From NCBI GenBank assembly GCA_026396675.1, contig JAPLWI010000010.1, positions 1 to 43,464 of the forward strand: 43,464 nt of DNA, in the 5' to 3' direction. The number at the start of each line of letters is the position of its first letter. Positions within the stretch are counted from its first letter, which is position 1. Under the pieces are notes generated by a model, which was not told the origin of the DNA, ran no database searches, and saw only the letters and a list, made by a program, of their open reading frames with translations. Position numbers and translations under genes: made by a program. Positions 1-43,464 of this stretch are shown here, piece after piece. The DNA comes from Candidatus Kaiserbacteria bacterium (GTDB taxonomy: Bacteria > Patescibacteriota > Minisyncoccia > Phycocordibacterales > Phycocordibacteraceae).

Positions 1-2
1 CG

Positions 3-176
3 AACCGCCGCCTTGTGGCGGGCGTGCTCGGAATTGATTTCAAAATGCCTTGGCAATTCTTGGCGGGAATCCCACCTGTCGCCCGCGCCGAAGGCGCGGG
101 CGGGGCGAATTTGGAGTCAAATCAAATTTGGTGGACCATAGCGGACTTGAACCGCTTACCTCGTCAATGCGAATGA
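3..176 (+). CDS. 3' fragment of a gene entering from the left edge; possibly the C-terminus of a large serine recombinase, reading antisense into tRNA-Ala
   Basis: Open frame NRRLVAGVLGIDFKMPWQFLAGIPPVARAEGAGGANLESNQIWWTIADLNRLPRQCE*, stop TGA 174-176 inside the tRNA. Resemblance to CPR recombinase tails is from recall only. Confidence 0.4.
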   Translation, partial: NRRLVAGVLGIDFKMPWQFLAGIPPVARAEGAGGANLESNQIWWTIADLNRLPRQCE

Positions 177-204
177 CGCGCTCTACCAGATGAGCTAATG
201 GCCC
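129..204 (-). tRNA. tRNA-Ala(CGC)
   Basis: Reverse complement GGGCCATTAGCTCATCTGGTAGAGCGCGTCATT-CGC-ATTGACGAGGTAAGCGGTTCAAGTCCGCTATGGTCCACCA; cloverleaf, G3:U70, encoded CCA. Confidence 0.95.
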
Positions 205-245
205 GTGCAGGCGATTCTAACATATTTGGGTTATAGTATGTTCTC

Positions 246-319
246 GCGCTCTTAGCTCAGTTGGTTAGAGCGTACGCTTCACACGCGTAAGGTCGCAGGT
301 TCGATCCCTGCAGAGCGCA
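246..319 (+). tRNA. tRNA-Val(CAC)
   Basis: Acceptor GCGCTCT/AGAGCGC, anticodon arm TACGC-TTCACAC-GCGTA, T loop TTCGATC. Confidence 0.95.
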
Positions 320-320
320 C

Positions 321-347
321 CCGCCTCCGCTGAGCTTCGGCGAGGCA
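321..347. repeat. REP-like imperfect palindrome (family G) between tRNAs
   Basis: CCGCCTCCGCTGAGCTTCGGCGAGGC; similar to the tgt insert at 5218-5247. Confidence 0.5.
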
Positions 348-351
348 AGCA

Positions 352-422
352 CGGGCCGGAGTATGCCGGTAGTACGCACGCTTCGGGTGCGTGTAGACCG
401 GGTTCAATTCCCGGCGGCCCGA
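352..422 (+). tRNA. tRNA-Pro(CGG)
   Basis: Acceptor CGGGCCG/CGGCCCG, anticodon arm CACGC-TTCGGGT-GCGTG, T arm CCGGG-TTCAATT-CCCGG; G at positions 8 and 14. Confidence 0.9.
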
Positions 423-476
423 CAACCAGTGAATTAAATAGCTATATTACGCGTATCGTGTTATTATAACACTCAA

Positions 477-1718
477 ATGAAAGACGGTGCCATCGTAAAG
501 TTAATACGCGAAGAAACAAAAAGACAGGCGGAAACGCTTGATCTTATTCCGTCTGAAAATACTGTCTCACAAGATGTTCTAAAAGCGCTTGGGTCAGTTC
601 TTACGAATAAATATTCTGAAGGATACCCTGGCAAACGTTATTACGCTGGCAATGAATACATTGATAAAATCGAGAATCTGTGCCGCACACGAGCACTTAA
701 ACTTTTCCATTGTTCCCCTAAACAATGGGGTGTGAATGTTCAAGCATATTCGGGATCGCCGGCGAATATGGCCGTGTATTACGCACTTCTTCAGCCGGGC
801 GAAAAAATTATGGGAATGAGTTTACCGTTTGGTGGACATCTCACGCATGGTTGGAAGGCAAATTTTTCGGCTCGTTTTTATAAGTCGATTCAATATACTG
901 TCGGCCGGGATGGATATATTGATTACACAGCTTTGCGAAAAATGGCGAAAAAAGAACGCCCGCAAATTGTTGTGACCGGTGCTACCGCGTATCCGCGCGT
1001 CATTGATTTTAAAAAAGTTGCTGCAATCGCACACGAAATTGGTGCTTATTTTCTCGCGGATATTTCTCATGAAGCCGGGTTGATAGCTGCCGGCGTATAT
1101 CCGTCACCGTTTCCATATGCTGATGTAATTACAATGACAACGCACAAAACTCTTCGTGGACCGCGCGGCGCGATTATTTTCACAAACATAAAATCTAAAA
1201 TTGCGAAAAGAAAAAAATGCGATATCGCGAAGGAAATTGACCGAGCAGTGTTCCCTGGATTACAAGGAGGTCCGCACGATCATCAGACCGCCGCAATTGC
1301 CGTCGCGCTGCACGAAGCGGCACAGCCGTCCTTTAAAAAATATGGCCGGCAAGTTGCGAAAAATGCGGCATCGTTAGCTAAAGAACTCGCACGCTATGGG
1401 TTCAACTTAGTAAGTGGCGGCACTGATAATCACCTCATGCTTATTGATCTTACGAAGCAGAAAATTTCTGGTCGTAACGCACAAGATCGCTTAGAAAAGT
1501 CGGGGATTATCGTAAACAGAAACGCTGTGCCATACGACCAGCGTAAACCATTTGATCCTTCCGGAATACGCCTCGGCACACCAGCGTTGACCTCGCGTGG
1601 GATGAAAGAAAAAGAAATGAAAGAAATCGCAAAATTGATCCACACAGTGCTTATCAAAAACAAAAATGTTAAAAATGAGGTGGCGAAGCTTTGCCGGAAA
1701 TACAAAAATGATCGTTGA
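477..1718 (+). CDS. glyA: serine hydroxymethyltransferase
   Basis: LIPSEN, NKYSEGYPGKRYY, GGHLTHG, TTHKTLRGPRG (PLP Lys), FPGLQGGP. Confidence 0.98.
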   Translation: MKDGAIVKLIREETKRQAETLDLIPSENTVSQDVLKALGSVLTNKYSEGYPGKRYYAGNEYIDKIENLCRTRALKLFHCSPKQWGVNVQAYSGSPANMAVYYALLQPGEKIMGMSLPFGGHLTHGWKANFSARFYKSIQYTVGRDGYIDYTALRKMAKKERPQIVVTGATAYPRVIDFKKVAAIAHEIGAYFLADISHEAGLIAAGVYPSPFPYADVITMTTHKTLRGPRGAIIFTNIKSKIAKRKKCDIAKEIDRAVFPGLQGGPHDHQTAAIAVALHEAAQPSFKKYGRQVAKNAASLAKELARYGFNLVSGGTDNHLMLIDLTKQKISGRNAQDRLEKSGIIVNRNAVPYDQRKPFDPSGIRLGTPALTSRGMKEKEMKEIAKLIHTVLIKNKNVKNEVAKLCRKYKNDR

Positions 1719-2511
1719 TGGAAAAAATATTGCGAATACCCTGCTAGAACGGCTCGCGGAATTGCCGAAACCGAATAAATTTTGTGCAGCGGTTTTGGTC
1801 GGTAATGATGCCGCCTCTGTTAGTTTCTTAAAGCAAAAAGAAAATACTGCAAAAAAGATTGGTGTTGATTTTAAGATTTATCAGTTCCCAGAAGAAATAA
1901 AAGATGACGAATTACGAAGTGAAGTAGAAAAAATCGCGGCCGATGAAACCTGCGGCGGAGTTATCATACAGCTACCATTACCGAGTCATCTTAACCGGAA
2001 TTATATTTTGAATGCTGTTCCGCTAAAGAAAGATGTTGATGTTTTAGGCGAACACGCACTTGGTGCGTTTTATACAGAACAATCAAAGACGCTTCCGCCA
2101 GCAGTTGGCGTCGTAGAATTAATTTGCGAAACGCAAAAATATGATTTGAGTTCAAGCCGTGTTGCGGTTGTTGGTCTCGGACTCCTCGTCGGCCGACCGA
2201 TTGCGAATTGGATAATGCGCAAGGCAAAAGAAACCATACTTCTTCGCAGCACGAGCGACCTCGCGCTACTTAAAAACGCCGACCTAGTGATTACCGGCGT
2301 CGGCAAAGCGGGTCTTATAAAACCGGAGATGTTAAAAGCCGGCGCTGCTGTTATTGATTTTGGATACGACTCAATGCGCGGCGATTTTGATTCTACAGGA
2401 CTAGCATCTGACAATCAGCATATTTCTTTCTACACTCAAACCCCCGGCGGCACTGGACCAATCCTCGTCGCAAAACTATTTGAAAATTTCTATCGTCTTA
2501 ACGTGAGCTAA
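1708..2511 (+). CDS. folD: bifunctional methylenetetrahydrofolate dehydrogenase/cyclohydrolase (divergent)
   Basis: MIVDGK start overlapping the glyA end; GVIIQLPLP, KDVD, VGRP, VIDFG, PGGTGP. Confidence 0.93.
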   Translation: MIVDGKNIANTLLERLAELPKPNKFCAAVLVGNDAASVSFLKQKENTAKKIGVDFKIYQFPEEIKDDELRSEVEKIAADETCGGVIIQLPLPSHLNRNYILNAVPLKKDVDVLGEHALGAFYTEQSKTLPPAVGVVELICETQKYDLSSSRVAVVGLGLLVGRPIANWIMRKAKETILLRSTSDLALLKNADLVITGVGKAGLIKPEMLKAGAAVIDFGYDSMRGDFDSTGLASDNQHISFYTQTPGGTGPILVAKLFENFYRLNVS

Positions 2512-2532
2512 TTTTGTGCTTGCACTGCGAAG

Positions 2533-2550
2533 CTCGTAGTAATCTACGAG
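2533..2550. repeat. hairpin just 3' of tRNA-Ala(TGC)
   Basis: CTCGTAG-TAAT-CTACGAG, flanked by two GCGAAG copies. Confidence 0.5.
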
Positions 2551-2558
2551 CGAAGTAG

Positions 2559-2631
2559 TGGACCTGACCGGTTTCGGACCGGTTACCTCCTCATTGCAAA
2601 TGAGGCGCTCTACCAATTGAGCTACAGGCCC
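2559..2631 (-). tRNA. tRNA-Ala(TGC)
   Basis: Reverse complement GGGCCTGTAGCTCAATTGGTAGAGCGCCTCATT-TGC-AATGAGGAGGTAACCGGTCCGAAACCGGTCAGGTCCA; G3:U70; atypical T loop TCCGAAA. Confidence 0.9.
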
Positions 2632-2643
2632 GAGCTTTTTACT

Positions 2644-3606
2644 CTACCGCGAGAGCGCGAGATTTACCAGATGCGATAGAAATTCGTGAAATGGAACGCC
2701 GACCGCTGCGAGCGACTTCGGCATAAGTGAGTCGGCGGTAAGTCCCGGCAAGGTGTTCGTTTCAAGATAATAAACGCCTCTTGGAGCAACAATAAAATCG
2801 CTACGTGAATAATGGCGTAGACCTAAAGCGCGATGCATCACTTTCGCCGCTCGCTGTAATTCTTCTGCGCCAACTCGCGAGAATCTGCCTGGACAAATTT
2901 CGTGCGTCCTACCGCCATATTTCGCCTCATACGAAAAGAAATCATCGTCTTGTGGCACTATTTCAATTGGTGGAAGAGTATAAAGTTTTTCTCCGCGCAA
3001 CCCTTCCACAACACCAGCAGACGCCTCTTTCCCACGGATATATTCTTCAACTAAGACGTTTGGCGCGCCATCCGCAAAAAGTTGTTCAATTGCAGTAAGT
3101 ACCGGAGCATACCCGCCGACGATAGACACGCCAACCGACGAACCCCAGCCGATCGGCTTAACCACAACTGGTTGATGAAAATTGCGGATGATTTCTCGCG
3201 CAATATTTTCGCTCTCTCCAGCGTTCTCAACATACCGAAAATCAGGAGTGAAAAGTCCTGCTTCTTTCGCTCGCGTTTTAGCCATAAGTTTATGCATCGC
3301 GAGATATGAGCCGAATGAGTCAGCGCCAGTATAAGGAACGCCGAATTGTTCAAGGAGTTTTTGCACTTCCCCATCCTCGCCGTACTCTCCATGGAGACCA
3401 TTTAAAATAACATCAACTTGTCGCAAAATACGTTCTGGCAAAACTGGCCGACCACGATCGTGCCACTGTCCGTTTTTGTCAATGTAAATATCGTGCGTAA
3501 TGAATCGTTCTTCTGGAAGATTTGCGAGCATTGCCGCACCGGTCTTGAGTGATACCTCGTGCTCGCGTGACGGACCGCCTCGCAATACCCCGACGATAGT
3601 TTGCAT
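2644..3606 (-). CDS. ddl: D-alanine--D-alanine ligase
   Basis: GGPSREHEVS, LHGEYGEDG, GSSVGV, FSYEAKY, LETNTLPG. Confidence 0.96.
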   Translation of the reverse strand: MQTIVGVLRGGPSREHEVSLKTGAAMLANLPEERFITHDIYIDKNGQWHDRGRPVLPERILRQVDVILNGLHGEYGEDGEVQKLLEQFGVPYTGADSFGSYLAMHKLMAKTRAKEAGLFTPDFRYVENAGESENIAREIIRNFHQPVVVKPIGWGSSVGVSIVGGYAPVLTAIEQLFADGAPNVLVEEYIRGKEASAGVVEGLRGEKLYTLPPIEIVPQDDDFFSYEAKYGGRTHEICPGRFSRVGAEELQRAAKVMHRALGLRHYSRSDFIVAPRGVYYLETNTLPGLTADSLMPKSLAAVGVPFHEFLSHLVNLALSR

Positions 3607-3746
3607 GTTTTTAGTATAACAGAGTCATAAATAAGTCCTTCATGTCGGCACTTCACAGTACTTGACATAATGATTTAGAAGTATACTCTGTGAATAGAAA
3701 TTTTGCGAGAAGTACATTCAATTAACCTGAAAGAGGAGGAATCGAA

Positions 3747-4163
3747 ATGGGTACAGACGCTTGTGATGCGCCGTGCATCGTAAATACGGCAGAAGGATTT
3801 AGTCCTGTGTTCTGTCAAAAAGAGCTCGGTCATGTTGGAGAACATTCTTTCAACATGCTGGACCAATCCGGCAAAGAAGTTACTGTGGAGTGGAATTATC
3901 TTGGGCAAGTAACTGAAGTTGGCGATTTTGAACTCCCACCGATGTTGGATCAGCGCTGCAAGGACTGGGCTCATATTCCTTTGTTCAAAGGATTTTTGCC
4001 CACTCCGGAAAAACGGCAGTGGGGACCCAATCTGATGCTATTCTCTGTCCTGCAGAAACTGAAAGCAAGTTTCTGCTGCGGAAAAACTCCAGGACATGAT
4101 GGGCCACACATCAGAAGCGGAGTTTTTGGTCCACTAGGCATTAAATGGGAAATCAAATGGTAA
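3747..4163 (+). CDS. orphan hypothetical protein, Cys/His-containing, SD-led
   Basis: GAGGAGG 7 nt before ATG, TTGACA at 3662, downstream terminator. Confidence 0.7.
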   Translation: MGTDACDAPCIVNTAEGFSPVFCQKELGHVGEHSFNMLDQSGKEVTVEWNYLGQVTEVGDFELPPMLDQRCKDWAHIPLFKGFLPTPEKRQWGPNLMLFSVLQKLKASFCCGKTPGHDGPHIRSGVFGPLGIKWEIKW

Positions 4164-4166
4164 ACG

Positions 4167-4192
4167 AAGGGAGGTCATCTGACCTCCCTTTT
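4167..4192. terminator. intrinsic terminator between convergent genes
   Basis: AAGGGAGGTC-ATCT-GACCTCCCTT followed by T. Confidence 0.8.
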
Positions 4193-5515
4193 CTATTTAG
4201 AATAATATTCGCGAACAAAATCCTCGCGATATTCGTCAAAATTCCCGTCAAGAATTGCCTCTCGCGCACCGGCGACGAGATCCAAGATAAATTTCAGATT
4301 GTGCATTGAAGCAATAGTCGCGCCGAGCATCTCACCACTTCGTAAAAGATGCGACATATATGCGCGAGTAAATCCAGATGTGATGGACTTCGTAAATCCA
4401 TCATCAGAGGATGGATTTACGAAGTCCCGACATTCCGAGAGCGGCGTGAAATCGGAGTGATATTTTTCATTTTTTAAATGAATCAAACCGTGCTTTGTGT
4501 AAATAGAACCGTGCCGCCCGAGGCGCGTTGCCGCGACGCAGTCAAAAAGATCCATACCATTCGCAATGCCTTCGAGAATATCTCCTGGCTCGCCGATGCC
4601 GAGAAAGTGCCGCGGCAATTCTTCGGGTAATTCGGCAACTGCTGCTGCAAGTGCGCCGCGCATATCTTCTTTTGAAAATGACCCGCCGATACCGATGCCG
4701 TCGAATCCTAAACGCGAAATCTCGCGTGCTGATTCCCTTCGTAAATCCTCGTGACGACCGCCTTGAACGATGCCAAAAAGTGCCTGTTTTTTATTCGCAT
4801 TAATATTCTGTCGATGCGTCTTCAGAGACCGTTCTGCCCAGCGATGTGTGCGCTCCATTGCTTCGCGTTGATATTCATATGGCTCGGTTGGCGAAGTACA
4901 TTCGTCAAACGCAAAAAATATATCTGCACCGAGTGCATGTTGTATTTCTACCGAGCGTTCCGGCGTGAAGCGGTGTAGTGACCCGTCAAGGTGTGAAGTG
5001 AAAGAAACGCCTTCATCATCAATGATTGCAAGTTGGCCATGTTGACTTGCTACTTCTTCATCAAAAACAGCGAGCCCATGTTTGGACTTCGTAAGTCCAT
5101 CATCAGATGATGGACTTACGAAGTCCTTCACATCATCGCGTGTAAATTTGGAAATGGTTTTGTTAAACGCAGCACCGAGAGAGAATACTTGGAAGCCGCC
5201 GGAGTCGGTCATTGTCGGCCCCCACTCCGCAGAAGCTCCGCGGGGCGAGCCCTTCCAATTCATAAATTTCGCCAAGCCGCCCGCGTTTTTTACAATCTCT
5301 TCGCCCGGCTGAAGATATAGATGATAAGTGTTCGCGAGCACAACTTCAGCGCCGAGCGCCACGAGTTGTTCTGGGAGAATTCCCTTTACGCTTGCTTTGG
5401 TGCCAACAGGAGCGAATGCGGGTGTGTGAATGGCGCCGTGAGGGGTTTCAATGACGCCAGCGCGCGCCCGGCAACCGGGCGCGCGTTGTTCTATTTTAAA
5501 ATTAATCGCTCCCAT
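4193..5515 (-). CDS. tgt: tRNA-guanine transglycosylase carrying three palindrome-derived in-frame inserts
   Basis: TPHG..TP.F.PVGT, LANTYHL, TDSGGFQVFSL, FDEC, FGIVQGG, DLFDC, HNL. Confidence 0.96.
   Translation of the reverse strand: MGAINFKIEQRAPGCRARAGVIETPHGAIHTPAFAPVGTKASVKGILPEQLVALGAEVVLANTYHLYLQPGEEIVKNAGGLAKFMNWKGSPRGASAEWGPTMTDSGGFQVFSLGAAFNKTISKFTRDDVKDFVSPSSDDGLTKSKHGLAVFDEEVASQHGQLAIIDDEGVSFTSHLDGSLHRFTPERSVEIQHALGADIFFAFDECTSPTEPYEYQREAMERTHRWAERSLKTHRQNINANKKQALFGIVQGGRHEDLRRESAREISRLGFDGIGIGGSFSKEDMRGALAAAVAELPEELPRHFLGIGEPGDILEGIANGMDLFDCVAATRLGRHGSIYTKHGLIHLKNEKYHSDFTPLSECRDFVNPSSDDGFTKSITSGFTRAYMSHLLRSGEMLGATIASMHNLKFILDLVAGAREAILDGNFDEYREDFVREYYSK
4385..4427. repeat. family A REP doublet, in frame in tgt
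   Basis: GGACTTCGTAAATCCATC-ATCAGAG-GATGGATTTACGAAGTCC; perfect 18-bp arms. Confidence 0.92.
5084..5126. repeat. family A REP doublet, in frame in tgt
   Basis: GGACTTCGTAAGTCCATCATC-A-GATGATGGACTTACGAAGTCC; perfect 21-bp arms; 40/43 identical to 4385-4427. Confidence 0.92.
5218..5247. repeat. family G palindrome, in frame in tgt
   Basis: GCCCCCACTCCGCAGAAGCTCCGCGGGGCG; encodes extra residues between MNWK and GPTMTDSGG. Confidence 0.65.
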
Positions 5516-5537
5516 CACTCACAACTATGCCCTACAA

Positions 5538-6269
5538 TCAGAGCGTTGTCACTGTTGCAGAAATGCTGTTGTTATTCGTATTTGATTCTGGCGATTGAAG
5601 TTGGCGATTCGGGTCAATGGTGATGGTAATGGTGTGTGTGCCAGGAGTGTTATTGGCGAAGTGTACGATGTACTCGCTCGGCTGACCTGGAGCAAGTGAT
5701 GCTTGTGTGAAGCTCTTATTCGCAGAATTACTGCCAGAAATGTTCATCGCCCATTGTCCAGACACATTCGTACCAACATTTTTCACCAAGAATTTCACCG
5801 CGATTGGAGTGTTCACAGGAATCGTTGTAGCCGAGACGATGGCATTACCAGAACTGTATCCAATGGTTTCTATGATAATCGCAAGATCGGGCGAGCCGTA
5901 GTAATTCTGGATTGCAGGCCCATCGGCAATAGTTATTGAAGTTCCTGGAGTCCAATATTGTTTTGATATTGAAGTTGTCTTCACAGGCGTTGAAGTTGCA
6001 ATTGTTGAATCAGTTGAACTCGCCTCTCCGAAATAAATCACCGACGGCATCGTTGTAGAAACAGTCGGGGCACTGTTTTTAAATGTTGAAGCAAAAACTG
6101 AACCAACATACACTACGGCCGCACCTGTACGATTCACAATAATCGGCACGAAGCGCGTCGAATAGATAGCAAGCCACATACCCGCCACGACAAGCGCGAA
6201 GAAGCCAACAACCGCAAGGCCGTTCACTGCCGTCCGGCGAGGTCGCGAGATGGTTTGAAAGTTATTCAT
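5538..6269 (-). CDS. membrane-anchored protein with C-terminal CARDB/Ig-like domain
   Basis: N-terminal TM, S/T linker, PDL..VKNVGT..IDP..ESNTNNN; alternative start 6290. Confidence 0.8.
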   Translation of the reverse strand: MNNFQTISRPRRTAVNGLAVVGFFALVVAGMWLAIYSTRFVPIIVNRTGAAVVYVGSVFASTFKNSAPTVSTTMPSVIYFGEASSTDSTIATSTPVKTTSISKQYWTPGTSITIADGPAIQNYYGSPDLAIIIETIGYSSGNAIVSATTIPVNTPIAVKFLVKNVGTNVSGQWAMNISGSNSANKSFTQASLAPGQPSEYIVHFANNTPGTHTITITIDPNRQLQSPESNTNNNSISATVTTL

Positions 6270-6318
6270 ATGTGGTGTTATGTTTACCATATTATAATTT
6301 TTATGTCAAGACATTTGA

Positions 6319-8256
6319 TTATGCACCGAGAATCGCGAGTGCTCGGGTGAGAGCGAGCTTCGCGCCCGTCACGCTATCCGAATAACTCGAGTCAATCGCG
6401 GTCGTGAGTGAAGCGACGAGCTTCTCGAGGACTGGTGTCGAGAGTCGTGCCGTTCGACGCGCAATATCGGCATCGCAGGAAGTACCATCAACGCGGGCGC
6501 GATACACATCGTCGAGAGCGAAGACAGCGGCGCTGATTAGTTGTTCAGGTGCACCGCCTCCACGCACCTGTTGTCGAAGTCCTGCGAAGACACCAGCGCG
6601 ATCGCCTTCGATAAGCGCGATGGCAAATCCGCGAATATGCACAGGGACTCCGGTGGTACGCGCTACAGGAATATCCGCAGCAATCGGTTCAACATTTTCA
6701 TATATCGGTTCGACTTCTTCGTACACTGGCTCAACATTCACCTGTACTGGCTCGACATCAAGTATCGGTTCTGCGACGCGTTCGAGAATCGACGAAGAAG
6801 TGCGTTCTTCGTGTGACAAACTCTTCACGATATCTTCTATTGAAAGCGCGCCATTATGAGAGAAGGACTTGAATCCATCATACGAAGAATATCCGCGCGG
6901 CGCTTCGGGTGATTTTTCCACAGGAATCTCAACCGAAGCCGGCGCATGGAATGGAGCCGAATAAGCTGGAGCGCGGACTGGCTCTGGCGCGTTAAGCACC
7001 GCAGAGACACGAGCCATAAAATTGCGCGCGCGGCGATTCACAAACGGCACTGCACCAAAAAGAATCAGGTACGCGAGCGCGAGCGCGAAACAAATAAGCA
7101 CAAGCCAGTACACAATCGTACCAACTGGCCCCAAATCAAGACCAGTGTATGGAATCTGTGACAGCGAGAGATATGCGAGCGGCTGTGCGCCACCTTCAAG
7201 CGTTATGATTGGAATGATTGGATGGCCGCCACCACCACCTCCGCCGCCTCCACCTCCGCCACCACCTCCGCCGCCGGTCACAGTGAGCACGGCAGTACAG
7301 GTAAGTGTCTGCCCATTGGTCGCATGGAATGTACCTGTATAAGTGTATGCTTGTATTGCCGTAGGAGAAACAATTATCGATCCGGGAGTGGTTGTCCCCG
7401 TCGCAATACTGTTATCAATATCAACGGTTCCAATTCCAACACCTCCCCAAGAAAGTGTTGCTGAACCGCCGGTCGTGTAGCTAGCCGGCGAAACATCGAG
7501 CGTACAAGACGGACCGCCGCCTCCACCGCCACCATTTACCGTAACGATGGCTGTGCACTGCACAGAACCTCCAGCGCCGGTAGCAGTGCCTGTGTAAGTA
7601 ACGGTAGAAACTGGCGAGACAGATTTTGTACCGGAAGCGACCGGAGTAACGGAACCGATGCTGTTATCAATTGAAAATGAAGTGGCGTTCTTGGTTGTCC
7701 ACGAAAGTATGGATGAGCCGCCAGTCGTAATAGAAGTCGGATTCGCCACAAGCGTACAGGTAGGGGCTGGTGTAATTACTGGGTAGGTACAAATCACTCC
7801 TGACTGACTCGTCGCTTTCGAGTTGTAATTAATTGCTACTGGATCCATACAGCCGTAGATTACCGGCGGAGGAGGTGTTGGATAGGTGCAAGTCACTCCT
7901 GACTGACTCGTCGCATTTGGATTGTAGTTCGTAGCGGTACTGTCCATACATCCGTACACAATGACTGGAATTATCGGAACTGGAATCACAACTGGAACTG
8001 GCAATGGCTGTGGCGGAACAGGTGGAATCACTGGAGAAACAACTGGCGGAATAACCAGAGGCGGAACAACAGGAATCTCGCAACAAGGCGGGAGAATTGG
8101 GACTGGTGCTGGAACAGGAATATCGCAACATGGCGGCAATACTTGGGCTAAAACTCTAGCGGGTGTGGTAAGACCAGTCGCAAAAGCGATTGACATACCA
8201 AAAATAATCGTAAGAAGTACGGTAAAGAGACCGGTTAGAATCGGTCGTTTGTTCAT
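6319..8256 (-). CDS. putative sortase substrate: Pro-rich region, two GCMD..A.NY repeats, Ig-like modules, poly-Gly, IPYTG, TM, long cytoplasmic tail
   Basis: Signal peptide from MNKR (ATG 8256); SQIPYTG followed by a hydrophobic helix and NRRAR. Confidence 0.85.
   Translation of the reverse strand: MNKRPILTGLFTVLLTIIFGMSIAFATGLTTPARVLAQVLPPCCDIPVPAPVPILPPCCEIPVVPPLVIPPVVSPVIPPVPPQPLPVPVVIPVPIIPVIVYGCMDSTATNYNPNATSQSGVTCTYPTPPPPVIYGCMDPVAINYNSKATSQSGVICTYPVITPAPTCTLVANPTSITTGGSSILSWTTKNATSFSIDNSIGSVTPVASGTKSVSPVSTVTYTGTATGAGGSVQCTAIVTVNGGGGGGGPSCTLDVSPASYTTGGSATLSWGGVGIGTVDIDNSIATGTTTPGSIIVSPTAIQAYTYTGTFHATNGQTLTCTAVLTVTGGGGGGGGGGGGGGGGGHPIIPIITLEGGAQPLAYLSLSQIPYTGLDLGPVGTIVYWLVLICFALALAYLILFGAVPFVNRRARNFMARVSAVLNAPEPVRAPAYSAPFHAPASVEIPVEKSPEAPRGYSSYDGFKSFSHNGALSIEDIVKSLSHEERTSSSILERVAEPILDVEPVQVNVEPVYEEVEPIYENVEPIAADIPVARTTGVPVHIRGFAIALIEGDRAGVFAGLRQQVRGGGAPEQLISAAVFALDDVYRARVDGTSCDADIARRTARLSTPVLEKLVASLTTAIDSSYSDSVTGAKLALTRALAILGA
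7225..7275 (-). repeat. poly-Gly tract (17 GGN codons)
   Basis: Low-complexity (NCC)n on the + strand. Confidence 0.9.
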
Positions 8257-8311
8257 ATATGAGAAAACCTTGTCAAAATTTTTCATTTTCACTGCCACTT
8301 GCGTGGCGTAT

Positions 8312-8365
8312 AAAAAGGGAGTGAGTGTGGCGACTTGTTGAAAATTGCCGTCACACTCTTTTCCC
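8312..8365 (-). terminator. terminator-like hairpin after the 8367-9437 gene
   Basis: Minus strand GGGAAAAGAGTGTGACGGC...GTCGCCACACTCACTCCC-TTTTT. Confidence 0.6.
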
Positions 8366-8366
8366 G

Positions 8367-9437
8367 TTAACGCGCCCATTCGCCCCAAGGCCAGTACAGT
8401 TGGGGCATACCTTTTGGAATCTCTCCCTGGGTATACCACACTGTGGCCTTTTTGATTCCCGATTTGGTGTTCAGATAGTCGAACCACCTGACACCAATTC
8501 CGTCCGAGTGACTGGCAATCCACTCTTCACGCTTCTCACCATACTCGGTCGCCTGCGCGAACGAGACCTCGCCTTTCGGAAGTTCCGGCCAGACGGTTTT
8601 GCCGCGGTCCAGACAAAGGACCGTGACAAATTTCGAACCTTTTTCCGCAACAAATGCGGGAAGGCGTAAAACGTGCTCGCCCGGCGCGGGAGCGTAGCTC
8701 CCTTTGAGTTGGACCGGTTGTCCAACTACTGCGACATCTGCAGAGAAGTCGCAGTGCATATTTTCGCACTCCTTCGCCCAGATACTTTCGAAGTCAGTTT
8801 CGCCTGCGCGTTTGACCCCGATACATTCATTGGAAACATCGGTGGGACCAAGAAGTGCGAATCTGACCGCAGTGTCCTGTGCTTTTGTGAAGAAATGAAT
8901 CTCCACACAGCGCTCCTTTATCGGCTTTTCAACCGGATTGGTGCAATCGCTGGCGAGTACGATCCTCTTTGTCTTCGGATCGACCCACACCTTCTCTTCT
9001 GACTTGAATGAGCGGGAGAGACAATGAAGAGTCGGCTTAAACGTGCCTTTGCCCGAGGGTTTCAGGCATGAAATCCAGTACTCTCCTCCTGGCGCTGGCA
9101 CTACTTCGAGCGTCCGCAAGAACGCCGGTACATTGGCAATCTCGGTGAGATTTGCTGCCGGATCCGACACCTTGAACATCTCAAAGTAATCGCTCGGTGT
9201 TGCACACGACCCGTCGCGCTTACAGCGAACAGGGTCTAGCATGCTAGTCCCTTTCGGATTCTTCGCGAGCGATGCCTCAATCTTGCTCGCGAGCTCCTCG
9301 GGGCTGCTAATACCGTGCAGAAACGGTTTCCCAGCCGGAGCGGCACAGGCGAAACAAACAAAAATGACAAGAATCGCCGCTATAATTCCCAATGCAATTA
9401 CAAATTTCCAACTTCCTATGATTTTTTTTATCTTCAT
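8367..9437 (-). CDS. orphan exported, Cys-rich hypothetical protein, SD-led
   Basis: AAGGAGG 5 nt before ATG 9437; basic N-terminus plus hydrophobic segment. Confidence 0.8.
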   Translation of the reverse strand: MKIKKIIGSWKFVIALGIIAAILVIFVCFACAAPAGKPFLHGISSPEELASKIEASLAKNPKGTSMLDPVRCKRDGSCATPSDYFEMFKVSDPAANLTEIANVPAFLRTLEVVPAPGGEYWISCLKPSGKGTFKPTLHCLSRSFKSEEKVWVDPKTKRIVLASDCTNPVEKPIKERCVEIHFFTKAQDTAVRFALLGPTDVSNECIGVKRAGETDFESIWAKECENMHCDFSADVAVVGQPVQLKGSYAPAPGEHVLRLPAFVAEKGSKFVTVLCLDRGKTVWPELPKGEVSFAQATEYGEKREEWIASHSDGIGVRWFDYLNTKSGIKKATVWYTQGEIPKGMPQLYWPWGEWAR

Positions 9438-9504
9438 CACTGCCTCCTTTGCCGCTTACAGCGGCTAATTTTTTATTGAAAGAACATCTCTCCTCTTTGC
9501 GGAG

Positions 9505-9544
9505 AGTCACGCGATTCCGTTAATTAAAACGGAATCGCGTGACT
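9505..9544. repeat. perfect 17-bp inverted repeat overlapping the sortase 3' end
   Basis: AGTCACGCGATTCCGTT-AATTAA-AACGGAATCGCGTGACT. Confidence 0.9.
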
Positions 9545-10204
9545 TTCAACAAAATCCGCGACGACAACAAATCGGTCTTCTTTCTTGGCGAACGAATCGC
9601 AGGTCGAGAGAGTGAGTTCTTTCCCCACAACCGAAAGCGGAATCACTGCGTCGTTCGCATTTTCCTTCGTCACGCTTTTCACTCGATAGGTATAAGCCAT
9701 ATCAGATGAATAGACGGTGACCGCATCTCCCGCTACGAGCTTCTGGATGCCATTGAATGTTTTATATGCCTGATTATTTACAATCGGCAGATAACTCGAA
9801 TGGCCGAAGAGGACAACATTGCCGTCTTCACCAAGTCGCGCAGAGGTCGGATATCTTACCGCGCCTTTCATCAATTCTTGGTCGAGAACTGTCGTGTCGG
9901 CTGTTGCTGGATTCGCGATAGTTGTCGAAAGATTAATCGTTGGAATCTCTATTTTCATCGGTAGTTCCGGAAGCATTGGTGTCAAAGCATTCAAGCTTAT
10001 CGCAGCAATCTGATTTGTCGCACCGCCTAATACATTTTCTCCGCCTTTTGCAAAAACTATAGAAGGCAATAAATCAAACCGAGCGAGCGAGATTACGCTA
10101 ACAAAGAACACGAACACGAAAATGCTAAGGAAGATTCCCTTCCTCAAATACGCTCGTTGACCCGCGCGGATAATCCGTGCGGTGAATGCAATAAGCCCCT
10201 TCAT
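9524..10204 (-). CDS. sortase family protein
   Basis: N-terminal TM, IEIP.I, GNVVLFGHS, LTLSTC, downstream Arg (His-Cys-Arg triad); start MKGL chosen. Confidence 0.92.
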   Translation of the reverse strand: MKGLIAFTARIIRAGQRAYLRKGIFLSIFVFVFFVSVISLARFDLLPSIVFAKGGENVLGGATNQIAAISLNALTPMLPELPMKIEIPTINLSTTIANPATADTTVLDQELMKGAVRYPTSARLGEDGNVVLFGHSSYLPIVNNQAYKTFNGIQKLVAGDAVTVYSSDMAYTYRVKSVTKENANDAVIPLSVVGKELTLSTCDSFAKKEDRFVVVADFVESHAIPF

Positions 10205-10250
10205 ATCGTCTTCTACATACATACAGCATCGTGTCAATTCTGTCAAGCGC

Positions 10251-10279
10251 TTGACAAAATATAGTATATAGAGTATCCT
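10251..10279 (+). promoter_or_regulatory. sigma70-type promoter
   Basis: TTGACA-17 nt-TATCCT; the -35 is part of the palindrome TGTCAAGCGCTTGACA (10241-10256). Confidence 0.7.
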
Positions 10280-10322
10280 CTCAAACAGATGTAAATTTGA
10301 AAACAAAAAGGAGGTCTTTTCG

Positions 10323-10871
10323 ATGAAGACAAAAATGAGTAGTTTGTGGATCGGATTCGCCATGTTAGTTGTGGCGATGATGTTGGGAGGTTGTGGCGCC
10401 GGACAACTCGTGAAGATTCCGCTGACGATGCCGGACGGTGAAAAGGCGACTCTCGTTGCTCACAATCAGACCGCGCCTGACTGGATGATACGAAGCGGAG
10501 CTATGAAGCTTAATTTCGTAGTGAGGGGCGATGTTTCTGAAAAGCAGCTTCTTGCTGTGGCACGCGTAGAGGATGCTTGCCGAATCTATACCAAGACCGT
10601 GCGGCCAAACGCTTTGGTCGCTGTGTTATCAAGCGGTGTGCTCTATGCCGCTGCAGGATACCTTGGCGTTGGGTTCGGATCGCAGGCATTTGCAGGAGCA
10701 GTGTTCAGCGAGTACGCAAAGTATGGTGCTATGGCAACTGGCGCCGCTGGACTTGCGAACGGCGTTATATCTCTCGGGGGTAAGACCTATACTTTCGAGA
10801 ACTGCGGGTCTCAGGTGTTGGGTCTGTTCCCCGGATACGATGTCCGGGTTCTCCAGAAAAGTCCGTACTAA
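10323..10871 (+). CDS. orphan lipoprotein with Gly/Ala-rich hydrophobic hairpin, SD-led
   Basis: AAGGAGG RBS, lipobox-like LGGC. Confidence 0.8.
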   Translation: MKTKMSSLWIGFAMLVVAMMLGGCGAGQLVKIPLTMPDGEKATLVAHNQTAPDWMIRSGAMKLNFVVRGDVSEKQLLAVARVEDACRIYTKTVRPNALVAVLSSGVLYAAAGYLGVGFGSQAFAGAVFSEYAKYGAMATGAAGLANGVISLGGKTYTFENCGSQVLGLFPGYDVRVLQKSPY

Positions 10872-10884
10872 GGAGAGTACGGAA

Positions 10885-10914
10885 ATGGGCGTCCTTCTAT
10901 GGAGGACGCCCATT
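10885..10914 (+). terminator. intrinsic terminator
   Basis: AATGGGCGTCCTTC-TATG-GAGGACGCCCATT. Confidence 0.75.
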
Positions 10915-10945
10915 ACTATTTTAAGAACAAGGTTTAACCTTGTTT

Positions 10946-11458
10946 TTATTTTTGTACTTTCAAAAGTTCCACTTCAAAGATAAGCGTGGAATTACCCGGA
11001 ATCGAACCATAATCATTTGGACCATAGCCGAGCGATGGCGGGACAACGAGCTTGCGTTTCCCTCCCACCTTCATGCCGACAACACCATCATCCCAACCTT
11101 TAATTACATTCCCTGCTCCGAGAGTGAAGGTGAATCCATTCGCGGTTTCCGGATGTTTTGATGAAGCATCAAAAACCGTGCCGTTCGTAAACGAGCCGAC
11201 ATAGTTGACGGTTACGCTATTGCCAACGGCGGCAACAGCACCTGTGCCAACAACTTCATCGGTCACTTGCAGTTGTGTCACATTTTCAGTTGGCATGGTA
11301 GTTGGTGCATTTGAATTGGTAGTGGTAGCTGTCTCGATTGTAACTTCCTGAGATGGCTGAGTCGAGATCGAGAAGAGCGACATCCCATTAAAAACAAAGA
11401 AGAAAATAACTACAGCGAGTGCGAGTGCAACGGCGATACCGGTTTGGGTTGGGTTCAT
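10946..11458 (-). CDS. FKBP-type peptidyl-prolyl isomerase with N-terminal anchor
   Basis: VNYVG..NGTVFDAS, VIKGWD, GMKVGGKRKL, LGYG, IPGNSTLIFEVELL. Confidence 0.96.
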   Translation of the reverse strand: MNPTQTGIAVALALAVVIFFFVFNGMSLFSISTQPSQEVTIETATTTNSNAPTTMPTENVTQLQVTDEVVGTGAVAAVGNSVTVNYVGSFTNGTVFDASSKHPETANGFTFTLGAGNVIKGWDDGVVGMKVGGKRKLVVPPSLGYGPNDYGSIPGNSTLIFEVELLKVQK

Positions 11459-11465
11459 AGAATAA

Positions 11466-11759
11466 TTATTTATTAAATTCTTTAAATCGCTTCACTTCAT
11501 CGGCAACCGCGGCTTTCGCCAACTCCTCGTGTTCAGGAACTTCCTTGTCAAGAAATGTCTTCAGCGCCGCCGCATCGCCTGTTTCAGCGATCTTAGCGAA
11601 TTCACTTCGCTTCTCTTCAGAAAGTTTACTGAGCACCGATATCGTCGCGGCCTTCAACGCTACCTCGCCGAACTGCGCTATAAGCGTCTTTTGTTCTTCT
11701 GGTGGAAGACCGTTGATACCGAGGTCGGTGGCGATGGCGGCGGTTAATTCATCTTGCAT
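11466..11759 (-). CDS. small helical hypothetical protein (DUF5663-like)
   Basis: LGI..LP.EEQ pattern; TACAAT 7 nt before ATG 11759. Confidence 0.7.
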   Translation of the reverse strand: MQDELTAAIATDLGINGLPPEEQKTLIAQFGEVALKAATISVLSKLSEEKRSEFAKIAETGDAAALKTFLDKEVPEHEELAKAAVADEVKRFKEFNK

Positions 11760-11779
11760 AGGTGGCATTGTATCATTTA

Positions 11780-13708
11780 TTATTGAATAAGTTTCCCCAG
11801 TTCATCTGGTTCAGGTGCTTTCATAAATGATTTGAAGAATCCGAAGAATCCGCCGGTTCTCACCGGTGTACCAACGGGAATTACTTTACCATCAACAAAA
11901 CCCCAAGGAATGCGATACATACCGCTGTTGTCAGCGGTGCTGTAAACAATTTTGTCCGGATTGGCAATAAGATAATTCTGAATTACATTAGCCTGCTCTG
12001 TCGTTGAACCCCCAAACGCGAGCAGGTGTTTGCCGACCGCATCGGCATAAATATGCGGTTCGGAAATTGATACTTCAAGACCAGAATTATTTATAATGCT
12101 GTCGGTATAAGTACTATTACGAGCCGCCTCGGACCATCCGGCAGTATGTTCTTGGGTTTCGGGGGGAGGAGCAATTGGCGCTTCAGGATGTGTAGCAGAT
12201 ACTGTTTCAACTGGAGGTGTTGGTTGAGTTTCTGGACGCGGGGCAGGTGCTTCTGGAGCAGGAGCCGCTGGTGGCGCTTCAGGAATTTTTTCGGCTGGTG
12301 GTACGGTTGAATGTGGACCTGGATATTCTGGAGACGTCGGCTCTTGTACAGATGACGACGTCCCTGCAGGAGGTGGTTCAGTAACTGGAGCAGAAACAGG
12401 CGTTTCGGTCAAAGGAGTAACTGGCGTTTCTGGATGGTAAGCGGGAGTCCAATGATCTTCAACACTACCGGTAGTATCAATCTCAATATTCCCATGCGCA
12501 TCAAGAGTCATTGTGTCGTCGAGATTGATTTGGATACTCTTACCAGTAGCAGTATCAAAAAATTCATGTTTTTCGGCGAGGTCATGCACAAGTTTGTTTA
12601 TTGAGTTTTCATCTGAGTTGATGAGCTTCGCGAGATCGCTATCAGGGTCAAGATTTGGTGGTTTAACAAATCCAGATTCGTGAACCTTATTCCAGAGCTG
12701 CTTCGCCATGTATTCGTAGCCATGGCCTGATGACGCATCAACTGAAATTACGGGCAATTCAGATGTGACAGGAATTTCTGGCGCCGCTTGAATAGCGGAT
12801 ACTCCGGCAACTTCGTACGCATAAGGATTTTCTAGCGGAGTTTCGTATGCATAAGAAGGATTTTGCGTAGCGGCTGGTACAACTGTAGTATGACCGAACG
12901 CGTGTCCGAGCCAATCAGAAAGTTTTTCCATTGCATAACGACCAGCGATCGCAGTTCCGCCCATATACACAGCGCCAAGTACGGCAGCGTAAGTATTTTT
13001 AAATTTGTCAGACCTTCCTTCGAGCTTCACGCCGAAGTATGTTGCATCTTTATTGACGGCAAGTTTCTCTTCCATTTTCTCGCGGCGCTTCAACGCGAAG
13101 CCAGCACCACCAAGCACGCGCTGTCCGTACATAAGGCCTGCAAGAGTAGATGCGAGCGGCGGGAGTCCGGCTGCGGTTGCGAGCGCACCGCCACCAATTA
13201 AAGATGCAGTGATGTACGCCTTCTGGCGAAATGGTAATTTGTTATAGCCCTCAACAAGTTTCTTCAAATCAGTTTTTAACTTCTCGCCCTTTTCGTCGAG
13301 CGTTTTGCTCCTGTCTGCGAAGTAACTCGCGTAATCTTTCGCTTTTTCAGCGCCTGTTTTTATTTTCCCAAATGATTCTGCAGGATTCGCAACCATATGT
13401 GCGATTCCCTCACCAGCGGCTTTGAAATCGCCGACGACATCCAAGCCAATTTTTTTCAAACCATTGCCGAGTTCAGTGCTCCGATTAGTTAAATATTCCT
13501 TTGCTTTTTCTATTTTTTCTTTCACTTCTTTCGCACCTTCAGGAAATTTATCAACGAGTCCGCGTAATTTCTCGCGCCACTCTGACTGCGTGCTTTCGGT
13601 GTTTTCTTTTTCCTCTTGTTGTTCTAGCGCAATTTTAATATGGTCAAACTCTGGACCACTGAAATCAAGAAGATCTGAAGCTTCTTCTCTTGGTTTCTTT
13701 TCAGACAT
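11780..13708 (-). CDS. hypothetical protein: charged helical N-half, TM segments, Pro/Thr-rich region
   Basis: 642-aa ORF, 4 nt downstream of the ATPase gene. Confidence 0.8.
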   Translation of the reverse strand: MSEKKPREEASDLLDFSGPEFDHIKIALEQQEEKENTESTQSEWREKLRGLVDKFPEGAKEVKEKIEKAKEYLTNRSTELGNGLKKIGLDVVGDFKAAGEGIAHMVANPAESFGKIKTGAEKAKDYASYFADRSKTLDEKGEKLKTDLKKLVEGYNKLPFRQKAYITASLIGGGALATAAGLPPLASTLAGLMYGQRVLGGAGFALKRREKMEEKLAVNKDATYFGVKLEGRSDKFKNTYAAVLGAVYMGGTAIAGRYAMEKLSDWLGHAFGHTTVVPAATQNPSYAYETPLENPYAYEVAGVSAIQAAPEIPVTSELPVISVDASSGHGYEYMAKQLWNKVHESGFVKPPNLDPDSDLAKLINSDENSINKLVHDLAEKHEFFDTATGKSIQINLDDTMTLDAHGNIEIDTTGSVEDHWTPAYHPETPVTPLTETPVSAPVTEPPPAGTSSSVQEPTSPEYPGPHSTVPPAEKIPEAPPAAPAPEAPAPRPETQPTPPVETVSATHPEAPIAPPPETQEHTAGWSEAARNSTYTDSIINNSGLEVSISEPHIYADAVGKHLLAFGGSTTEQANVIQNYLIANPDKIVYSTADNSGMYRIPWGFVDGKVIPVGTPVRTGGFFGFFKSFMKAPEPDELGKLIQ

Positions 13709-13712
13709 ACTT

Positions 13713-16505
13713 TTACTGCGAGAGATAGCGCTCGCGAATCATATTTTCAACAGTAGCACGATCACGACCGTAGGTGAGCGAAGAAAGGTGAATAAGATCG
13801 TCCACCTGCGCCGGATTTGCCGCAGGCAAATCCGGCGTCTTCATATCAAACGCCTTTTGCGGCACACCGGATACGAGGATTTTCACATACGCATTGCGAT
13901 TTTCTATATTAACGAAGTCACTGGCTTCAAAAACCGGTGCGAATTGTTTTGCAAAAAATTCGGCATCTTCTTCGCCGACGCGGAAAATCGCCATATTGCC
14001 GACATTCCCGAAGACGGCATCGCGTGTTTTATCCTGAATTTGCGCGAGGAACTGGTGCGCCATTGAAAGTGCCAATTTATATTTCCGCGCTTCCGAAAGA
14101 ATCCCCGGAATTGAATCGGTTGTCACATTCTGAAATTCGTCGATGTAGAGATAGAACGGCGGATACGACGTCGTGCCCGCCAGCTGGCGGGTGTCAGCGC
14201 GCGACAAGGCCGCCATAAACAACTTCCCGACGACGATAAGCCCAAGTAGGTTCGCGTTTCTTTCACCGAGACGACCTTTGGAGAGATTGATGAGCAAAAT
14301 CTTTTTCGTATCCATCACCTCGCGGAATTTGAATGATGATTCCTGTTGACCGACGATCGGTCGGATGAAATCGTTCGCAGTGAAGTCATCAAATTTGTTG
14401 GTGATGTATGGAACGATATTTTCAAGTGCGGCATCGCCGCCTGCCTTCGTCGCAATTTCATTCCAGAATTGGCTTACAATCGGATTCATGCATTTCTCCA
14501 ATTTCTCGCGGCGGAAATCGCTATTCGCGAGCACGCGTGCGATATCGAGCATTGTCGAACCGCTTGAAGGATCTTCCATCACGAGCAACGTGGCGTTGCG
14601 GAAATATTGTTCGAACGCAGGACCCATACTCTCCGGCACATCGCCATACAAGCGATGAAAGATTGCAAGCAATTCGTTCACGATGAATGTTTTCTGCTCC
14701 GGTCGCGAAAAATCGTACTCCAAGAAATTGAGGCCAAACGGACGCGAGAGGTCAGCCGGATCAAAATAAATGACATCTTTATACCGCTCGGGCGGCACAG
14801 CTGCGAGAATATCCAAAATGTCAGAACCGTGTGGATCAATAAAACAGCATCCTTCGCCGTTTTTAATATCCTGCATAATCATTGATTTCATCAGGCCGGT
14901 TTTACCGGTTCCTGTCTGACCGATGATGTAGAGGTGACGCAGACGATCTTCCGGATCGAGATACACGAGTGTTTCTTGCCCGCGATAATTATTGATGCCG
15001 AGTAACGCGCCTCCGCCAGCTGGCGGATTGCGGAGTTCCAGAGGCGCGGGTGCATGCGTGAAGCGCGCTTGTTTTAGGTGCGGAGAAGATTCAATCCCAG
15101 ACGGTGGAAAATGGTAGAGAGTGGTCAATTCACGAAGCGACAAAGGAAGTGCCGATCTGTCAGGCATACGGAAGGAGAAATCTTCGCACACGAGTGCTGT
15201 CTGCTTGTTATTTGATGTGCGTTCAAATTTCAATTTATTTCCCTGCGTATTCGAGAATTGGTTGAATGCTGATTCTATCTCGCCGAGAACTTGATCTGCC
15301 TTCCGTTCGTCACTGGACGAAACGACGAGTCGGATAGTCGTGCCAACAATTGGCGTCGCGATTTTTTTCTCAACCTGTTCGATATACGCTTTGTTCTCTT
15401 CAACCTGCCGTGTTTCGGCTTCTTTCGCCTTTTGTTCATCTTTCGGTTTGTTTGAAAAAAGTGTGCGGCTGATGTCTCGTGCGAAGTCGCCGAGTGCTGT
15501 TTCTGGAGTGCTGAATGCCGATTGACGCTTTTCACCTTTCCGTAATGCTTGGAGAATTTTTTGGTAATGTTTCGTATACCGTTCATCACGCGGTTCAATA
15601 ATAATCTGCAACGCCGCTCCTTCTCCAGTTTGTTCTATTTTAGCGAAGGCATTTGTAATTGTGTTAATCGGGTCATAATCGAAGTCAGTGTAATCCTTGA
15701 GCGGCAATGAAGGATGTTCAACGAATTTCGCAACTGATACGAGTACAGAACCGGTTGAAGCAAAAATATTGTAATCGGACGGTTGTAACACTAATTCGGC
15801 ATTCGGAAAAATAGCGAGAAGTTGCTTTTCAAAAAGAGAACACTTCCCTTTCGGTATCGCAGCGTAGAACTGAAGTTCTGAAGTATGTGCGGGGACGGCG
15901 AGCTCAAGCGCGAAATAGTTTGGATCGCTACTTGAGGCGTCAGCGACTGAGAGAAGCCCTGAATAAAATTGCTCCATCGCAGAAATAAGTTCCTTCAACG
16001 ACTTCGCGCGCACTTCGCCAGCTGGCGAACGGCTCTTTGGACCCGGAAGTGAGATTTCATACAACGCCATGTGAAGCGCTTGAAACTGTGGTGCTTTCTC
16101 ATCCGCCTCAAGTGCCGGTAATCCGGCTGCAACATACCTTACGAGAAAGCGATGGAAATCGTCAGTAATATGCGGATCGTGCAATTTCTCAAGCACTGAA
16201 AGTGTGTTTTTTATCCCTTTTTCTTCCATTGTTTGTTGGAGGCCTTTAATTGTTTGTTCGCTATCACCGAGATTTAATTCAGCGAGAATCTTCTCGGCAA
16301 TATCATTTATCGCTGGTTCGCTAGCGCGATATTCAGGCGCAAGTATTTCTGGAGAAACAGCGTGGTGTTCATGAATTTGCTCTGAAATAATTTTTACGCG
16401 TTCAAGAGTTCCGGTTTTCGCGATTTCTTTTTCTTTATTCACAACCTGCTCGCGCAAATACGCGAGTTCTTCTTCAGGCGTGGACAACTTAGGTGTGGAT
16501 TCCAT
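13713..16505 (-). CDS. VirD4/TraD-like coupling ATPase (HerA/FtsK superfamily)
   Basis: DRLRHLYIIGQTGTGKT (Walker A), IDPHG, LYIDEFQN (Walker B), LSEARKYKL..AHQ. Confidence 0.92.
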   Translation of the reverse strand: MESTPKLSTPEEELAYLREQVVNKEKEIAKTGTLERVKIISEQIHEHHAVSPEILAPEYRASEPAINDIAEKILAELNLGDSEQTIKGLQQTMEEKGIKNTLSVLEKLHDPHITDDFHRFLVRYVAAGLPALEADEKAPQFQALHMALYEISLPGPKSRSPAGEVRAKSLKELISAMEQFYSGLLSVADASSSDPNYFALELAVPAHTSELQFYAAIPKGKCSLFEKQLLAIFPNAELVLQPSDYNIFASTGSVLVSVAKFVEHPSLPLKDYTDFDYDPINTITNAFAKIEQTGEGAALQIIIEPRDERYTKHYQKILQALRKGEKRQSAFSTPETALGDFARDISRTLFSNKPKDEQKAKEAETRQVEENKAYIEQVEKKIATPIVGTTIRLVVSSSDERKADQVLGEIESAFNQFSNTQGNKLKFERTSNNKQTALVCEDFSFRMPDRSALPLSLRELTTLYHFPPSGIESSPHLKQARFTHAPAPLELRNPPAGGGALLGINNYRGQETLVYLDPEDRLRHLYIIGQTGTGKTGLMKSMIMQDIKNGEGCCFIDPHGSDILDILAAVPPERYKDVIYFDPADLSRPFGLNFLEYDFSRPEQKTFIVNELLAIFHRLYGDVPESMGPAFEQYFRNATLLVMEDPSSGSTMLDIARVLANSDFRREKLEKCMNPIVSQFWNEIATKAGGDAALENIVPYITNKFDDFTANDFIRPIVGQQESSFKFREVMDTKKILLINLSKGRLGERNANLLGLIVVGKLFMAALSRADTRQLAGTTSYPPFYLYIDEFQNVTTDSIPGILSEARKYKLALSMAHQFLAQIQDKTRDAVFGNVGNMAIFRVGEEDAEFFAKQFAPVFEASDFVNIENRNAYVKILVSGVPQKAFDMKTPDLPAANPAQVDDLIHLSSLTYGRDRATVENMIRERYLSQ
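14176..14191. repeat. family D 16-bp palindrome
   Basis: CCCGCCAGCTGGCGGG. Confidence 0.8.
15012..15027. repeat. family D 16-bp palindrome
   Basis: TCCGCCAGCTGGCGGA. Confidence 0.8.
16014..16029. repeat. family D 16-bp palindrome
   Basis: TTCGCCAGCTGGCGAA. Confidence 0.8.
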
Positions 16506-16595
16506 TTATTTCAGTATAATGCATAGCCGCCTGTACAAGGAGTGCGAAGGTGCTAAACTGCCGCTTTTTCTATTTTTCTGATAGGATGAAAGTGA

Positions 16596-17219
16596 ATGAC
16601 CGAATTTTTTACTGCGATTCTTCATCTCGACCCGATGGCTATAGTAAAGGCGGGTGGATATATCGGTATCGCGATTCTTGTCTTCGCCGAGAGTGGAGTC
16701 CTGCTCGGTATATTTTTCCCTGGCGATTCGGTTCTTTTCGTCGCAGGACTTCTCGCTGCTGGCGGATTTCTTTCATTCTGGCCGTTGGTTTTGATTGTCG
16801 TTTGCGCGGCGATAGTCGGCGATTCGGTCGGCTACTGGTTTGGTGTTAAGGCAGGCAATGCATTTTTCAAACGCCCGGACTCGCGATTTTTCAAACAAGA
16901 ATATGTTACGCGCACGCAGAAATTTTTTGAAAAGTATGGTGGTCGCGCGATTATTCTCGCGCGCTTTGTACCGATCGTTCGCACTATCGCGCCGATTCTC
17001 GCCGGTGTTGGCACGATGCACTACCGCCGCTTCCTTTCATACAATATATTCGGCGGACTTCTTTGGGGCGCTGGAATGGTCTCGCTTGGTTATTTCCTCG
17101 GATCGGTGATTCCAAATAGCGAGAAATATGTGTTTCCTATCACACTCATTATCGTCGTAATTTCCTTCTTCCCTATTATCGCCAATTTCGTTTGTAATAA
17201 AAAGACAGTTCAATCATGA
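16596..17219 (+). CDS. dedA: DedA family membrane protein
   Basis: FAESG..FFPGDS, GD.VGYW.G, ARFVPIVRT. Confidence 0.95.
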   Translation: MTEFFTAILHLDPMAIVKAGGYIGIAILVFAESGVLLGIFFPGDSVLFVAGLLAAGGFLSFWPLVLIVVCAAIVGDSVGYWFGVKAGNAFFKRPDSRFFKQEYVTRTQKFFEKYGGRAIILARFVPIVRTIAPILAGVGTMHYRRFLSYNIFGGLLWGAGMVSLGYFLGSVIPNSEKYVFPITLIIVVISFFPIIANFVCNKKTVQS

Positions 17220-17229
17220 ATCATGATGA

Positions 17230-17970
17230 TTATACCATCTGCACAATCGCGTAGATCACGAATGCACCGAGAAGCGTCATGATTGTTGTAAGCGCACGAG
17301 GATGTCGGTGGTGACTCTCGGGAATAAGATCGCTTGCCGATAGATAGAGAAATGTACCGACAAAAATGGCGAGCACGAGTCCTATGAATGATTCAGGAAT
17401 GCGAAAGAACAATGTTGAGACAACACCGAGAACTGGAGCTACCGCATCTACAAATAACCACCTGAACGCCTGCCAGCGGCTTCCTTCATTTCGCAGAATA
17501 AAGCTCACGGTATTGATGCCGTCGGAAAAATCGTGCGTCAACACCGCGGTTGTAACGACAATGCCGACAATCGTCGATGCTTGGAAACTGACTCCAATCG
17601 CGATGCCATCAAGAAAGCTATGTGTGGAAAGTGTAAGCGCTCCGAACGCTCCGCGAGATCCACGAGGTGACACCTTACGATTTTCGTAAGGTGTCACCTC
17701 GTGGTCAGTGTGCGTATGTAGAAGAATAAGCCGGTCTAAAATAAGATAGCCGAAAAATCCGAGGGCGATAAATAACGTAACTATTGAAGCATCGTGCCAG
17801 CCATTTCCAAGCTTGATTGCCTCAGGAAGAAGGTCAAAGAGTGCGACGCCGGCGACTGCACCAGCAGAAAATCCTAAAATGAGATGTAACCGATCACGGA
17901 ATCGTAGCGCGAATAAGCCGCCGACTAGAGTCGCGACGAATGCGGCGCAACTAATTAAGACAACGGTCAT
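17230..17970 (-). CDS. ZIP family metal transporter
   Basis: DLLPEA, HSFLDG, HDFSDG, DLIPE; His-containing loop. Confidence 0.92.
   Translation of the reverse strand: MTVVLISCAAFVATLVGGLFALRFRDRLHLILGFSAGAVAGVALFDLLPEAIKLGNGWHDASIVTLFIALGFFGYLILDRLILLHTHTDHEVTPYENRKVSPRGSRGAFGALTLSTHSFLDGIAIGVSFQASTIVGIVVTTAVLTHDFSDGINTVSFILRNEGSRWQAFRWLFVDAVAPVLGVVSTLFFRIPESFIGLVLAIFVGTFLYLSASDLIPESHHRHPRALTTIMTLLGAFVIYAIVQMV
17660..17704. repeat. family B REP doublet, in frame in the ZIP gene
   Basis: CCACGAGGTGACACCTTACGA-TTT-TCGTAAGGTGTCACCTCGTGG; perfect 21-bp arms, 45 bp. Confidence 0.92.
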
Positions 17971-18689
17971 TACTTCAACAATGCATCAATTGCCGTTTGG
18001 AAACTTGCGTATGGATACGCTCCCGCAATTGCCTGCGTACCAATAACGAAAGACGGCGTTGCGTTGATGCCGACTTTAGCAGCTTCGGCTTTGTCGGCGT
18101 CCATCGCTGTTTGGTAGATGCTCATATTTGCTTTTACATCCGCAGCGACTTTTGCTACATCAATGCCAGGAATAGTTGCGGTAAGTTTGTCGATAGACAC
18201 AGCGTTGCCGAAACCCTGATCGCCTTCTTCATCCTGCGCGGTGTACATCGCGGTACGCCACGCGAAATATTTATCAGGATATAGTTTCCAGATTGAGCGG
18301 CTGTAGACAGCACCTATGACTGAATCATTGCCGAGAAATGCAAAATCCATAAAGACGATTTTTACTTTTCCAGTGTCTACATAATTTTTGATAATTTCGG
18401 GGAAAGCTGCTGGTGTAGTTATTTGAGGAATACCGCCAACTTCAAATGCTTTACAAAAAGTGCATTGAAAGTCAGACCAGAACGCAATTGTAACCGGTGC
18501 GTTTGCCTGACCTATAAAAGGATTCCCGTCGATTTTCACATCCGCAATATTTACTTTCGGTGCTGTTGGGGCTTGCCCTGAGCTTGCCGAAGGGTGAGAA
18601 CCGTTCCAAATTACTGCGCCTGCTATAAAAAGTCCAGCGAGTATAACTGCGACTGGTAAAAAGAATTTATTGGTTGTTTCGTTGTTCAT
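17970..18689 (-). CDS. DsbA-like thiol-disulfide oxidoreductase
   Basis: APVTI..WSDFQCTFC, G..ATPSF; N-terminal TM; start MNNETT. Confidence 0.92.
   Translation of the reverse strand: MNNETTNKFFLPVAVILAGLFIAGAVIWNGSHPSASSGQAPTAPKVNIADVKIDGNPFIGQANAPVTIAFWSDFQCTFCKAFEVGGIPQITTPAAFPEIIKNYVDTGKVKIVFMDFAFLGNDSVIGAVYSRSIWKLYPDKYFAWRTAMYTAQDEEGDQGFGNAVSIDKLTATIPGIDVAKVAADVKANMSIYQTAMDADKAEAAKVGINATPSFVIGTQAIAGAYPYASFQTAIDALLK
18571..18595 (-). repeat. family C element, in frame in the DsbA gene
   Basis: Minus strand ACCCTTCGGCAAGCTCAGGGCAAGC. Confidence 0.65.
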
Positions 18690-18721
18690 ATGCAGGAGAT
18701 AGTACCATCTCCAATTGCGAC

Positions 18722-18749
18722 TTGACAAATATGTTGAGTCGTGTATACT
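18722..18749 (+). promoter_or_regulatory. sigma70-type promoter
   Basis: TTGACA-16 nt-TATACT upstream of the GAGGAGG-led ORF. Confidence 0.65.
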
Positions 18750-18785
18750 AATGGTAGAAATCAATTAAGTTCCTGAGGAGGAAAA

Positions 18786-19376
18786 ATGAAGAAAATATGT
18801 TCTTTGATAGTTGTGTTAGCAGTTCTGCTTCCCTTCTTCGCACTTGCGACAGAGACGGAAACAGAGAAAGAAGAATTGGGTTTCTGGTTTGAGACCCAAG
18901 CGGTAGGAAGCAACAAACCGTGGAAGGCAATCGGCTGGTATGAACCGCCGACAAAAGGCCAGTTTGGATTCTTTATGTTGGCAGAGTATGAGTCCGACGG
19001 TTATCGCTCGACTTATGCAGGTCCAACATGGAAACCTATCTCATGGTTTCGGGTTGGTGCTGGAGTCGGCGCAGAACAAGCACCGGAAGAAAAAATCAGA
19101 TCAATCCGTGGAGCCATGTTCTTCGAGATTGATCGTGAAAAATTCAATGTATTCGCGATCTTCGAAAATGGAGGCACTGGACCGTGGCACAAAGTCACAG
19201 CCACTTACAAACCGAACGAGAAGTTCGGCATTGGCGGGATGAAGGAGACCGATCTCGGCGTTGGGCCGAGAATCGAATACAACATCCGAAAAAATGTGCA
19301 GTTGTGGGTAGCGATACTTCACGACATCGACACAAAAACGAACACACCAATGTTCGCCATCAATTTTTCGTTCTGA
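18786..19376 (+). CDS. exported protein with outer-membrane beta-barrel-like pattern
   Basis: Signal peptide ending ALA, repeated amphipathic aromatic strands, C-terminus MFAINFSF. Confidence 0.75.
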   Translation: MKKICSLIVVLAVLLPFFALATETETEKEELGFWFETQAVGSNKPWKAIGWYEPPTKGQFGFFMLAEYESDGYRSTYAGPTWKPISWFRVGAGVGAEQAPEEKIRSIRGAMFFEIDREKFNVFAIFENGGTGPWHKVTATYKPNEKFGIGGMKETDLGVGPRIEYNIRKNVQLWVAILHDIDTKTNTPMFAINFSF

Positions 19377-19385
19377 TGGTAAACC

Positions 19386-19413
19386 AAAAGCCCTGACTTC
19401 GGTTGGGGCTTTT
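19386..19413 (+). terminator. intrinsic terminator
   Basis: AAAAGCCCTGAC-TTCG-GTTGGGGCTTTT. Confidence 0.8.
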
Positions 19414-19422
19414 ATTATTTAT

Positions 19423-19437
19423 GGGTTTACGAAACCC
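19423..19437 (-). repeat. family A single REP, intergenic
   Basis: Minus strand GGGTTT-CGT-AAACCC. Confidence 0.65.
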
Positions 19438-19442
19438 TTATT

Positions 19443-20495
19443 TTATTGATACTGAATATAAATCGGAGCGGGAGTAAGAGCGAGAACTTCGGCAGGTGTG
19501 AGCATACTGACACCGGTCGAGGGCGACGCGTTGTCGTTTTTATAAAAAAGTTTGATACCGGTGAACTGCACAGGTTCTGATTTGACTGTCCTTAAATAAG
19601 TATTCTGTTTTTTCGCTTTCGACCCGAAGCCATCCATATCCATCACAATCTGTATCTCAGACAATGTCTGTATTTTTTTATAGTTCGTCACCATATCTTG
19701 CGTAAAACGATGCACAACAAGAATCTTCGGCGGCAGATGATTATCGCGCACGATGCCTGCGAGATATTGTGCCGCATAATTTATATCAGCCGCATCCATA
19801 GTGCCGATGACCGTACCGGGAGAATTTCCGAATTTCATAGAGAATTCCGGATCAATGGCGAGATGAACTTGCGGCATTTTCAAATATTTTTCCAACATCG
19901 GGAGCTCGTGCTGTACTGTACTCTTCCCCACCTGCACATCGAGAATCACAATGCCATTTACCTGATGGGCGAGGTCGAGCGCATGATCTATTTGGTCATC
20001 CGGCATTCGGAGAATGTACTTCCCTTCTTTCCCGGCACTCGCTTGTGCGACAACCGCAATGTATTGAATTGCTGGTACAACCGGAGTCGTAGGATCAGCG
20101 GATTTCCAATGCTGCATTTCTGTCTTAAGCATCGCGAGCATTTGATCAGTTGGATATTGCCCGAGCACGCCCATTCCTTTGGAATAAAAATTCCCATAGT
20201 ACGCGACAATGCGGTTGAACGGCAGAATCGCGCCCGCGTCGGGATATGCAGTCTTCACTGGCCAGAGTCGTGGCGTGGTCGTAGAGGTTGAAGTTGCGTT
20301 AGGGTCAATATGCGCAAGCGCGAGAAGTCGTGCATCATAATCAGCCCGATCAAGCGCCGGCAATGGTATAAATTTTTCCGGATTATCAGCTGCTTCCGAA
20401 CGGTATTCCATTGAAAAGATATTTGAGAAAAACAACAGATACACGAGAGCGAGTATGACGACGCCTGCGCCTATGAGCAATATCTTGCGTGACAT
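19443..20495 (-). CDS. conserved exported hypothetical protein (lipoprotein-like family)
   Basis: N-terminal TM; RIVAYYG, LDVQVG, HLAIDPEF, PPKILVVHRF, GIKLFY motifs. Confidence 0.85.
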   Translation of the reverse strand: MSRKILLIGAGVVILALVYLLFFSNIFSMEYRSEAADNPEKFIPLPALDRADYDARLLALAHIDPNATSTSTTTPRLWPVKTAYPDAGAILPFNRIVAYYGNFYSKGMGVLGQYPTDQMLAMLKTEMQHWKSADPTTPVVPAIQYIAVVAQASAGKEGKYILRMPDDQIDHALDLAHQVNGIVILDVQVGKSTVQHELPMLEKYLKMPQVHLAIDPEFSMKFGNSPGTVIGTMDAADINYAAQYLAGIVRDNHLPPKILVVHRFTQDMVTNYKKIQTLSEIQIVMDMDGFGSKAKKQNTYLRTVKSEPVQFTGIKLFYKNDNASPSTGVSMLTPAEVLALTPAPIYIQYQ

Positions 20496-20507
20496 AACGA
20501 AAGCTTT

Positions 20508-20663
20508 TTACTTCTTCACCTCTTTGAAAACGACACGCTTGCGGAGGGTGGGATCGAACTTCGTAAGTTCTATTTTACGTTCGACTTTTTTCTTATTTTT
20601 CCGCGTCCAGATAATATGCTTGGACTTCGTGGACTTCAATTTGAGAAGGCGGTCTTGTGACAT
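20508..20663 (-). CDS. rpmG: 50S ribosomal protein L33, Cys-free form (not in the ORF track)
   Basis: MSQDRLLKLKSTKSKHIIWTRKNKKKVERKIELTKFDPTLRKRVVFKEVKK. Confidence 0.93.
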   Translation of the reverse strand: MSQDRLLKLKSTKSKHIIWTRKNKKKVERKIELTKFDPTLRKRVVFKEVKK

Positions 20664-20690
20664 ATTGCTAATCTAACAGAATCTACAGAT

Positions 20691-23369
20691 TTAAGCAACG
20701 GAAAGCTCTTTCTTGGTGTTTCTCCTAACCATCTTCTTCTTCACTTCAAAATGCGGTTCATTATTCTTTATAGAGATTGTGACTGTGCCCCCTTCCATTA
20801 CACCTTGCGCAACCATAAGCGACGCGAGCGGTGTCAGTATCTTGTCTTGAATCACGCGACGCAATGGGCGTGCACCATAGAGTGGATTGTGACCTTTCTC
20901 CGCGAGCCACTGCCGTACATCAGACGAGAATGCGAGCGCAATTCGCTTCTGTGCGAGTCGTTGTTTTACTTCGTCAATTTGATTATCAACAATTTTGATA
21001 AGTGAATCCTTCTCGAGCACATCAAAAATAATAATGTCATCAAGTCGGTTTAAGAATTCTGGGCGGAAATGCTCTCGCAAAGCGCTCATAACTTTTTCTT
21101 TCGTCTCTTCATAGCGCATTGCATCAGTGGCGCCGGCGGTGCCGAAGCCGATATGTGCGAGACGATCAATAAATTCGCCGCCGATATTACTCGTAAGCAC
21201 GATAATCGTATTCTTGAAATTGACCTTGCGCCCTTTACCGTCGGTTAAATGCCCAGAATCCAGCACTTGTAAGAGAATGTTAAACACTTCAGGATGTGCT
21301 TTTTCAATTTCATCGAATAGCACCACTGCATACGGACGATGACGAATATGTTCGGTCAGAGTACCTGATTCTTCGTAGCCGACATAGCCAGGAGGTGCAC
21401 CGATAAGTTTTGCAACTGAATGCTTCTCCATAAATTCGCTCATATCGATACGCACCAGTGCGTCTGTATCGTTAAACATAAATTCCGCGAGCTTCTTTGA
21501 AAGCTCGGTCTTCCCCACGCCTGTTGGACCGAGAAATAGAAATGAACCAATTGGACGATGCGGATCACTGATACCAACGCGCGAACGTTTGACGGCATCA
21601 GTTACTTTCTTAACTGCATCGTCTTGGCCGATGATACTGCCTTTCAGTTCATCCTCCATGCGGCTTAGTTTTGCCGCCTCTTCTTCAAGCATGCGTGCGA
21701 CCGGAATTCCAGTCCAACGGCTAACAACTGACGCGATATCTTGTTCAGTCACTTCTTCGTTCAATACGCGACGAGATTTCTGGAGTGTCTTCAAACGCTT
21801 TAATTTTATCTCAAGATCTTTTTGAAGATGTGGGATATGCCCATAACGAATTTCCGCGACCGTGCCGAGATCGGCGGCGATTTCAGCATTGTCCGCTTGT
21901 ATCTTGAGCGATTCGAGCTCGGTCTTCGCCGCGCGAATACCGCTAAGTACTTCCTTCTCATTTTTCCATTTAAGTTCAAGCTCGCTGGTTTTTTCTTTTA
22001 AATCGGCTACTTCCACATCAATATCTTTAATACGTTCTTTAATTTCTTTGCTTCGTTCACCTTCCAAATCCTTTTGAAGTGCCTGCCGCTCAATCTCAAG
22101 ACGACGAATTTTACGATCGGTTTCTTCGAGCAGAGGCGGTTTATTTTCAAGTGCGATGCGCAGTCCCGATGCGGCTTCATCGATGAGATCAATTGCTTTG
22201 TCCGGCAAAAAACGATCGCTGATATAGCGGGAGGAGAGTTCTACCGCGGCAATGATAGCACCGTCGGTAATGCGTACACCATGGAAAAGTTCATATTTGT
22301 CGCGCAGACCACGAAGAATTGCAATTCCATCTTCGACTGATGGTTCTTGGACAAATACCGATTGGAAACGGCGCGTAAGTGCTGCGTCTTTTTCTATATA
22401 TTTTTGATATTCTTTCAACGTCGTTGCACCAATGATACGAATTTCACCGCGCGAAAGTGAGGGCTTTAACATATTTGCAGCGTCCTGTGCGCCCTCGGCA
22501 TTCCCGGCTCCAACGAGCGTGTGAAGCTCGTCAACAAACAAAATTACTTTCCCTTCTGCGCGTGCGACTTCTTTCATTATGTTTTTCATGCGCTCTTCAA
22601 ATTCACCGCGATATTTGGTGCCTGCAATCATCATTCCGAGATCAAGCGATAGCAATTCTTTTCCTTTTAGCGATTCTGGGACATCACCCGTCGCCATCCG
22701 TGTTGCAAGCCCTTCTGCAATCGCCGTTTTCCCGACTCCCGCTTCGCCGATAAGCACTGGGTTATTCTTGGTGCGGCGCGCGAGAATCTGAATAACACGA
22801 TTTATCTCCACGTCGCGTCCGATAACCGGATCGAGTTTGTTTTCTGCAGCGAGTTTCGTGAGATTGCGAGCGTATTTAGTAAGTGCTCGGAATTGTTTCG
22901 GTTCTGAAACTTGTCCATCTTTGGAGTTTTTCAATTCTTTGAGAACCGCGAACGCCGCGGTCTGAGTTATTGAAAATCGCGCAAGAATGTCAGAGGTATT
23001 CCCAGGATATTCAATGATGGCGAGGAAAAGATGTTCTGTACCGACAAAAGTGTCGTTTATGCGCGCTGCAATTTTCCCGGAGACCTCAAGCGCTTGGGCG
23101 AGTTCTGGAGTCAGATAAATCTGATAGGACGGCGATAGCACGGTCGCACTTTCAGGTGCCTCAAGATGTTCAAGTACAGTGTCTGCAAGCATGATGGTGT
23201 CAACCTCCATTCGATCAAGCATAGAGAACACCAACGACTCTTCCTGCAATACAAGAGCCGCGAGTAAGTGCAGTGATGACACATGATTCTGCCCGCGTTC
23301 GATAGCGAGTTCATGTGCACGGCGCACTGCTTCTTTCGCTTTGGCTGTGAAATTATTGAATGGGGGCAT
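20691..23369 (-). CDS. clpB: ATP-dependent chaperone ClpB
   Basis: Clp N domain, GEAGVGKT, long middle coiled coil (AEIRYG), [24 protein letters not shown]. Confidence 0.95.
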
Positions 23370-23373
23370 ACAA

Positions 23374-24141
23374 CTAATGCGCTGCAGTTGATGTTGCGGT
23401 TGTCGAAGTAGCGGTCAGAAGCGTAGTGATAATGTCCGCGCTAATAAGGAGACCGGGTGTTATTCCCGCGCCGATACCGACAAGATTGCCTGATAGATCA
23501 ACCGCCGCGCTACCAGCGCCGATATCTGGAAGTGTTGTATGAATACCTGATTTACCAACGCGTGCGACAATGCCGGTGGCAGCAGAACCGTCGGCGCTTA
23601 GGGCGAGTACGGTTTCACCAAGTTTCAACTCGCTCGCCGTTCGTAAAGTAGGTGATGACGTTTTTGGCAATACTGCACTGTCCGCAAACCCATAAATCGC
23701 AATACCTTCGCCTTGATGCGCAAGAGACGCTGCGATGTATATATTACCCGGGAATCCAATTAAAACTTCTTTCGGTAAGGCATCTTGCGCCGCGGTTGCA
23801 ATAGCGCGCGCCTTAGGAAGATAGGTACCAATAGAAATCGCCAGAGTTGAGGTGCCGGTTTTAGCAGAATAAATGGTCACTGTGCGAGTTGCATCCGCTC
23901 CGATTGCCGCCATAACAAGGTCTTGGTTTGACGGTGCAGGCGCTTGAATAATCGCGGCCGGCGCTGCTTTTGCAACTGTTTCTATCGTACGTTCAACAAC
24001 GTGGTTCACCGTCTGAGTGACAAATGGCGGTGCTTGATCAAGAAGAGAAACAGTCAAAATACCGGTTGCAACCGACATGACAAAATTCACAAGAATCGTG
24101 AGCAATATGAGTTGTGATTTGGAAAGTTCCTCTATATTCAT
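23374..24141 (-). CDS. membrane-anchored degenerate trypsin/HtrA-like protein
   Basis: TM, LKLGETVLAL, TGIV, AVDLSGNLVGI; GNSGG absent. Confidence 0.7.
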   Translation of the reverse strand: MNIEELSKSQLILLTILVNFVMSVATGILTVSLLDQAPPFVTQTVNHVVERTIETVAKAAPAAIIQAPAPSNQDLVMAAIGADATRTVTIYSAKTGTSTLAISIGTYLPKARAIATAAQDALPKEVLIGFPGNIYIAASLAHQGEGIAIYGFADSAVLPKTSSPTLRTASELKLGETVLALSADGSAATGIVARVGKSGIHTTLPDIGAGSAAVDLSGNLVGIGAGITPGLLISADIITTLLTATSTTATSTAAH

Positions 24142-24172
24142 GTATCTATAATGCTACCGCTGACTATTACTG

Positions 24173-25345
24173 TCAATCCACCATGGTTCCGATAGTACTG
24201 TCTTGGCTGACGAACGCAACTGCTCGCGCAAGCGCCTTTCGGAAGCGAACAAACGCACGCGGGCGAATGTCCGGACCCCAAGAAATGCGCAACGTCGCAC
24301 GAGCGCGCGTTGTGTCTCCAGTCAGAGCAAATACCGCACGCGAGCCATTTTCAGAATCGGTCTCGCACGCACTTCGTGTAGAGACCGCGAACTCTTCTTC
24401 ATCAAGAAGCGCAACGATATAGTCAGTGTCTCGGTTCGGTAAGGAAATGTTGAGAATGTTAGAGGATTGGACACGGCCTTCATTTATATATACGGTCGGA
24501 AGTGTATTTTTGATGAACTCAATAAGTTTGATTCGTTCTATCTTCGCACTCGCACAAAATTTCTCCCGGCCGACAACTGCGGCAGAAAGATCAGCTGCAA
24601 AGTTTCGTGCGAGTTCAAACGGTTCGCTACCAGGACGTAATCCCCTTTCTTGTCCGCCGCCGCGGTACAACGGCTCTAGCGGAATGGTTCTATGCGCGAT
24701 GAGTGCGCCGATGCCGCGCGTTGTTCCTACTTTTGAAGAATCAAATGTCAGCATATCCGCGTCAAAATGCGCGCGAGAGATTTTTTCTGTGAGCGGCGCC
24801 TGACTCGCGTCGACGTGCAGAAGAATCCCTCGCTTCGCTCGGGATGGCTCGCGTATGACGCTCGCCACTTCTCTCGTGTTCCATACAGTACCCGTTTCGC
24901 CACATACAGCGTCCATCGAAATAAGAACTGTTTCTTTTCGTATCATTTTTTTCAGTGCTTCAATATTGACGCGATAATTGGCAATTGGCAGTTCTTCTAT
25001 TTCTACTCCTTCTCGCGAAAGTAATTTTATATTTTCAACTACAGATGCGTGTGCACTCGGCAGATACAGGACATGTAACGTGGACTTACGAAGTCCTGAC
25101 ATTCCGAATCCTGATATTAGGGACTTCGTAAGTCCTCGAACCGACCCGAGTATTGCGAGGGCATTTGCTTCGGTCGCACCGCTTGTGAAGATAACGTCAT
25201 CTGGCTGTACTTCAATCAGTCGCGCGATATCTGCACGCGCCCTCTCAAGCTGCTCTCGAGATCTTCGACCTTCCTCGTGCGGTGACGATGTATTTGCACT
25301 CGCACCCGCTGCACGATCGAGATTTATTGGCGTTGTTTTAAACAT
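24173..25345 (-). CDS. cysteine desulfurase (IscS/NifS-like, class V PLP enzyme)
   Basis: FTSGATEAN, HAS, ETGT, HVDASQ, SSK, GGGQERGLRPGS, STRSAC, LRISWG. Confidence 0.92.
   Translation of the reverse strand: MFKTTPINLDRAAGASANTSSPHEEGRRSREQLERARADIARLIEVQPDDVIFTSGATEANALAILGSVRGLTKSLISGFGMSGLRKSTLHVLYLPSAHASVVENIKLLSREGVEIEELPIANYRVNIEALKKMIRKETVLISMDAVCGETGTVWNTREVASVIREPSRAKRGILLHVDASQAPLTEKISRAHFDADMLTFDSSKVGTTRGIGALIAHRTIPLEPLYRGGGQERGLRPGSEPFELARNFAADLSAAVVGREKFCASAKIERIKLIEFIKNTLPTVYINEGRVQSSNILNISLPNRDTDYIVALLDEEEFAVSTRSACETDSENGSRAVFALTGDTTRARATLRISWGPDIRPRAFVRFRKALARAVAFVSQDSTIGTMVD
24825..24845. repeat. family C-like element, in frame in the desulfurase gene
   Basis: ATCCC-TCGCTTCGCTC-GGGAT. 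Confidence 0.6.
25082..25135. repeat. family A REP pair, in frame in the desulfurase gene
   Basis: GGACTTACGAAGTCC (25082-25096), 24-nt spacer, GGACTTCGTAAGTCC (25121-25135); 54 bp. Confidence 0.9.
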
Positions 25346-25347
25346 AG

Positions 25348-26028
25348 TTAGATGCTCGGTCGTTCTTCTGGCTTGATAAGGAAGTATTCACGGTGGAAGA
25401 GATATTTTGAAATGTTAAATATACCGTAGGCCATAAATGGCGCAGCGAACACATCAATTGAGTAATGCACATGGGCGACAAGAACCGATATCCCAAATAT
25501 GAAAGAAACTGCAAAGCAGATATACCGAATTGTTTTTTTCTCCCAGAAAATAAGCGCCAAGAAATACGGCACGCAAGTATGACCTGAAAAGAATAACCCT
25601 GTTTGGAAATTAAAAAAGAGATACACACTATCGAACGCACCAAGACCCGGCTGTATATGATCTGGATAAATACCAATATGCGTAAGCGACATAAAAAGCG
25701 CGCGCGTTATGATGAATAGAGCTAATGTTTTCATCGTGAAAAGGACATAGCGCGATTGTGAGAGCACATACAAAATTCCTACGACAATCGCAATCAGCAT
25801 TCCTTCAACAATAATCGGATTCAAATCAACGACTGGTAGATTGTCTAAAATAATATCGCCGACATACGAAGAAGTCGGGCGAATCGCGTACGCGTGGGCA
25901 TAGACGAATGCGAAATGATTAGCAAGAAATGAAACGCTGAGAAGTATAAACCCCGTTATAAGTGAAGGCAGCCGTTCACGTTTGAACAGATATTTGTAGG
26001 TGGCGTGATATCTCTGAAGTATTTTCAT
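25348..26028 (-). CDS. PAP2/sphingomyelin-synthase-like membrane protein
   Basis: LFFSGHT and HYSIDV motifs, multiple TMs. Confidence 0.88.
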   Translation of the reverse strand: MKILQRYHATYKYLFKRERLPSLITGFILLSVSFLANHFAFVYAHAYAIRPTSSYVGDIILDNLPVVDLNPIIVEGMLIAIVVGILYVLSQSRYVLFTMKTLALFIITRALFMSLTHIGIYPDHIQPGLGAFDSVYLFFNFQTGLFFSGHTCVPYFLALIFWEKKTIRYICFAVSFIFGISVLVAHVHYSIDVFAAPFMAYGIFNISKYLFHREYFLIKPEERPSI

Positions 26029-26036
26029 ACGGGGGG

Positions 26037-26065
26037 TTGCTTATAAGTATAACAAATGCTATACT
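26037..26065 (+). promoter_or_regulatory. csp promoter
   Basis: TTGCTT-17 nt-TATACT with TG extension. Confidence 0.7.
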
Positions 26066-26167
26066 TTCCTACATCAACCAGCGCTGGATCCAAAAGAAGT
26101 CGGGATCGAGCTTCTATCTTCGGCTACTGATTTGATATCTTAATCAAGCACTTATCTTATCTGCAGT

Positions 26168-26377
26168 ATGCAAAACGGTATAGTAATCAAAATGAACGAG
26201 AAGGGTTTCGGTTTCATCAAAGTTGATGGATCGAACGACGGCGACAAGGACCTTTTCTTCCATTCCAACGAGCTCAAGAACATTTCGTTCACGGAGCTTA
26301 AGGAGGGAGATAAAGTTTCTTTCGAAATCGGCGACAGCCCGAAAGGCCCGAACGCTCTTAATGTCAGCAAGGTCTAA
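26168..26377 (+). CDS. cspA: cold-shock protein
   Basis: KGFGFI (RNP1), DLFFH (RNP2), KGP.A.NV. Confidence 0.95.
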   Translation: MQNGIVIKMNEKGFGFIKVDGSNDGDKDLFFHSNELKNISFTELKEGDKVSFEIGDSPKGPNALNVSKV

Positions 26378-26392
26378 CTCGTTAGATTAAGG

Positions 26393-26420
26393 AAACGCCC
26401 CGCTTTTGGCGGGGCGTTTT
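26393..26420. terminator. bidirectional intrinsic terminator
   Basis: AAACGCCCCGC-TTTTG-GCGGGGCGTTTT. Confidence 0.85.
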
Positions 26421-26813
26421 CTATTCAGAAGTTATGCCATCAAAATGCTCCTCTTGTTCGTCCGCTTTGGTTGCCTGAATCGTTCCATCTTTATGATTCG
26501 GCGGTGAATAGAGAGTGTAGAGTTTCAACGGTCCGCTGCCGACGTTGACGACGTTATGTTGCGCTCCCGCTGGGACTATCACAGCGTCGCCATCCTTTAT
26601 TTCATGCTCAACGCCATCAATAATTACCTTTCCTTGTCCAACTTCAAACCTGAAAAACTGGTCTACGTTTTGATGCACTTCCATGCCGATTTCTCCGCCC
26701 ACCGCAATGCTCATTAATACCAACTGACTGTGTGCTCCGGTATAAACAACTCTCCGATAATCAGTATTATTTTTCGTCTCTTCTTCAATATGTGTTACAT
26801 ATCCTTTTTTCAT
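26421..26813 (-). CDS. cupin domain protein
   Basis: SQLVLMS, IG.EVH..VDQFF, VPAG..HNV.N, LYTLYSPP.H. Confidence 0.93.
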   Translation of the reverse strand: MKKGYVTHIEEETKNNTDYRRVVYTGAHSQLVLMSIAVGGEIGMEVHQNVDQFFRFEVGQGKVIIDGVEHEIKDGDAVIVPAGAQHNVVNVGSGPLKLYTLYSPPNHKDGTIQATKADEQEEHFDGITSE

Positions 26814-26841
26814 ATTTATTTATTGTAGCACGCGCGAAATT

Positions 26842-26860
26842 CGCAAGGTGTCACCTTACG
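26842..26860. repeat. family B REP supplying a stop codon
   Basis: CGCAAGGTGTCACCTTACG; contains the TAA of the 26856-27500 gene. Confidence 0.8.
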
Positions 26861-27500
26861 GAGATTTCGGCCATTCGAGGAAGGATCCGGCTTTGAGTTC
26901 CATCGCGTCGGCCTTGCGCACGAAACGCCAATTCTTTTCCGGTATAAGTTGATATCTCGCCTGCTCATCAAGAGCATCAGCAATGTTGTACAAATCCTTT
27001 TCGGTCGTAATCCAGTCAGTGCCGAAGCGCCGCATATCGAGCGGCTTAGAATAATATTGAAGCGACTTCACGCCCGTTGCGTTTGAGAACCATTCATGAA
27101 AATAAGAGAGTGCGAGTTCGCGCGGCGTGCGATACGCAGGGTCGCGGAATCGTATTGTCGCGTGATTCGTTTTGCTGATAGCGCCGATTCGTCCGTTACG
27201 TTTATAAAGTGTGATGACATGATCCACATCATCACCGCCGAATCGCCCCGAGAGATTCATAATAATTGGCGGCTCGCCATGAATCCAGAGTGCGGCGGCG
27301 GCGAAAAGAGCACCTTCAATACAATGGGATTTATTCTCACGAAGCACGCGACGCGGCGACATGTGCGTATCGCCTTTTGTTTCGTAATTTATGGGAATTG
27401 AATCAAGAAAATTCTGAATCAAAATCGGCGTCGAAAGTTTCTCCAGAATTTTGTATTCATCCAGAGTAAGTCCTGATTGTGGAAAGGTGAGACGCTTCAT
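26856..27500 (-). CDS. conserved hypothetical, transglutaminase-like Cys/His protein
   Basis: SPRRVL..HCIEGA, DHVI, AISKTN, ELALSYF. Confidence 0.8.
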   Translation of the reverse strand: MKRLTFPQSGLTLDEYKILEKLSTPILIQNFLDSIPINYETKGDTHMSPRRVLRENKSHCIEGALFAAAALWIHGEPPIIMNLSGRFGGDDVDHVITLYKRNGRIGAISKTNHATIRFRDPAYRTPRELALSYFHEWFSNATGVKSLQYYSKPLDMRRFGTDWITTEKDLYNIADALDEQARYQLIPEKNWRFVRKADAMELKAGSFLEWPKSP

Positions 27501-27519
27501 ACGCCTCTAGTGTACCAAT

Positions 27520-28086
27520 TTATTTAACTGCGAGTGGGGCGCTTCCGTCTTTAACAATCGCGGCAAGTTCGGACTGTGTTTTTGGCATACGAGTATGAGT
27601 GAGATCGATATGACCAACGACACGAATTACTGCGCCATCGCAATTGCCAAGTATTGTGCTGGCATTTCTAACGCTTCCATCTACCGATGTATAATTTGAT
27701 TTCGTACTAAAAAGGACATCAATGTAATCTGTATACCGTGCGTTCATCGTATCCGCGATAACACGATAACCGATAATCGATGCAACTGTTTTGTATCCGC
27801 AAAAATCGTCTGTTACCGGTGGGTTTTTTATTTCAATAATAGTGCCAAACGGAAGTTCTTTCGCGAGATCCTGCGAACGCGCCGCGATAATTTCAGGGTT
27901 TGAGTATGCGCCGGATGCCGTAACGAATGGGTCGGCGTCGGTTTGCGCTGGCACAGCATTATAAGCGGTGAGAGTCACCGTGTAGTCGGGCGATGTTGGC
28001 GCCGAAGGCGCACTCGCGGAAGCCGGTAAGGTCATAACCGCGCCCGATAAAAGAAAAAGGCCCATAAGGGCTCCTAATAGTGGCAT
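27520..28086 (-). CDS. 3D-domain exported protein
   Basis: TAYN..QTD.DP..TASG, SQDL, PFGT, DTMN..IDV. Confidence 0.85.
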   Translation of the reverse strand: MPLLGALMGLFLLSGAVMTLPASASAPSAPTSPDYTVTLTAYNAVPAQTDADPFVTASGAYSNPEIIAARSQDLAKELPFGTIIEIKNPPVTDDFCGYKTVASIIGYRVIADTMNARYTDYIDVLFSTKSNYTSVDGSVRNASTILGNCDGAVIRVVGHIDLTHTRMPKTQSELAAIVKDGSAPLAVK

Positions 28087-28282
28087 TGAATTTATTTACC
28101 GAAATAGCAAGCAGCTACCTCGTTATTTGGTATATTAGCATATTGACAATTTCATGTCAAGCGTCGTAATAAACGCGAAATATTCTCGCATGATAATACT
28201 ACGTGCGTTCGGAAATGAGAGATTCTGTGCATTATCCTCACCTACGAGTGCCCAGCGAATGCTATTGTGAAGAAAGCTTTGT

Positions 28283-29464
28283 ATGGACATTCTCTTTTTG
28301 ATACACATCATCGCACTGCTCTTTTCTTTCTTCGTTATTGGAGCGGTTCTTGGTGCCGTCTTCTCTGAAATCTTCCGACACAAGATTGTCGTAGTCGTGC
28401 GGCGACTTTTGCTCAACAAGTCCGACTCTAATCCAATCTTGAAACCTGGAACCAATGTTTGGGCTGCAGAAGCAGTAATGAATCCGGCTGCTGCTTTTTT
28501 TGATGGTCGCACACATCTTATCTATCGTGCTATCGGTTCTGATGGTGTTTCTCGACTCGGTTATGCGAGCAGTGCCGATGGTATTGTTTTCGACAAACAA
28601 CTTCCCTATCCGGCTTTCGTCGCAACGAGATTGCATCGGTCTCATATGCACAATATTGAACGTAGGTATTCCCTTACACTATATCCATCGGGTGGCAGCT
28701 GGGGTGGTTGTGAAGACCCGCGAATGGTGATGATTGACGGTCGCGTATATGTCACTATCAATATATTTGACGGCTGGAATTTCATTCGCGTCGCGTTCAT
28801 CTCGATTGCAGAAGATGACTTTCTCGCGGAGCAATTCGACAAATGGGAAGGCCCGCATCTTATCTCACCTCCGGGACAAATACATAAAAATTGGGTATTG
28901 TTCCCAGAAAAAATCGGTGGTCGGTTTGCAATTTTGCACAGCATCACACCAAATGTAGAAATTGCTTTCCTCGATGATATTGAAAATGTCGGTATCACCG
29001 AACCATTTGTCGAGAGCTGGGTCGGCGCGCGCGACTGCCTACCGGCGAGAGATGATTCATGGGACAGCTTTGTTCGCGGTGCTGGCCCACCGCCAATTCG
29101 AACAGATCGCGGATGGCTTCTTTTCTATCATGCGATTGATAATCGTGATCCTGGCCGTTATAAACTCGGTGCGATGTTGCTCGATCTCGCTGACCCGACA
29201 AAAGTGCTTTATCGTGCTGCCGCGCCGGTTATTTCTCCCGATGAGTACTACGAAAACGACGGCAAGCCAGGCATTGTCTACGCATGCGGCGCGGTAGTCC
29301 GCACCTCGACTGAGCTCGGGACAGGTGATAAAAAATTGTTCGTTTATTACGGCGGAGCGGACAAGGTCGTCTGCGTCGCGACCTCACCGCTGAACCACTT
29401 CCTTGATGCTCTCGTTGAAGGAAGTCAGGCATCCCTCACAGCAGTGCCAGCGCAAATTGTTTGA
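28283..29464 (+). CDS. GH130-like glycoside phosphorylase/glycosidase with N-terminal TM
   Basis: NPIL, MNPAA, YRA, GCEDPR, KNWVLFP, WLLFYH, VYYGGAD. Confidence 0.92.
   Translation: MDILFLIHIIALLFSFFVIGAVLGAVFSEIFRHKIVVVVRRLLLNKSDSNPILKPGTNVWAAEAVMNPAAAFFDGRTHLIYRAIGSDGVSRLGYASSADGIVFDKQLPYPAFVATRLHRSHMHNIERRYSLTLYPSGGSWGGCEDPRMVMIDGRVYVTINIFDGWNFIRVAFISIAEDDFLAEQFDKWEGPHLISPPGQIHKNWVLFPEKIGGRFAILHSITPNVEIAFLDDIENVGITEPFVESWVGARDCLPARDDSWDSFVRGAGPPPIRTDRGWLLFYHAIDNRDPGRYKLGAMLLDLADPTKVLYRAAAPVISPDEYYENDGKPGIVYACGAVVRTSTELGTGDKKLFVYYGGADKVVCVATSPLNHFLDALVEGSQASLTAVPAQIV
29304..29325 (+). repeat. family C element, in frame
   Basis: CCTCGACTGAGCTCGGGACAGG (TSTELGTG). Confidence 0.65.
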
Positions 29465-29467
29465 CAT

Positions 29468-30529
29468 ATGGAGCAAAAAACATATTTCGAGCATCCAGAT
29501 AAAGCGGTTGGGGACAATCGTTTCAGTCATATGATGGCGATAACACTTGACCCGCGTTCTAAATACAAAGAAGGAATCATCCGCTGTATCACGAGCCGTA
29601 GCGGGGATATTGAGTTTCGTGGATATGTCGACCGAAGTGTACTTTACAAAGTGAGTGGCGATACATTAGAGAAGTTCTCTATTGATAACCAGCTTGTTAT
29701 AAAGGGCGCGGAAGAAATGGTGCAACGACTCGGCGGAGATTTGTGGGATTTTATTGGATTTGAAGACCCTGATATTTGGATTGATGAATTAATGGGGAAA
29801 ATGCATTTGTATTTTACAATTGCTCTTATCAGCAAAGATCGGTCAAAAGCACATTCAATTATTTCTCTGGGACATGCTGAGGGGGACGATCTTGATTCTC
29901 TTTCGATGACCGCTCCCGTATTGCTGGGAGATAAATATGAGTATTCAAATCACAAGGCAAAAGAGATTTCCGTCGCGCCAATAAACAAAAACGGCGTCCG
30001 TTTGAATCTCTTTGAATCAGGAGACCGTCGCAAAGACCCTTACTACGATACGAGCAAATTCGGCAAAGACACTTCATTTTCAACAGTGCGTGTCGCCATT
30101 GCAAAAGATATGAGTAAAGAATGGGAGTGGGGAGAAATCGTTTTCCATCCTGCCGATCATAAAATTCCGTGGATTGCGGAGCATGCGTCGCCGGGTCCGC
30201 TTCTGCCGCGTTCATTTATTAATATTGGGGCTGATAAATTGCTCGGCATTATGAATGGGCGCGAAGCAAGCAGATTAGATGCTGCGAACAAGCCGATTCA
30301 TTATCGAAAATTTTCAATCGGACTTTTTATCTATAATTATGAAAATGGGAAAATAGAATGGGTATCGCCAGAACCGCTTATCCGCGATAGTGAAGCGAAA
30401 ATAATTACCTTCGCTAGCGAATTCGTGGAGACGAAATCTGGTGAAGGAATTTTGTATGCTCATGTTGACGACTCTTTTGTACGCGCATACACACTGTATG
30501 CTGAAGGTATTCGAGCATTGCTCCCTTAA
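29468..30529 (+). CDS. divergent five-bladed beta-propeller glycosidase-like protein
   Basis: GFEDPDI motif; sits between two GH130 genes with 2-3 nt gaps. Confidence 0.65.
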   Translation: MEQKTYFEHPDKAVGDNRFSHMMAITLDPRSKYKEGIIRCITSRSGDIEFRGYVDRSVLYKVSGDTLEKFSIDNQLVIKGAEEMVQRLGGDLWDFIGFEDPDIWIDELMGKMHLYFTIALISKDRSKAHSIISLGHAEGDDLDSLSMTAPVLLGDKYEYSNHKAKEISVAPINKNGVRLNLFESGDRRKDPYYDTSKFGKDTSFSTVRVAIAKDMSKEWEWGEIVFHPADHKIPWIAEHASPGPLLPRSFINIGADKLLGIMNGREASRLDAANKPIHYRKFSIGLFIYNYENGKIEWVSPEPLIRDSEAKIITFASEFVETKSGEGILYAHVDDSFVRAYTLYAEGIRALLP

Positions 30530-30531
30530 TT

Positions 30532-32511
30532 ATGTTTGTCATTAGACGAGAACCACATAATCCGATACTCGCACCGCTTCAAGAGCGGCCGTGGGAGTCA
30601 GTGGCGACCTATAATCCTTCTGCTGTGCGTACCGAGGATGGCGTGCGGCTGTATTATCGCGCGCTCGGTAATCCGAGCGCGCTTGCGACACCGCTTGCTG
30701 AAATGTCGACTATCGGCACTGCTTTTTCCGAGGACGGTGTCCACTTCCATTCGCGACAACAGATTATTATGCCCAGCGAATCGTGGGATCAATTCGGCTG
30801 TGAAGACCCGCGTGTCACATTTTTTGAAGGTCGTTGGTATTGTTTCTATACTGCACTCGGCGGTTACCCTTTTGGTCCTGACAATATTAAAGTCGCGGTC
30901 GCTATTGGTGACTTGCCAGACAATTTCATCGAGCGACATTTGATTACGCCCTTCGACGCGAAGGCCGCAACAATTTTCCCCGAACGCATCGACGGCGACA
31001 TCGTGATGCTCCTCACCGCGCACACTGACTGGACGCCAGAACATCCGCGGCCGACCATCGCGCTCGCTCGCGCAAAGAAAATCGAGGACTTTTTTGATAC
31101 AAACTATTGGAACGAATGGCACGACCATCTCGCTGACCACGCGCTCGGCGATTTGCGCCGCGATAACGATGTTCACATAGAAGTTGGTGCATCGCCTCTC
31201 TTGACTGACGCGGGCTGGCTGCTCATTTATTCTTACATTCAGGATTATTATGACGAACACAAACGCATCTTCTCGATTGCGGCCGCGCTGCTTGATGCAA
31301 AAAATCCGCAAAATGTTATCTCGCATACCGAATCAATTCTCGTGCCGCAAGAATTTTATGAAGAATATGGTCTCATCCCGCACATCGTATTCCCGACGAG
31401 TGCAACCATCGACCCTTCGACTACGCTCGGGGTAAGCGACCGACTTGAAATATGGTATGGCGGAGCCGACACGGTCTGCGCGAAGGCGAGCGTGAAATTG
31501 CATGACCTCCTGCGCGCGCTTGACCCAAATCGGCCTGCGCGTACCTTCACTCGAGCGCCAGAAAATCCAATTCTTTCGCCGCAAGGCAACGGATTCGAAA
31601 GCCGCGAAGTGATGAACGCCGCAGCGATTGAAATTAACGACTCGATTTATATTCTCTATCGCGCGATGGACGCGGAGAACACCTCTACCGTCGGACTCGC
31701 GATTTCTAAAAACGGCGTCGTTATTGACGAACGATTACCGGAGCCAATTTACACTCCGCGCGCTGATTTTGAAATGAAAAAAGGAAGTCCAACTGGTAAT
31801 TCTGGTTGTGAAGATCCACGCATTGTGCGTATTGAGAATACGCTTTACCTGACTTACACGGCATACGATGGCGTCCATCCGCCATCCGGTGCGGTCTCGT
31901 CAATCAGCGTTGATGATTTTCTCGCGCGGAAATTTGAGAAATGGAGTATGCCACTCATCCTGACACCTGATGGTGTTGATGATAAAGACCTTGCTCTCCT
32001 GCCTGAAAAAATAAACCTGTCCGGTCAGGATGGAAATTATTTGCTTTATCATCGCATTAATAATCAGATTTGTGCCGACCTTCTACCCGACATTGTATCC
32101 GGTAAACGGGCGAGCCGATGTATAGAAATCATGGGCCCGCGACACGGCATGTGGGATGGAGTGAAAGTTGGTGTTGCCGCACCACCGATTAGAGTCGGCC
32201 TGCCCCCTGACCGGGCAGGTGGCCAGGGCGACAAATGGCTAATGATTTATCACGGTGTGTCGCGCCACGCCCGCTACCGCCTAGGCGCCGCGCTTCTCGA
32301 CACTGATGGTCTTACTGTTCTCGCACGTACTGCAGACCCGATTTTTGAGCCACTTGAGAAATACGAGAAAGAAGGAACCGTTCCAGACGTTGTCTTTTCT
32401 TGCGGCGCAGTTGTATGTGGCGATACTTTATATCTCTACTACGGTGCCGCCGATAAAGTGCTCGGCGTTGCGACGGCGTCGCTCGCGCATATTGTTGATT
32501 CCCTTTCATAA
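30532..32511 (+). CDS. tandem double-domain GH130 protein
   Basis: Two NPIL..NP/NAAA..YRA..GCEDPR..YG.AD units. Confidence 0.93.
   Translation: MFVIRREPHNPILAPLQERPWESVATYNPSAVRTEDGVRLYYRALGNPSALATPLAEMSTIGTAFSEDGVHFHSRQQIIMPSESWDQFGCEDPRVTFFEGRWYCFYTALGGYPFGPDNIKVAVAIGDLPDNFIERHLITPFDAKAATIFPERIDGDIVMLLTAHTDWTPEHPRPTIALARAKKIEDFFDTNYWNEWHDHLADHALGDLRRDNDVHIEVGASPLLTDAGWLLIYSYIQDYYDEHKRIFSIAAALLDAKNPQNVISHTESILVPQEFYEEYGLIPHIVFPTSATIDPSTTLGVSDRLEIWYGGADTVCAKASVKLHDLLRALDPNRPARTFTRAPENPILSPQGNGFESREVMNAAAIEINDSIYILYRAMDAENTSTVGLAISKNGVVIDERLPEPIYTPRADFEMKKGSPTGNSGCEDPRIVRIENTLYLTYTAYDGVHPPSGAVSSISVDDFLARKFEKWSMPLILTPDGVDDKDLALLPEKINLSGQDGNYLLYHRINNQICADLLPDIVSGKRASRCIEIMGPRHGMWDGVKVGVAAPPIRVGLPPDRAGGQGDKWLMIYHGVSRHARYRLGAALLDTDGLTVLARTADPIFEPLEKYEKEGTVPDVVFSCGAVVCGDTLYLYYGAADKVLGVATASLAHIVDSLS
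31412..31433 (+). repeat. family C element, in frame
   Basis: ACCCTTCGACTACGCTCGGGGT (PSTTLGV). Confidence 0.7.
32016..32219. repeat. two family E palindromes (32016-32029 and 32199-32219)
   Basis: CCTGTCCGGTCAGG; its reverse complement matches CCTGACCGGGCAGG (32206-32219) at 13/14. Confidence 0.55.
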
Positions 32512-33257
32512 TGAACAAACTCATTGTTTTTGACTTAGATGGAACGTTAACTGAGAGCAAACAGCCGCTCGACAGCGAGATGGCATCGCTCGTTGCGAAA
32601 CTTCTTGCTGTCACGAAAGTCGCGGTCGTCTCTGGCGGCGCGTTGCCGCAATTTTTGAAACAGGTGTTCGCACGGCTTCCGAATGATGCGAATTTCGCAA
32701 ATCTTTATTTATTACCGATATCCGGTGCTGCACTTTATGAGTTCTGCGAAGTTGGTTTGGGAAAGATTTATGAAGAACGCCTTTCAGAAAAAGAAGCGCA
32801 CACTATAGAGACCGCGATGCGCGAAGCGGCGAAGGAAACTGGTCTTATCAACTTCTCCGAACCCGCGTGGGGCGAGCGTATTGAATACCGCGGCGGTCAG
32901 GTAACAATGTCGGCACTCGGACAAGAGGCCCCGCTCGCCGAGAAAAAAGCGTGGGATCCCGATCACGCGAAGCGCCGAAAACTGCAGGCGGCTATCGCTG
33001 CACGATTACCAGAATTCTCGGTCGGAATGGGCGGTGCGACAACAATTGATGTAACAAAACGTGGCATTGATAAGGCCTACGGCATCCGGCAACTTTGTAA
33101 ACGCCTCGGCATTCCTGAATCCGAAGCGCTCTATGTCGGCGACGAACTTATGGCTGGCGGTAATGATGAAGCCGTGTATAAAACTGCCGCGCAAACAAAA
33201 AGTGTAAAAAATCCTGCTGAAACTGCGAAGATTATCAAGTCGTTGCTTTTAAATTAG
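32511..33257 (+). CDS. HAD-IIB phosphomannomutase
   Basis: FDLDGTL, VSGG, IEYRG, WDPD..KR, GG.TTID, GD...GGND. Confidence 0.9.
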   Translation: MNKLIVFDLDGTLTESKQPLDSEMASLVAKLLAVTKVAVVSGGALPQFLKQVFARLPNDANFANLYLLPISGAALYEFCEVGLGKIYEERLSEKEAHTIETAMREAAKETGLINFSEPAWGERIEYRGGQVTMSALGQEAPLAEKKAWDPDHAKRRKLQAAIAARLPEFSVGMGGATTIDVTKRGIDKAYGIRQLCKRLGIPESEALYVGDELMAGGNDEAVYKTAAQTKSVKNPAETAKIIKSLLLN

Positions 33258-33287
33258 AAAACCCCGCGACAACAAGCGCGGGGTTTT
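33258..33287. terminator. bidirectional intrinsic terminator
   Basis: AAAACCCCGCG...CGCGGGGTTTT. Confidence 0.8.
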
Positions 33288-33302
33288 ATCGCGGAATTGG
33301 CA

Positions 33303-33671
33303 TTAATTCCAGCATGGGTAACAAGGGCAACGGCGTCCTTCTCTGTCTCCAATGCAGTCGAGGAATGGGGTTAGACGACTCTCATCATCTTCCTTAATTT
33401 CCCATTGTTCTCCCGATATCTTTTCAGCTATCAGGATTTGCCGTTCAGGAGAGAACTCGATGATTTTCCACTCATCCGAATCCATTCGAACCGACAAACG
33501 AGTAGTCATGTTGGTAAATGTCGCAGCGGCGACGCTACCAACATAGTCGAATAGTGTTGTTATCTCATCGACGATTTTTTCTCTAAAGTTACGGGATTCC
33601 GTGTATGTCTCTCCGCCAACAATGATGGAAACTTTAAGCGGTCCGTGGAAAGGATCATCTAGCGATTTCAT
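33303..33671 (-). CDS. orphan hypothetical protein, SD-led
   Basis: AAGGAGG 4 nt before ATG; TTGACT-17-TAATCT upstream. Confidence 0.7.
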   Translation of the reverse strand: MKSLDDPFHGPLKVSIIVGGETYTESRNFREKIVDEITTLFDYVGSVAAATFTNMTTRLSVRMDSDEWKIIEFSPERQILIAEKISGEQWEIKEDDESRLTPFLDCIGDREGRRCPCYPCWN

Positions 33672-33769
33672 ATTGCCTCCTTACTTTTTCTTTTTCTTTT
33701 TTTATATTTTACAGATCTAATCTGAAATTAAGATTAACATATCATCTAGCCAGAGTCAATTTGAAGTTA

Positions 33770-33788
33770 AGCGAAGTCAGACTTCGCT
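33770..33788. repeat. family F palindrome, intergenic
   Basis: AGCGAAGTC-A-GACTTCGCT. Confidence 0.7.
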
Positions 33789-33857
33789 ACTGTTGTGCAA
33801 AAAACTAGATTTTAAGCCATATTTTCATAATCAAAGCTCTATATCTTGTAAAAAAGT

Positions 33858-33880
33858 TGAAAGATTTCGTAAACCTTTCA
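33858..33880 (+). repeat. family A REP, left flank of RAYT
   Basis: TGAAAGATTT-CGT-AAACCTTTCA. Confidence 0.88.
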
Positions 33881-33895
33881 TGTATTATGGAAGGC

Positions 33896-34579
33896 ATGGA
33901 ATTATGGCATGTATTAAATCACGGGGTTGAAGGACGAGACTTATTTCTTGACACACAAGATTACGCGCGTTTTGTGCATAATCTCTACGAATTTAATGAC
34001 TCTGCTCCTGCCGATAATCTTTGGCGCCTCTTTGATCCGTCTGGAATGAAAGATTTCGTAAACCCTTCATTTAGAAAAGCGAGACGGCTGCTAGTGGACA
34101 TTCACGGTTGGGTACTAATGAAGAATCATTATCACCTGCTCCTTTCAGAACGCGCGGAGAACGGAATCAGTTTATTTCTTCGCAAATTGAATGTTGGCTA
34201 TTCGAATTATTTTAATGCACGCTACAAGCGTCGCGGAACTTTATTCCAAGGTCGCACAAAAAAGATTTTGATAGAAAATGAATCGCATTTCTTATACATT
34301 CTTCATTATTTGCATCTTAATCCTCTCGATTATCTTGAGGGTGCCAAGGAATGGCGTCTACGAAACAAGAGTGGAATCAAGAACATGAATGATGCACTGG
34401 AGTATCTCGACTCATATCGCTGGAGCAGCTATCTGGACTATATTGGGAAAAAGAATTTTCCGTCTGTTATTACGACTGCATTTTTTAATAGTTCACTTGG
34501 CGACTACCGCACCTCGCTTAGCGAATATCTTCGCGATGCCGAATACGATAACGACTTCACCAAGCTGATGTTTGAATGA
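33896..34579 (+). mobile_element. REP-associated tyrosine transposase (RAYT/TnpA-REP, HUH Y1 family)
   Basis: HVLNHG..F.D..DY, VLMKNHYHLL (HUH), YFN.RY.R.G.LFQGR, YLHLNP (catalytic Tyr), YRWSSY; TATTAT 7 nt before ATG 33896. Confidence 0.92.
34045..34071 (+). repeat. family A REP inside the RAYT gene
   Basis: AATGAAAGATTT-CGT-AAACCCTTCATT, encodes MKDFVNPSF. Confidence 0.88.
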
Positions 34580-34609
34580 AAGGTTTTGAAAGGTTTACGA
34601 AACCTTTCA
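34577..34609 (-). repeat. family A REP, right flank of RAYT, inverted, with a partial duplicate containing the RAYT stop
   Basis: TGAAAGGTTT + TGAAAGGTTT-ACG-AAACCTTTCA. Confidence 0.88.
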
Positions 34610-34613
34610 TTTT

Positions 34614-34958
34614 TCATTTAGAGCGCATGAGGCGGACTAGGCGGATTGTTTCAAATGAATGGCGGCCACCGAGTGAATGGAAAACGGGCGAGAGGCGATC
34701 GCTCTTTTCATCTGAGAGCGCTTCATGTATTTCGTCAACAACACTAATCGGGACGAGATGTGCGAAGTCAGCGCGCCTTAACTTCCCTATTTCTGACAAC
34801 TCTTCCAAATGCTTTACGATAGTGCTCATTGTCAGTCCACGCGCTTTCGCTGTCTCTTTTAAACTTCTTGTATCGCGCGCGGCTTGAAGCGTTTCTGCAA
34901 GTCGACCAGGAAGTCCGGCGGAGCCGGACTTCCCACTTTCCATCAAACCACGCCCCAC
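34614..34958 (-). CDS. helix-turn-helix domain (RecQ/PIF1 C-terminal HTH type); probable out-of-frame end of the helicase
   Basis: AKARGLT.STI..HLE.L and RL.PVF..L...SF..IRLVR patterns. Confidence 0.7.
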   Translation of the reverse strand: MGRGLMESGKSGSAGLPGRLAETLQAARDTRSLKETAKARGLTMSTIVKHLEELSEIGKLRRADFAHLVPISVVDEIHEALSDEKSDRLSPVFHSLGGRHSFETIRLVRLMRSK

Positions 34959-36297
34959 CCATTGCCTTCACAAACTTCTTCTGCATATCAATTACTTCTG
35001 CCTTCGACATTTCAGCAAACGCATCGCGCGCCGCGTCTGACGCGGCGCGAAAATCCCTGTCCTTCTTCAAAATTTCCGGATGCACTTCGAGCGCGCGTTC
35101 ATTCAATCCAGTGAGATATACCCCGGAGAGCCGCCGCACTCTAGAGAGGGCGACATAGCCCTGTCCATATTCAAACGCCTTTGAGAGATCCATAATCGCG
35201 GCGTCCATACTCATTCCTTGGCTTTTATGCACCGTCATCGCATAGGCGAGCCGGAGCGGAATTTGCGAAATGCTCGCCTTCACTTTTCCTTGTTCTTCAA
35301 GTTGCCACTCCATTGGCTCGGTCGTTATTTTCAAACCATCTTTTGTTTTTATGATGGGCGAACCGTCTGCACCCCATCCACTCACAATACCAAGCGTACC
35401 GTTTACGAACCGCCCTTTGTGGCCCGAAGGTCCCGAGTAAGTCGAGGGGGAGTTTTTTGTGAACATTACCGCCGCGCTTTCTTTCAATTCAAGAATTTCT
35501 GGCGAGAGACATCCGCGCATCAAACCCTCCACGAGCGAATCCTTGCCCTTTGAACTCATATGGAATTTTTTCGCTTTGCCGGAAATCTTTTCAAGCTCTG
35601 CCGCATTGATTCGATCAACGTCGGCATTATGCGAAAAGAGTTTCGGTGCCTCACATTCGTTCGGCATCTCCGACAAGATTACTTGTCTCGATACAAGTTG
35701 TTCGCGATGCACTTCTTCGACCTCGCCCGACCGAATCGCCGAAAGTATGCCGAGAAATTCAGCATCGTCCTGTCTATACTGTTCTGTGAGGTAACAGATA
35801 ATTGGATTCAATTCTCGCCAGACCGGCGATGCGAATGCGAATTCAACATCCTTCGCGCGTGACACTGGCGGTAACTGGAAAAAATCTCCAACTAGAATAA
35901 CTGTGAGCCCGCCGAATGGTTTATCAACGCGTCGCACCTCGCGGCATATTGAATCCGCCATCTCGAATGTTGCCGCGCTAAGCATCGAGATTTCTTCAAT
36001 AATCAGTACCTTCGCTTTCGCAATCCGCTTCGCGATATGTTCTTTACTCGCGATTCGGTCCACATCAGCTCTCGTGAGCGAATCACTAACGCCGATGCCA
36101 CTCCACGAGTGAAGCGTCATACCGCTAACATGCGTCGCCGCGATGCCAGTCGCTGCAGTTACCGAGGGTTCAATTCCAGAGGCACGCAACCATGCGATAA
36201 ATTCATTTATCGTGTGCGTTTTCCCACTTCCGGGTTCACCGGTAAGGAAAACGTTGGCGCCCGTTTTTAATATTGTAAGCGCCTCGCTTTGTGTCAT
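34768..36297 (-). CDS. PIF1-family helicase, frameshifted near 34905-34960
   Basis: NVFLTGEPGSGKT, TLHSW.G, EEISML, PFGG..VGDFFQLPPV, QIPLRLAYAMTVHKSQGMS, GQGYVALSR. Confidence 0.93.
   Translation of the reverse strand: MTQSEALTILKTGANVFLTGEPGSGKTHTINEFIAWLRASGIEPSVTAATGIAATHVSGMTLHSWSGIGVSDSLTRADVDRIASKEHIAKRIAKAKVLIIEEISMLSAATFEMADSICREVRRVDKPFGGLTVILVGDFFQLPPVSRAKDVEFAFASPVWRELNPIICYLTEQYRQDDAEFLGILSAIRSGEVEEVHREQLVSRQVILSEMPNECEAPKLFSHNADVDRINAAELEKISGKAKKFHMSSKGKDSLVEGLMRGCLSPEILELKESAAVMFTKNSPSTYSGPSGHKGRFVNGTLGIVSGWGADGSPIIKTKDGLKITTEPMEWQLEEQGKVKASISQIPLRLAYAMTVHKSQGMSMDAAIMDLSKAFEYGQGYVALSRVRRLSGVYLTGLNERALEVHPEILKKDRDFRAASDAARDAFAEMSKAEVIDMQKKFVKAMGGAWFDGKWEVRLRRTSWSTCRNASSRARYKKFKRDSESAWTDNEHYRKAFGRVVRNREVKAR
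34909..34933. repeat. family F-like hairpin at the helicase frameshift
   Basis: GGAAGTCCGGC-GGA-GCCGGACTTCC. Confidence 0.8.
35421..35450 (-). repeat. family C element, in frame in PIF1
   Basis: Minus strand CCCCCTCGACTTACTCGGGACCTTCGGGCC (PSTYSGPSG). Confidence 0.6.
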
Positions 36298-36314
36298 CCA
36301 AACACTTTATCAGT

Positions 36315-36686
36315 TTAGCCCAGATAGAACAGGAATAGCCCAGCGATGACCGCGACAAGTCCGTAGAGATTAAGTTCACCGAAAATCTTTTTACTGACCA
36401 TTTTCTGCAACGTTCCTGGAATGAATATGTAGGCCAGTCCTTTCAGAAAAACGAGCCATGCGAAGATGGTGATGACCGTACGCCAAGTTCCATCCCAAAT
36501 ATTATTCTGAATAAGCAAAAGTACCGATAGAAAGATCAAAATAATACCGGTCAGATACACGATGGCCGGATGGCCGAAAAAGTCCTTAAGCAAGTGCGGA
36601 ATTGTTTTCCCGCGGAAAATCAGAAACAAGCCGCTGACAATCAAATACACTCCCAATATTTCCGCTGTAACAAGTGAAATATCCAT
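36315..36686 (-). CDS. small four-TM membrane protein
   Basis: Hydrophobic helices, NNIW..W..IT..W...KG pattern. Confidence 0.8.
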   Translation of the reverse strand: MDISLVTAEILGVYLIVSGLFLIFRGKTIPHLLKDFFGHPAIVYLTGIILIFLSVLLLIQNNIWDGTWRTVITIFAWLVFLKGLAYIFIPGTLQKMVSKKIFGELNLYGLVAVIAGLFLFYLG

Positions 36687-36711
36687 AACGAATGGCTAAT
36701 TGTTAATTCCT

Positions 36712-37632
36712 TTATTGTACCATCCTCCATTCGGAGGATATTTGTATCCTTGGCGCATCTTTACTATTGAAAAATAACAGCCCGACCAGAACCAGAAGAA
36801 TAAACAGACCACCAGCGATAATTTCCACATATTGAATACGAACTTTTACGACAATAGCAATAATGAGCAATATACAGATGATTGCAGCAAGAATGGAAAG
36901 AATGTAAGTGATTGTGAGTGTTGGCGATGTGGCGATAACTTGCGTCTGCACGCCGAGCACTTTGGCTGCTGGTATCTCAGTGACTGTTTCAGCCGATTCA
37001 GCAACAGAAGACGACGCAGTTACGACAGCGACTTTCTGCGACTGTGATGAAACAGTTGTTGGAGAACCGAAAAACTGAACGACAAACGCTGTTTCCTTCC
37101 CTTGATACATTCCGCTCGCAACGCCGATGCCAACTTGTGTGTATTGCGGTTTTACGATATTCGCGTGATGAGCTGGAGACGTCATCCACGCACTTTCAAC
37201 ATTCAATGAATCAGTGAAGTTCACCGCAAGATTCTGACCTGCATATTGGTATTTATATCCAACTAAATTGAGCCAGTACCACGGATCCTTGCCGTCTGGA
37301 CTAATGTGCGAGAAATATCCTTTCGACGCCATATCGTTCGCGGCGGCCTGCGCTGCCTGTGTGAGTTGTGTATTTTCAATCACCGCAGAAAGATTGTTTG
37401 CTGCACGGTCTTCATTCGTGAGAGAAATAAGCGCCCCAGGGAGCACTGCTCCGAGAAAATTCGTGTGTGGAAACACGATTTTAATTTGAGTGAGATACGC
37501 ACCCTCAAGAACGATGACCGCGAGCACGATACTCGCTACTGATGCGAGACGGAAAATGTGTGGCTTGTAGCCATTCCGCTTGTGCGGAAGAAAATAGTGG
37601 TGAAGCCGGTTAAGGATTGAACGCTTGCGCAT
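36712..37632 (-). CDS. CAP/SCP domain membrane protein
   Basis: PHKRNGYKP, TN..R, DMA..GYFSH, AGQNLA, WM.SP.H..NI, VVQFF. Confidence 0.92.
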   Translation of the reverse strand: MRKRSILNRLHHYFLPHKRNGYKPHIFRLASVASIVLAVIVLEGAYLTQIKIVFPHTNFLGAVLPGALISLTNEDRAANNLSAVIENTQLTQAAQAAANDMASKGYFSHISPDGKDPWYWLNLVGYKYQYAGQNLAVNFTDSLNVESAWMTSPAHHANIVKPQYTQVGIGVASGMYQGKETAFVVQFFGSPTTVSSQSQKVAVVTASSSVAESAETVTEIPAAKVLGVQTQVIATSPTLTITYILSILAAIICILLIIAIVVKVRIQYVEIIAGGLFILLVLVGLLFFNSKDAPRIQISSEWRMVQ

Positions 37633-37657
37633 GCAAGCTTAATAGTACCAGATGTTA

Positions 37658-40600
37658 TTACTCTCCGAGCGCGGTGCGAACTTTGTCTATAATCGCTTGA
37701 TCAACACCGAAGGATTGGAGAACGGTGATAATAGAATTTACCTGCGAGGTCGTGAGGTTTGATTTTGAGGAGGTTTCCGGAGTCGTCGCAATGATTCCTT
37801 TGTTGAGTTCAGCGCGGGTCAAAGAGCCGACGGTGCCGGTCTGGACGATATGGTGCGCCTTTTGGAAGGCGATGACTGCGGCCCTGGTTTGTGCGCCGAA
37901 ATTGCCTGTGGCGCCTGCCGATATTGCGTACCCCGAATCAATAAGTAATTGTTGGAGTGCCGTCACATCGCTGTTTTTCGAGCCGACACTGAGATTCTTC
38001 GTGAAGTTGTATGTTGCCGCACCGAGTACTTGGCCCTGATTAAGAGTTGGTGAACCCGTGGTCGTTACCGTCCTAGGAATACAAGATGTCGTGGCAGTAT
38101 TCCAGACAAAACCGTCACCGCATCCGCCCCCGCCTCCGCCAGTAGAATTAGTCGTCTGTGTATAAGTCGCGAAAGTTGTGAAGTGTTTGGTCCAAATTAC
38201 GAGGTCCGAACCGTTTGCGGCATCGATTTTACACTCGCTGTCTGCGTCGAGAGCATCACCAGCTACTTGAGTGTCCGCGCTACAGGTGTTGGTGATTTCA
38301 GTAAATGCTGTACCAGTTCTAACATAACCAGCTCTCTTGCCGGCTTGCCCGACGAGCAAAATTCTCACCGCTTTACTGAACGATAATTTTTCTCCAGAAA
38401 AACCAACTTCAATCGCGGTGCTGAATGTTTTTGTTTGTCCTGAAGTTACCGGCAAGTCCACTGTTGTAACTGTCGGAGCAGCTATAACGCCGTTCCAGGT
38501 CGTACTAGCGGAAGTCACGATTGTTGAAGCAGGAATTTCTACATCGGTGTTGTTCGCATTCGCCGATGTGATAGTGATCGCCGGCAAGGTTCCTGTTCCT
38601 CCGGTAATGAATGCGCTCACATCAATCGTCGGATTGGTCGTGCCACTGCTGATGGTGACATCCACTGCTTGCGTTGGATTTGTGATAACGACTTCTGGGG
38701 TAGTTGAATCAATCGTCGCGTCGCCACTCGCGTCTGGTGCCTTTTGAGTTTCTTCTAGAACAGTCACTTTCACTGCATATGCCTGTGTCGTTGAGTTCGC
38801 GACTGTAACTGTGTAGGTACTTGTCGCGGTGAAATCCTTGGTCGATCCGGAAGTTGGGCTTATTGATGCTCCGGTAATCGAGATGGTCGGAACGAGTGTC
38901 GTCACATCCGTCCCGTGAGGAACATTCACTGCGATTGTGTGAGCCGTTTCGTTAATGACGCCACTCGCCGCAGGCGTTGCAAAACTGAAAGCGGTGATTG
39001 CTTTAATATTGCTTAAAGTCGTCTTTGCTTCATCAATATAATACGGCTTAAAGGTAACACCGCTGGTAATTTTTGCCGCTACTGTTGCTAATACCGAACT
39101 GCCCCACCAGTTGTTGGCGGCGTTTGCGGATCCTGCATAGACACTAAGATCGCTGTTACAAACTCCGTATTTTGGACTAGTACATGCTGTACCTGCGGAA
39201 TCGTTGCCAGTAATTTTATTATCCTGCAACACGAATGTCGCTCCAGTTGCACCTACTTCAACGCCAAAGTCGTTGCTGAGAACACGGTTATTGTTAAACT
39301 CAGCGGTCTGCACATTGGCGGACACGCCGCCTGAGTGATTATCGTGAATGTAATTATTGTTGATTTTTACACCAGTGGCACCGCCATCTATAACAATGCC
39401 AGCATAGCCATTCACATCGTAAATTTCGTTGCCATCAATATTGGCGTTTGTCGCGGCAGTGTTAATTTGAATGCCCCTCTCACTCACATCGTAAATCGTG
39501 TTTCCATGAATGCTGAGACTTGTACCGCCGGCCTGCGCCAAGACACCGTTATTACCAGTCCCAATGCCGTGTATCGTGTTAAGACCTACATCTGCTGTAC
39601 CGGAAAAATTGCCGAGATTAATTCCAGCATAAGTTGAACCGTCAATAGTGTTTCCGGTAATTGTAAGATCGTGAGGTCCAAAGAACTCCATCGGACGAAC
39701 AGTGTTAGTTAGTGTGTTGTCGGTAATTGTAAGGTTGCCATTGTTATAAGCCGTAATACCTCCAAATGTCTGATTGGAAATCGTGTTGTTCGCTATGGTG
39801 GTAAGCCCAGTAATGCCCGGAGGCCCATCAAATTGTATAGCGCGTTGTCCGCCGGCGATGGTGTTGTACTTTATTGTGTTGCTGCCCGTTCCTACATCGG
39901 ATTGCATGTAGATTGCATAAAGAAGTCCAGTACCGCTCGTCGCCATGGTGATAGTATTTCCATCTGCCGATGTATTTCCACCGATGGTATTGAGATTAGA
40001 ACCATTGCTAAGACCGATTCCGGTTACATCGGCGCCGTTGGTGGGGCCGTTAATCGTGTTGCCCGATACTGTGTTACTGTCCGCGTCGGACAATTGAATA
40101 GCTCGGTCAACATTGTGTGTCAATGTGTTATTGGCGATCGTCGTATTATTAGCAACATCTAGCTCAATTCCGATGAAGTTGTCATGGATTTGATTGGCGT
40201 CGCCCGAACCACTGCCGCCGATAATTACATTGTTGGAGTTAGAAATCAGAATTCCATAACCGGTTGGCGAAGTTCGTGTGTTGCCGGAAATATCGTTCCC
40301 TTTTATCGTTTCAATTCCGCCGCCGAATGCCAAGATTCCGTAGCCCGCGTTGGAACCTGTCAGTACATTGTCATGAATTGTCACATTTGGATCAGCCGCC
40401 GATCCATTGTCTCCGTCAGCATCTATTCCAAACGAGGTGTAGTTGCTGATGGCGTTATCATCAACAGTGAGTGTGGAATTGCCTTCCACCATAATCCCAG
40501 AGTTGTCCGTAGCCGAGCCAAAATTCTGTATGGTACTTGAGAATAAACCAGCAGTCGTACCGCCAGCATCGAGAACATCCCCAAAGAAAACGCCGTCAAA

Positions 40601-42232
40601 TCTAGTTGTGCCACTCGTTTTGTTTTTCCCGTTGGCGTCAATCGTAAAGCCCTGGATGCGAACATCAATCGTTGAACTAAGCGCGTAGGCCGCAACGACA
40701 TAGTCGTTGGTTTCAGCTCCTCTGTTCGTTGAGCGTGCCACACTGCCAGTTCTTATGGCCGGAGCAAGAATTGTTGTAGTTGTTTCGCCAGCGCCAATAA
40801 GATCCAAGGACTTGGTAATTGTTATCTGTTCTGTATATGTCCCAGCTGAAACATTAATGGTGTCGCCGGAATTCGCAGCATTAATAGCCGCTTGAATGGT
40901 ACCGTCGTCATTTGGTCTCAATGCATTAACATAGACGGTATCCGCACTCGGAGCTACTTGTCCACTGATGGTAATGTCTTTTGTGCCAAAGATTGTCGAA
41001 CCGTCATTCGCTAAAGCTTTCACCGTAACGGTCCCATTTGCAACCGCAGTCAGCAAACCGCTTCCATTGATGGTTCCGAAATCAGTTCCTGAAGTAATGG
41101 ACCATGTGACTGTTTTGTCGGTTGCCTCTGCTGGAAGAACCGTTGCACTCATCTGAAGTGTCCCGCCATTTGTAGAAATGGTGGTGGCGTCGCCTGCGCT
41201 CGTGACAGTAATTCCAGAAACTTTAGTTGGCAAATCGAATTGTGTGAAGTGAGAAGCAGAAAAAGATAGTTGCCCACTATTCGACCCGCCAGCTGAATAC
41301 GCGATGGAGTTCACAATTCCAGAGCCATCGATCACGGTGCCTCCGTCATTTTTTACAATTATGCTCGGTTGGCTCGTAAAGCCGAGTGCATCCAATCCAT
41401 ACATATAGATTTTTGCTCCTGTTGCATTCATATCTGCAGCAGTCGTAGAGTCAAACTTTATATGCCCAGCTGACATCTCCATCGCTGTACCGAGTGACTG
41501 CAAAACAGCGACTGTACTCGTGCTTGTCAGGTTTAATTCTTTTTCAAATACGATTTTTCCTCTTCCGGTCTTTTCGAAGTAAAGGGCTCCTGCACCTTCG
41601 GTGGCTGGTGTTGCTGAAGGATTAGCGAGTTCTCCCATATTTGTCTCTACTTCTGCATCATGCAAGTTAGAATCAATTGTACTTAACAATGGCGCTTTAT
41701 CTTGTTGCCCGGCATCATTGAACCAGCCCTTAGTCGGCGTTCCGATGGTCCAAGACGAAGGAACGGATCTGTAGGCGGATTCGCTAGTGGAACTAGGGGC
41801 GCCAGTTACATGTTCCCCACCGCCAAAACTTATCGAGCCATAACTCACGGCGTGAATCTGAACGCCGCTGGCATCATAAAGAGTCATCATGTCGCCTTCT
41901 TGATTGAAACCGCCTGTGGTCGGCACTATAACGACAAGACCGTACGCAGGAATAGTCACCGCGCCAATAGTTGTCGTAGCCGTTCCGCCTATATGAGCCA
42001 TTGTTGCGGTCTGTCCTCCAAAAGTTAAATCGGTGAGTTTCCATCCGGACAGAGAAATATCAGCACCGGTTGTGTTCTGAAGTTCAATCCAATCAGAACT
42101 TGAAATTCCATCGGAGCTAAACTCATTGATAATCACATCGCCAGGTGATGCGGCAAACACGCTCGGAGCAGCGGCACCGAACGCGAGAATTGAAATCAGA
42201 ACGGGCAGAGAAATACGCAGTGCATTTTTCAT
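37658..42232 (-). CDS. large secreted surface protein: lamin-tail domain, Ig-like (Big_2), parallel beta-helix, C-terminal peptidoglycan-binding domain
   Basis: Signal peptide, VIINE..DWIEL.N, VLP..AT.K.VTWS, TIQAAI, I..N.I repeats, DV.ALQ..L..G.FG..TRAAV.AFQ..G.VG..TR. Confidence 0.9.
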   Translation of the reverse strand: MKNALRISLPVLISILAFGAAAPSVFAASPGDVIINEFSSDGISSSDWIELQNTTGADISLSGWKLTDLTFGGQTATMAHIGGTATTTIGAVTIPAYGLVVIVPTTGGFNQEGDMMTLYDASGVQIHAVSYGSISFGGGEHVTGAPSSTSESAYRSVPSSWTIGTPTKGWFNDAGQQDKAPLLSTIDSNLHDAEVETNMGELANPSATPATEGAGALYFEKTGRGKIVFEKELNLTSTSTVAVLQSLGTAMEMSAGHIKFDSTTAADMNATGAKIYMYGLDALGFTSQPSIIVKNDGGTVIDGSGIVNSIAYSAGGSNSGQLSFSASHFTQFDLPTKVSGITVTSAGDATTISTNGGTLQMSATVLPAEATDKTVTWSITSGTDFGTINGSGLLTAVANGTVTVKALANDGSTIFGTKDITISGQVAPSADTVYVNALRPNDDGTIQAAINAANSGDTINVSAGTYTEQITITKSLDLIGAGETTTTILAPAIRTGSVARSTNRGAETNDYVVAAYALSSTIDVRIQGFTIDANGKNKTSGTTRFDGVFFGDVLDAGGTTAGLFSSTIQNFGSATDNSGIMVEGNSTLTVDDNAISNYTSFGIDADGDNGSAADPNVTIHDNVLTGSNAGYGILAFGGGIETIKGNDISGNTRTSPTGYGILISNSNNVIIGGSGSGDANQIHDNFIGIELDVANNTTIANNTLTHNVDRAIQLSDADSNTVSGNTINGPTNGADVTGIGLSNGSNLNTIGGNTSADGNTITMATSGTGLLYAIYMQSDVGTGSNTIKYNTIAGGQRAIQFDGPPGITGLTTIANNTISNQTFGGITAYNNGNLTITDNTLTNTVRPMEFFGPHDLTITGNTIDGSTYAGINLGNFSGTADVGLNTIHGIGTGNNGVLAQAGGTSLSIHGNTIYDVSERGIQINTAATNANIDGNEIYDVNGYAGIVIDGGATGVKINNNYIHDNHSGGVSANVQTAEFNNNRVLSNDFGVEVGATGATFVLQDNKITGNDSAGTACTSPKYGVCNSDLSVYAGSANAANNWWGSSVLATVAAKITSGVTFKPYYIDEAKTTLSNIKAITAFSFATPAASGVINETAHTIAVNVPHGTDVTTLVPTISITGASISPTSGSTKDFTATSTYTVTVANSTTQAYAVKVTVLEETQKAPDASGDATIDSTTPEVVITNPTQAVDVTISSGTTNPTIDVSAFITGGTGTLPAITITSANANNTDVEIPASTIVTSASTTWNGVIAAPTVTTVDLPVTSGQTKTFSTAIEVGFSGEKLSFSKAVRILLVGQAGKRAGYVRTGTAFTEITNTCSADTQVAGDALDADSECKIDAANGSDLVIWTKHFTTFATYTQTTNSTGGGGGGCGDGFVWNTATTSCIPRTVTTTGSPTLNQGQVLGAATYNFTKNLSVGSKNSDVTALQQLLIDSGYAISAGATGNFGAQTRAAVIAFQKAHHIVQTGTVGSLTRAELNKGIIATTPETSSKSNLTTSQVNSIITVLQSFGVDQAIIDKVRTALGE

Positions 42233-42363
42233 GTTTATAATTATTTTTATAAAAACCAAATAAACCTCCGGCGCCCCGCCGATGGATAGTAGAATTGTCT
42301 ACCTGTCTATCCCATTGTCAACTCTCTTGTGCGGTATAATAAATGTGAGGTAATTATCACCCT

Positions 42364-43113
42364 ATGCGCATCTTTTTTATCGCCTTTTCTGTCTTGTTTC
42401 TCTTCCCTATTGCCACGCATGCGGCAGATGCGTCAACGACAGATTCGACAAGCTCACTGCAGGCACCCGCCGCCGGCTTCGCCACTGCGCCGCTCTGGAT
42501 TTCAAAAGCGTCGCCTATTGATGGCGACGCGCTGAAACTATTCGCGGTGGTAAACAACGCTTCTTCGGCGACGGTGAGCGACACGGTGTCATTCCTCGTT
42601 GACGGAACAGCAGTCGGCTCGGCGAAAGTGTCTCTTGATGCCGGCGCGGCGCAGATTGTCTCTACCGCGTGGACTGCGGTGGCTGGTACGCATTCGTTGA
42701 CGGCTACTTTTTTTGGAACTGCCGCGGGGCCATTCTCGATAATGGTTGCTGAGGCGCCGCCGAAGCCAGTGGTGCTTCAATATCTCGACACCGCGATGAA
42801 CACAGGCAGTTCGGCACTTTCCGGAGCGCTCGCCGCCGTTGATAGCGCGCGGCAAAGTGGCGCGGATTATTTTGCAAAACAAATAGGCCTTGGTACAACA
42901 AGCCCCGCGCAACAAGGCCAAGTACTCGGAGCGGCAACCGAAAACCTCGCGAAAGCAGGCGCGGCTGCTGTAACCGCAGCAACATCTCACGGCTCTTTAT
43001 TTGATCGTCTGGCTTATTTCTTTTTCCAAAATCCAATCATTTTTTATCCAGCACTTATCATCCTCGTGTTCGTTGTATTGTGGATTCTATCTTGCGTCTT
43101 TTCTCGAAAATAA
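42364..43113 (+). CDS. secreted CARDB/Ig-like protein with C-terminal TM anchor
   Basis: Signal peptide (THA), V.F.VDG..W.AVAG.H, terminal hydrophobic helix plus RK. Confidence 0.82.
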   Translation: MRIFFIAFSVLFLFPIATHAADASTTDSTSSLQAPAAGFATAPLWISKASPIDGDALKLFAVVNNASSATVSDTVSFLVDGTAVGSAKVSLDAGAAQIVSTAWTAVAGTHSLTATFFGTAAGPFSIMVAEAPPKPVVLQYLDTAMNTGSSALSGALAAVDSARQSGADYFAKQIGLGTTSPAQQGQVLGAATENLAKAGAAAVTAATSHGSLFDRLAYFFFQNPIIFYPALIILVFVVLWILSCVFSRK

Positions 43114-43115
43114 TT

Positions 43116-43193
43116 CCGTAAGGTGTTTCCTTACGGCTCTGCGTAAGGTGACACCTTACGGATTTCCCCTCGCCGCGAGGTGTCACCTTACGG
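43116..43193. repeat. intergenic cluster of three family B REPs
   Basis: CCGTAAGGTGTTTCCTTACGG (43116-36), CGTAAGGTGACACCTTACG (43142-60), CCGCGAGGTGTCACCTTACGG (43173-93); alternating orientation. Confidence 0.88.
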
Positions 43194-43236
43194 GTTTACC
43201 TTCTGCTCCGGTTTAAATATTTTCTTCATATCTTGG

Positions 43237-43464
43237 CTAGGCACGATGCAGGCGATTCCAGATAATCGCCATGAAATAGCCGAGGATGGCACCGATAATC
43301 GATGTAACGACGATGAGCGTCACGGCCGCCGTAGCATCAAACGGCTTCACAACGAATGACAAGTTGAACATGTGCGCCCAAAAGATGAAGTCCATCAGTA
43401 TTTGTGCCCATCCGAACGCGACAAAAATGGACCAGACAAGATGTAAACCGCCGAGCAAAACTGC
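43237..43464 (-). CDS. small membrane protein, 5'-truncated by the window edge
   Basis: GGLHLVWS...Q..DFIFW.H pattern, hydrophobic. Confidence 0.75.
   Translation of the reverse strand, partial: AVLLGGLHLVWSIFVAFGWAQILMDFIFWAHMFNLSFVVKPFDATAAVTLIVVTSIIGAILGYFMAIIWNRLHRA

What the first reader, a model, noticed from the sequence alone, without database searches (positions are those of the whole stretch)
4193..36297. About 17 palindrome-derived segments of seven families within nine genes
Seen: tgt (3), VirD4-like ATPase (3), ZIP (1), DsbA (1), desulfurase (2), first GH130 (1), double GH130 (3), RAYT (1), PIF1 (2). All but one keep the frame. Several families also have intergenic copies (321, 19423, 33770, 43116). 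Where I can recall the family consensus they fall between conserved motifs. Inference: several REP-like families coexist, and with little intergenic DNA they survive as loop insertions and supply new peptide sequence. The short families are the least certain.
Basis: partly seen in the sequence, partly recalled or inferred. Interest (0 to 1): 0.75.

Follow-up and report, generated by a model that had tools for sequence, protein, structure and literature searches.

The report
Mobile palindromes inserted inside CPR genes
In this tiny-genome (Kaiserbacteria-like) bacterium several families of small hairpin-forming DNA repeats sit in frame in loops of otherwise conserved genes, a kind of event already known from Rickettsia and a few other bacteria but seen here at high density and in a group where it has not been described.

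Summary
Fifteen segments coincide with gaps in alignments to sister-genome orthologues.

- **Clearly palindromic repeat families:** A, a 57-nt REP doublet (tgt x2, desulfurase); B, a 45-nt doublet (ZIP); C, a 16-nt loopless palindrome (VirD4-like x3).
- **Weaker cases:** family J is a repeated 14-nt dyad. Family G, the tgt aa90 insert and the DsbA insert are real insertions but do not fold as hairpins.
- **Not insertions:** four further perfect palindromes and one 12-nt partial match have the same length in orthologues.
- **Transposases:** the genome holds five IS200-like (RAYT-type) paralogues, each beside its own hairpin family.
- **Frame use:** families A and B have one open frame of three, and the hosts use it.
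- **Location:** the inserts lie in low-confidence loops.
- **The one frameshift (PIF1):** this is a 26-nt deficit of this assembly. Three other assemblies carry the extra letters.

Intragenic REPs are known (PMC3733652), and this scan had already noted the phenomenon on other contigs of this genome.

The parts
5078..5134 (-). Family A REP doublet (two 15-nt GGACTT-CGT-AAGTCC hairpins, inverted; 57 nt with outer stem) in tgt, about aa 129-147
   Evidence: gap in 26+ of 30 orthologue rows; DNA fold z -10.65
4377..4433 (-). Family A REP doublet in tgt, about aa 362-381, inside the former zinc-motif loop
   Evidence: fold z -8.56; pLDDT < 50 at residues 368-376
5222..5251 (-). 10-aa insertion in tgt (aa 90-99), shared with G010, G024 and G009. 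G011 has another palindrome at this site. Not a significant hairpin here
   Evidence: fold z -0.03
15012..15027 (.). Family C 16-nt loopless palindrome in the VirD4-like gene; 4-codon insertion (aa 494-497)
   Evidence: the same insert is intact in G006 and decayed in G009
14176..14191 (.). Family C palindrome in the VirD4-like gene; 4-codon insertion (aa 775-778), 7 residues before Walker B
16014..16029 (.). Family C palindrome in the VirD4-like gene (aa 160-164), net +2 codons
17660..17704 (-). Family B REP doublet (45 nt, 21-bp stem) in the ZIP transporter loop between hydrophobic segments 3 and 4; net +9 codons
   Evidence: fold z -12.47; spanned without gaps by a contig of run X2
18408..18434 (-). 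9-aa insertion in the DsbA-like gene, shared with G024, G014 and G008; not palindromic
   Evidence: fold z +0.37
25082..25135 (-). Two family A REP units, outward-facing, 24 nt apart, in a variable loop of the class-V aminotransferase (desulfurase-like) gene
   Evidence: fold z -6.62
29303..29326 (+). Family G 8-aa insertion in the first GH130 gene; shared with G005 and G014; not a hairpin
31420..31437 (+). Family G insertion at the homologous turn of the double GH130 gene; also present in G014
32016..32029 (+). Family J 14-nt dyad (CCTGNCCGGNCAGG); 5-codon insertion unique to this genome
32197..32226 (+). 30-nt insertion containing a family J unit, unique to this genome
33887..34579 (+). RAYT-type Y1/HUH transposase gene
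   Evidence: Pfam Y1_Tnp 23.8 bits (cut-off 23); NCBIfam REP_Tyr_transpos 37.9 bits (below cut-off 80); HUH and Tyr motifs read
33858..33880 (.). 5' REP (family D) of the RAYT gene
34047..34073 (+). In-frame internal REP of the RAYT gene (degenerate copy); a conserved feature of this RAYT clade and not a recent insertion
34587..34609 (.). 3' REP (family D) of the RAYT gene
33770..33788 (.). Intergenic family E REP, the family that flanks the C18 RAYT paralogue
35419..35445 (-). 9-aa insertion in the PIF1-like helicase, family G-like, absent from all 24 orthologue rows; not a hairpin
34909..34933 (-). 11-bp-stem palindrome in the PIF1 linker, at the frameshift of this assembly
   Evidence: contigs of X1, X2 and X6 carry 26 more letters at 34933-34937; fold z -5.49
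35027..35049 (-). Perfect palindrome inside conserved PIF1 codons; no length change; pairing kept by covarying third codon positions
5461..5485 (-). GC-rich palindrome in tgt codons 12-20; no length change; different palindromes at the same place in sister species
13809..13837 (-). 13-bp-stem palindrome in the VirD4-like gene; no length change
30659..30682 (+). 10-bp-stem palindrome in the double GH130 gene; no length change; identical in G011 only
19423..19437 (.). Intergenic A/D-type REP between convergent genes
26842..26860 (.). Family B REP over the stop codon of gene 26856-27500
43112..43200 (.). Three intergenic family B REPs

Best explanation
The long elements are REP hairpins and REP doublets (REPINs). 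These are families A, B, D and E, and F elsewhere in the genome. They belong to a Patescibacteria-specific branch of the REP/RAYT systems.

**Proposed mechanism**
- Each RAYT-type Y1/HUH enzyme recognises its own hairpin. The stem varies between lineages while the apex (T-CGT-A) is mostly kept.
- Inferred by analogy with IS200/IS605 and TnpA-REP: the enzyme moves hairpin units as single-stranded DNA.
- The genome is roughly 87% coding, so most landings fall in genes.
- Copies that bring a stop codon or hit a structured part are lost.
- What remains are copies read in the element's one open frame, in either orientation because the element is palindromic. They sit in permissive loops, are translated as 4-19 extra residues, and then decay.

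**Short families.** The loopless families C (16 nt) and J (14 nt) and the non-hairpin family G behave the same way as dispersed in-frame insertions. They have no identified enzyme.

**Shown versus inferred.** Shown: family structure, RAYT association, insertion against orthologues, frame use and loop location. Inferred: catalysis by the RAYTs, translation, and near-neutrality.
For: - **Families are real.** Unbiased 12-mer census. There are 11 family A pairs genome-wide at 90-98% identity.
- **RAYT association.**
  - Five paralogues, each beside its own hairpin.
  - In G005 and G019 (loci read) and by coordinates in G023 and G045, family A REPs flank a RAYT of this subfamily.
  - Of 58 RAYT loci with full flanks from named Kaiserbacteria/Paceibacterota records, 38 have matching 5' and 3' hairpins. 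In 35 an internal hairpin shares a 9-mer with a flank.
- **Insertion.**
  - 15 runs absent from 60% or more of orthologue rows, with codon-level views.
  - No orthologue in the 30-row TGT alignment has family A at either site.
  - Hairpin enrichment is 6 of 15 against 2.2%.
  - Genus-wide, 13 of 65 orthologue-specific insertions score >= 7.
- **Patchy spread.** The family A motif is in 20 of 61 genomes, RAYT relatives in 37 of 61 with up to 10 per genome, and the family C core in 15 of 61 (47 hits against 10 for the reversed control).
- **Frame filter.** A and B have one open frame of three on each strand. All 5 intragenic 43-nt A units use it.
- **Loops.**
- **Not assembly errors.** Contigs from runs of two studies span the ZIP, desulfurase, GH130 and PIF1-35419 elements without gaps. 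One of these runs may be the window's own source.
- **Recent instability.** The 864-nt RAYT cassette is missing from contigs of X1 and X3.
Against: - No transposition, cleavage or translation was observed.
- No target-site duplication or conserved target was found.
- The C29 RAYT has family B hairpins on its 5' side only.
- Families C, J and G have no cognate RAYT.
- The family A motif count does not track the close RAYT subfamily perfectly. G011, G024 and G066 have 4-9 motif hits, but their best RAYT E-values are only 6e-26 to 2.6e-20.
- The RAYT scores below NCBIfam's equivalog cut-off. It has no sequence match to solved RAYT structures.
- G, J, tgt aa90 and DsbA do not fold better than shuffles.
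- Five palindromic stretches are not insertions.
- Sister genomes are kin, so counts across them are not independent.
Confidence: 0.8

Rival explanations
1. The palindromes are made in place by template switching or snap-back synthesis (quasi-palindrome correction, inverted duplication of neighbouring codons). They are not brought in by a mobile element.
For: - Singleton perfect palindromes without length change exist at 13809-37, 30659-82, 35027-49 and 5461-85. Orthologues carry imperfect versions at the same sites.
- The identical perfected form at 30659-82 appears in G011, which is not the closest relative.
- The right arm of the PIF1 34909 palindrome is the conserved GLPG codons.
- At 2 of 3 family C sites the ancestral sequence already resembles a half-site.
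Against: - It cannot explain near-identical 43-57-nt units at 10 or more unrelated loci.
- It cannot explain an invariant 16-mer at 40 loci in 15 genomes with unrelated flanks.
- It cannot explain the same hairpins flanking RAYT genes.
Confidence: 0.25
2. The in-gene hairpins or dyads are kept because they work as DNA or RNA signals (a protein-binding site, a pause or processing site). The peptide is a by-product.
For: - The PIF1 35027-49 hairpin keeps pairing through changes on both sides at third codon positions. Covariation is 0.161 against 0.074 +/- 0.016 in shuffles (0 of 500 reach it) and 0.045-0.099 when slid.
- The internal REP of RAYT genes changes together with the flanking REPs in 35 of 58 loci.
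- Family C is an exact 16-bp dyad of the kind bound by dimeric proteins.
Against: - The family A and B sites are empty in nearly all orthologues. The same loops hold unrelated palindromes in other species.
- Shared copies decay: family C at codon 775 in G006 and at codon 494 in G009.
- The family C core is missing from 46 of 61 genomes searched.
Confidence: 0.15
3. The segments are assembly artefacts of a metagenome bin (palindromic chimeras or collapsed repeats).
For: - The PIF1 frameshift next to a palindrome is not seen in the 3 other assemblies that cover it.
- Contigs of this genome and of the laid runs often end at palindromes.
Against: - Contigs from runs of two studies span seven of the elements with 0 gaps.
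- Related elements sit at the same or other sites in independently assembled sister genomes.
Confidence: 0.03
4. The elements are removed from the transcript or the protein, so they add no peptide.
For: None found. No RNA data were available.
Against: The elements use their only open frame and keep the host frame. Removal before translation would not require either.
Confidence: 0.04

Closest known systems
Intragenic GTAG- and CGTC-tagged REPs (Di Nocera, De Gregorio, Rocco 2013, PMC3733652; passages read)
   Same: Short REP hairpins, often as inverted dimers, lie inside known genes. They encode about 20-30 residues, sometimes twice in one gene. RAYT genes are flanked by the same REPs.
   Different: - No GTAG or CGTC tag here. 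The conserved part is the hairpin apex (T-CGT-A).
- Most copies of families A and C are intragenic, whereas in that paper most REPs are extragenic.
- There are up to 10 RAYT paralogues in genomes of 0.5-1 Mb.
- The lineage is Patescibacteria.
Rickettsia palindromic elements, RPEs (as summarised in the MITE review PMC10969869; passage read)
   Same: Palindromic repeats are inserted in frame in unrelated housekeeping genes of a small genome. They are thought to be compatible with the protein fold.
   Different: - RPEs are about 150 bp and have no known transposase.
- The elements here are 12-57 nt, and the longer ones have cognate RAYT genes.
- Several families occupy the same loop in different species.
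REPIN-RAYT systems (Bertels and Rainey 2011, PMC3116915; Nunvar 2010, PMC2817692; search listing and abstracts only)
   Same: Inverted REP doublets make up the repeated unit. Each family is tied to a Y1/HUH gene flanked by its REPs.
   Different: - Per those abstracts, RAYTs are typically single-copy. Here there are 5 paralogues in 640 kb.
- A cassette is present or absent between strains.
- A third REP lies in frame inside the RAYT gene.
- Copy numbers are about 10 per family, not hundreds.

Membership tests
REP/REPIN-RAYT system | Short palindromic repeat present in many copies per genome | tested here: met
   Families A (20 exact units), B (17) and C (11), with E, F and I at 4-8 copies. Copy numbers are low compared with classical REPs.
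REP/REPIN-RAYT system | Units arranged as inverted doublets (REPIN) | tested here: met
   Family A 43-nt cores and the family B 45-nt unit are two inverted hairpins.
REP/REPIN-RAYT system | Y1/HUH transposase-like gene flanked by the same REPs | tested here: met
   Window RAYT with REPs at 33858 and 34587. Paralogues on C16, C23 and C18 are flanked on both sides, C29 on one side only. 38 of 58 related loci have matching flanks. Pfam Y1_Tnp scores 23.8 against a cut-off of 23.
REP/REPIN-RAYT system | Membership of NCBIfam REP_Tyr_transpos (equivalog) | tested here: not met
   37.9 bits against a cut-off of 80. No solved RAYT matched by sequence at E <= 1. This is a distant branch.
REP/REPIN-RAYT system | Conserved GTAG (or CGTC) tetranucleotide at one end of the REP | tested here: not met
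   Read from the copies. No GTAG or CGTC end is present. Conserved instead are the CGT/ACG loop and its closing T-A pairs.
REP/REPIN-RAYT system | Predominantly extragenic location | tested here: not met
   16 of 20 family A units and 8 of 11 family C copies lie at least 15 codons inside ORFs of 120 aa or more.
REP/REPIN-RAYT system | RAYT cleaves and joins its REP | not testable with these tools
   Needs biochemistry.
Rickettsia palindromic elements | In-frame insertion into unrelated conserved genes | tested here: met
Rickettsia palindromic elements | Element of about 100-150 bp belonging to the RPE sequence families | tested here: not met
   The elements are 12-57 nt. The size criterion is taken from PMC10969869. 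Sequence relationship to RPEs was not tested.
MITE | Terminal inverted repeats with target-site duplication | tested here: inconclusive
   The elements are wholly palindromic. I saw no target-site duplication in the codon views. Boundaries in variable loops are uncertain.

The most novel reading that the evidence does not exclude
In Paceibacteria-type CPR bacteria, hairpin elements are a main source of new loop sequence in core proteins, and the hairpins themselves are maintained inside genes.

- The same loops are refilled by different families in different species.
- Some in-gene hairpins keep pairing by covariation.
- Each RAYT carries its own hairpin in frame.
- Codon-scale loopless palindromes (16 and 14 nt) would be a separate, so far undescribed class of mobile micro-insertion with no transposase of its own.
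Probability: 0.2. Interest if true: 0.8.

Novelty: new variant of a known kind. Interest (0 to 1): 0.6.

Why it matters
It shows how selfish DNA persists in a genome with almost no non-coding space: it lives in the loops of essential proteins.

- It gives a concrete, datable source of lineage-specific indels in CPR proteins.
- It affects annotation, alignment and structure prediction of these genomes.
- It affects assembly too. Contigs break at palindromes, and one apparent frameshift here is specific to this assembly.
- It offers a compact natural system, with about five RAYT and hairpin pairs in 640 kb, for studying how RAYTs recognise their hairpins.

Tried and rejected
- **tgt 4730-4748.** This is a 12-nt partial match to family A inside conserved codons (EDLRRES), with no length change. 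I rejected it as an element.
- **Palindromes 5461-85, 13809-37, 30659-82, 35027-49.** The length is the same in orthologues. I rejected them as insertions.
- **PIF1 frameshift as a biological effect of an element.** Rejected, because three other assemblies carry 26 more letters.
- **A RAYT for family C.** The only neighbour found is a G052 RAYT with a family C copy 35 nt beyond its 3' REP, and that RAYT's own REPs are of another family.
- **Strict family G pattern.** It gave 0 hits. The relaxed search found 4 convincing copies among 5 hits in this genome.
- **RNA evidence.** No RNA holder was listed.
- **Rfam.** Only the four tRNAs matched at gathering threshold.
- **Solved structures for the RAYT.** Only chance-level matches.
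- **AlphaFold job for the double GH130.** It had not finished after repeated collection calls. The loop position of the GH130 inserts therefore rests on alignment context only.
- **Literature.**
  - 'Kaiserbacteria' with 'palindromic': 0 papers.
  - 'Patescibacteria' with 'RAYT': 27 papers, and the 10 listed are unrelated microbiome studies.
  - None of the 20 listed of 521 papers holds a CPR term together with RAYT, REPIN or REP.
- **Covariation test on the tgt 5461 palindromes.** Not attempted, because their centres shift by one base between species.

Full report
**Setting.** The window is a whole 43.5-kb contig (C17) of a 640-kb, 30-contig genome. Record titles of its RAYT relatives read Candidatus Kaiserbacteria, Paceibacterota and Patescibacteria. 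Genes are tightly packed.
- tgt, 4193-5518 (-)
- a VirD4/HerA-like ATPase, 13713-16505 (-)
- a ZIP transporter, 17230-17970 (-)
- a DsbA-like thioredoxin, 17970-18764 (-)
- a class-V aminotransferase (desulfurase-like), 24173-25345 (-)
- a GH130 gene, 28283-29464 (+)
- a double GH130 gene, 30532-32511 (+)
- a Y1 transposase-like gene, 33887-34579 (+)
- a PIF1-like helicase, 34768-36297 (-)

**Are the repeats real?** Yes.
- The most repeated 12-mers of the genome are pieces of three families:
  - A, a GGACTT-CGT-AAGTCC hairpin, usually as an inverted doublet with a 43-nt core and 57 nt with its outer stem.
  - C, with core CGCCAGCTGGCG.
  - B, with AAGGTG-A/T-CACCTT.
- Family A has 11 pairs genome-wide at 90-98% identity.
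- Folded as single-stranded DNA, the strong hairpins are the two tgt doublets (z -10.7 and -8.6), the ZIP doublet (z -12.5), the desulfurase pair (z -6.6) and the PIF1 34909 palindrome (z -5.5).
- Family C gives z -1.5 to -2.8.
- Families J and G, the tgt aa90 insert, the DsbA insert and the window's RAYT-internal copy do not beat shuffles.
- 'Palindrome-derived' is therefore well founded for A, B and C. It is plausible for J, a 14-nt dyad with 8 copies against 0.0 in shuffles. It is not shown for G, tgt aa90 and DsbA.

- I fetched orthologues from up to 30 genomes of the genus and some of the same order. I aligned 14 window proteins and listed every run of 3 or more residues that is gapped in at least 60% of orthologue rows, without looking at the DNA first.
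None came out in six control genes (VTT, 19443, ClpB, 23374, PMM, FKBP).
- The runs coincide with:
  - both family A doublets and the aa90 insert in tgt
  - two family C units in the VirD4-like gene (the third is a +2-codon change)
  - the ZIP doublet
  - the spacer between the two desulfurase REPs
  - one insert in GH130a and three in the double GH130
  - one insert in PIF1
  - two runs in DsbA
- Six of the 15 runs have hairpin score >= 7, against 2.2% of control windows from the same genes (binomial 4e-7).

**What fails the test.** Four perfect palindromes (5461-85, 13809-37, 30659-82, 35027-49) and the partial match at 4730-48 have the same length in orthologues. The DsbA insert is real, and G024, G014 and G008 share it, but it is not palindromic.

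**Transposases.**
- The ORF at 33887-34579 has the HUH and Tyr motifs.
- It just passes Pfam Y1_Tnp (23.8 against 23). It is a sub-threshold match to NCBIfam REP_Tyr_transpos (37.9 against 80).
- The genome has five paralogues, each beside its own hairpin:
  - C17 and C16 (75% identical to each other): family D, a variant of A
  - C23: family F
  - C29: family B, on the 5' side only
  - C18: family E, which has a copy at 33770 in the window
- In G005 and G019 I read family A hairpins before, inside and after a RAYT of this subfamily. Coordinates show the same for G023 and G045.
- Of 58 related loci with full flanks, 38 have matching 5' and 3' hairpins. In 35 an internal hairpin at +133 to +161 nt shares a 9-mer with a flank, and in 26 with both flanks.
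The scan has reported this three-hairpin layout before in other genomes.

**Spread in the genus.**
- The family A motif is in 20 of 61 genomes.
- RAYT relatives are in 37 of 61, with up to 10 per genome.
- The family C core is in 15 of 61, with 47 hits against 10 for the reversed control.
- The match between motif count and the close RAYT subfamily is imperfect for G011, G024 and G066.

**Frame and place.**
- The 57-nt A unit and the 45-nt B unit each have one open frame of three on either strand, and that frame is the one used. All five intragenic 43-nt A cores are read the same way.
- In the AlphaFold model of TGT (pLDDT 82.6, pTM 0.83), the only segments below pLDDT 50 are 113-161 and 368-376. 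These hold the two A doublets. The aa90 insert lies in coil.
- Against Zymomonas TGT, site 1 lies in a lineage-specific extra segment and site 2 lies inside the zinc motif, which the genus has lost.
- The ZIP insert lies between hydrophobic segments 3 and 4.
- The family C inserts lie 35 residues before Walker A and 7 residues before Walker B.
- Genome-wide, 16 of 20 A units and 8 of 11 C copies lie well inside ORFs. The genome is about 87% ORF by a crude call.

**Hot spots.**
- The same TGT loops hold other palindromes in other species: 15-bp, 24-bp and 8-bp stems at site 1, and 28-bp, 17-bp, 9-bp and 7-bp stems at site 2.
- Five of the 6 length-increased orthologues at site 2 have a stem of 7 bp or more.
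- Across the 14 alignments, 13 of 65 orthologue-specific insertions score >= 7.
- Two causes remain open. Only a few sites may tolerate insertions, or elements may prefer existing hairpins.

**Independent assemblies.**
- Six runs from two studies hold 81% or more of the sampled words. One of them may be the source of the window.
- Contigs of four runs span the ZIP, desulfurase, GH130 (x4) and PIF1-35419 elements without gaps.
- At the PIF1 palindrome, contigs of X1, X2 and X6 each carry 26 more letters, and X3 has no contig across the site. By my own reading of the table, 26 letters put the C-terminal domain, which is out of frame in the window, back in frame. The single frame-breaking case therefore belongs to this assembly or to a rare variant.
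- Contigs of X1 and X3 lack 33760-34623 (the RAYT with its hairpins) and have six other letters there. The cassette is variable between close strains.

**Short loopless palindromes.**
- Forty family C copies from 15 genomes share an exact 16-mer. The two flanking positions are T in 72 of 80 and C in 67 of 80. There is no conservation beyond them, and most copies are read as PPAGG.
- G006 shares two of the window's three VirD4-like copies, one of them decayed. G009 shares one, also decayed.
- No RAYT is flanked by this family. How a 12-16-nt unit spreads is unexplained.

**Conserved in-gene hairpins.**
- The PIF1 35027-49 palindrome is kept in about 14 species with changes on both sides at third codon positions. 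Covariation is 0.161 against 0.074 +/- 0.016 in shuffles (0 of 500 reach it), and slid controls give 0.045-0.099.
- At tgt codons 11-21, at least seven species carry different 10-12-bp GC palindromes, while other families of the order carry none.
- Either the hairpins are selected, or self-templated repair keeps the arms matched.

**Comparison and novelty.**
- Intragenic REPs, often as dimers encoding 20-30 residues, are described for Opitutus, Rickettsia and others (PMC3733652, passages read).
- RPEs of about 150 bp are the classic case (PMC10969869, passage read).
- I found nothing on REP/RAYT systems in Patescibacteria.
- This scan had already noted in-frame palindromes on other contigs of this genome (e1-1034586 and e1-4913899).
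- I class the finding as a new variant of a known kind. It differs from described cases in density, the number of coexisting families and RAYTs, the mostly intragenic location, the refilled loops and the codon-scale palindromes.

**Limits.**
- There is no direct evidence of translation or transposition.
- Insertion boundaries in variable loops are approximate.
- Sister genomes are related, so counts across them are not independent.

Noticed in passing
window 4377-4460 (tgt codons about 355-388): All genus orthologues lack the CxCxxC zinc motif that TGTs of other families of the same order and Zymomonas TGT have at this place. The loop is the one now filled by palindromes.
   Followed up: partly
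window 33760-34623: The whole RAYT cassette (864 nt) is absent, with six other letters in its place, in contigs of runs X1 and X3. This is a strain-level presence/absence difference.
   Followed up: partly
window 34933-34937: This assembly lacks 26 letters that three other assemblies have next to a palindrome. This splits the PIF1-like gene.
   Followed up: yes
window 5538-13708: The 8-kb block of CARDB, sortase, FKBP and unknown surface-type genes between tgt and the VirD4-like gene has no room in G017. There the two genes lie about 850 nt apart (coordinates).
   Followed up: no
G000 C13:6272-7627: One ORF of about 408-451 aa holds units of three different families: C at 6642, D at 6797 and F at 7035.
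   Followed up: no
G000 contig ends C8/C23 and C18/C29: Contig ends repeat each other in reverse complement at a family C and a family J unit. The assembly seems to break at these palindromes.
   Followed up: no
G000 contigs C3, C9, C25, C26, C27: Their GC content is 0.54-0.65, against about 0.46 for the rest. They may not belong to this organism.
   Followed up: no
window 9505-9544: A unique 17-bp-stem palindrome with an AT-rich loop overlaps the 3' end of the sortase gene. It has no other copy in the genome.
   Followed up: no
L174 (G062:C1:36667-36692): Two family C units lie in tandem, 2 nt apart, inside an open frame.
   Followed up: no
L110 (G014 GH130 locus), positions 1334, 2381, 3344: The family G unit sits at the homologous turn of all three GH130 domains in G014. 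This could be independent insertion or conversion between paralogous domains.
   Followed up: no

What the first reader, a model, noticed from the sequence alone, without database searches (positions are those of the whole stretch)
33858..34609. RAYT transposase with a cognate REP family whose copies sit in frame inside housekeeping genes
Seen: an intact HUH/Y1 transposase bracketed by inverted hairpins (33858-33880 and 34587-34609), with a third copy translated inside its own ORF (MKDFVNPSF). The same TT-CGT-AA apex recurs at 4385, 5084, 19423 and 25082 on different but self-complementary stems (AAGGTTT/AAACCTT, GGGTTT/AAACCC, GGACTT/AAGTCC), i.e. covariation. A flanking GGAATG precedes several copies. 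The left REP lies where the RAYT -35 would be. Known: RAYT-REP/REPIN systems of E. coli and Pseudomonas are extragenic and start with GTAG-like tetranucleotides. Inference: a non-GTAG RAYT-REP class that spreads doublets into coding sequence, linking a mobiliser to Rickettsia-RPE-like coding repeats, possibly with autoregulation.
Basis: partly seen in the sequence, partly recalled or inferred. Interest (0 to 1): 0.88.

Follow-up and report, generated by a model that had tools for sequence, protein, structure and literature searches.

The report
Hairpin-flanked transposase and in-gene palindromes
A tiny-genome (CPR) bacterium has a hairpin-cutting, transposase-like gene with its own DNA hairpin before, inside and after its reading frame, while related hairpin pairs sit translated inside ordinary enzymes; each piece has a precedent elsewhere, but this lineage and layout were not in the papers I searched.

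Summary
ORF 33896-34579 is an intact RAYT-class Y1/HUH nuclease: H78/H80/Y138 are invariant, and the model's best PDB match is E. coli RAYT 4ER8. One hairpin type lies 15 nt before its ATG, in frame at codons 51-58, and just after its stop.

Among 76 homologous loci from other species, 69 share a string of 10 nt or more across all three zones. The hairpin sequence differs between species, with compensatory stem changes.

Related 43-nt REPIN-like doublets sit in frame in Tgt (twice), an IscS-like gene, GltX, Dus, MiaA, TsaD and others (11 of 14 doublets are in genes). Orthologues show empty sites or different palindromes in the same loops.

- This RAYT's own hairpin type has only its three local copies. 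The dispersed GGACTT doublets are nearer the paralogue on another contig.
- Intragenic REPs (Di Nocera 2013) and in-frame REPs inside tnpA-REP genes (Quentin 2018, subclass 2.4) are already published.
- Autoregulation is untested.

New here: a non-GTAG CPR clade, motif-wise like the "REP-less" subclass 2.1, with an internal copy upstream of HUH, and turnover of palindromes at fixed slots.

This scan had already noted both the in-frame palindromes (same genome) and the three-hairpin layout (other genomes).

The parts
33858..33880 (.). 5' hairpin (type T1, loop CGT), 15 nt before the ATG of the RAYT gene
   Evidence: (D7, I6); DNA fold -3.5 kcal/mol, z -1.85
33883..33888 (+). -10-like hexamer TATTAT ending 7 nt before the ATG (inferred promoter element, leaderless-type spacing)
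   Evidence: a hexamer matching TATAAT at 5 of 6 or better in 11 of 12 close RAYT loci, against 169 of 609 crude genes; not called by the consensus scan
33896..34579 (+). RAYT-class Y1/HUH nuclease gene, 227 aa
   Evidence: Pfam Y1_Tnp 23.7 bits against cut-off 23; NCBIfam REP_Tyr_transpos 37.7 bits against cut-off 80; model pLDDT 89.1; best PDB match 4er8_A, E 3.4e-6
34047..34069 (+). internal in-frame hairpin copy (codons 51-58, peptide MKDFVNPS), in the low-confidence loop between helix 20-32 and strand 67-74
   Evidence: block pLDDT 56 for residues 41-60; weak fold, z -0.5
34127..34135 (+). HUH motif codons H78-Y79-H80
   Evidence: invariant H78 and H80 in 100 sequences
34307..34309 (+). 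catalytic-type tyrosine Y138 in YLHLNP
   Evidence: invariant Y138
34587..34609 (.). 3' hairpin (perfect 10-bp stem, loop ACG) between the RAYT stop and the end of the convergent helicase frame; also terminator-like
   Evidence: -8.3 kcal/mol, z -5.9; terminator-like site
4385..4427 (.). REPIN-like doublet (type T2b) in frame in tgt, peptide DFVNPSSDDGFTKS, in the former zinc-motif loop
   Evidence: (D12, I1)
5084..5126 (.). second REPIN-like doublet in tgt, perfect 21-nt arms, peptide DFVSPSSDDGLTKS
   Evidence: (I21)
4193..5518 (-). tgt (queuine tRNA-ribosyltransferase) host gene, intact 441-aa frame
   Evidence: (E 6.8e-86 to PDB Tgt)
25082..25135 (.). pair of GGACTT hairpins in the opposite relative order, 24-nt spacer, in frame in an IscS/NifS-like gene (24173-25345, minus strand)
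19423..19437 (.). single GGGTTTACGAAACCC hairpin between convergent ORFs, beside a terminator-like hairpin
33770..33788 (.). hairpin AGCGAAGTCAGACTTCGCT of another type (T5), the type that flanks the RAYT paralogue on G000:C18

Best explanation
The locus is a REPtron-like unit of a CPR-specific branch of the REP-associated tyrosine transposases.

Shown:
- The gene encodes an intact Y1/HUH single-strand-DNA nuclease.
- Its cognate hairpin, a palindrome with an ATG...CAT foot and a C-G-centred 3-nt loop, occurs three times: over the promoter region, in frame in a surface loop upstream of the HUH motif, and at the stop codon.
- The three copies change together from species to species.
- Related hairpins occur as singlets and as inverted doublets that fold into one long hairpin (REPIN form).
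- In this 640-kb genome, which is about 90% coding, the doublets lie mostly inside genes.
- Sites in orthologues are empty or hold other palindromes.

Inferred:
- The enzyme, probably together with its paralogue on another contig, binds these hairpins on single-stranded DNA. It cuts and joins at their foot, as shown for E. coli TnpA-REP and IS608 TnpA, and so spreads and homogenises them.
- Copies in genes survive only in the one frame of the palindrome that has no stop, and only in protein loops that tolerate 14-20 extra residues.
- Resident copies at a given slot are replaced or converted to the genome's current hairpin type.
- The promoter-side hairpin may let the enzyme influence its own transcription.
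For: Enzyme:
- Pfam Y1_Tnp and NCBIfam REP_Tyr_transpos at E 1.7e-9.
- H78, H80 and Y138 invariant in 100 homologues.
- Model pLDDT 89.1, with best Foldseek match 4er8_A (RAYT bound to a REP hairpin, E 3.4e-6, TMt 0.68) ahead of IS608 and ISDra2 TnpA.

Linkage of gene and hairpin:
- In 29 RAYT loci of relatives, 24 share a string of 10 nt or more between the 5' and 3' zones, and 15 share one among all three zones. The control between different loci gave 54 of 812.
- In 76 loci of other species with both flanks, 69 share across all three zones. The control gave 892 of 5700.
- On 71 aligned 5' hairpins, 11 of 13 stem pairs change on both sides. There are 234 compensatory cells against 81.4 +/- 7.8 in shuffles (0 of 500 reach it). 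The covariation score is 0.653, against 0.045-0.216 when the partner is slid.

Co-occurrence:
- Exact GRTTTCGTAAAYC occurs 10, 10, 20 and 7 times in G000, G009, G023 and G001, which hold a close RAYT. It occurs 0 times in G003, G018, G020 and G017, and 3 times in G005.
- The GTCGGGACGT type is found only in G005 and G013, whose RAYTs carry it.
- G000 has five RAYT genes, each with its own hairpin type.

In-gene copies are insertions:
- Tgt site 2 is a 12-residue gap against solved Tgt.
- 14 of 20 (site 2) and 16 of 20 (site 1) same-genus orthologues lack a palindrome there. Others hold different palindromes.
- States are interleaved on the Tgt tree, with sister pairs that differ.
- The GltX loop holds a palindrome in 7 of 18 same-genus and 0 of 7 outgroup orthologues.
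- The palindrome of G001 at that loop matches the hairpin of G001's own RAYT.

Frame filter: the canonical 43-mer has one open frame per strand, and 11 of 14 doublets lie in crude genes against 0.865 expected at random.

Recent spread: the 7 type-A doublets differ from one another by 0-2 positions.
Against: - No activity is shown.
- The window RAYT's own hairpin type has no dispersed copies (3 of 3 are at the gene). Which RAYT, if any, moves the GGACTT doublets is therefore open.
- The insertions are not clean. At Tgt site 1, about 60 nt stand where empty orthologues have about 21 nt. At site 2 the net gain is 11 residues. A simple peel-and-paste insertion does not predict this.
- G024 carries a GGACTT doublet in GltX but has no close RAYT (best match 40% identity).
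- No empty-site variant was seen in public runs that hold this DNA (contigs only).
- NCBIfam scores far below its cut-off (37.7 against 80), and a profile search of PDB sequences found nothing.
- The 5' hairpins were picked as best palindromes, so the paired fraction is inflated by construction.
Confidence: 0.75

Rival explanations
1. The hairpin-gene-hairpin unit is itself a mobile IS200/IS605-like insertion sequence, with the hairpins as its left and right ends. The doublets are its non-autonomous derivatives (PATE/MITE-like). It is not a domesticated, vertically kept RAYT. This overlaps with the best explanation and differs in who moves.
For: - None of 29 other RAYT loci shares the window's flanking genes within 1.5 kb.
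- In G009 and G007 the HAD gene and the helicase gene abut with about 7 nt between them. The window holds 1.35 kb there, including the RAYT.
- Other RAYT clades sit at the same helicase 3' end in G023, G011, G006 and G024.
- There are 5 RAYT genes in 640 kb, and up to 10 matches in G001.
- In G000:C16 all three hairpins have the same loop orientation, as IS608 ends do.
Against: - No identical or near-identical gene copies exist. The closest paralogue is 75% identical.
- The fold is closer to 4ER8 than to IS608 or ISDra2 TnpA.
- The protein is 227 aa with a C-terminal extension.
- Loop orientation flips freely between loci.
- The insertion boundaries could not be defined, because a 122-aa ORF lies in the same gap.
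Confidence: 0.3
2. The hairpins are host structural or regulatory elements (terminators, mRNA stabilisers, protein-binding sites). The transposase-like gene merely sits among them.
For: - The 3' hairpin is terminator-like and lies between convergent genes.
- The 19423 copy lies after convergent ORFs.
- Published REPs have such roles (abstract of PMC3733652).
Against: - It does not explain an in-frame copy at a fixed codon position that changes with the flanking copies in 69 of 76 loci.
- It does not explain copies inside protein loops.
- It does not explain the co-occurrence with RAYT type.
Confidence: 0.08
3. The inserted peptide (DFVNPSSDDGFTKS) is selected as a protein module, for instance in tRNA- or rRNA-acting enzymes. 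The DNA palindrome is secondary.
For: Of 20 host ORFs, 6 act on tRNA (Tgt, GltX, Dus, MiaA, TsaD, AlaRS). Two are small methyltransferases of rRNA-modifying type, and one is an IscS-like desulfurase.
Against: - Copies are identical at synonymous positions and are perfect palindromes.
- Only one frame is open, so the shared peptide is forced.
- Other species have different peptides or nothing in the same loops.
- The same elements occur outside ORFs.
- No background count of tRNA genes was made, so no enrichment is shown.
Confidence: 0.04

Closest known systems
REPtron: RAYT / TnpA-REP gene flanked by its cognate REPs (E. coli YafM, PDB 4ER8; Nunvar 2010 PMC2817692; Ton-Hoang 2012 PMC3333891)
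   Same: Y1/HUH enzyme whose best structural match is 4ER8. The gene is bracketed by its own palindromes, there is one hairpin type per gene, and doublets form one long hairpin.
   Different: - There is no GT[AG]G tag; the foot is ATG...CAT.
- A third copy lies in frame inside the gene.
- Hairpin families are tiny (3 to about 36 units).
- There are five paralogues and no synteny.
- Most doublets are intragenic.
TnpA-Y1 subclass 2.4 with REPs inserted in frame inside tnpA-REP (Quentin et al. 2018, PMC6006769; passages read)
   Same: REP copies lie inside the transposase gene without breaking the frame, in a peripheral variable region.
   Different: [quoted passage not shown]
- Here there is one copy at a fixed place upstream of HUH, and the motifs are NHYH / FQ / Y-x-HLNP.
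TnpA-Y1 subclass 2.1 / TIRYT (Quentin 2018 table and text; Group 1 of Bertels 2017, PMC5581495)
   Same: The motif pattern NH[YF]H, FQ, Y[IV]HLNP, the serine motif after the Tyr, and the length class (about 238 aa) match by eye.
   Different: That subclass was reported to have no REP-like sequences near the gene. Here the hairpins are plain. Membership was judged from printed motifs only, not from a tree.
Intragenic GTAG- and CGTC-tagged REPs (Di Nocera et al. 2013, PMC3733652; passages read) and Rickettsia palindromic elements (as cited there)
   Same: Palindromic repeats, often dimers, are translated in frame inside intact genes, including tRNA synthetase and repair genes. Some genes are hit twice.
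   Different: - The tag and the lineage differ.
- Here intragenic copies are the majority rather than the exception.
- The same loops hold different palindromes in sister species.
- RPEs are longer (recalled, not checked here).
IS200/IS605 insertion sequences and their palindrome-bearing derivatives (PDB 2A6O, 2XO6)
   Same: Same enzyme superfamily, with subterminal hairpins at both ends of the gene.
   Different: Weaker structural match (E 3.7e-4 and above). There are no identical copies, and the protein is longer.

Membership tests
RAYT / TnpA-REP (class 2 TnpA-Y1) | HUH motif and catalytic Tyr in a Y---NP motif | tested here: met
   NHYH and YLHLNP; H78, H80 and Y138 invariant in 100 sequences
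RAYT / TnpA-REP (class 2 TnpA-Y1) | Fold of TnpA-REP | tested here: met
   Predicted model only: pLDDT 89.1; top PDB match 4er8_A, E 3.4e-6, TMt 0.68
RAYT / TnpA-REP (class 2 TnpA-Y1) | Score above the curated profile cut-off | tested here: inconclusive
   Pfam Y1_Tnp 23.7 against 23. NCBIfam REP_Tyr_transpos 37.7 against 80. PDB sequence profile search: 0 hits
RAYT / TnpA-REP (class 2 TnpA-Y1) | Gene flanked by its cognate palindromes | tested here: met
   Window; 24 of 29 loci; 74 of 76 loci
RAYT / TnpA-REP (class 2 TnpA-Y1) | Cognate REP family dispersed through the genome | tested here: inconclusive
   The window gene's own type has 3 of 3 copies at the gene. Related types T2/T2b have 36 units in all
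RAYT / TnpA-REP (class 2 TnpA-Y1) | 5' GT[AG]G tetranucleotide at the hairpin foot | tested here: not met
   0 of 36 units have GTAG or GTGG in the four bases before the core. The consensus foot is ATG...CAT
RAYT / TnpA-REP (class 2 TnpA-Y1) | Single copy, vertically inherited (domesticated; Bertels 2017) | tested here: not met
   5 matches in G000. No shared flanks in 29 loci. Empty site in G009 and G007
RAYT / TnpA-REP (class 2 TnpA-Y1) | Cleavage and joining of single-stranded REP DNA | not testable with these tools
   Needs purified protein
IS200/IS605 insertion sequence | Several identical or near-identical copies of the whole unit | tested here: not met
   Closest paralogue is 75% identical in protein; the others are 35-36%
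IS200/IS605 insertion sequence | Subterminal hairpins at both ends and a Y1 enzyme | tested here: met
TnpA-Y1 subclass 2.4 (in-frame REPs in the gene) | [quoted passage not shown] | tested here: not met
   The internal copy is at residues 51-58, before H78. There is no GT[AG]G. Features as printed in PMC6006769
TnpA-Y1 subclass 2.1 | Motifs NH[YF]H, FQ, Y[IV]HLNP, SS extension; no REP nearby | tested here: inconclusive
   The motifs fit by eye. The 'no REP' trait is contradicted. No reference sequences or tree were used
Rickettsia palindromic elements | Palindromic repeat inserted in frame in intact genes | tested here: met
   This is likeness of behaviour only; no sequence relation was sought

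The most novel reading that the evidence does not exclude
The conserved ATG...CAT foot is the cutting and joining tag of this RAYT clade. It lets the enzyme swap the hairpin between two feet rather than only insert it. A resident palindrome, in a protein loop or in the RAYT gene itself, would then be overwritten in place by the genome's current hairpin type.

This would explain three things:
- the three gene-borne copies change together;
- the same loops of Tgt and GltX hold different palindromes in sister species, with identical boundaries in four GltX genes;
- the insertions are not clean additions.

Protein loops of essential enzymes would then be long-lived 'slots' of a hairpin population.
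Probability: 0.25. Interest if true: 0.8.

Novelty: new variant of a known kind. Interest (0 to 1): 0.6.

Why it matters
REP/RAYT biology rests on Proteobacteria, where the repeats are extragenic, GTAG-tagged and numerous.

Here a very large CPR family (15,150 cluster representatives at E up to 0.001) shows a compact version. There are a few hairpins per genome and several enzyme/hairpin pairs in 640 kb. A recognition site is kept inside the enzyme's own reading frame. Because there is almost no intergenic space, the repeats live as translated loops in essential enzymes.

This gives a small, tractable system for two questions:
- how a Y1 nuclease and its hairpin co-evolve;
- whether such elements reshape protein loops.

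It also matters for annotation. Odd 14-20-residue inserts in CPR housekeeping proteins, and spurious start codons, can come from these palindromes.

Tried and rejected
- Strict scans for perfect stems around TTCGTAA found only 9 hairpins genome-wide. A loop-triplet comparison was barely informative. The reason is that single hairpins carry a mismatch while the long doublet palindrome is perfect; a profile search and a degenerate core were needed.
- The first structure prediction, with 20 close sequences, was poor (pLDDT 47.5) and was not used.
- A profile search of PDB sequences found nothing.
- The consensus promoter scan found no site in 33600-34800.
- Rfam found only four tRNAs in the window and nothing at the hairpins.
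- Public runs: 10 rows hold the tgt stretch or part of it, and 6 of those may be the source. Contigs of four runs were laid. One contig of a possible source run spans both doublets unchanged. One contig of another study spans the first doublet unchanged. Extra contigs pile on the two doublet bins and run on into unlike sequence, which means other copies. No joint that removes a doublet was seen. Contigs drop rare variants, so this says nothing about excision.
- I considered that the 4-bp stem plus 7-nt loop (UUCGUAA / UUACGAA) mimics an anticodon loop, given the tRNA-enzyme hosts. I dropped the idea: the U and A are forced by the closing T-A pair, other clade members have loops that do not fit, and no test was available.
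- No enrichment of tRNA genes among hosts is claimed, because no background count was made.
- The 122-aa ORF beside the RAYT (33303-33671) is not linked to RAYTs elsewhere (no hit in 29 loci).
- Literature searches for this layout in CPR: 'RAYT' + 'Patescibacteria' gave only word collisions. 'Candidate Phyla Radiation' + palindromic/repeat/transposase/inserted listed nothing on REP or RAYT elements in CPR bacteria. 'REPtron' gave 6 listed papers, none on CPR by title or abstract. Term searches inside PMC2817692, PMC8266576 and PMC3333891 found no internal REP.
Figure S10 of PMC6006769 and Additional file 3 of PMC3733652 may hold cases closer to this one.
Full report
WHAT IS THERE

The window is a whole 43,464-base contig (C17) of a 639,746-base, 30-contig genome. 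Between 33858 and 34609 lie three copies of one small palindrome:
- TGAAAGATTTCGTAAACCTTTCA at 33858-33880;
- a 93%-identical copy at 34047-34073;
- TGAAAGGTTTACGAAACCTTTCA at 34587-34609.

The ORF lister starts the frame at TTG 33857. However, the product on record is 227 aa from ATG 33896 (P0003), and all homologues begin at MELWH. The first hairpin therefore lies 15 nt upstream of the gene. The second is translated (G-M-K-D-F-V-N-P-S-F, residues 50-59). The third follows the stop codon.

As single-stranded DNA:
- the 3' copy folds well (-8.3 kcal/mol, z -5.9);
- the 5' copy folds moderately (z -1.85);
- the internal copy folds poorly (z -0.5). In this genome the internal copy is a decayed hairpin.

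THE ENZYME

- Pfam gives Y1_Tnp just above its cut-off (23.7 against 23 bits).
- NCBIfam gives REP_Tyr_transpos at E 1.7e-9, but far below its cut-off (37.7 against 80).
- The family is large: 1,994 proteins at E up to 1e-5 in the word-indexed search, and 15,150 cluster representatives at E up to 0.001 in the exhaustive one.
- In 100 diverse members, H78, H80 (the HUH motif), N107, G114 and Y138 (in Y-x-HLNP) are invariant.
- A first model from 20 close sequences was poor. With 100 sequences the model reaches pLDDT 89.1.
- Its best match among solved structures is 4ER8, the E. coli REP-associated transposase bound to a REP hairpin (E 3.4e-6, TMt 0.68). This is ahead of the IS608 and ISDra2 transposases.
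- The only internal low-confidence stretch is residues 41-60, the loop that the internal hairpin encodes.

GENE AND HAIRPIN BELONG TOGETHER

A search of 41 related genomes found the gene in 29. I cut three zones from each of the 29 loci that could be placed: 90 nt before the start, codons 35-75, and 90 nt after the stop.
- 24 loci share an exact string of 10 nt or more between the 5' and 3' zones.
- 15 share one among all three zones.
- All 11 loci at 48% identity or more have the internal copy.
- Zones of different loci match in 54 of 812 pairs (sequences).

A wider draw gave 236 confirmed loci, of which the best 80 were kept (one genome per species).
- 76 loci had both flanks.
- 69 of them share a string among all three zones, and 75 have an internal copy that matches a flank.
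- Controls: 892 of 5700 between loci, and 9 of 76 against the rest of the same ORF.

The hairpin differs from species to species (for example ATGTCGGGACGTACGACGTCCCGACAT, ATGTAGGGTGTCCGACACCCTACAT, ATATCGGGATTTCGTAAATCCCGATAT), while the three copies within a locus agree.

I aligned 71 of the 5' hairpins. Of the 80 loci, 7 had none by my criterion and 1 had too little flank. Of the 72 found, I dropped 2 (one held N, and in one the script had picked another hairpin). The window's own was added. The alignment has no gaps.
- 11 of 13 stem pairs show changes on both sides.
- There are 234 compensatory cells against 81.4 +/- 7.8 in shuffles (0 of 500 reach it).
- The covariation score is 0.653, against 0.045-0.216 when the partner column is slid.
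- These hairpins were chosen as the best palindrome in the zone, so the 90.5% pairing is partly built in. The string-sharing test does not depend on pairing.
- Invariant features are the G-C pair at column 9, the closing T-A pair and a C-G-centred loop. The usual foot is ATG...CAT. None carries GTAG.

Loop orientation (CGT or ACG) flips freely between copies.

PROMOTER SIDE

The consensus scan found no sigma-70 site. Yet 11 of 12 loci at 48% identity or more have a hexamer matching TATAAT at 5 of 6 or better, mostly ending 6-8 nt before the ATG and directly after the hairpin. Among crude genes of the genome, 169 of 609 have such a hexamer. That places the hairpin in the spacer/-35 region of a probably leaderless transcript. 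It is inference, and autoregulation is untested.

THE DISPERSED ELEMENTS

Genome-wide there are 36 units of the TTCG(T/G)AA-apex super-family and 14 doublets.

Seven doublets are near-identical 43-nt palindromes, GGACTTCGTAA(A/G)TCC-ATCATC(A/T)GATGAT-GGA(T/C)TTACGAAGTCC, differing at 0-2 positions. They fold as one long hairpin, the REPIN form (-20 to -23 kcal/mol).
- The single hairpins carry a mismatch that the long palindrome does not.
- Units are preceded by ATG at -10..-3 in 27 of 36 cases (background 9.3%), and by GAATG in 9 of 36 (background 1.0%).
- Eleven of 14 doublets lie wholly inside crude genes. A random 43-mer does so with probability 0.865, so coding sequence is not avoided.
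- The canonical 43-mer has a stop in two of three frames on either strand, so in-gene survivors all read DFVNPSSDDGFTKS.

Hosts identified by Pfam are Tgt (two doublets), an IscS-like desulfurase, TatD, GltX, Dus, MiaA, a DNA polymerase III delta-prime-like protein and TsaD. With the genome's other hairpin types the list adds AlaRS, two small methyltransferases, RecG, transketolase N, a ZIP transporter, a GT4 glycosyltransferase and a large beta-helix protein.

THEY ARE INSERTIONS, AND THE SITES TURN OVER

Tgt:
- Against solved Tgt, the second Tgt element is a 12-residue gap, and the first lies in a longer insert.
- By a scripted criterion (perfect stem of 7 or more, loop up to 7), a palindrome is present at site 1 in 4 of 20 same-genus orthologues and at site 2 in 6 of 20.
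- At site 2 none of the 10 same-order outgroups has one. At site 1 two outgroups have 7-8-bp stems.
- The palindromes are of different types: G024, G011 and G015 at site 1; G024, G011, G009 and G002 at site 2. The sixth site-2 count, L052 (G007), is a 7-bp stem that may be chance.
- On a Tgt tree built without the two loops (28 of 30 rows; L064 and L072 dropped as too short), occupied and empty states are interleaved. Two well-supported sister pairs differ in state.

GltX:
- A palindrome is present in 7 of 18 same-genus and 0 of 7 outgroup orthologues. Two more are visible by eye (arms 13 nt apart in G024, and a 6-bp stem in G010).
- Four GltX genes (G000, G024, G001, G023) have the element between the same flanking bases, but with different cores.
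- G001's core is the hairpin of one of G001's own RAYT genes. That RAYT carries it at C41:275, 467 and 1004, around and inside the gene at C41:314-958. It occurs at about 20 places in G001 and nowhere in G000 or G023.
- G024 has the G000-type core with a non-palindromic spacer, and no close RAYT. This looks like decay.

The insertions are not clean additions. At Tgt site 1, about 60 nt replace about 21 nt. I cannot explain that by simple insertion.

WHICH ENZYME, WHICH HAIRPIN

G000 has five RAYT-family genes, each with its own hairpin type:
- T1 at the window gene;
- T2 at G000:C16 (75% identical protein with the same three-copy layout);
- T3 at C29;
- T4 at C23 (also with an internal copy);
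- T5 at C18.

T1 occurs only at its gene (3 of 3). One doublet in MiaA, with a CGG loop, is its nearest relative. The GGACTT doublets (T2b, 20 units) differ from T2 at two core positions and share its ATCAT foot, while they differ from T1 at about six positions. In other species GGACTTCGTAAGTCC-type hairpins are the own hairpins of other RAYTs of this clade.

Co-occurrence holds at genome level:
- Exact GRTTTCGTAAAYC is found 10, 10, 20 and 7 times in G000, G009, G023 and G001. It is found 0 times in G003, G018, G020 and G017, 3 times in G005 and 2 times in G015.
- The GTCGGGACGT type is found only in G005 and G013 (5 and 6 sites, three of them at each RAYT).

THE GENE ITSELF HAS MOVED

- None of 29 other RAYT loci shares the window's flanking genes.
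- In G009 and G007 the HAD-type phosphatase gene and the PIF1-like helicase gene abut, with about 7 nt between them. In G001 about 100 nt with two hairpins lie there.
- In the window 1.35 kb lie there: a 122-aa ORF, a T5 hairpin and the RAYT unit.
- In G023, G011, G006 and G024 a RAYT of another clade sits at the same helicase 3' end.
- This differs from the single-copy, vertically inherited picture of Proteobacterial RAYTs (Bertels 2017, passages read). It keeps an IS-like reading alive, although there are no near-identical gene copies.

WHAT IS KNOWN

- Nunvar 2010 describes RAYT genes as always flanked by two inverted REPs (abstract and passages).
- Di Nocera 2013 reports REPs inside genes of several species, often as dimers of 20-30 residues, including tRNA synthetase and repair genes. 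The paper equates some with Rickettsia RPEs (passages).
[quoted passage not shown] It reports no REP-like sequences for subclasses 2.1 and 2.3 (passages).
- The present family fits the printed motifs of subclass 2.1 (NH[YF]H, FQ, Y[IV]HLNP, serine motif, about 238 aa) by eye. It carries plain hairpins and a fixed internal copy upstream of HUH. No tree was made.
- My searches found no paper on REP/RAYT in CPR bacteria. Supplements could not be read.
- Record titles of the related loci read Candidatus Kaiserbacteria, Paceibacterota and Patescibacteria.
- This scan has noted the in-frame palindromes in this same genome and the three-hairpin RAYT layout in other genomes before. I tested both points here independently.

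VERDICT

It is a new variant of known kinds: a non-GTAG, CPR-wide RAYT clade with a co-varying in-frame recognition hairpin, and small REPIN families that live mainly as translated loops in housekeeping enzymes and turn over at fixed sites. The mechanism (binding and cutting at the foot, in-place replacement, self-regulation) is inferred, not shown.

Noticed in passing
window 34614-36297 (minus strand): The PIF1-like helicase reads as 509 aa (34768-36297). Orthologues have 559-575 aa in one frame. Their last ~100 residues match the separate window ORF 34614-34958 in another frame. This points to a frameshift near 34930-34960, real or from assembly.
   Followed up: partly
window 4193-5518 and loci L046-L075: In the 20 same-genus Tgt orthologues that cover this loop, none has the CxCxxC zinc motif, which most same-order outgroups keep. 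The second palindrome sits exactly in that loop.
   Followed up: no
window 17661-17703, 26842-26860, 43117-43192: A second palindrome family (CACGAGGTG-N-CACCTTACG type). There is a doublet with 21-nt perfect arms in frame in a ZIP transporter ORF (17230-17970, minus strand), a single copy between genes, and three copies in a row near the contig end. Its RAYT lies at G000:C29:15864-16376.
   Followed up: partly
G000:C30:2891-3844 (L005): The MiaA gene carries two palindromes of different types: a CGG-loop doublet at 3677-3725 and a T4-like hairpin at 2998.
   Followed up: no
host genes across G000: Of 20 host ORFs, 6 act on tRNA (Tgt, GltX, Dus, MiaA, TsaD, AlaRS). Two are rRNA-methyltransferase-like and one is IscS-like. 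No background count was made, so this is a hint only. Di Nocera 2013 also lists tRNA synthetases among REP hosts.
   Followed up: partly
G000:C16:6771-6790 and window 34574-34583: Hairpin feet supply apparent start and stop codons. The MnmA-type ORF on C16 seems to start with ATG ATG inside the RAYT's 3' hairpin. In several loci the RAYT's TGA stop lies in the hairpin foot. ORF starts called inside such palindromes may be artefacts.
   Followed up: no
G000 contigs C3, C9, C25, C26, C27: These contigs have 54-65% G+C, against 40-48% for the other 25. They may be contamination of the bin.
   Followed up: no
window 33303-33671 (minus strand): A 122-aa ORF with no Pfam match lies in the same insertion gap as the RAYT. 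It is not found beside the other 29 RAYT loci.
   Followed up: partly
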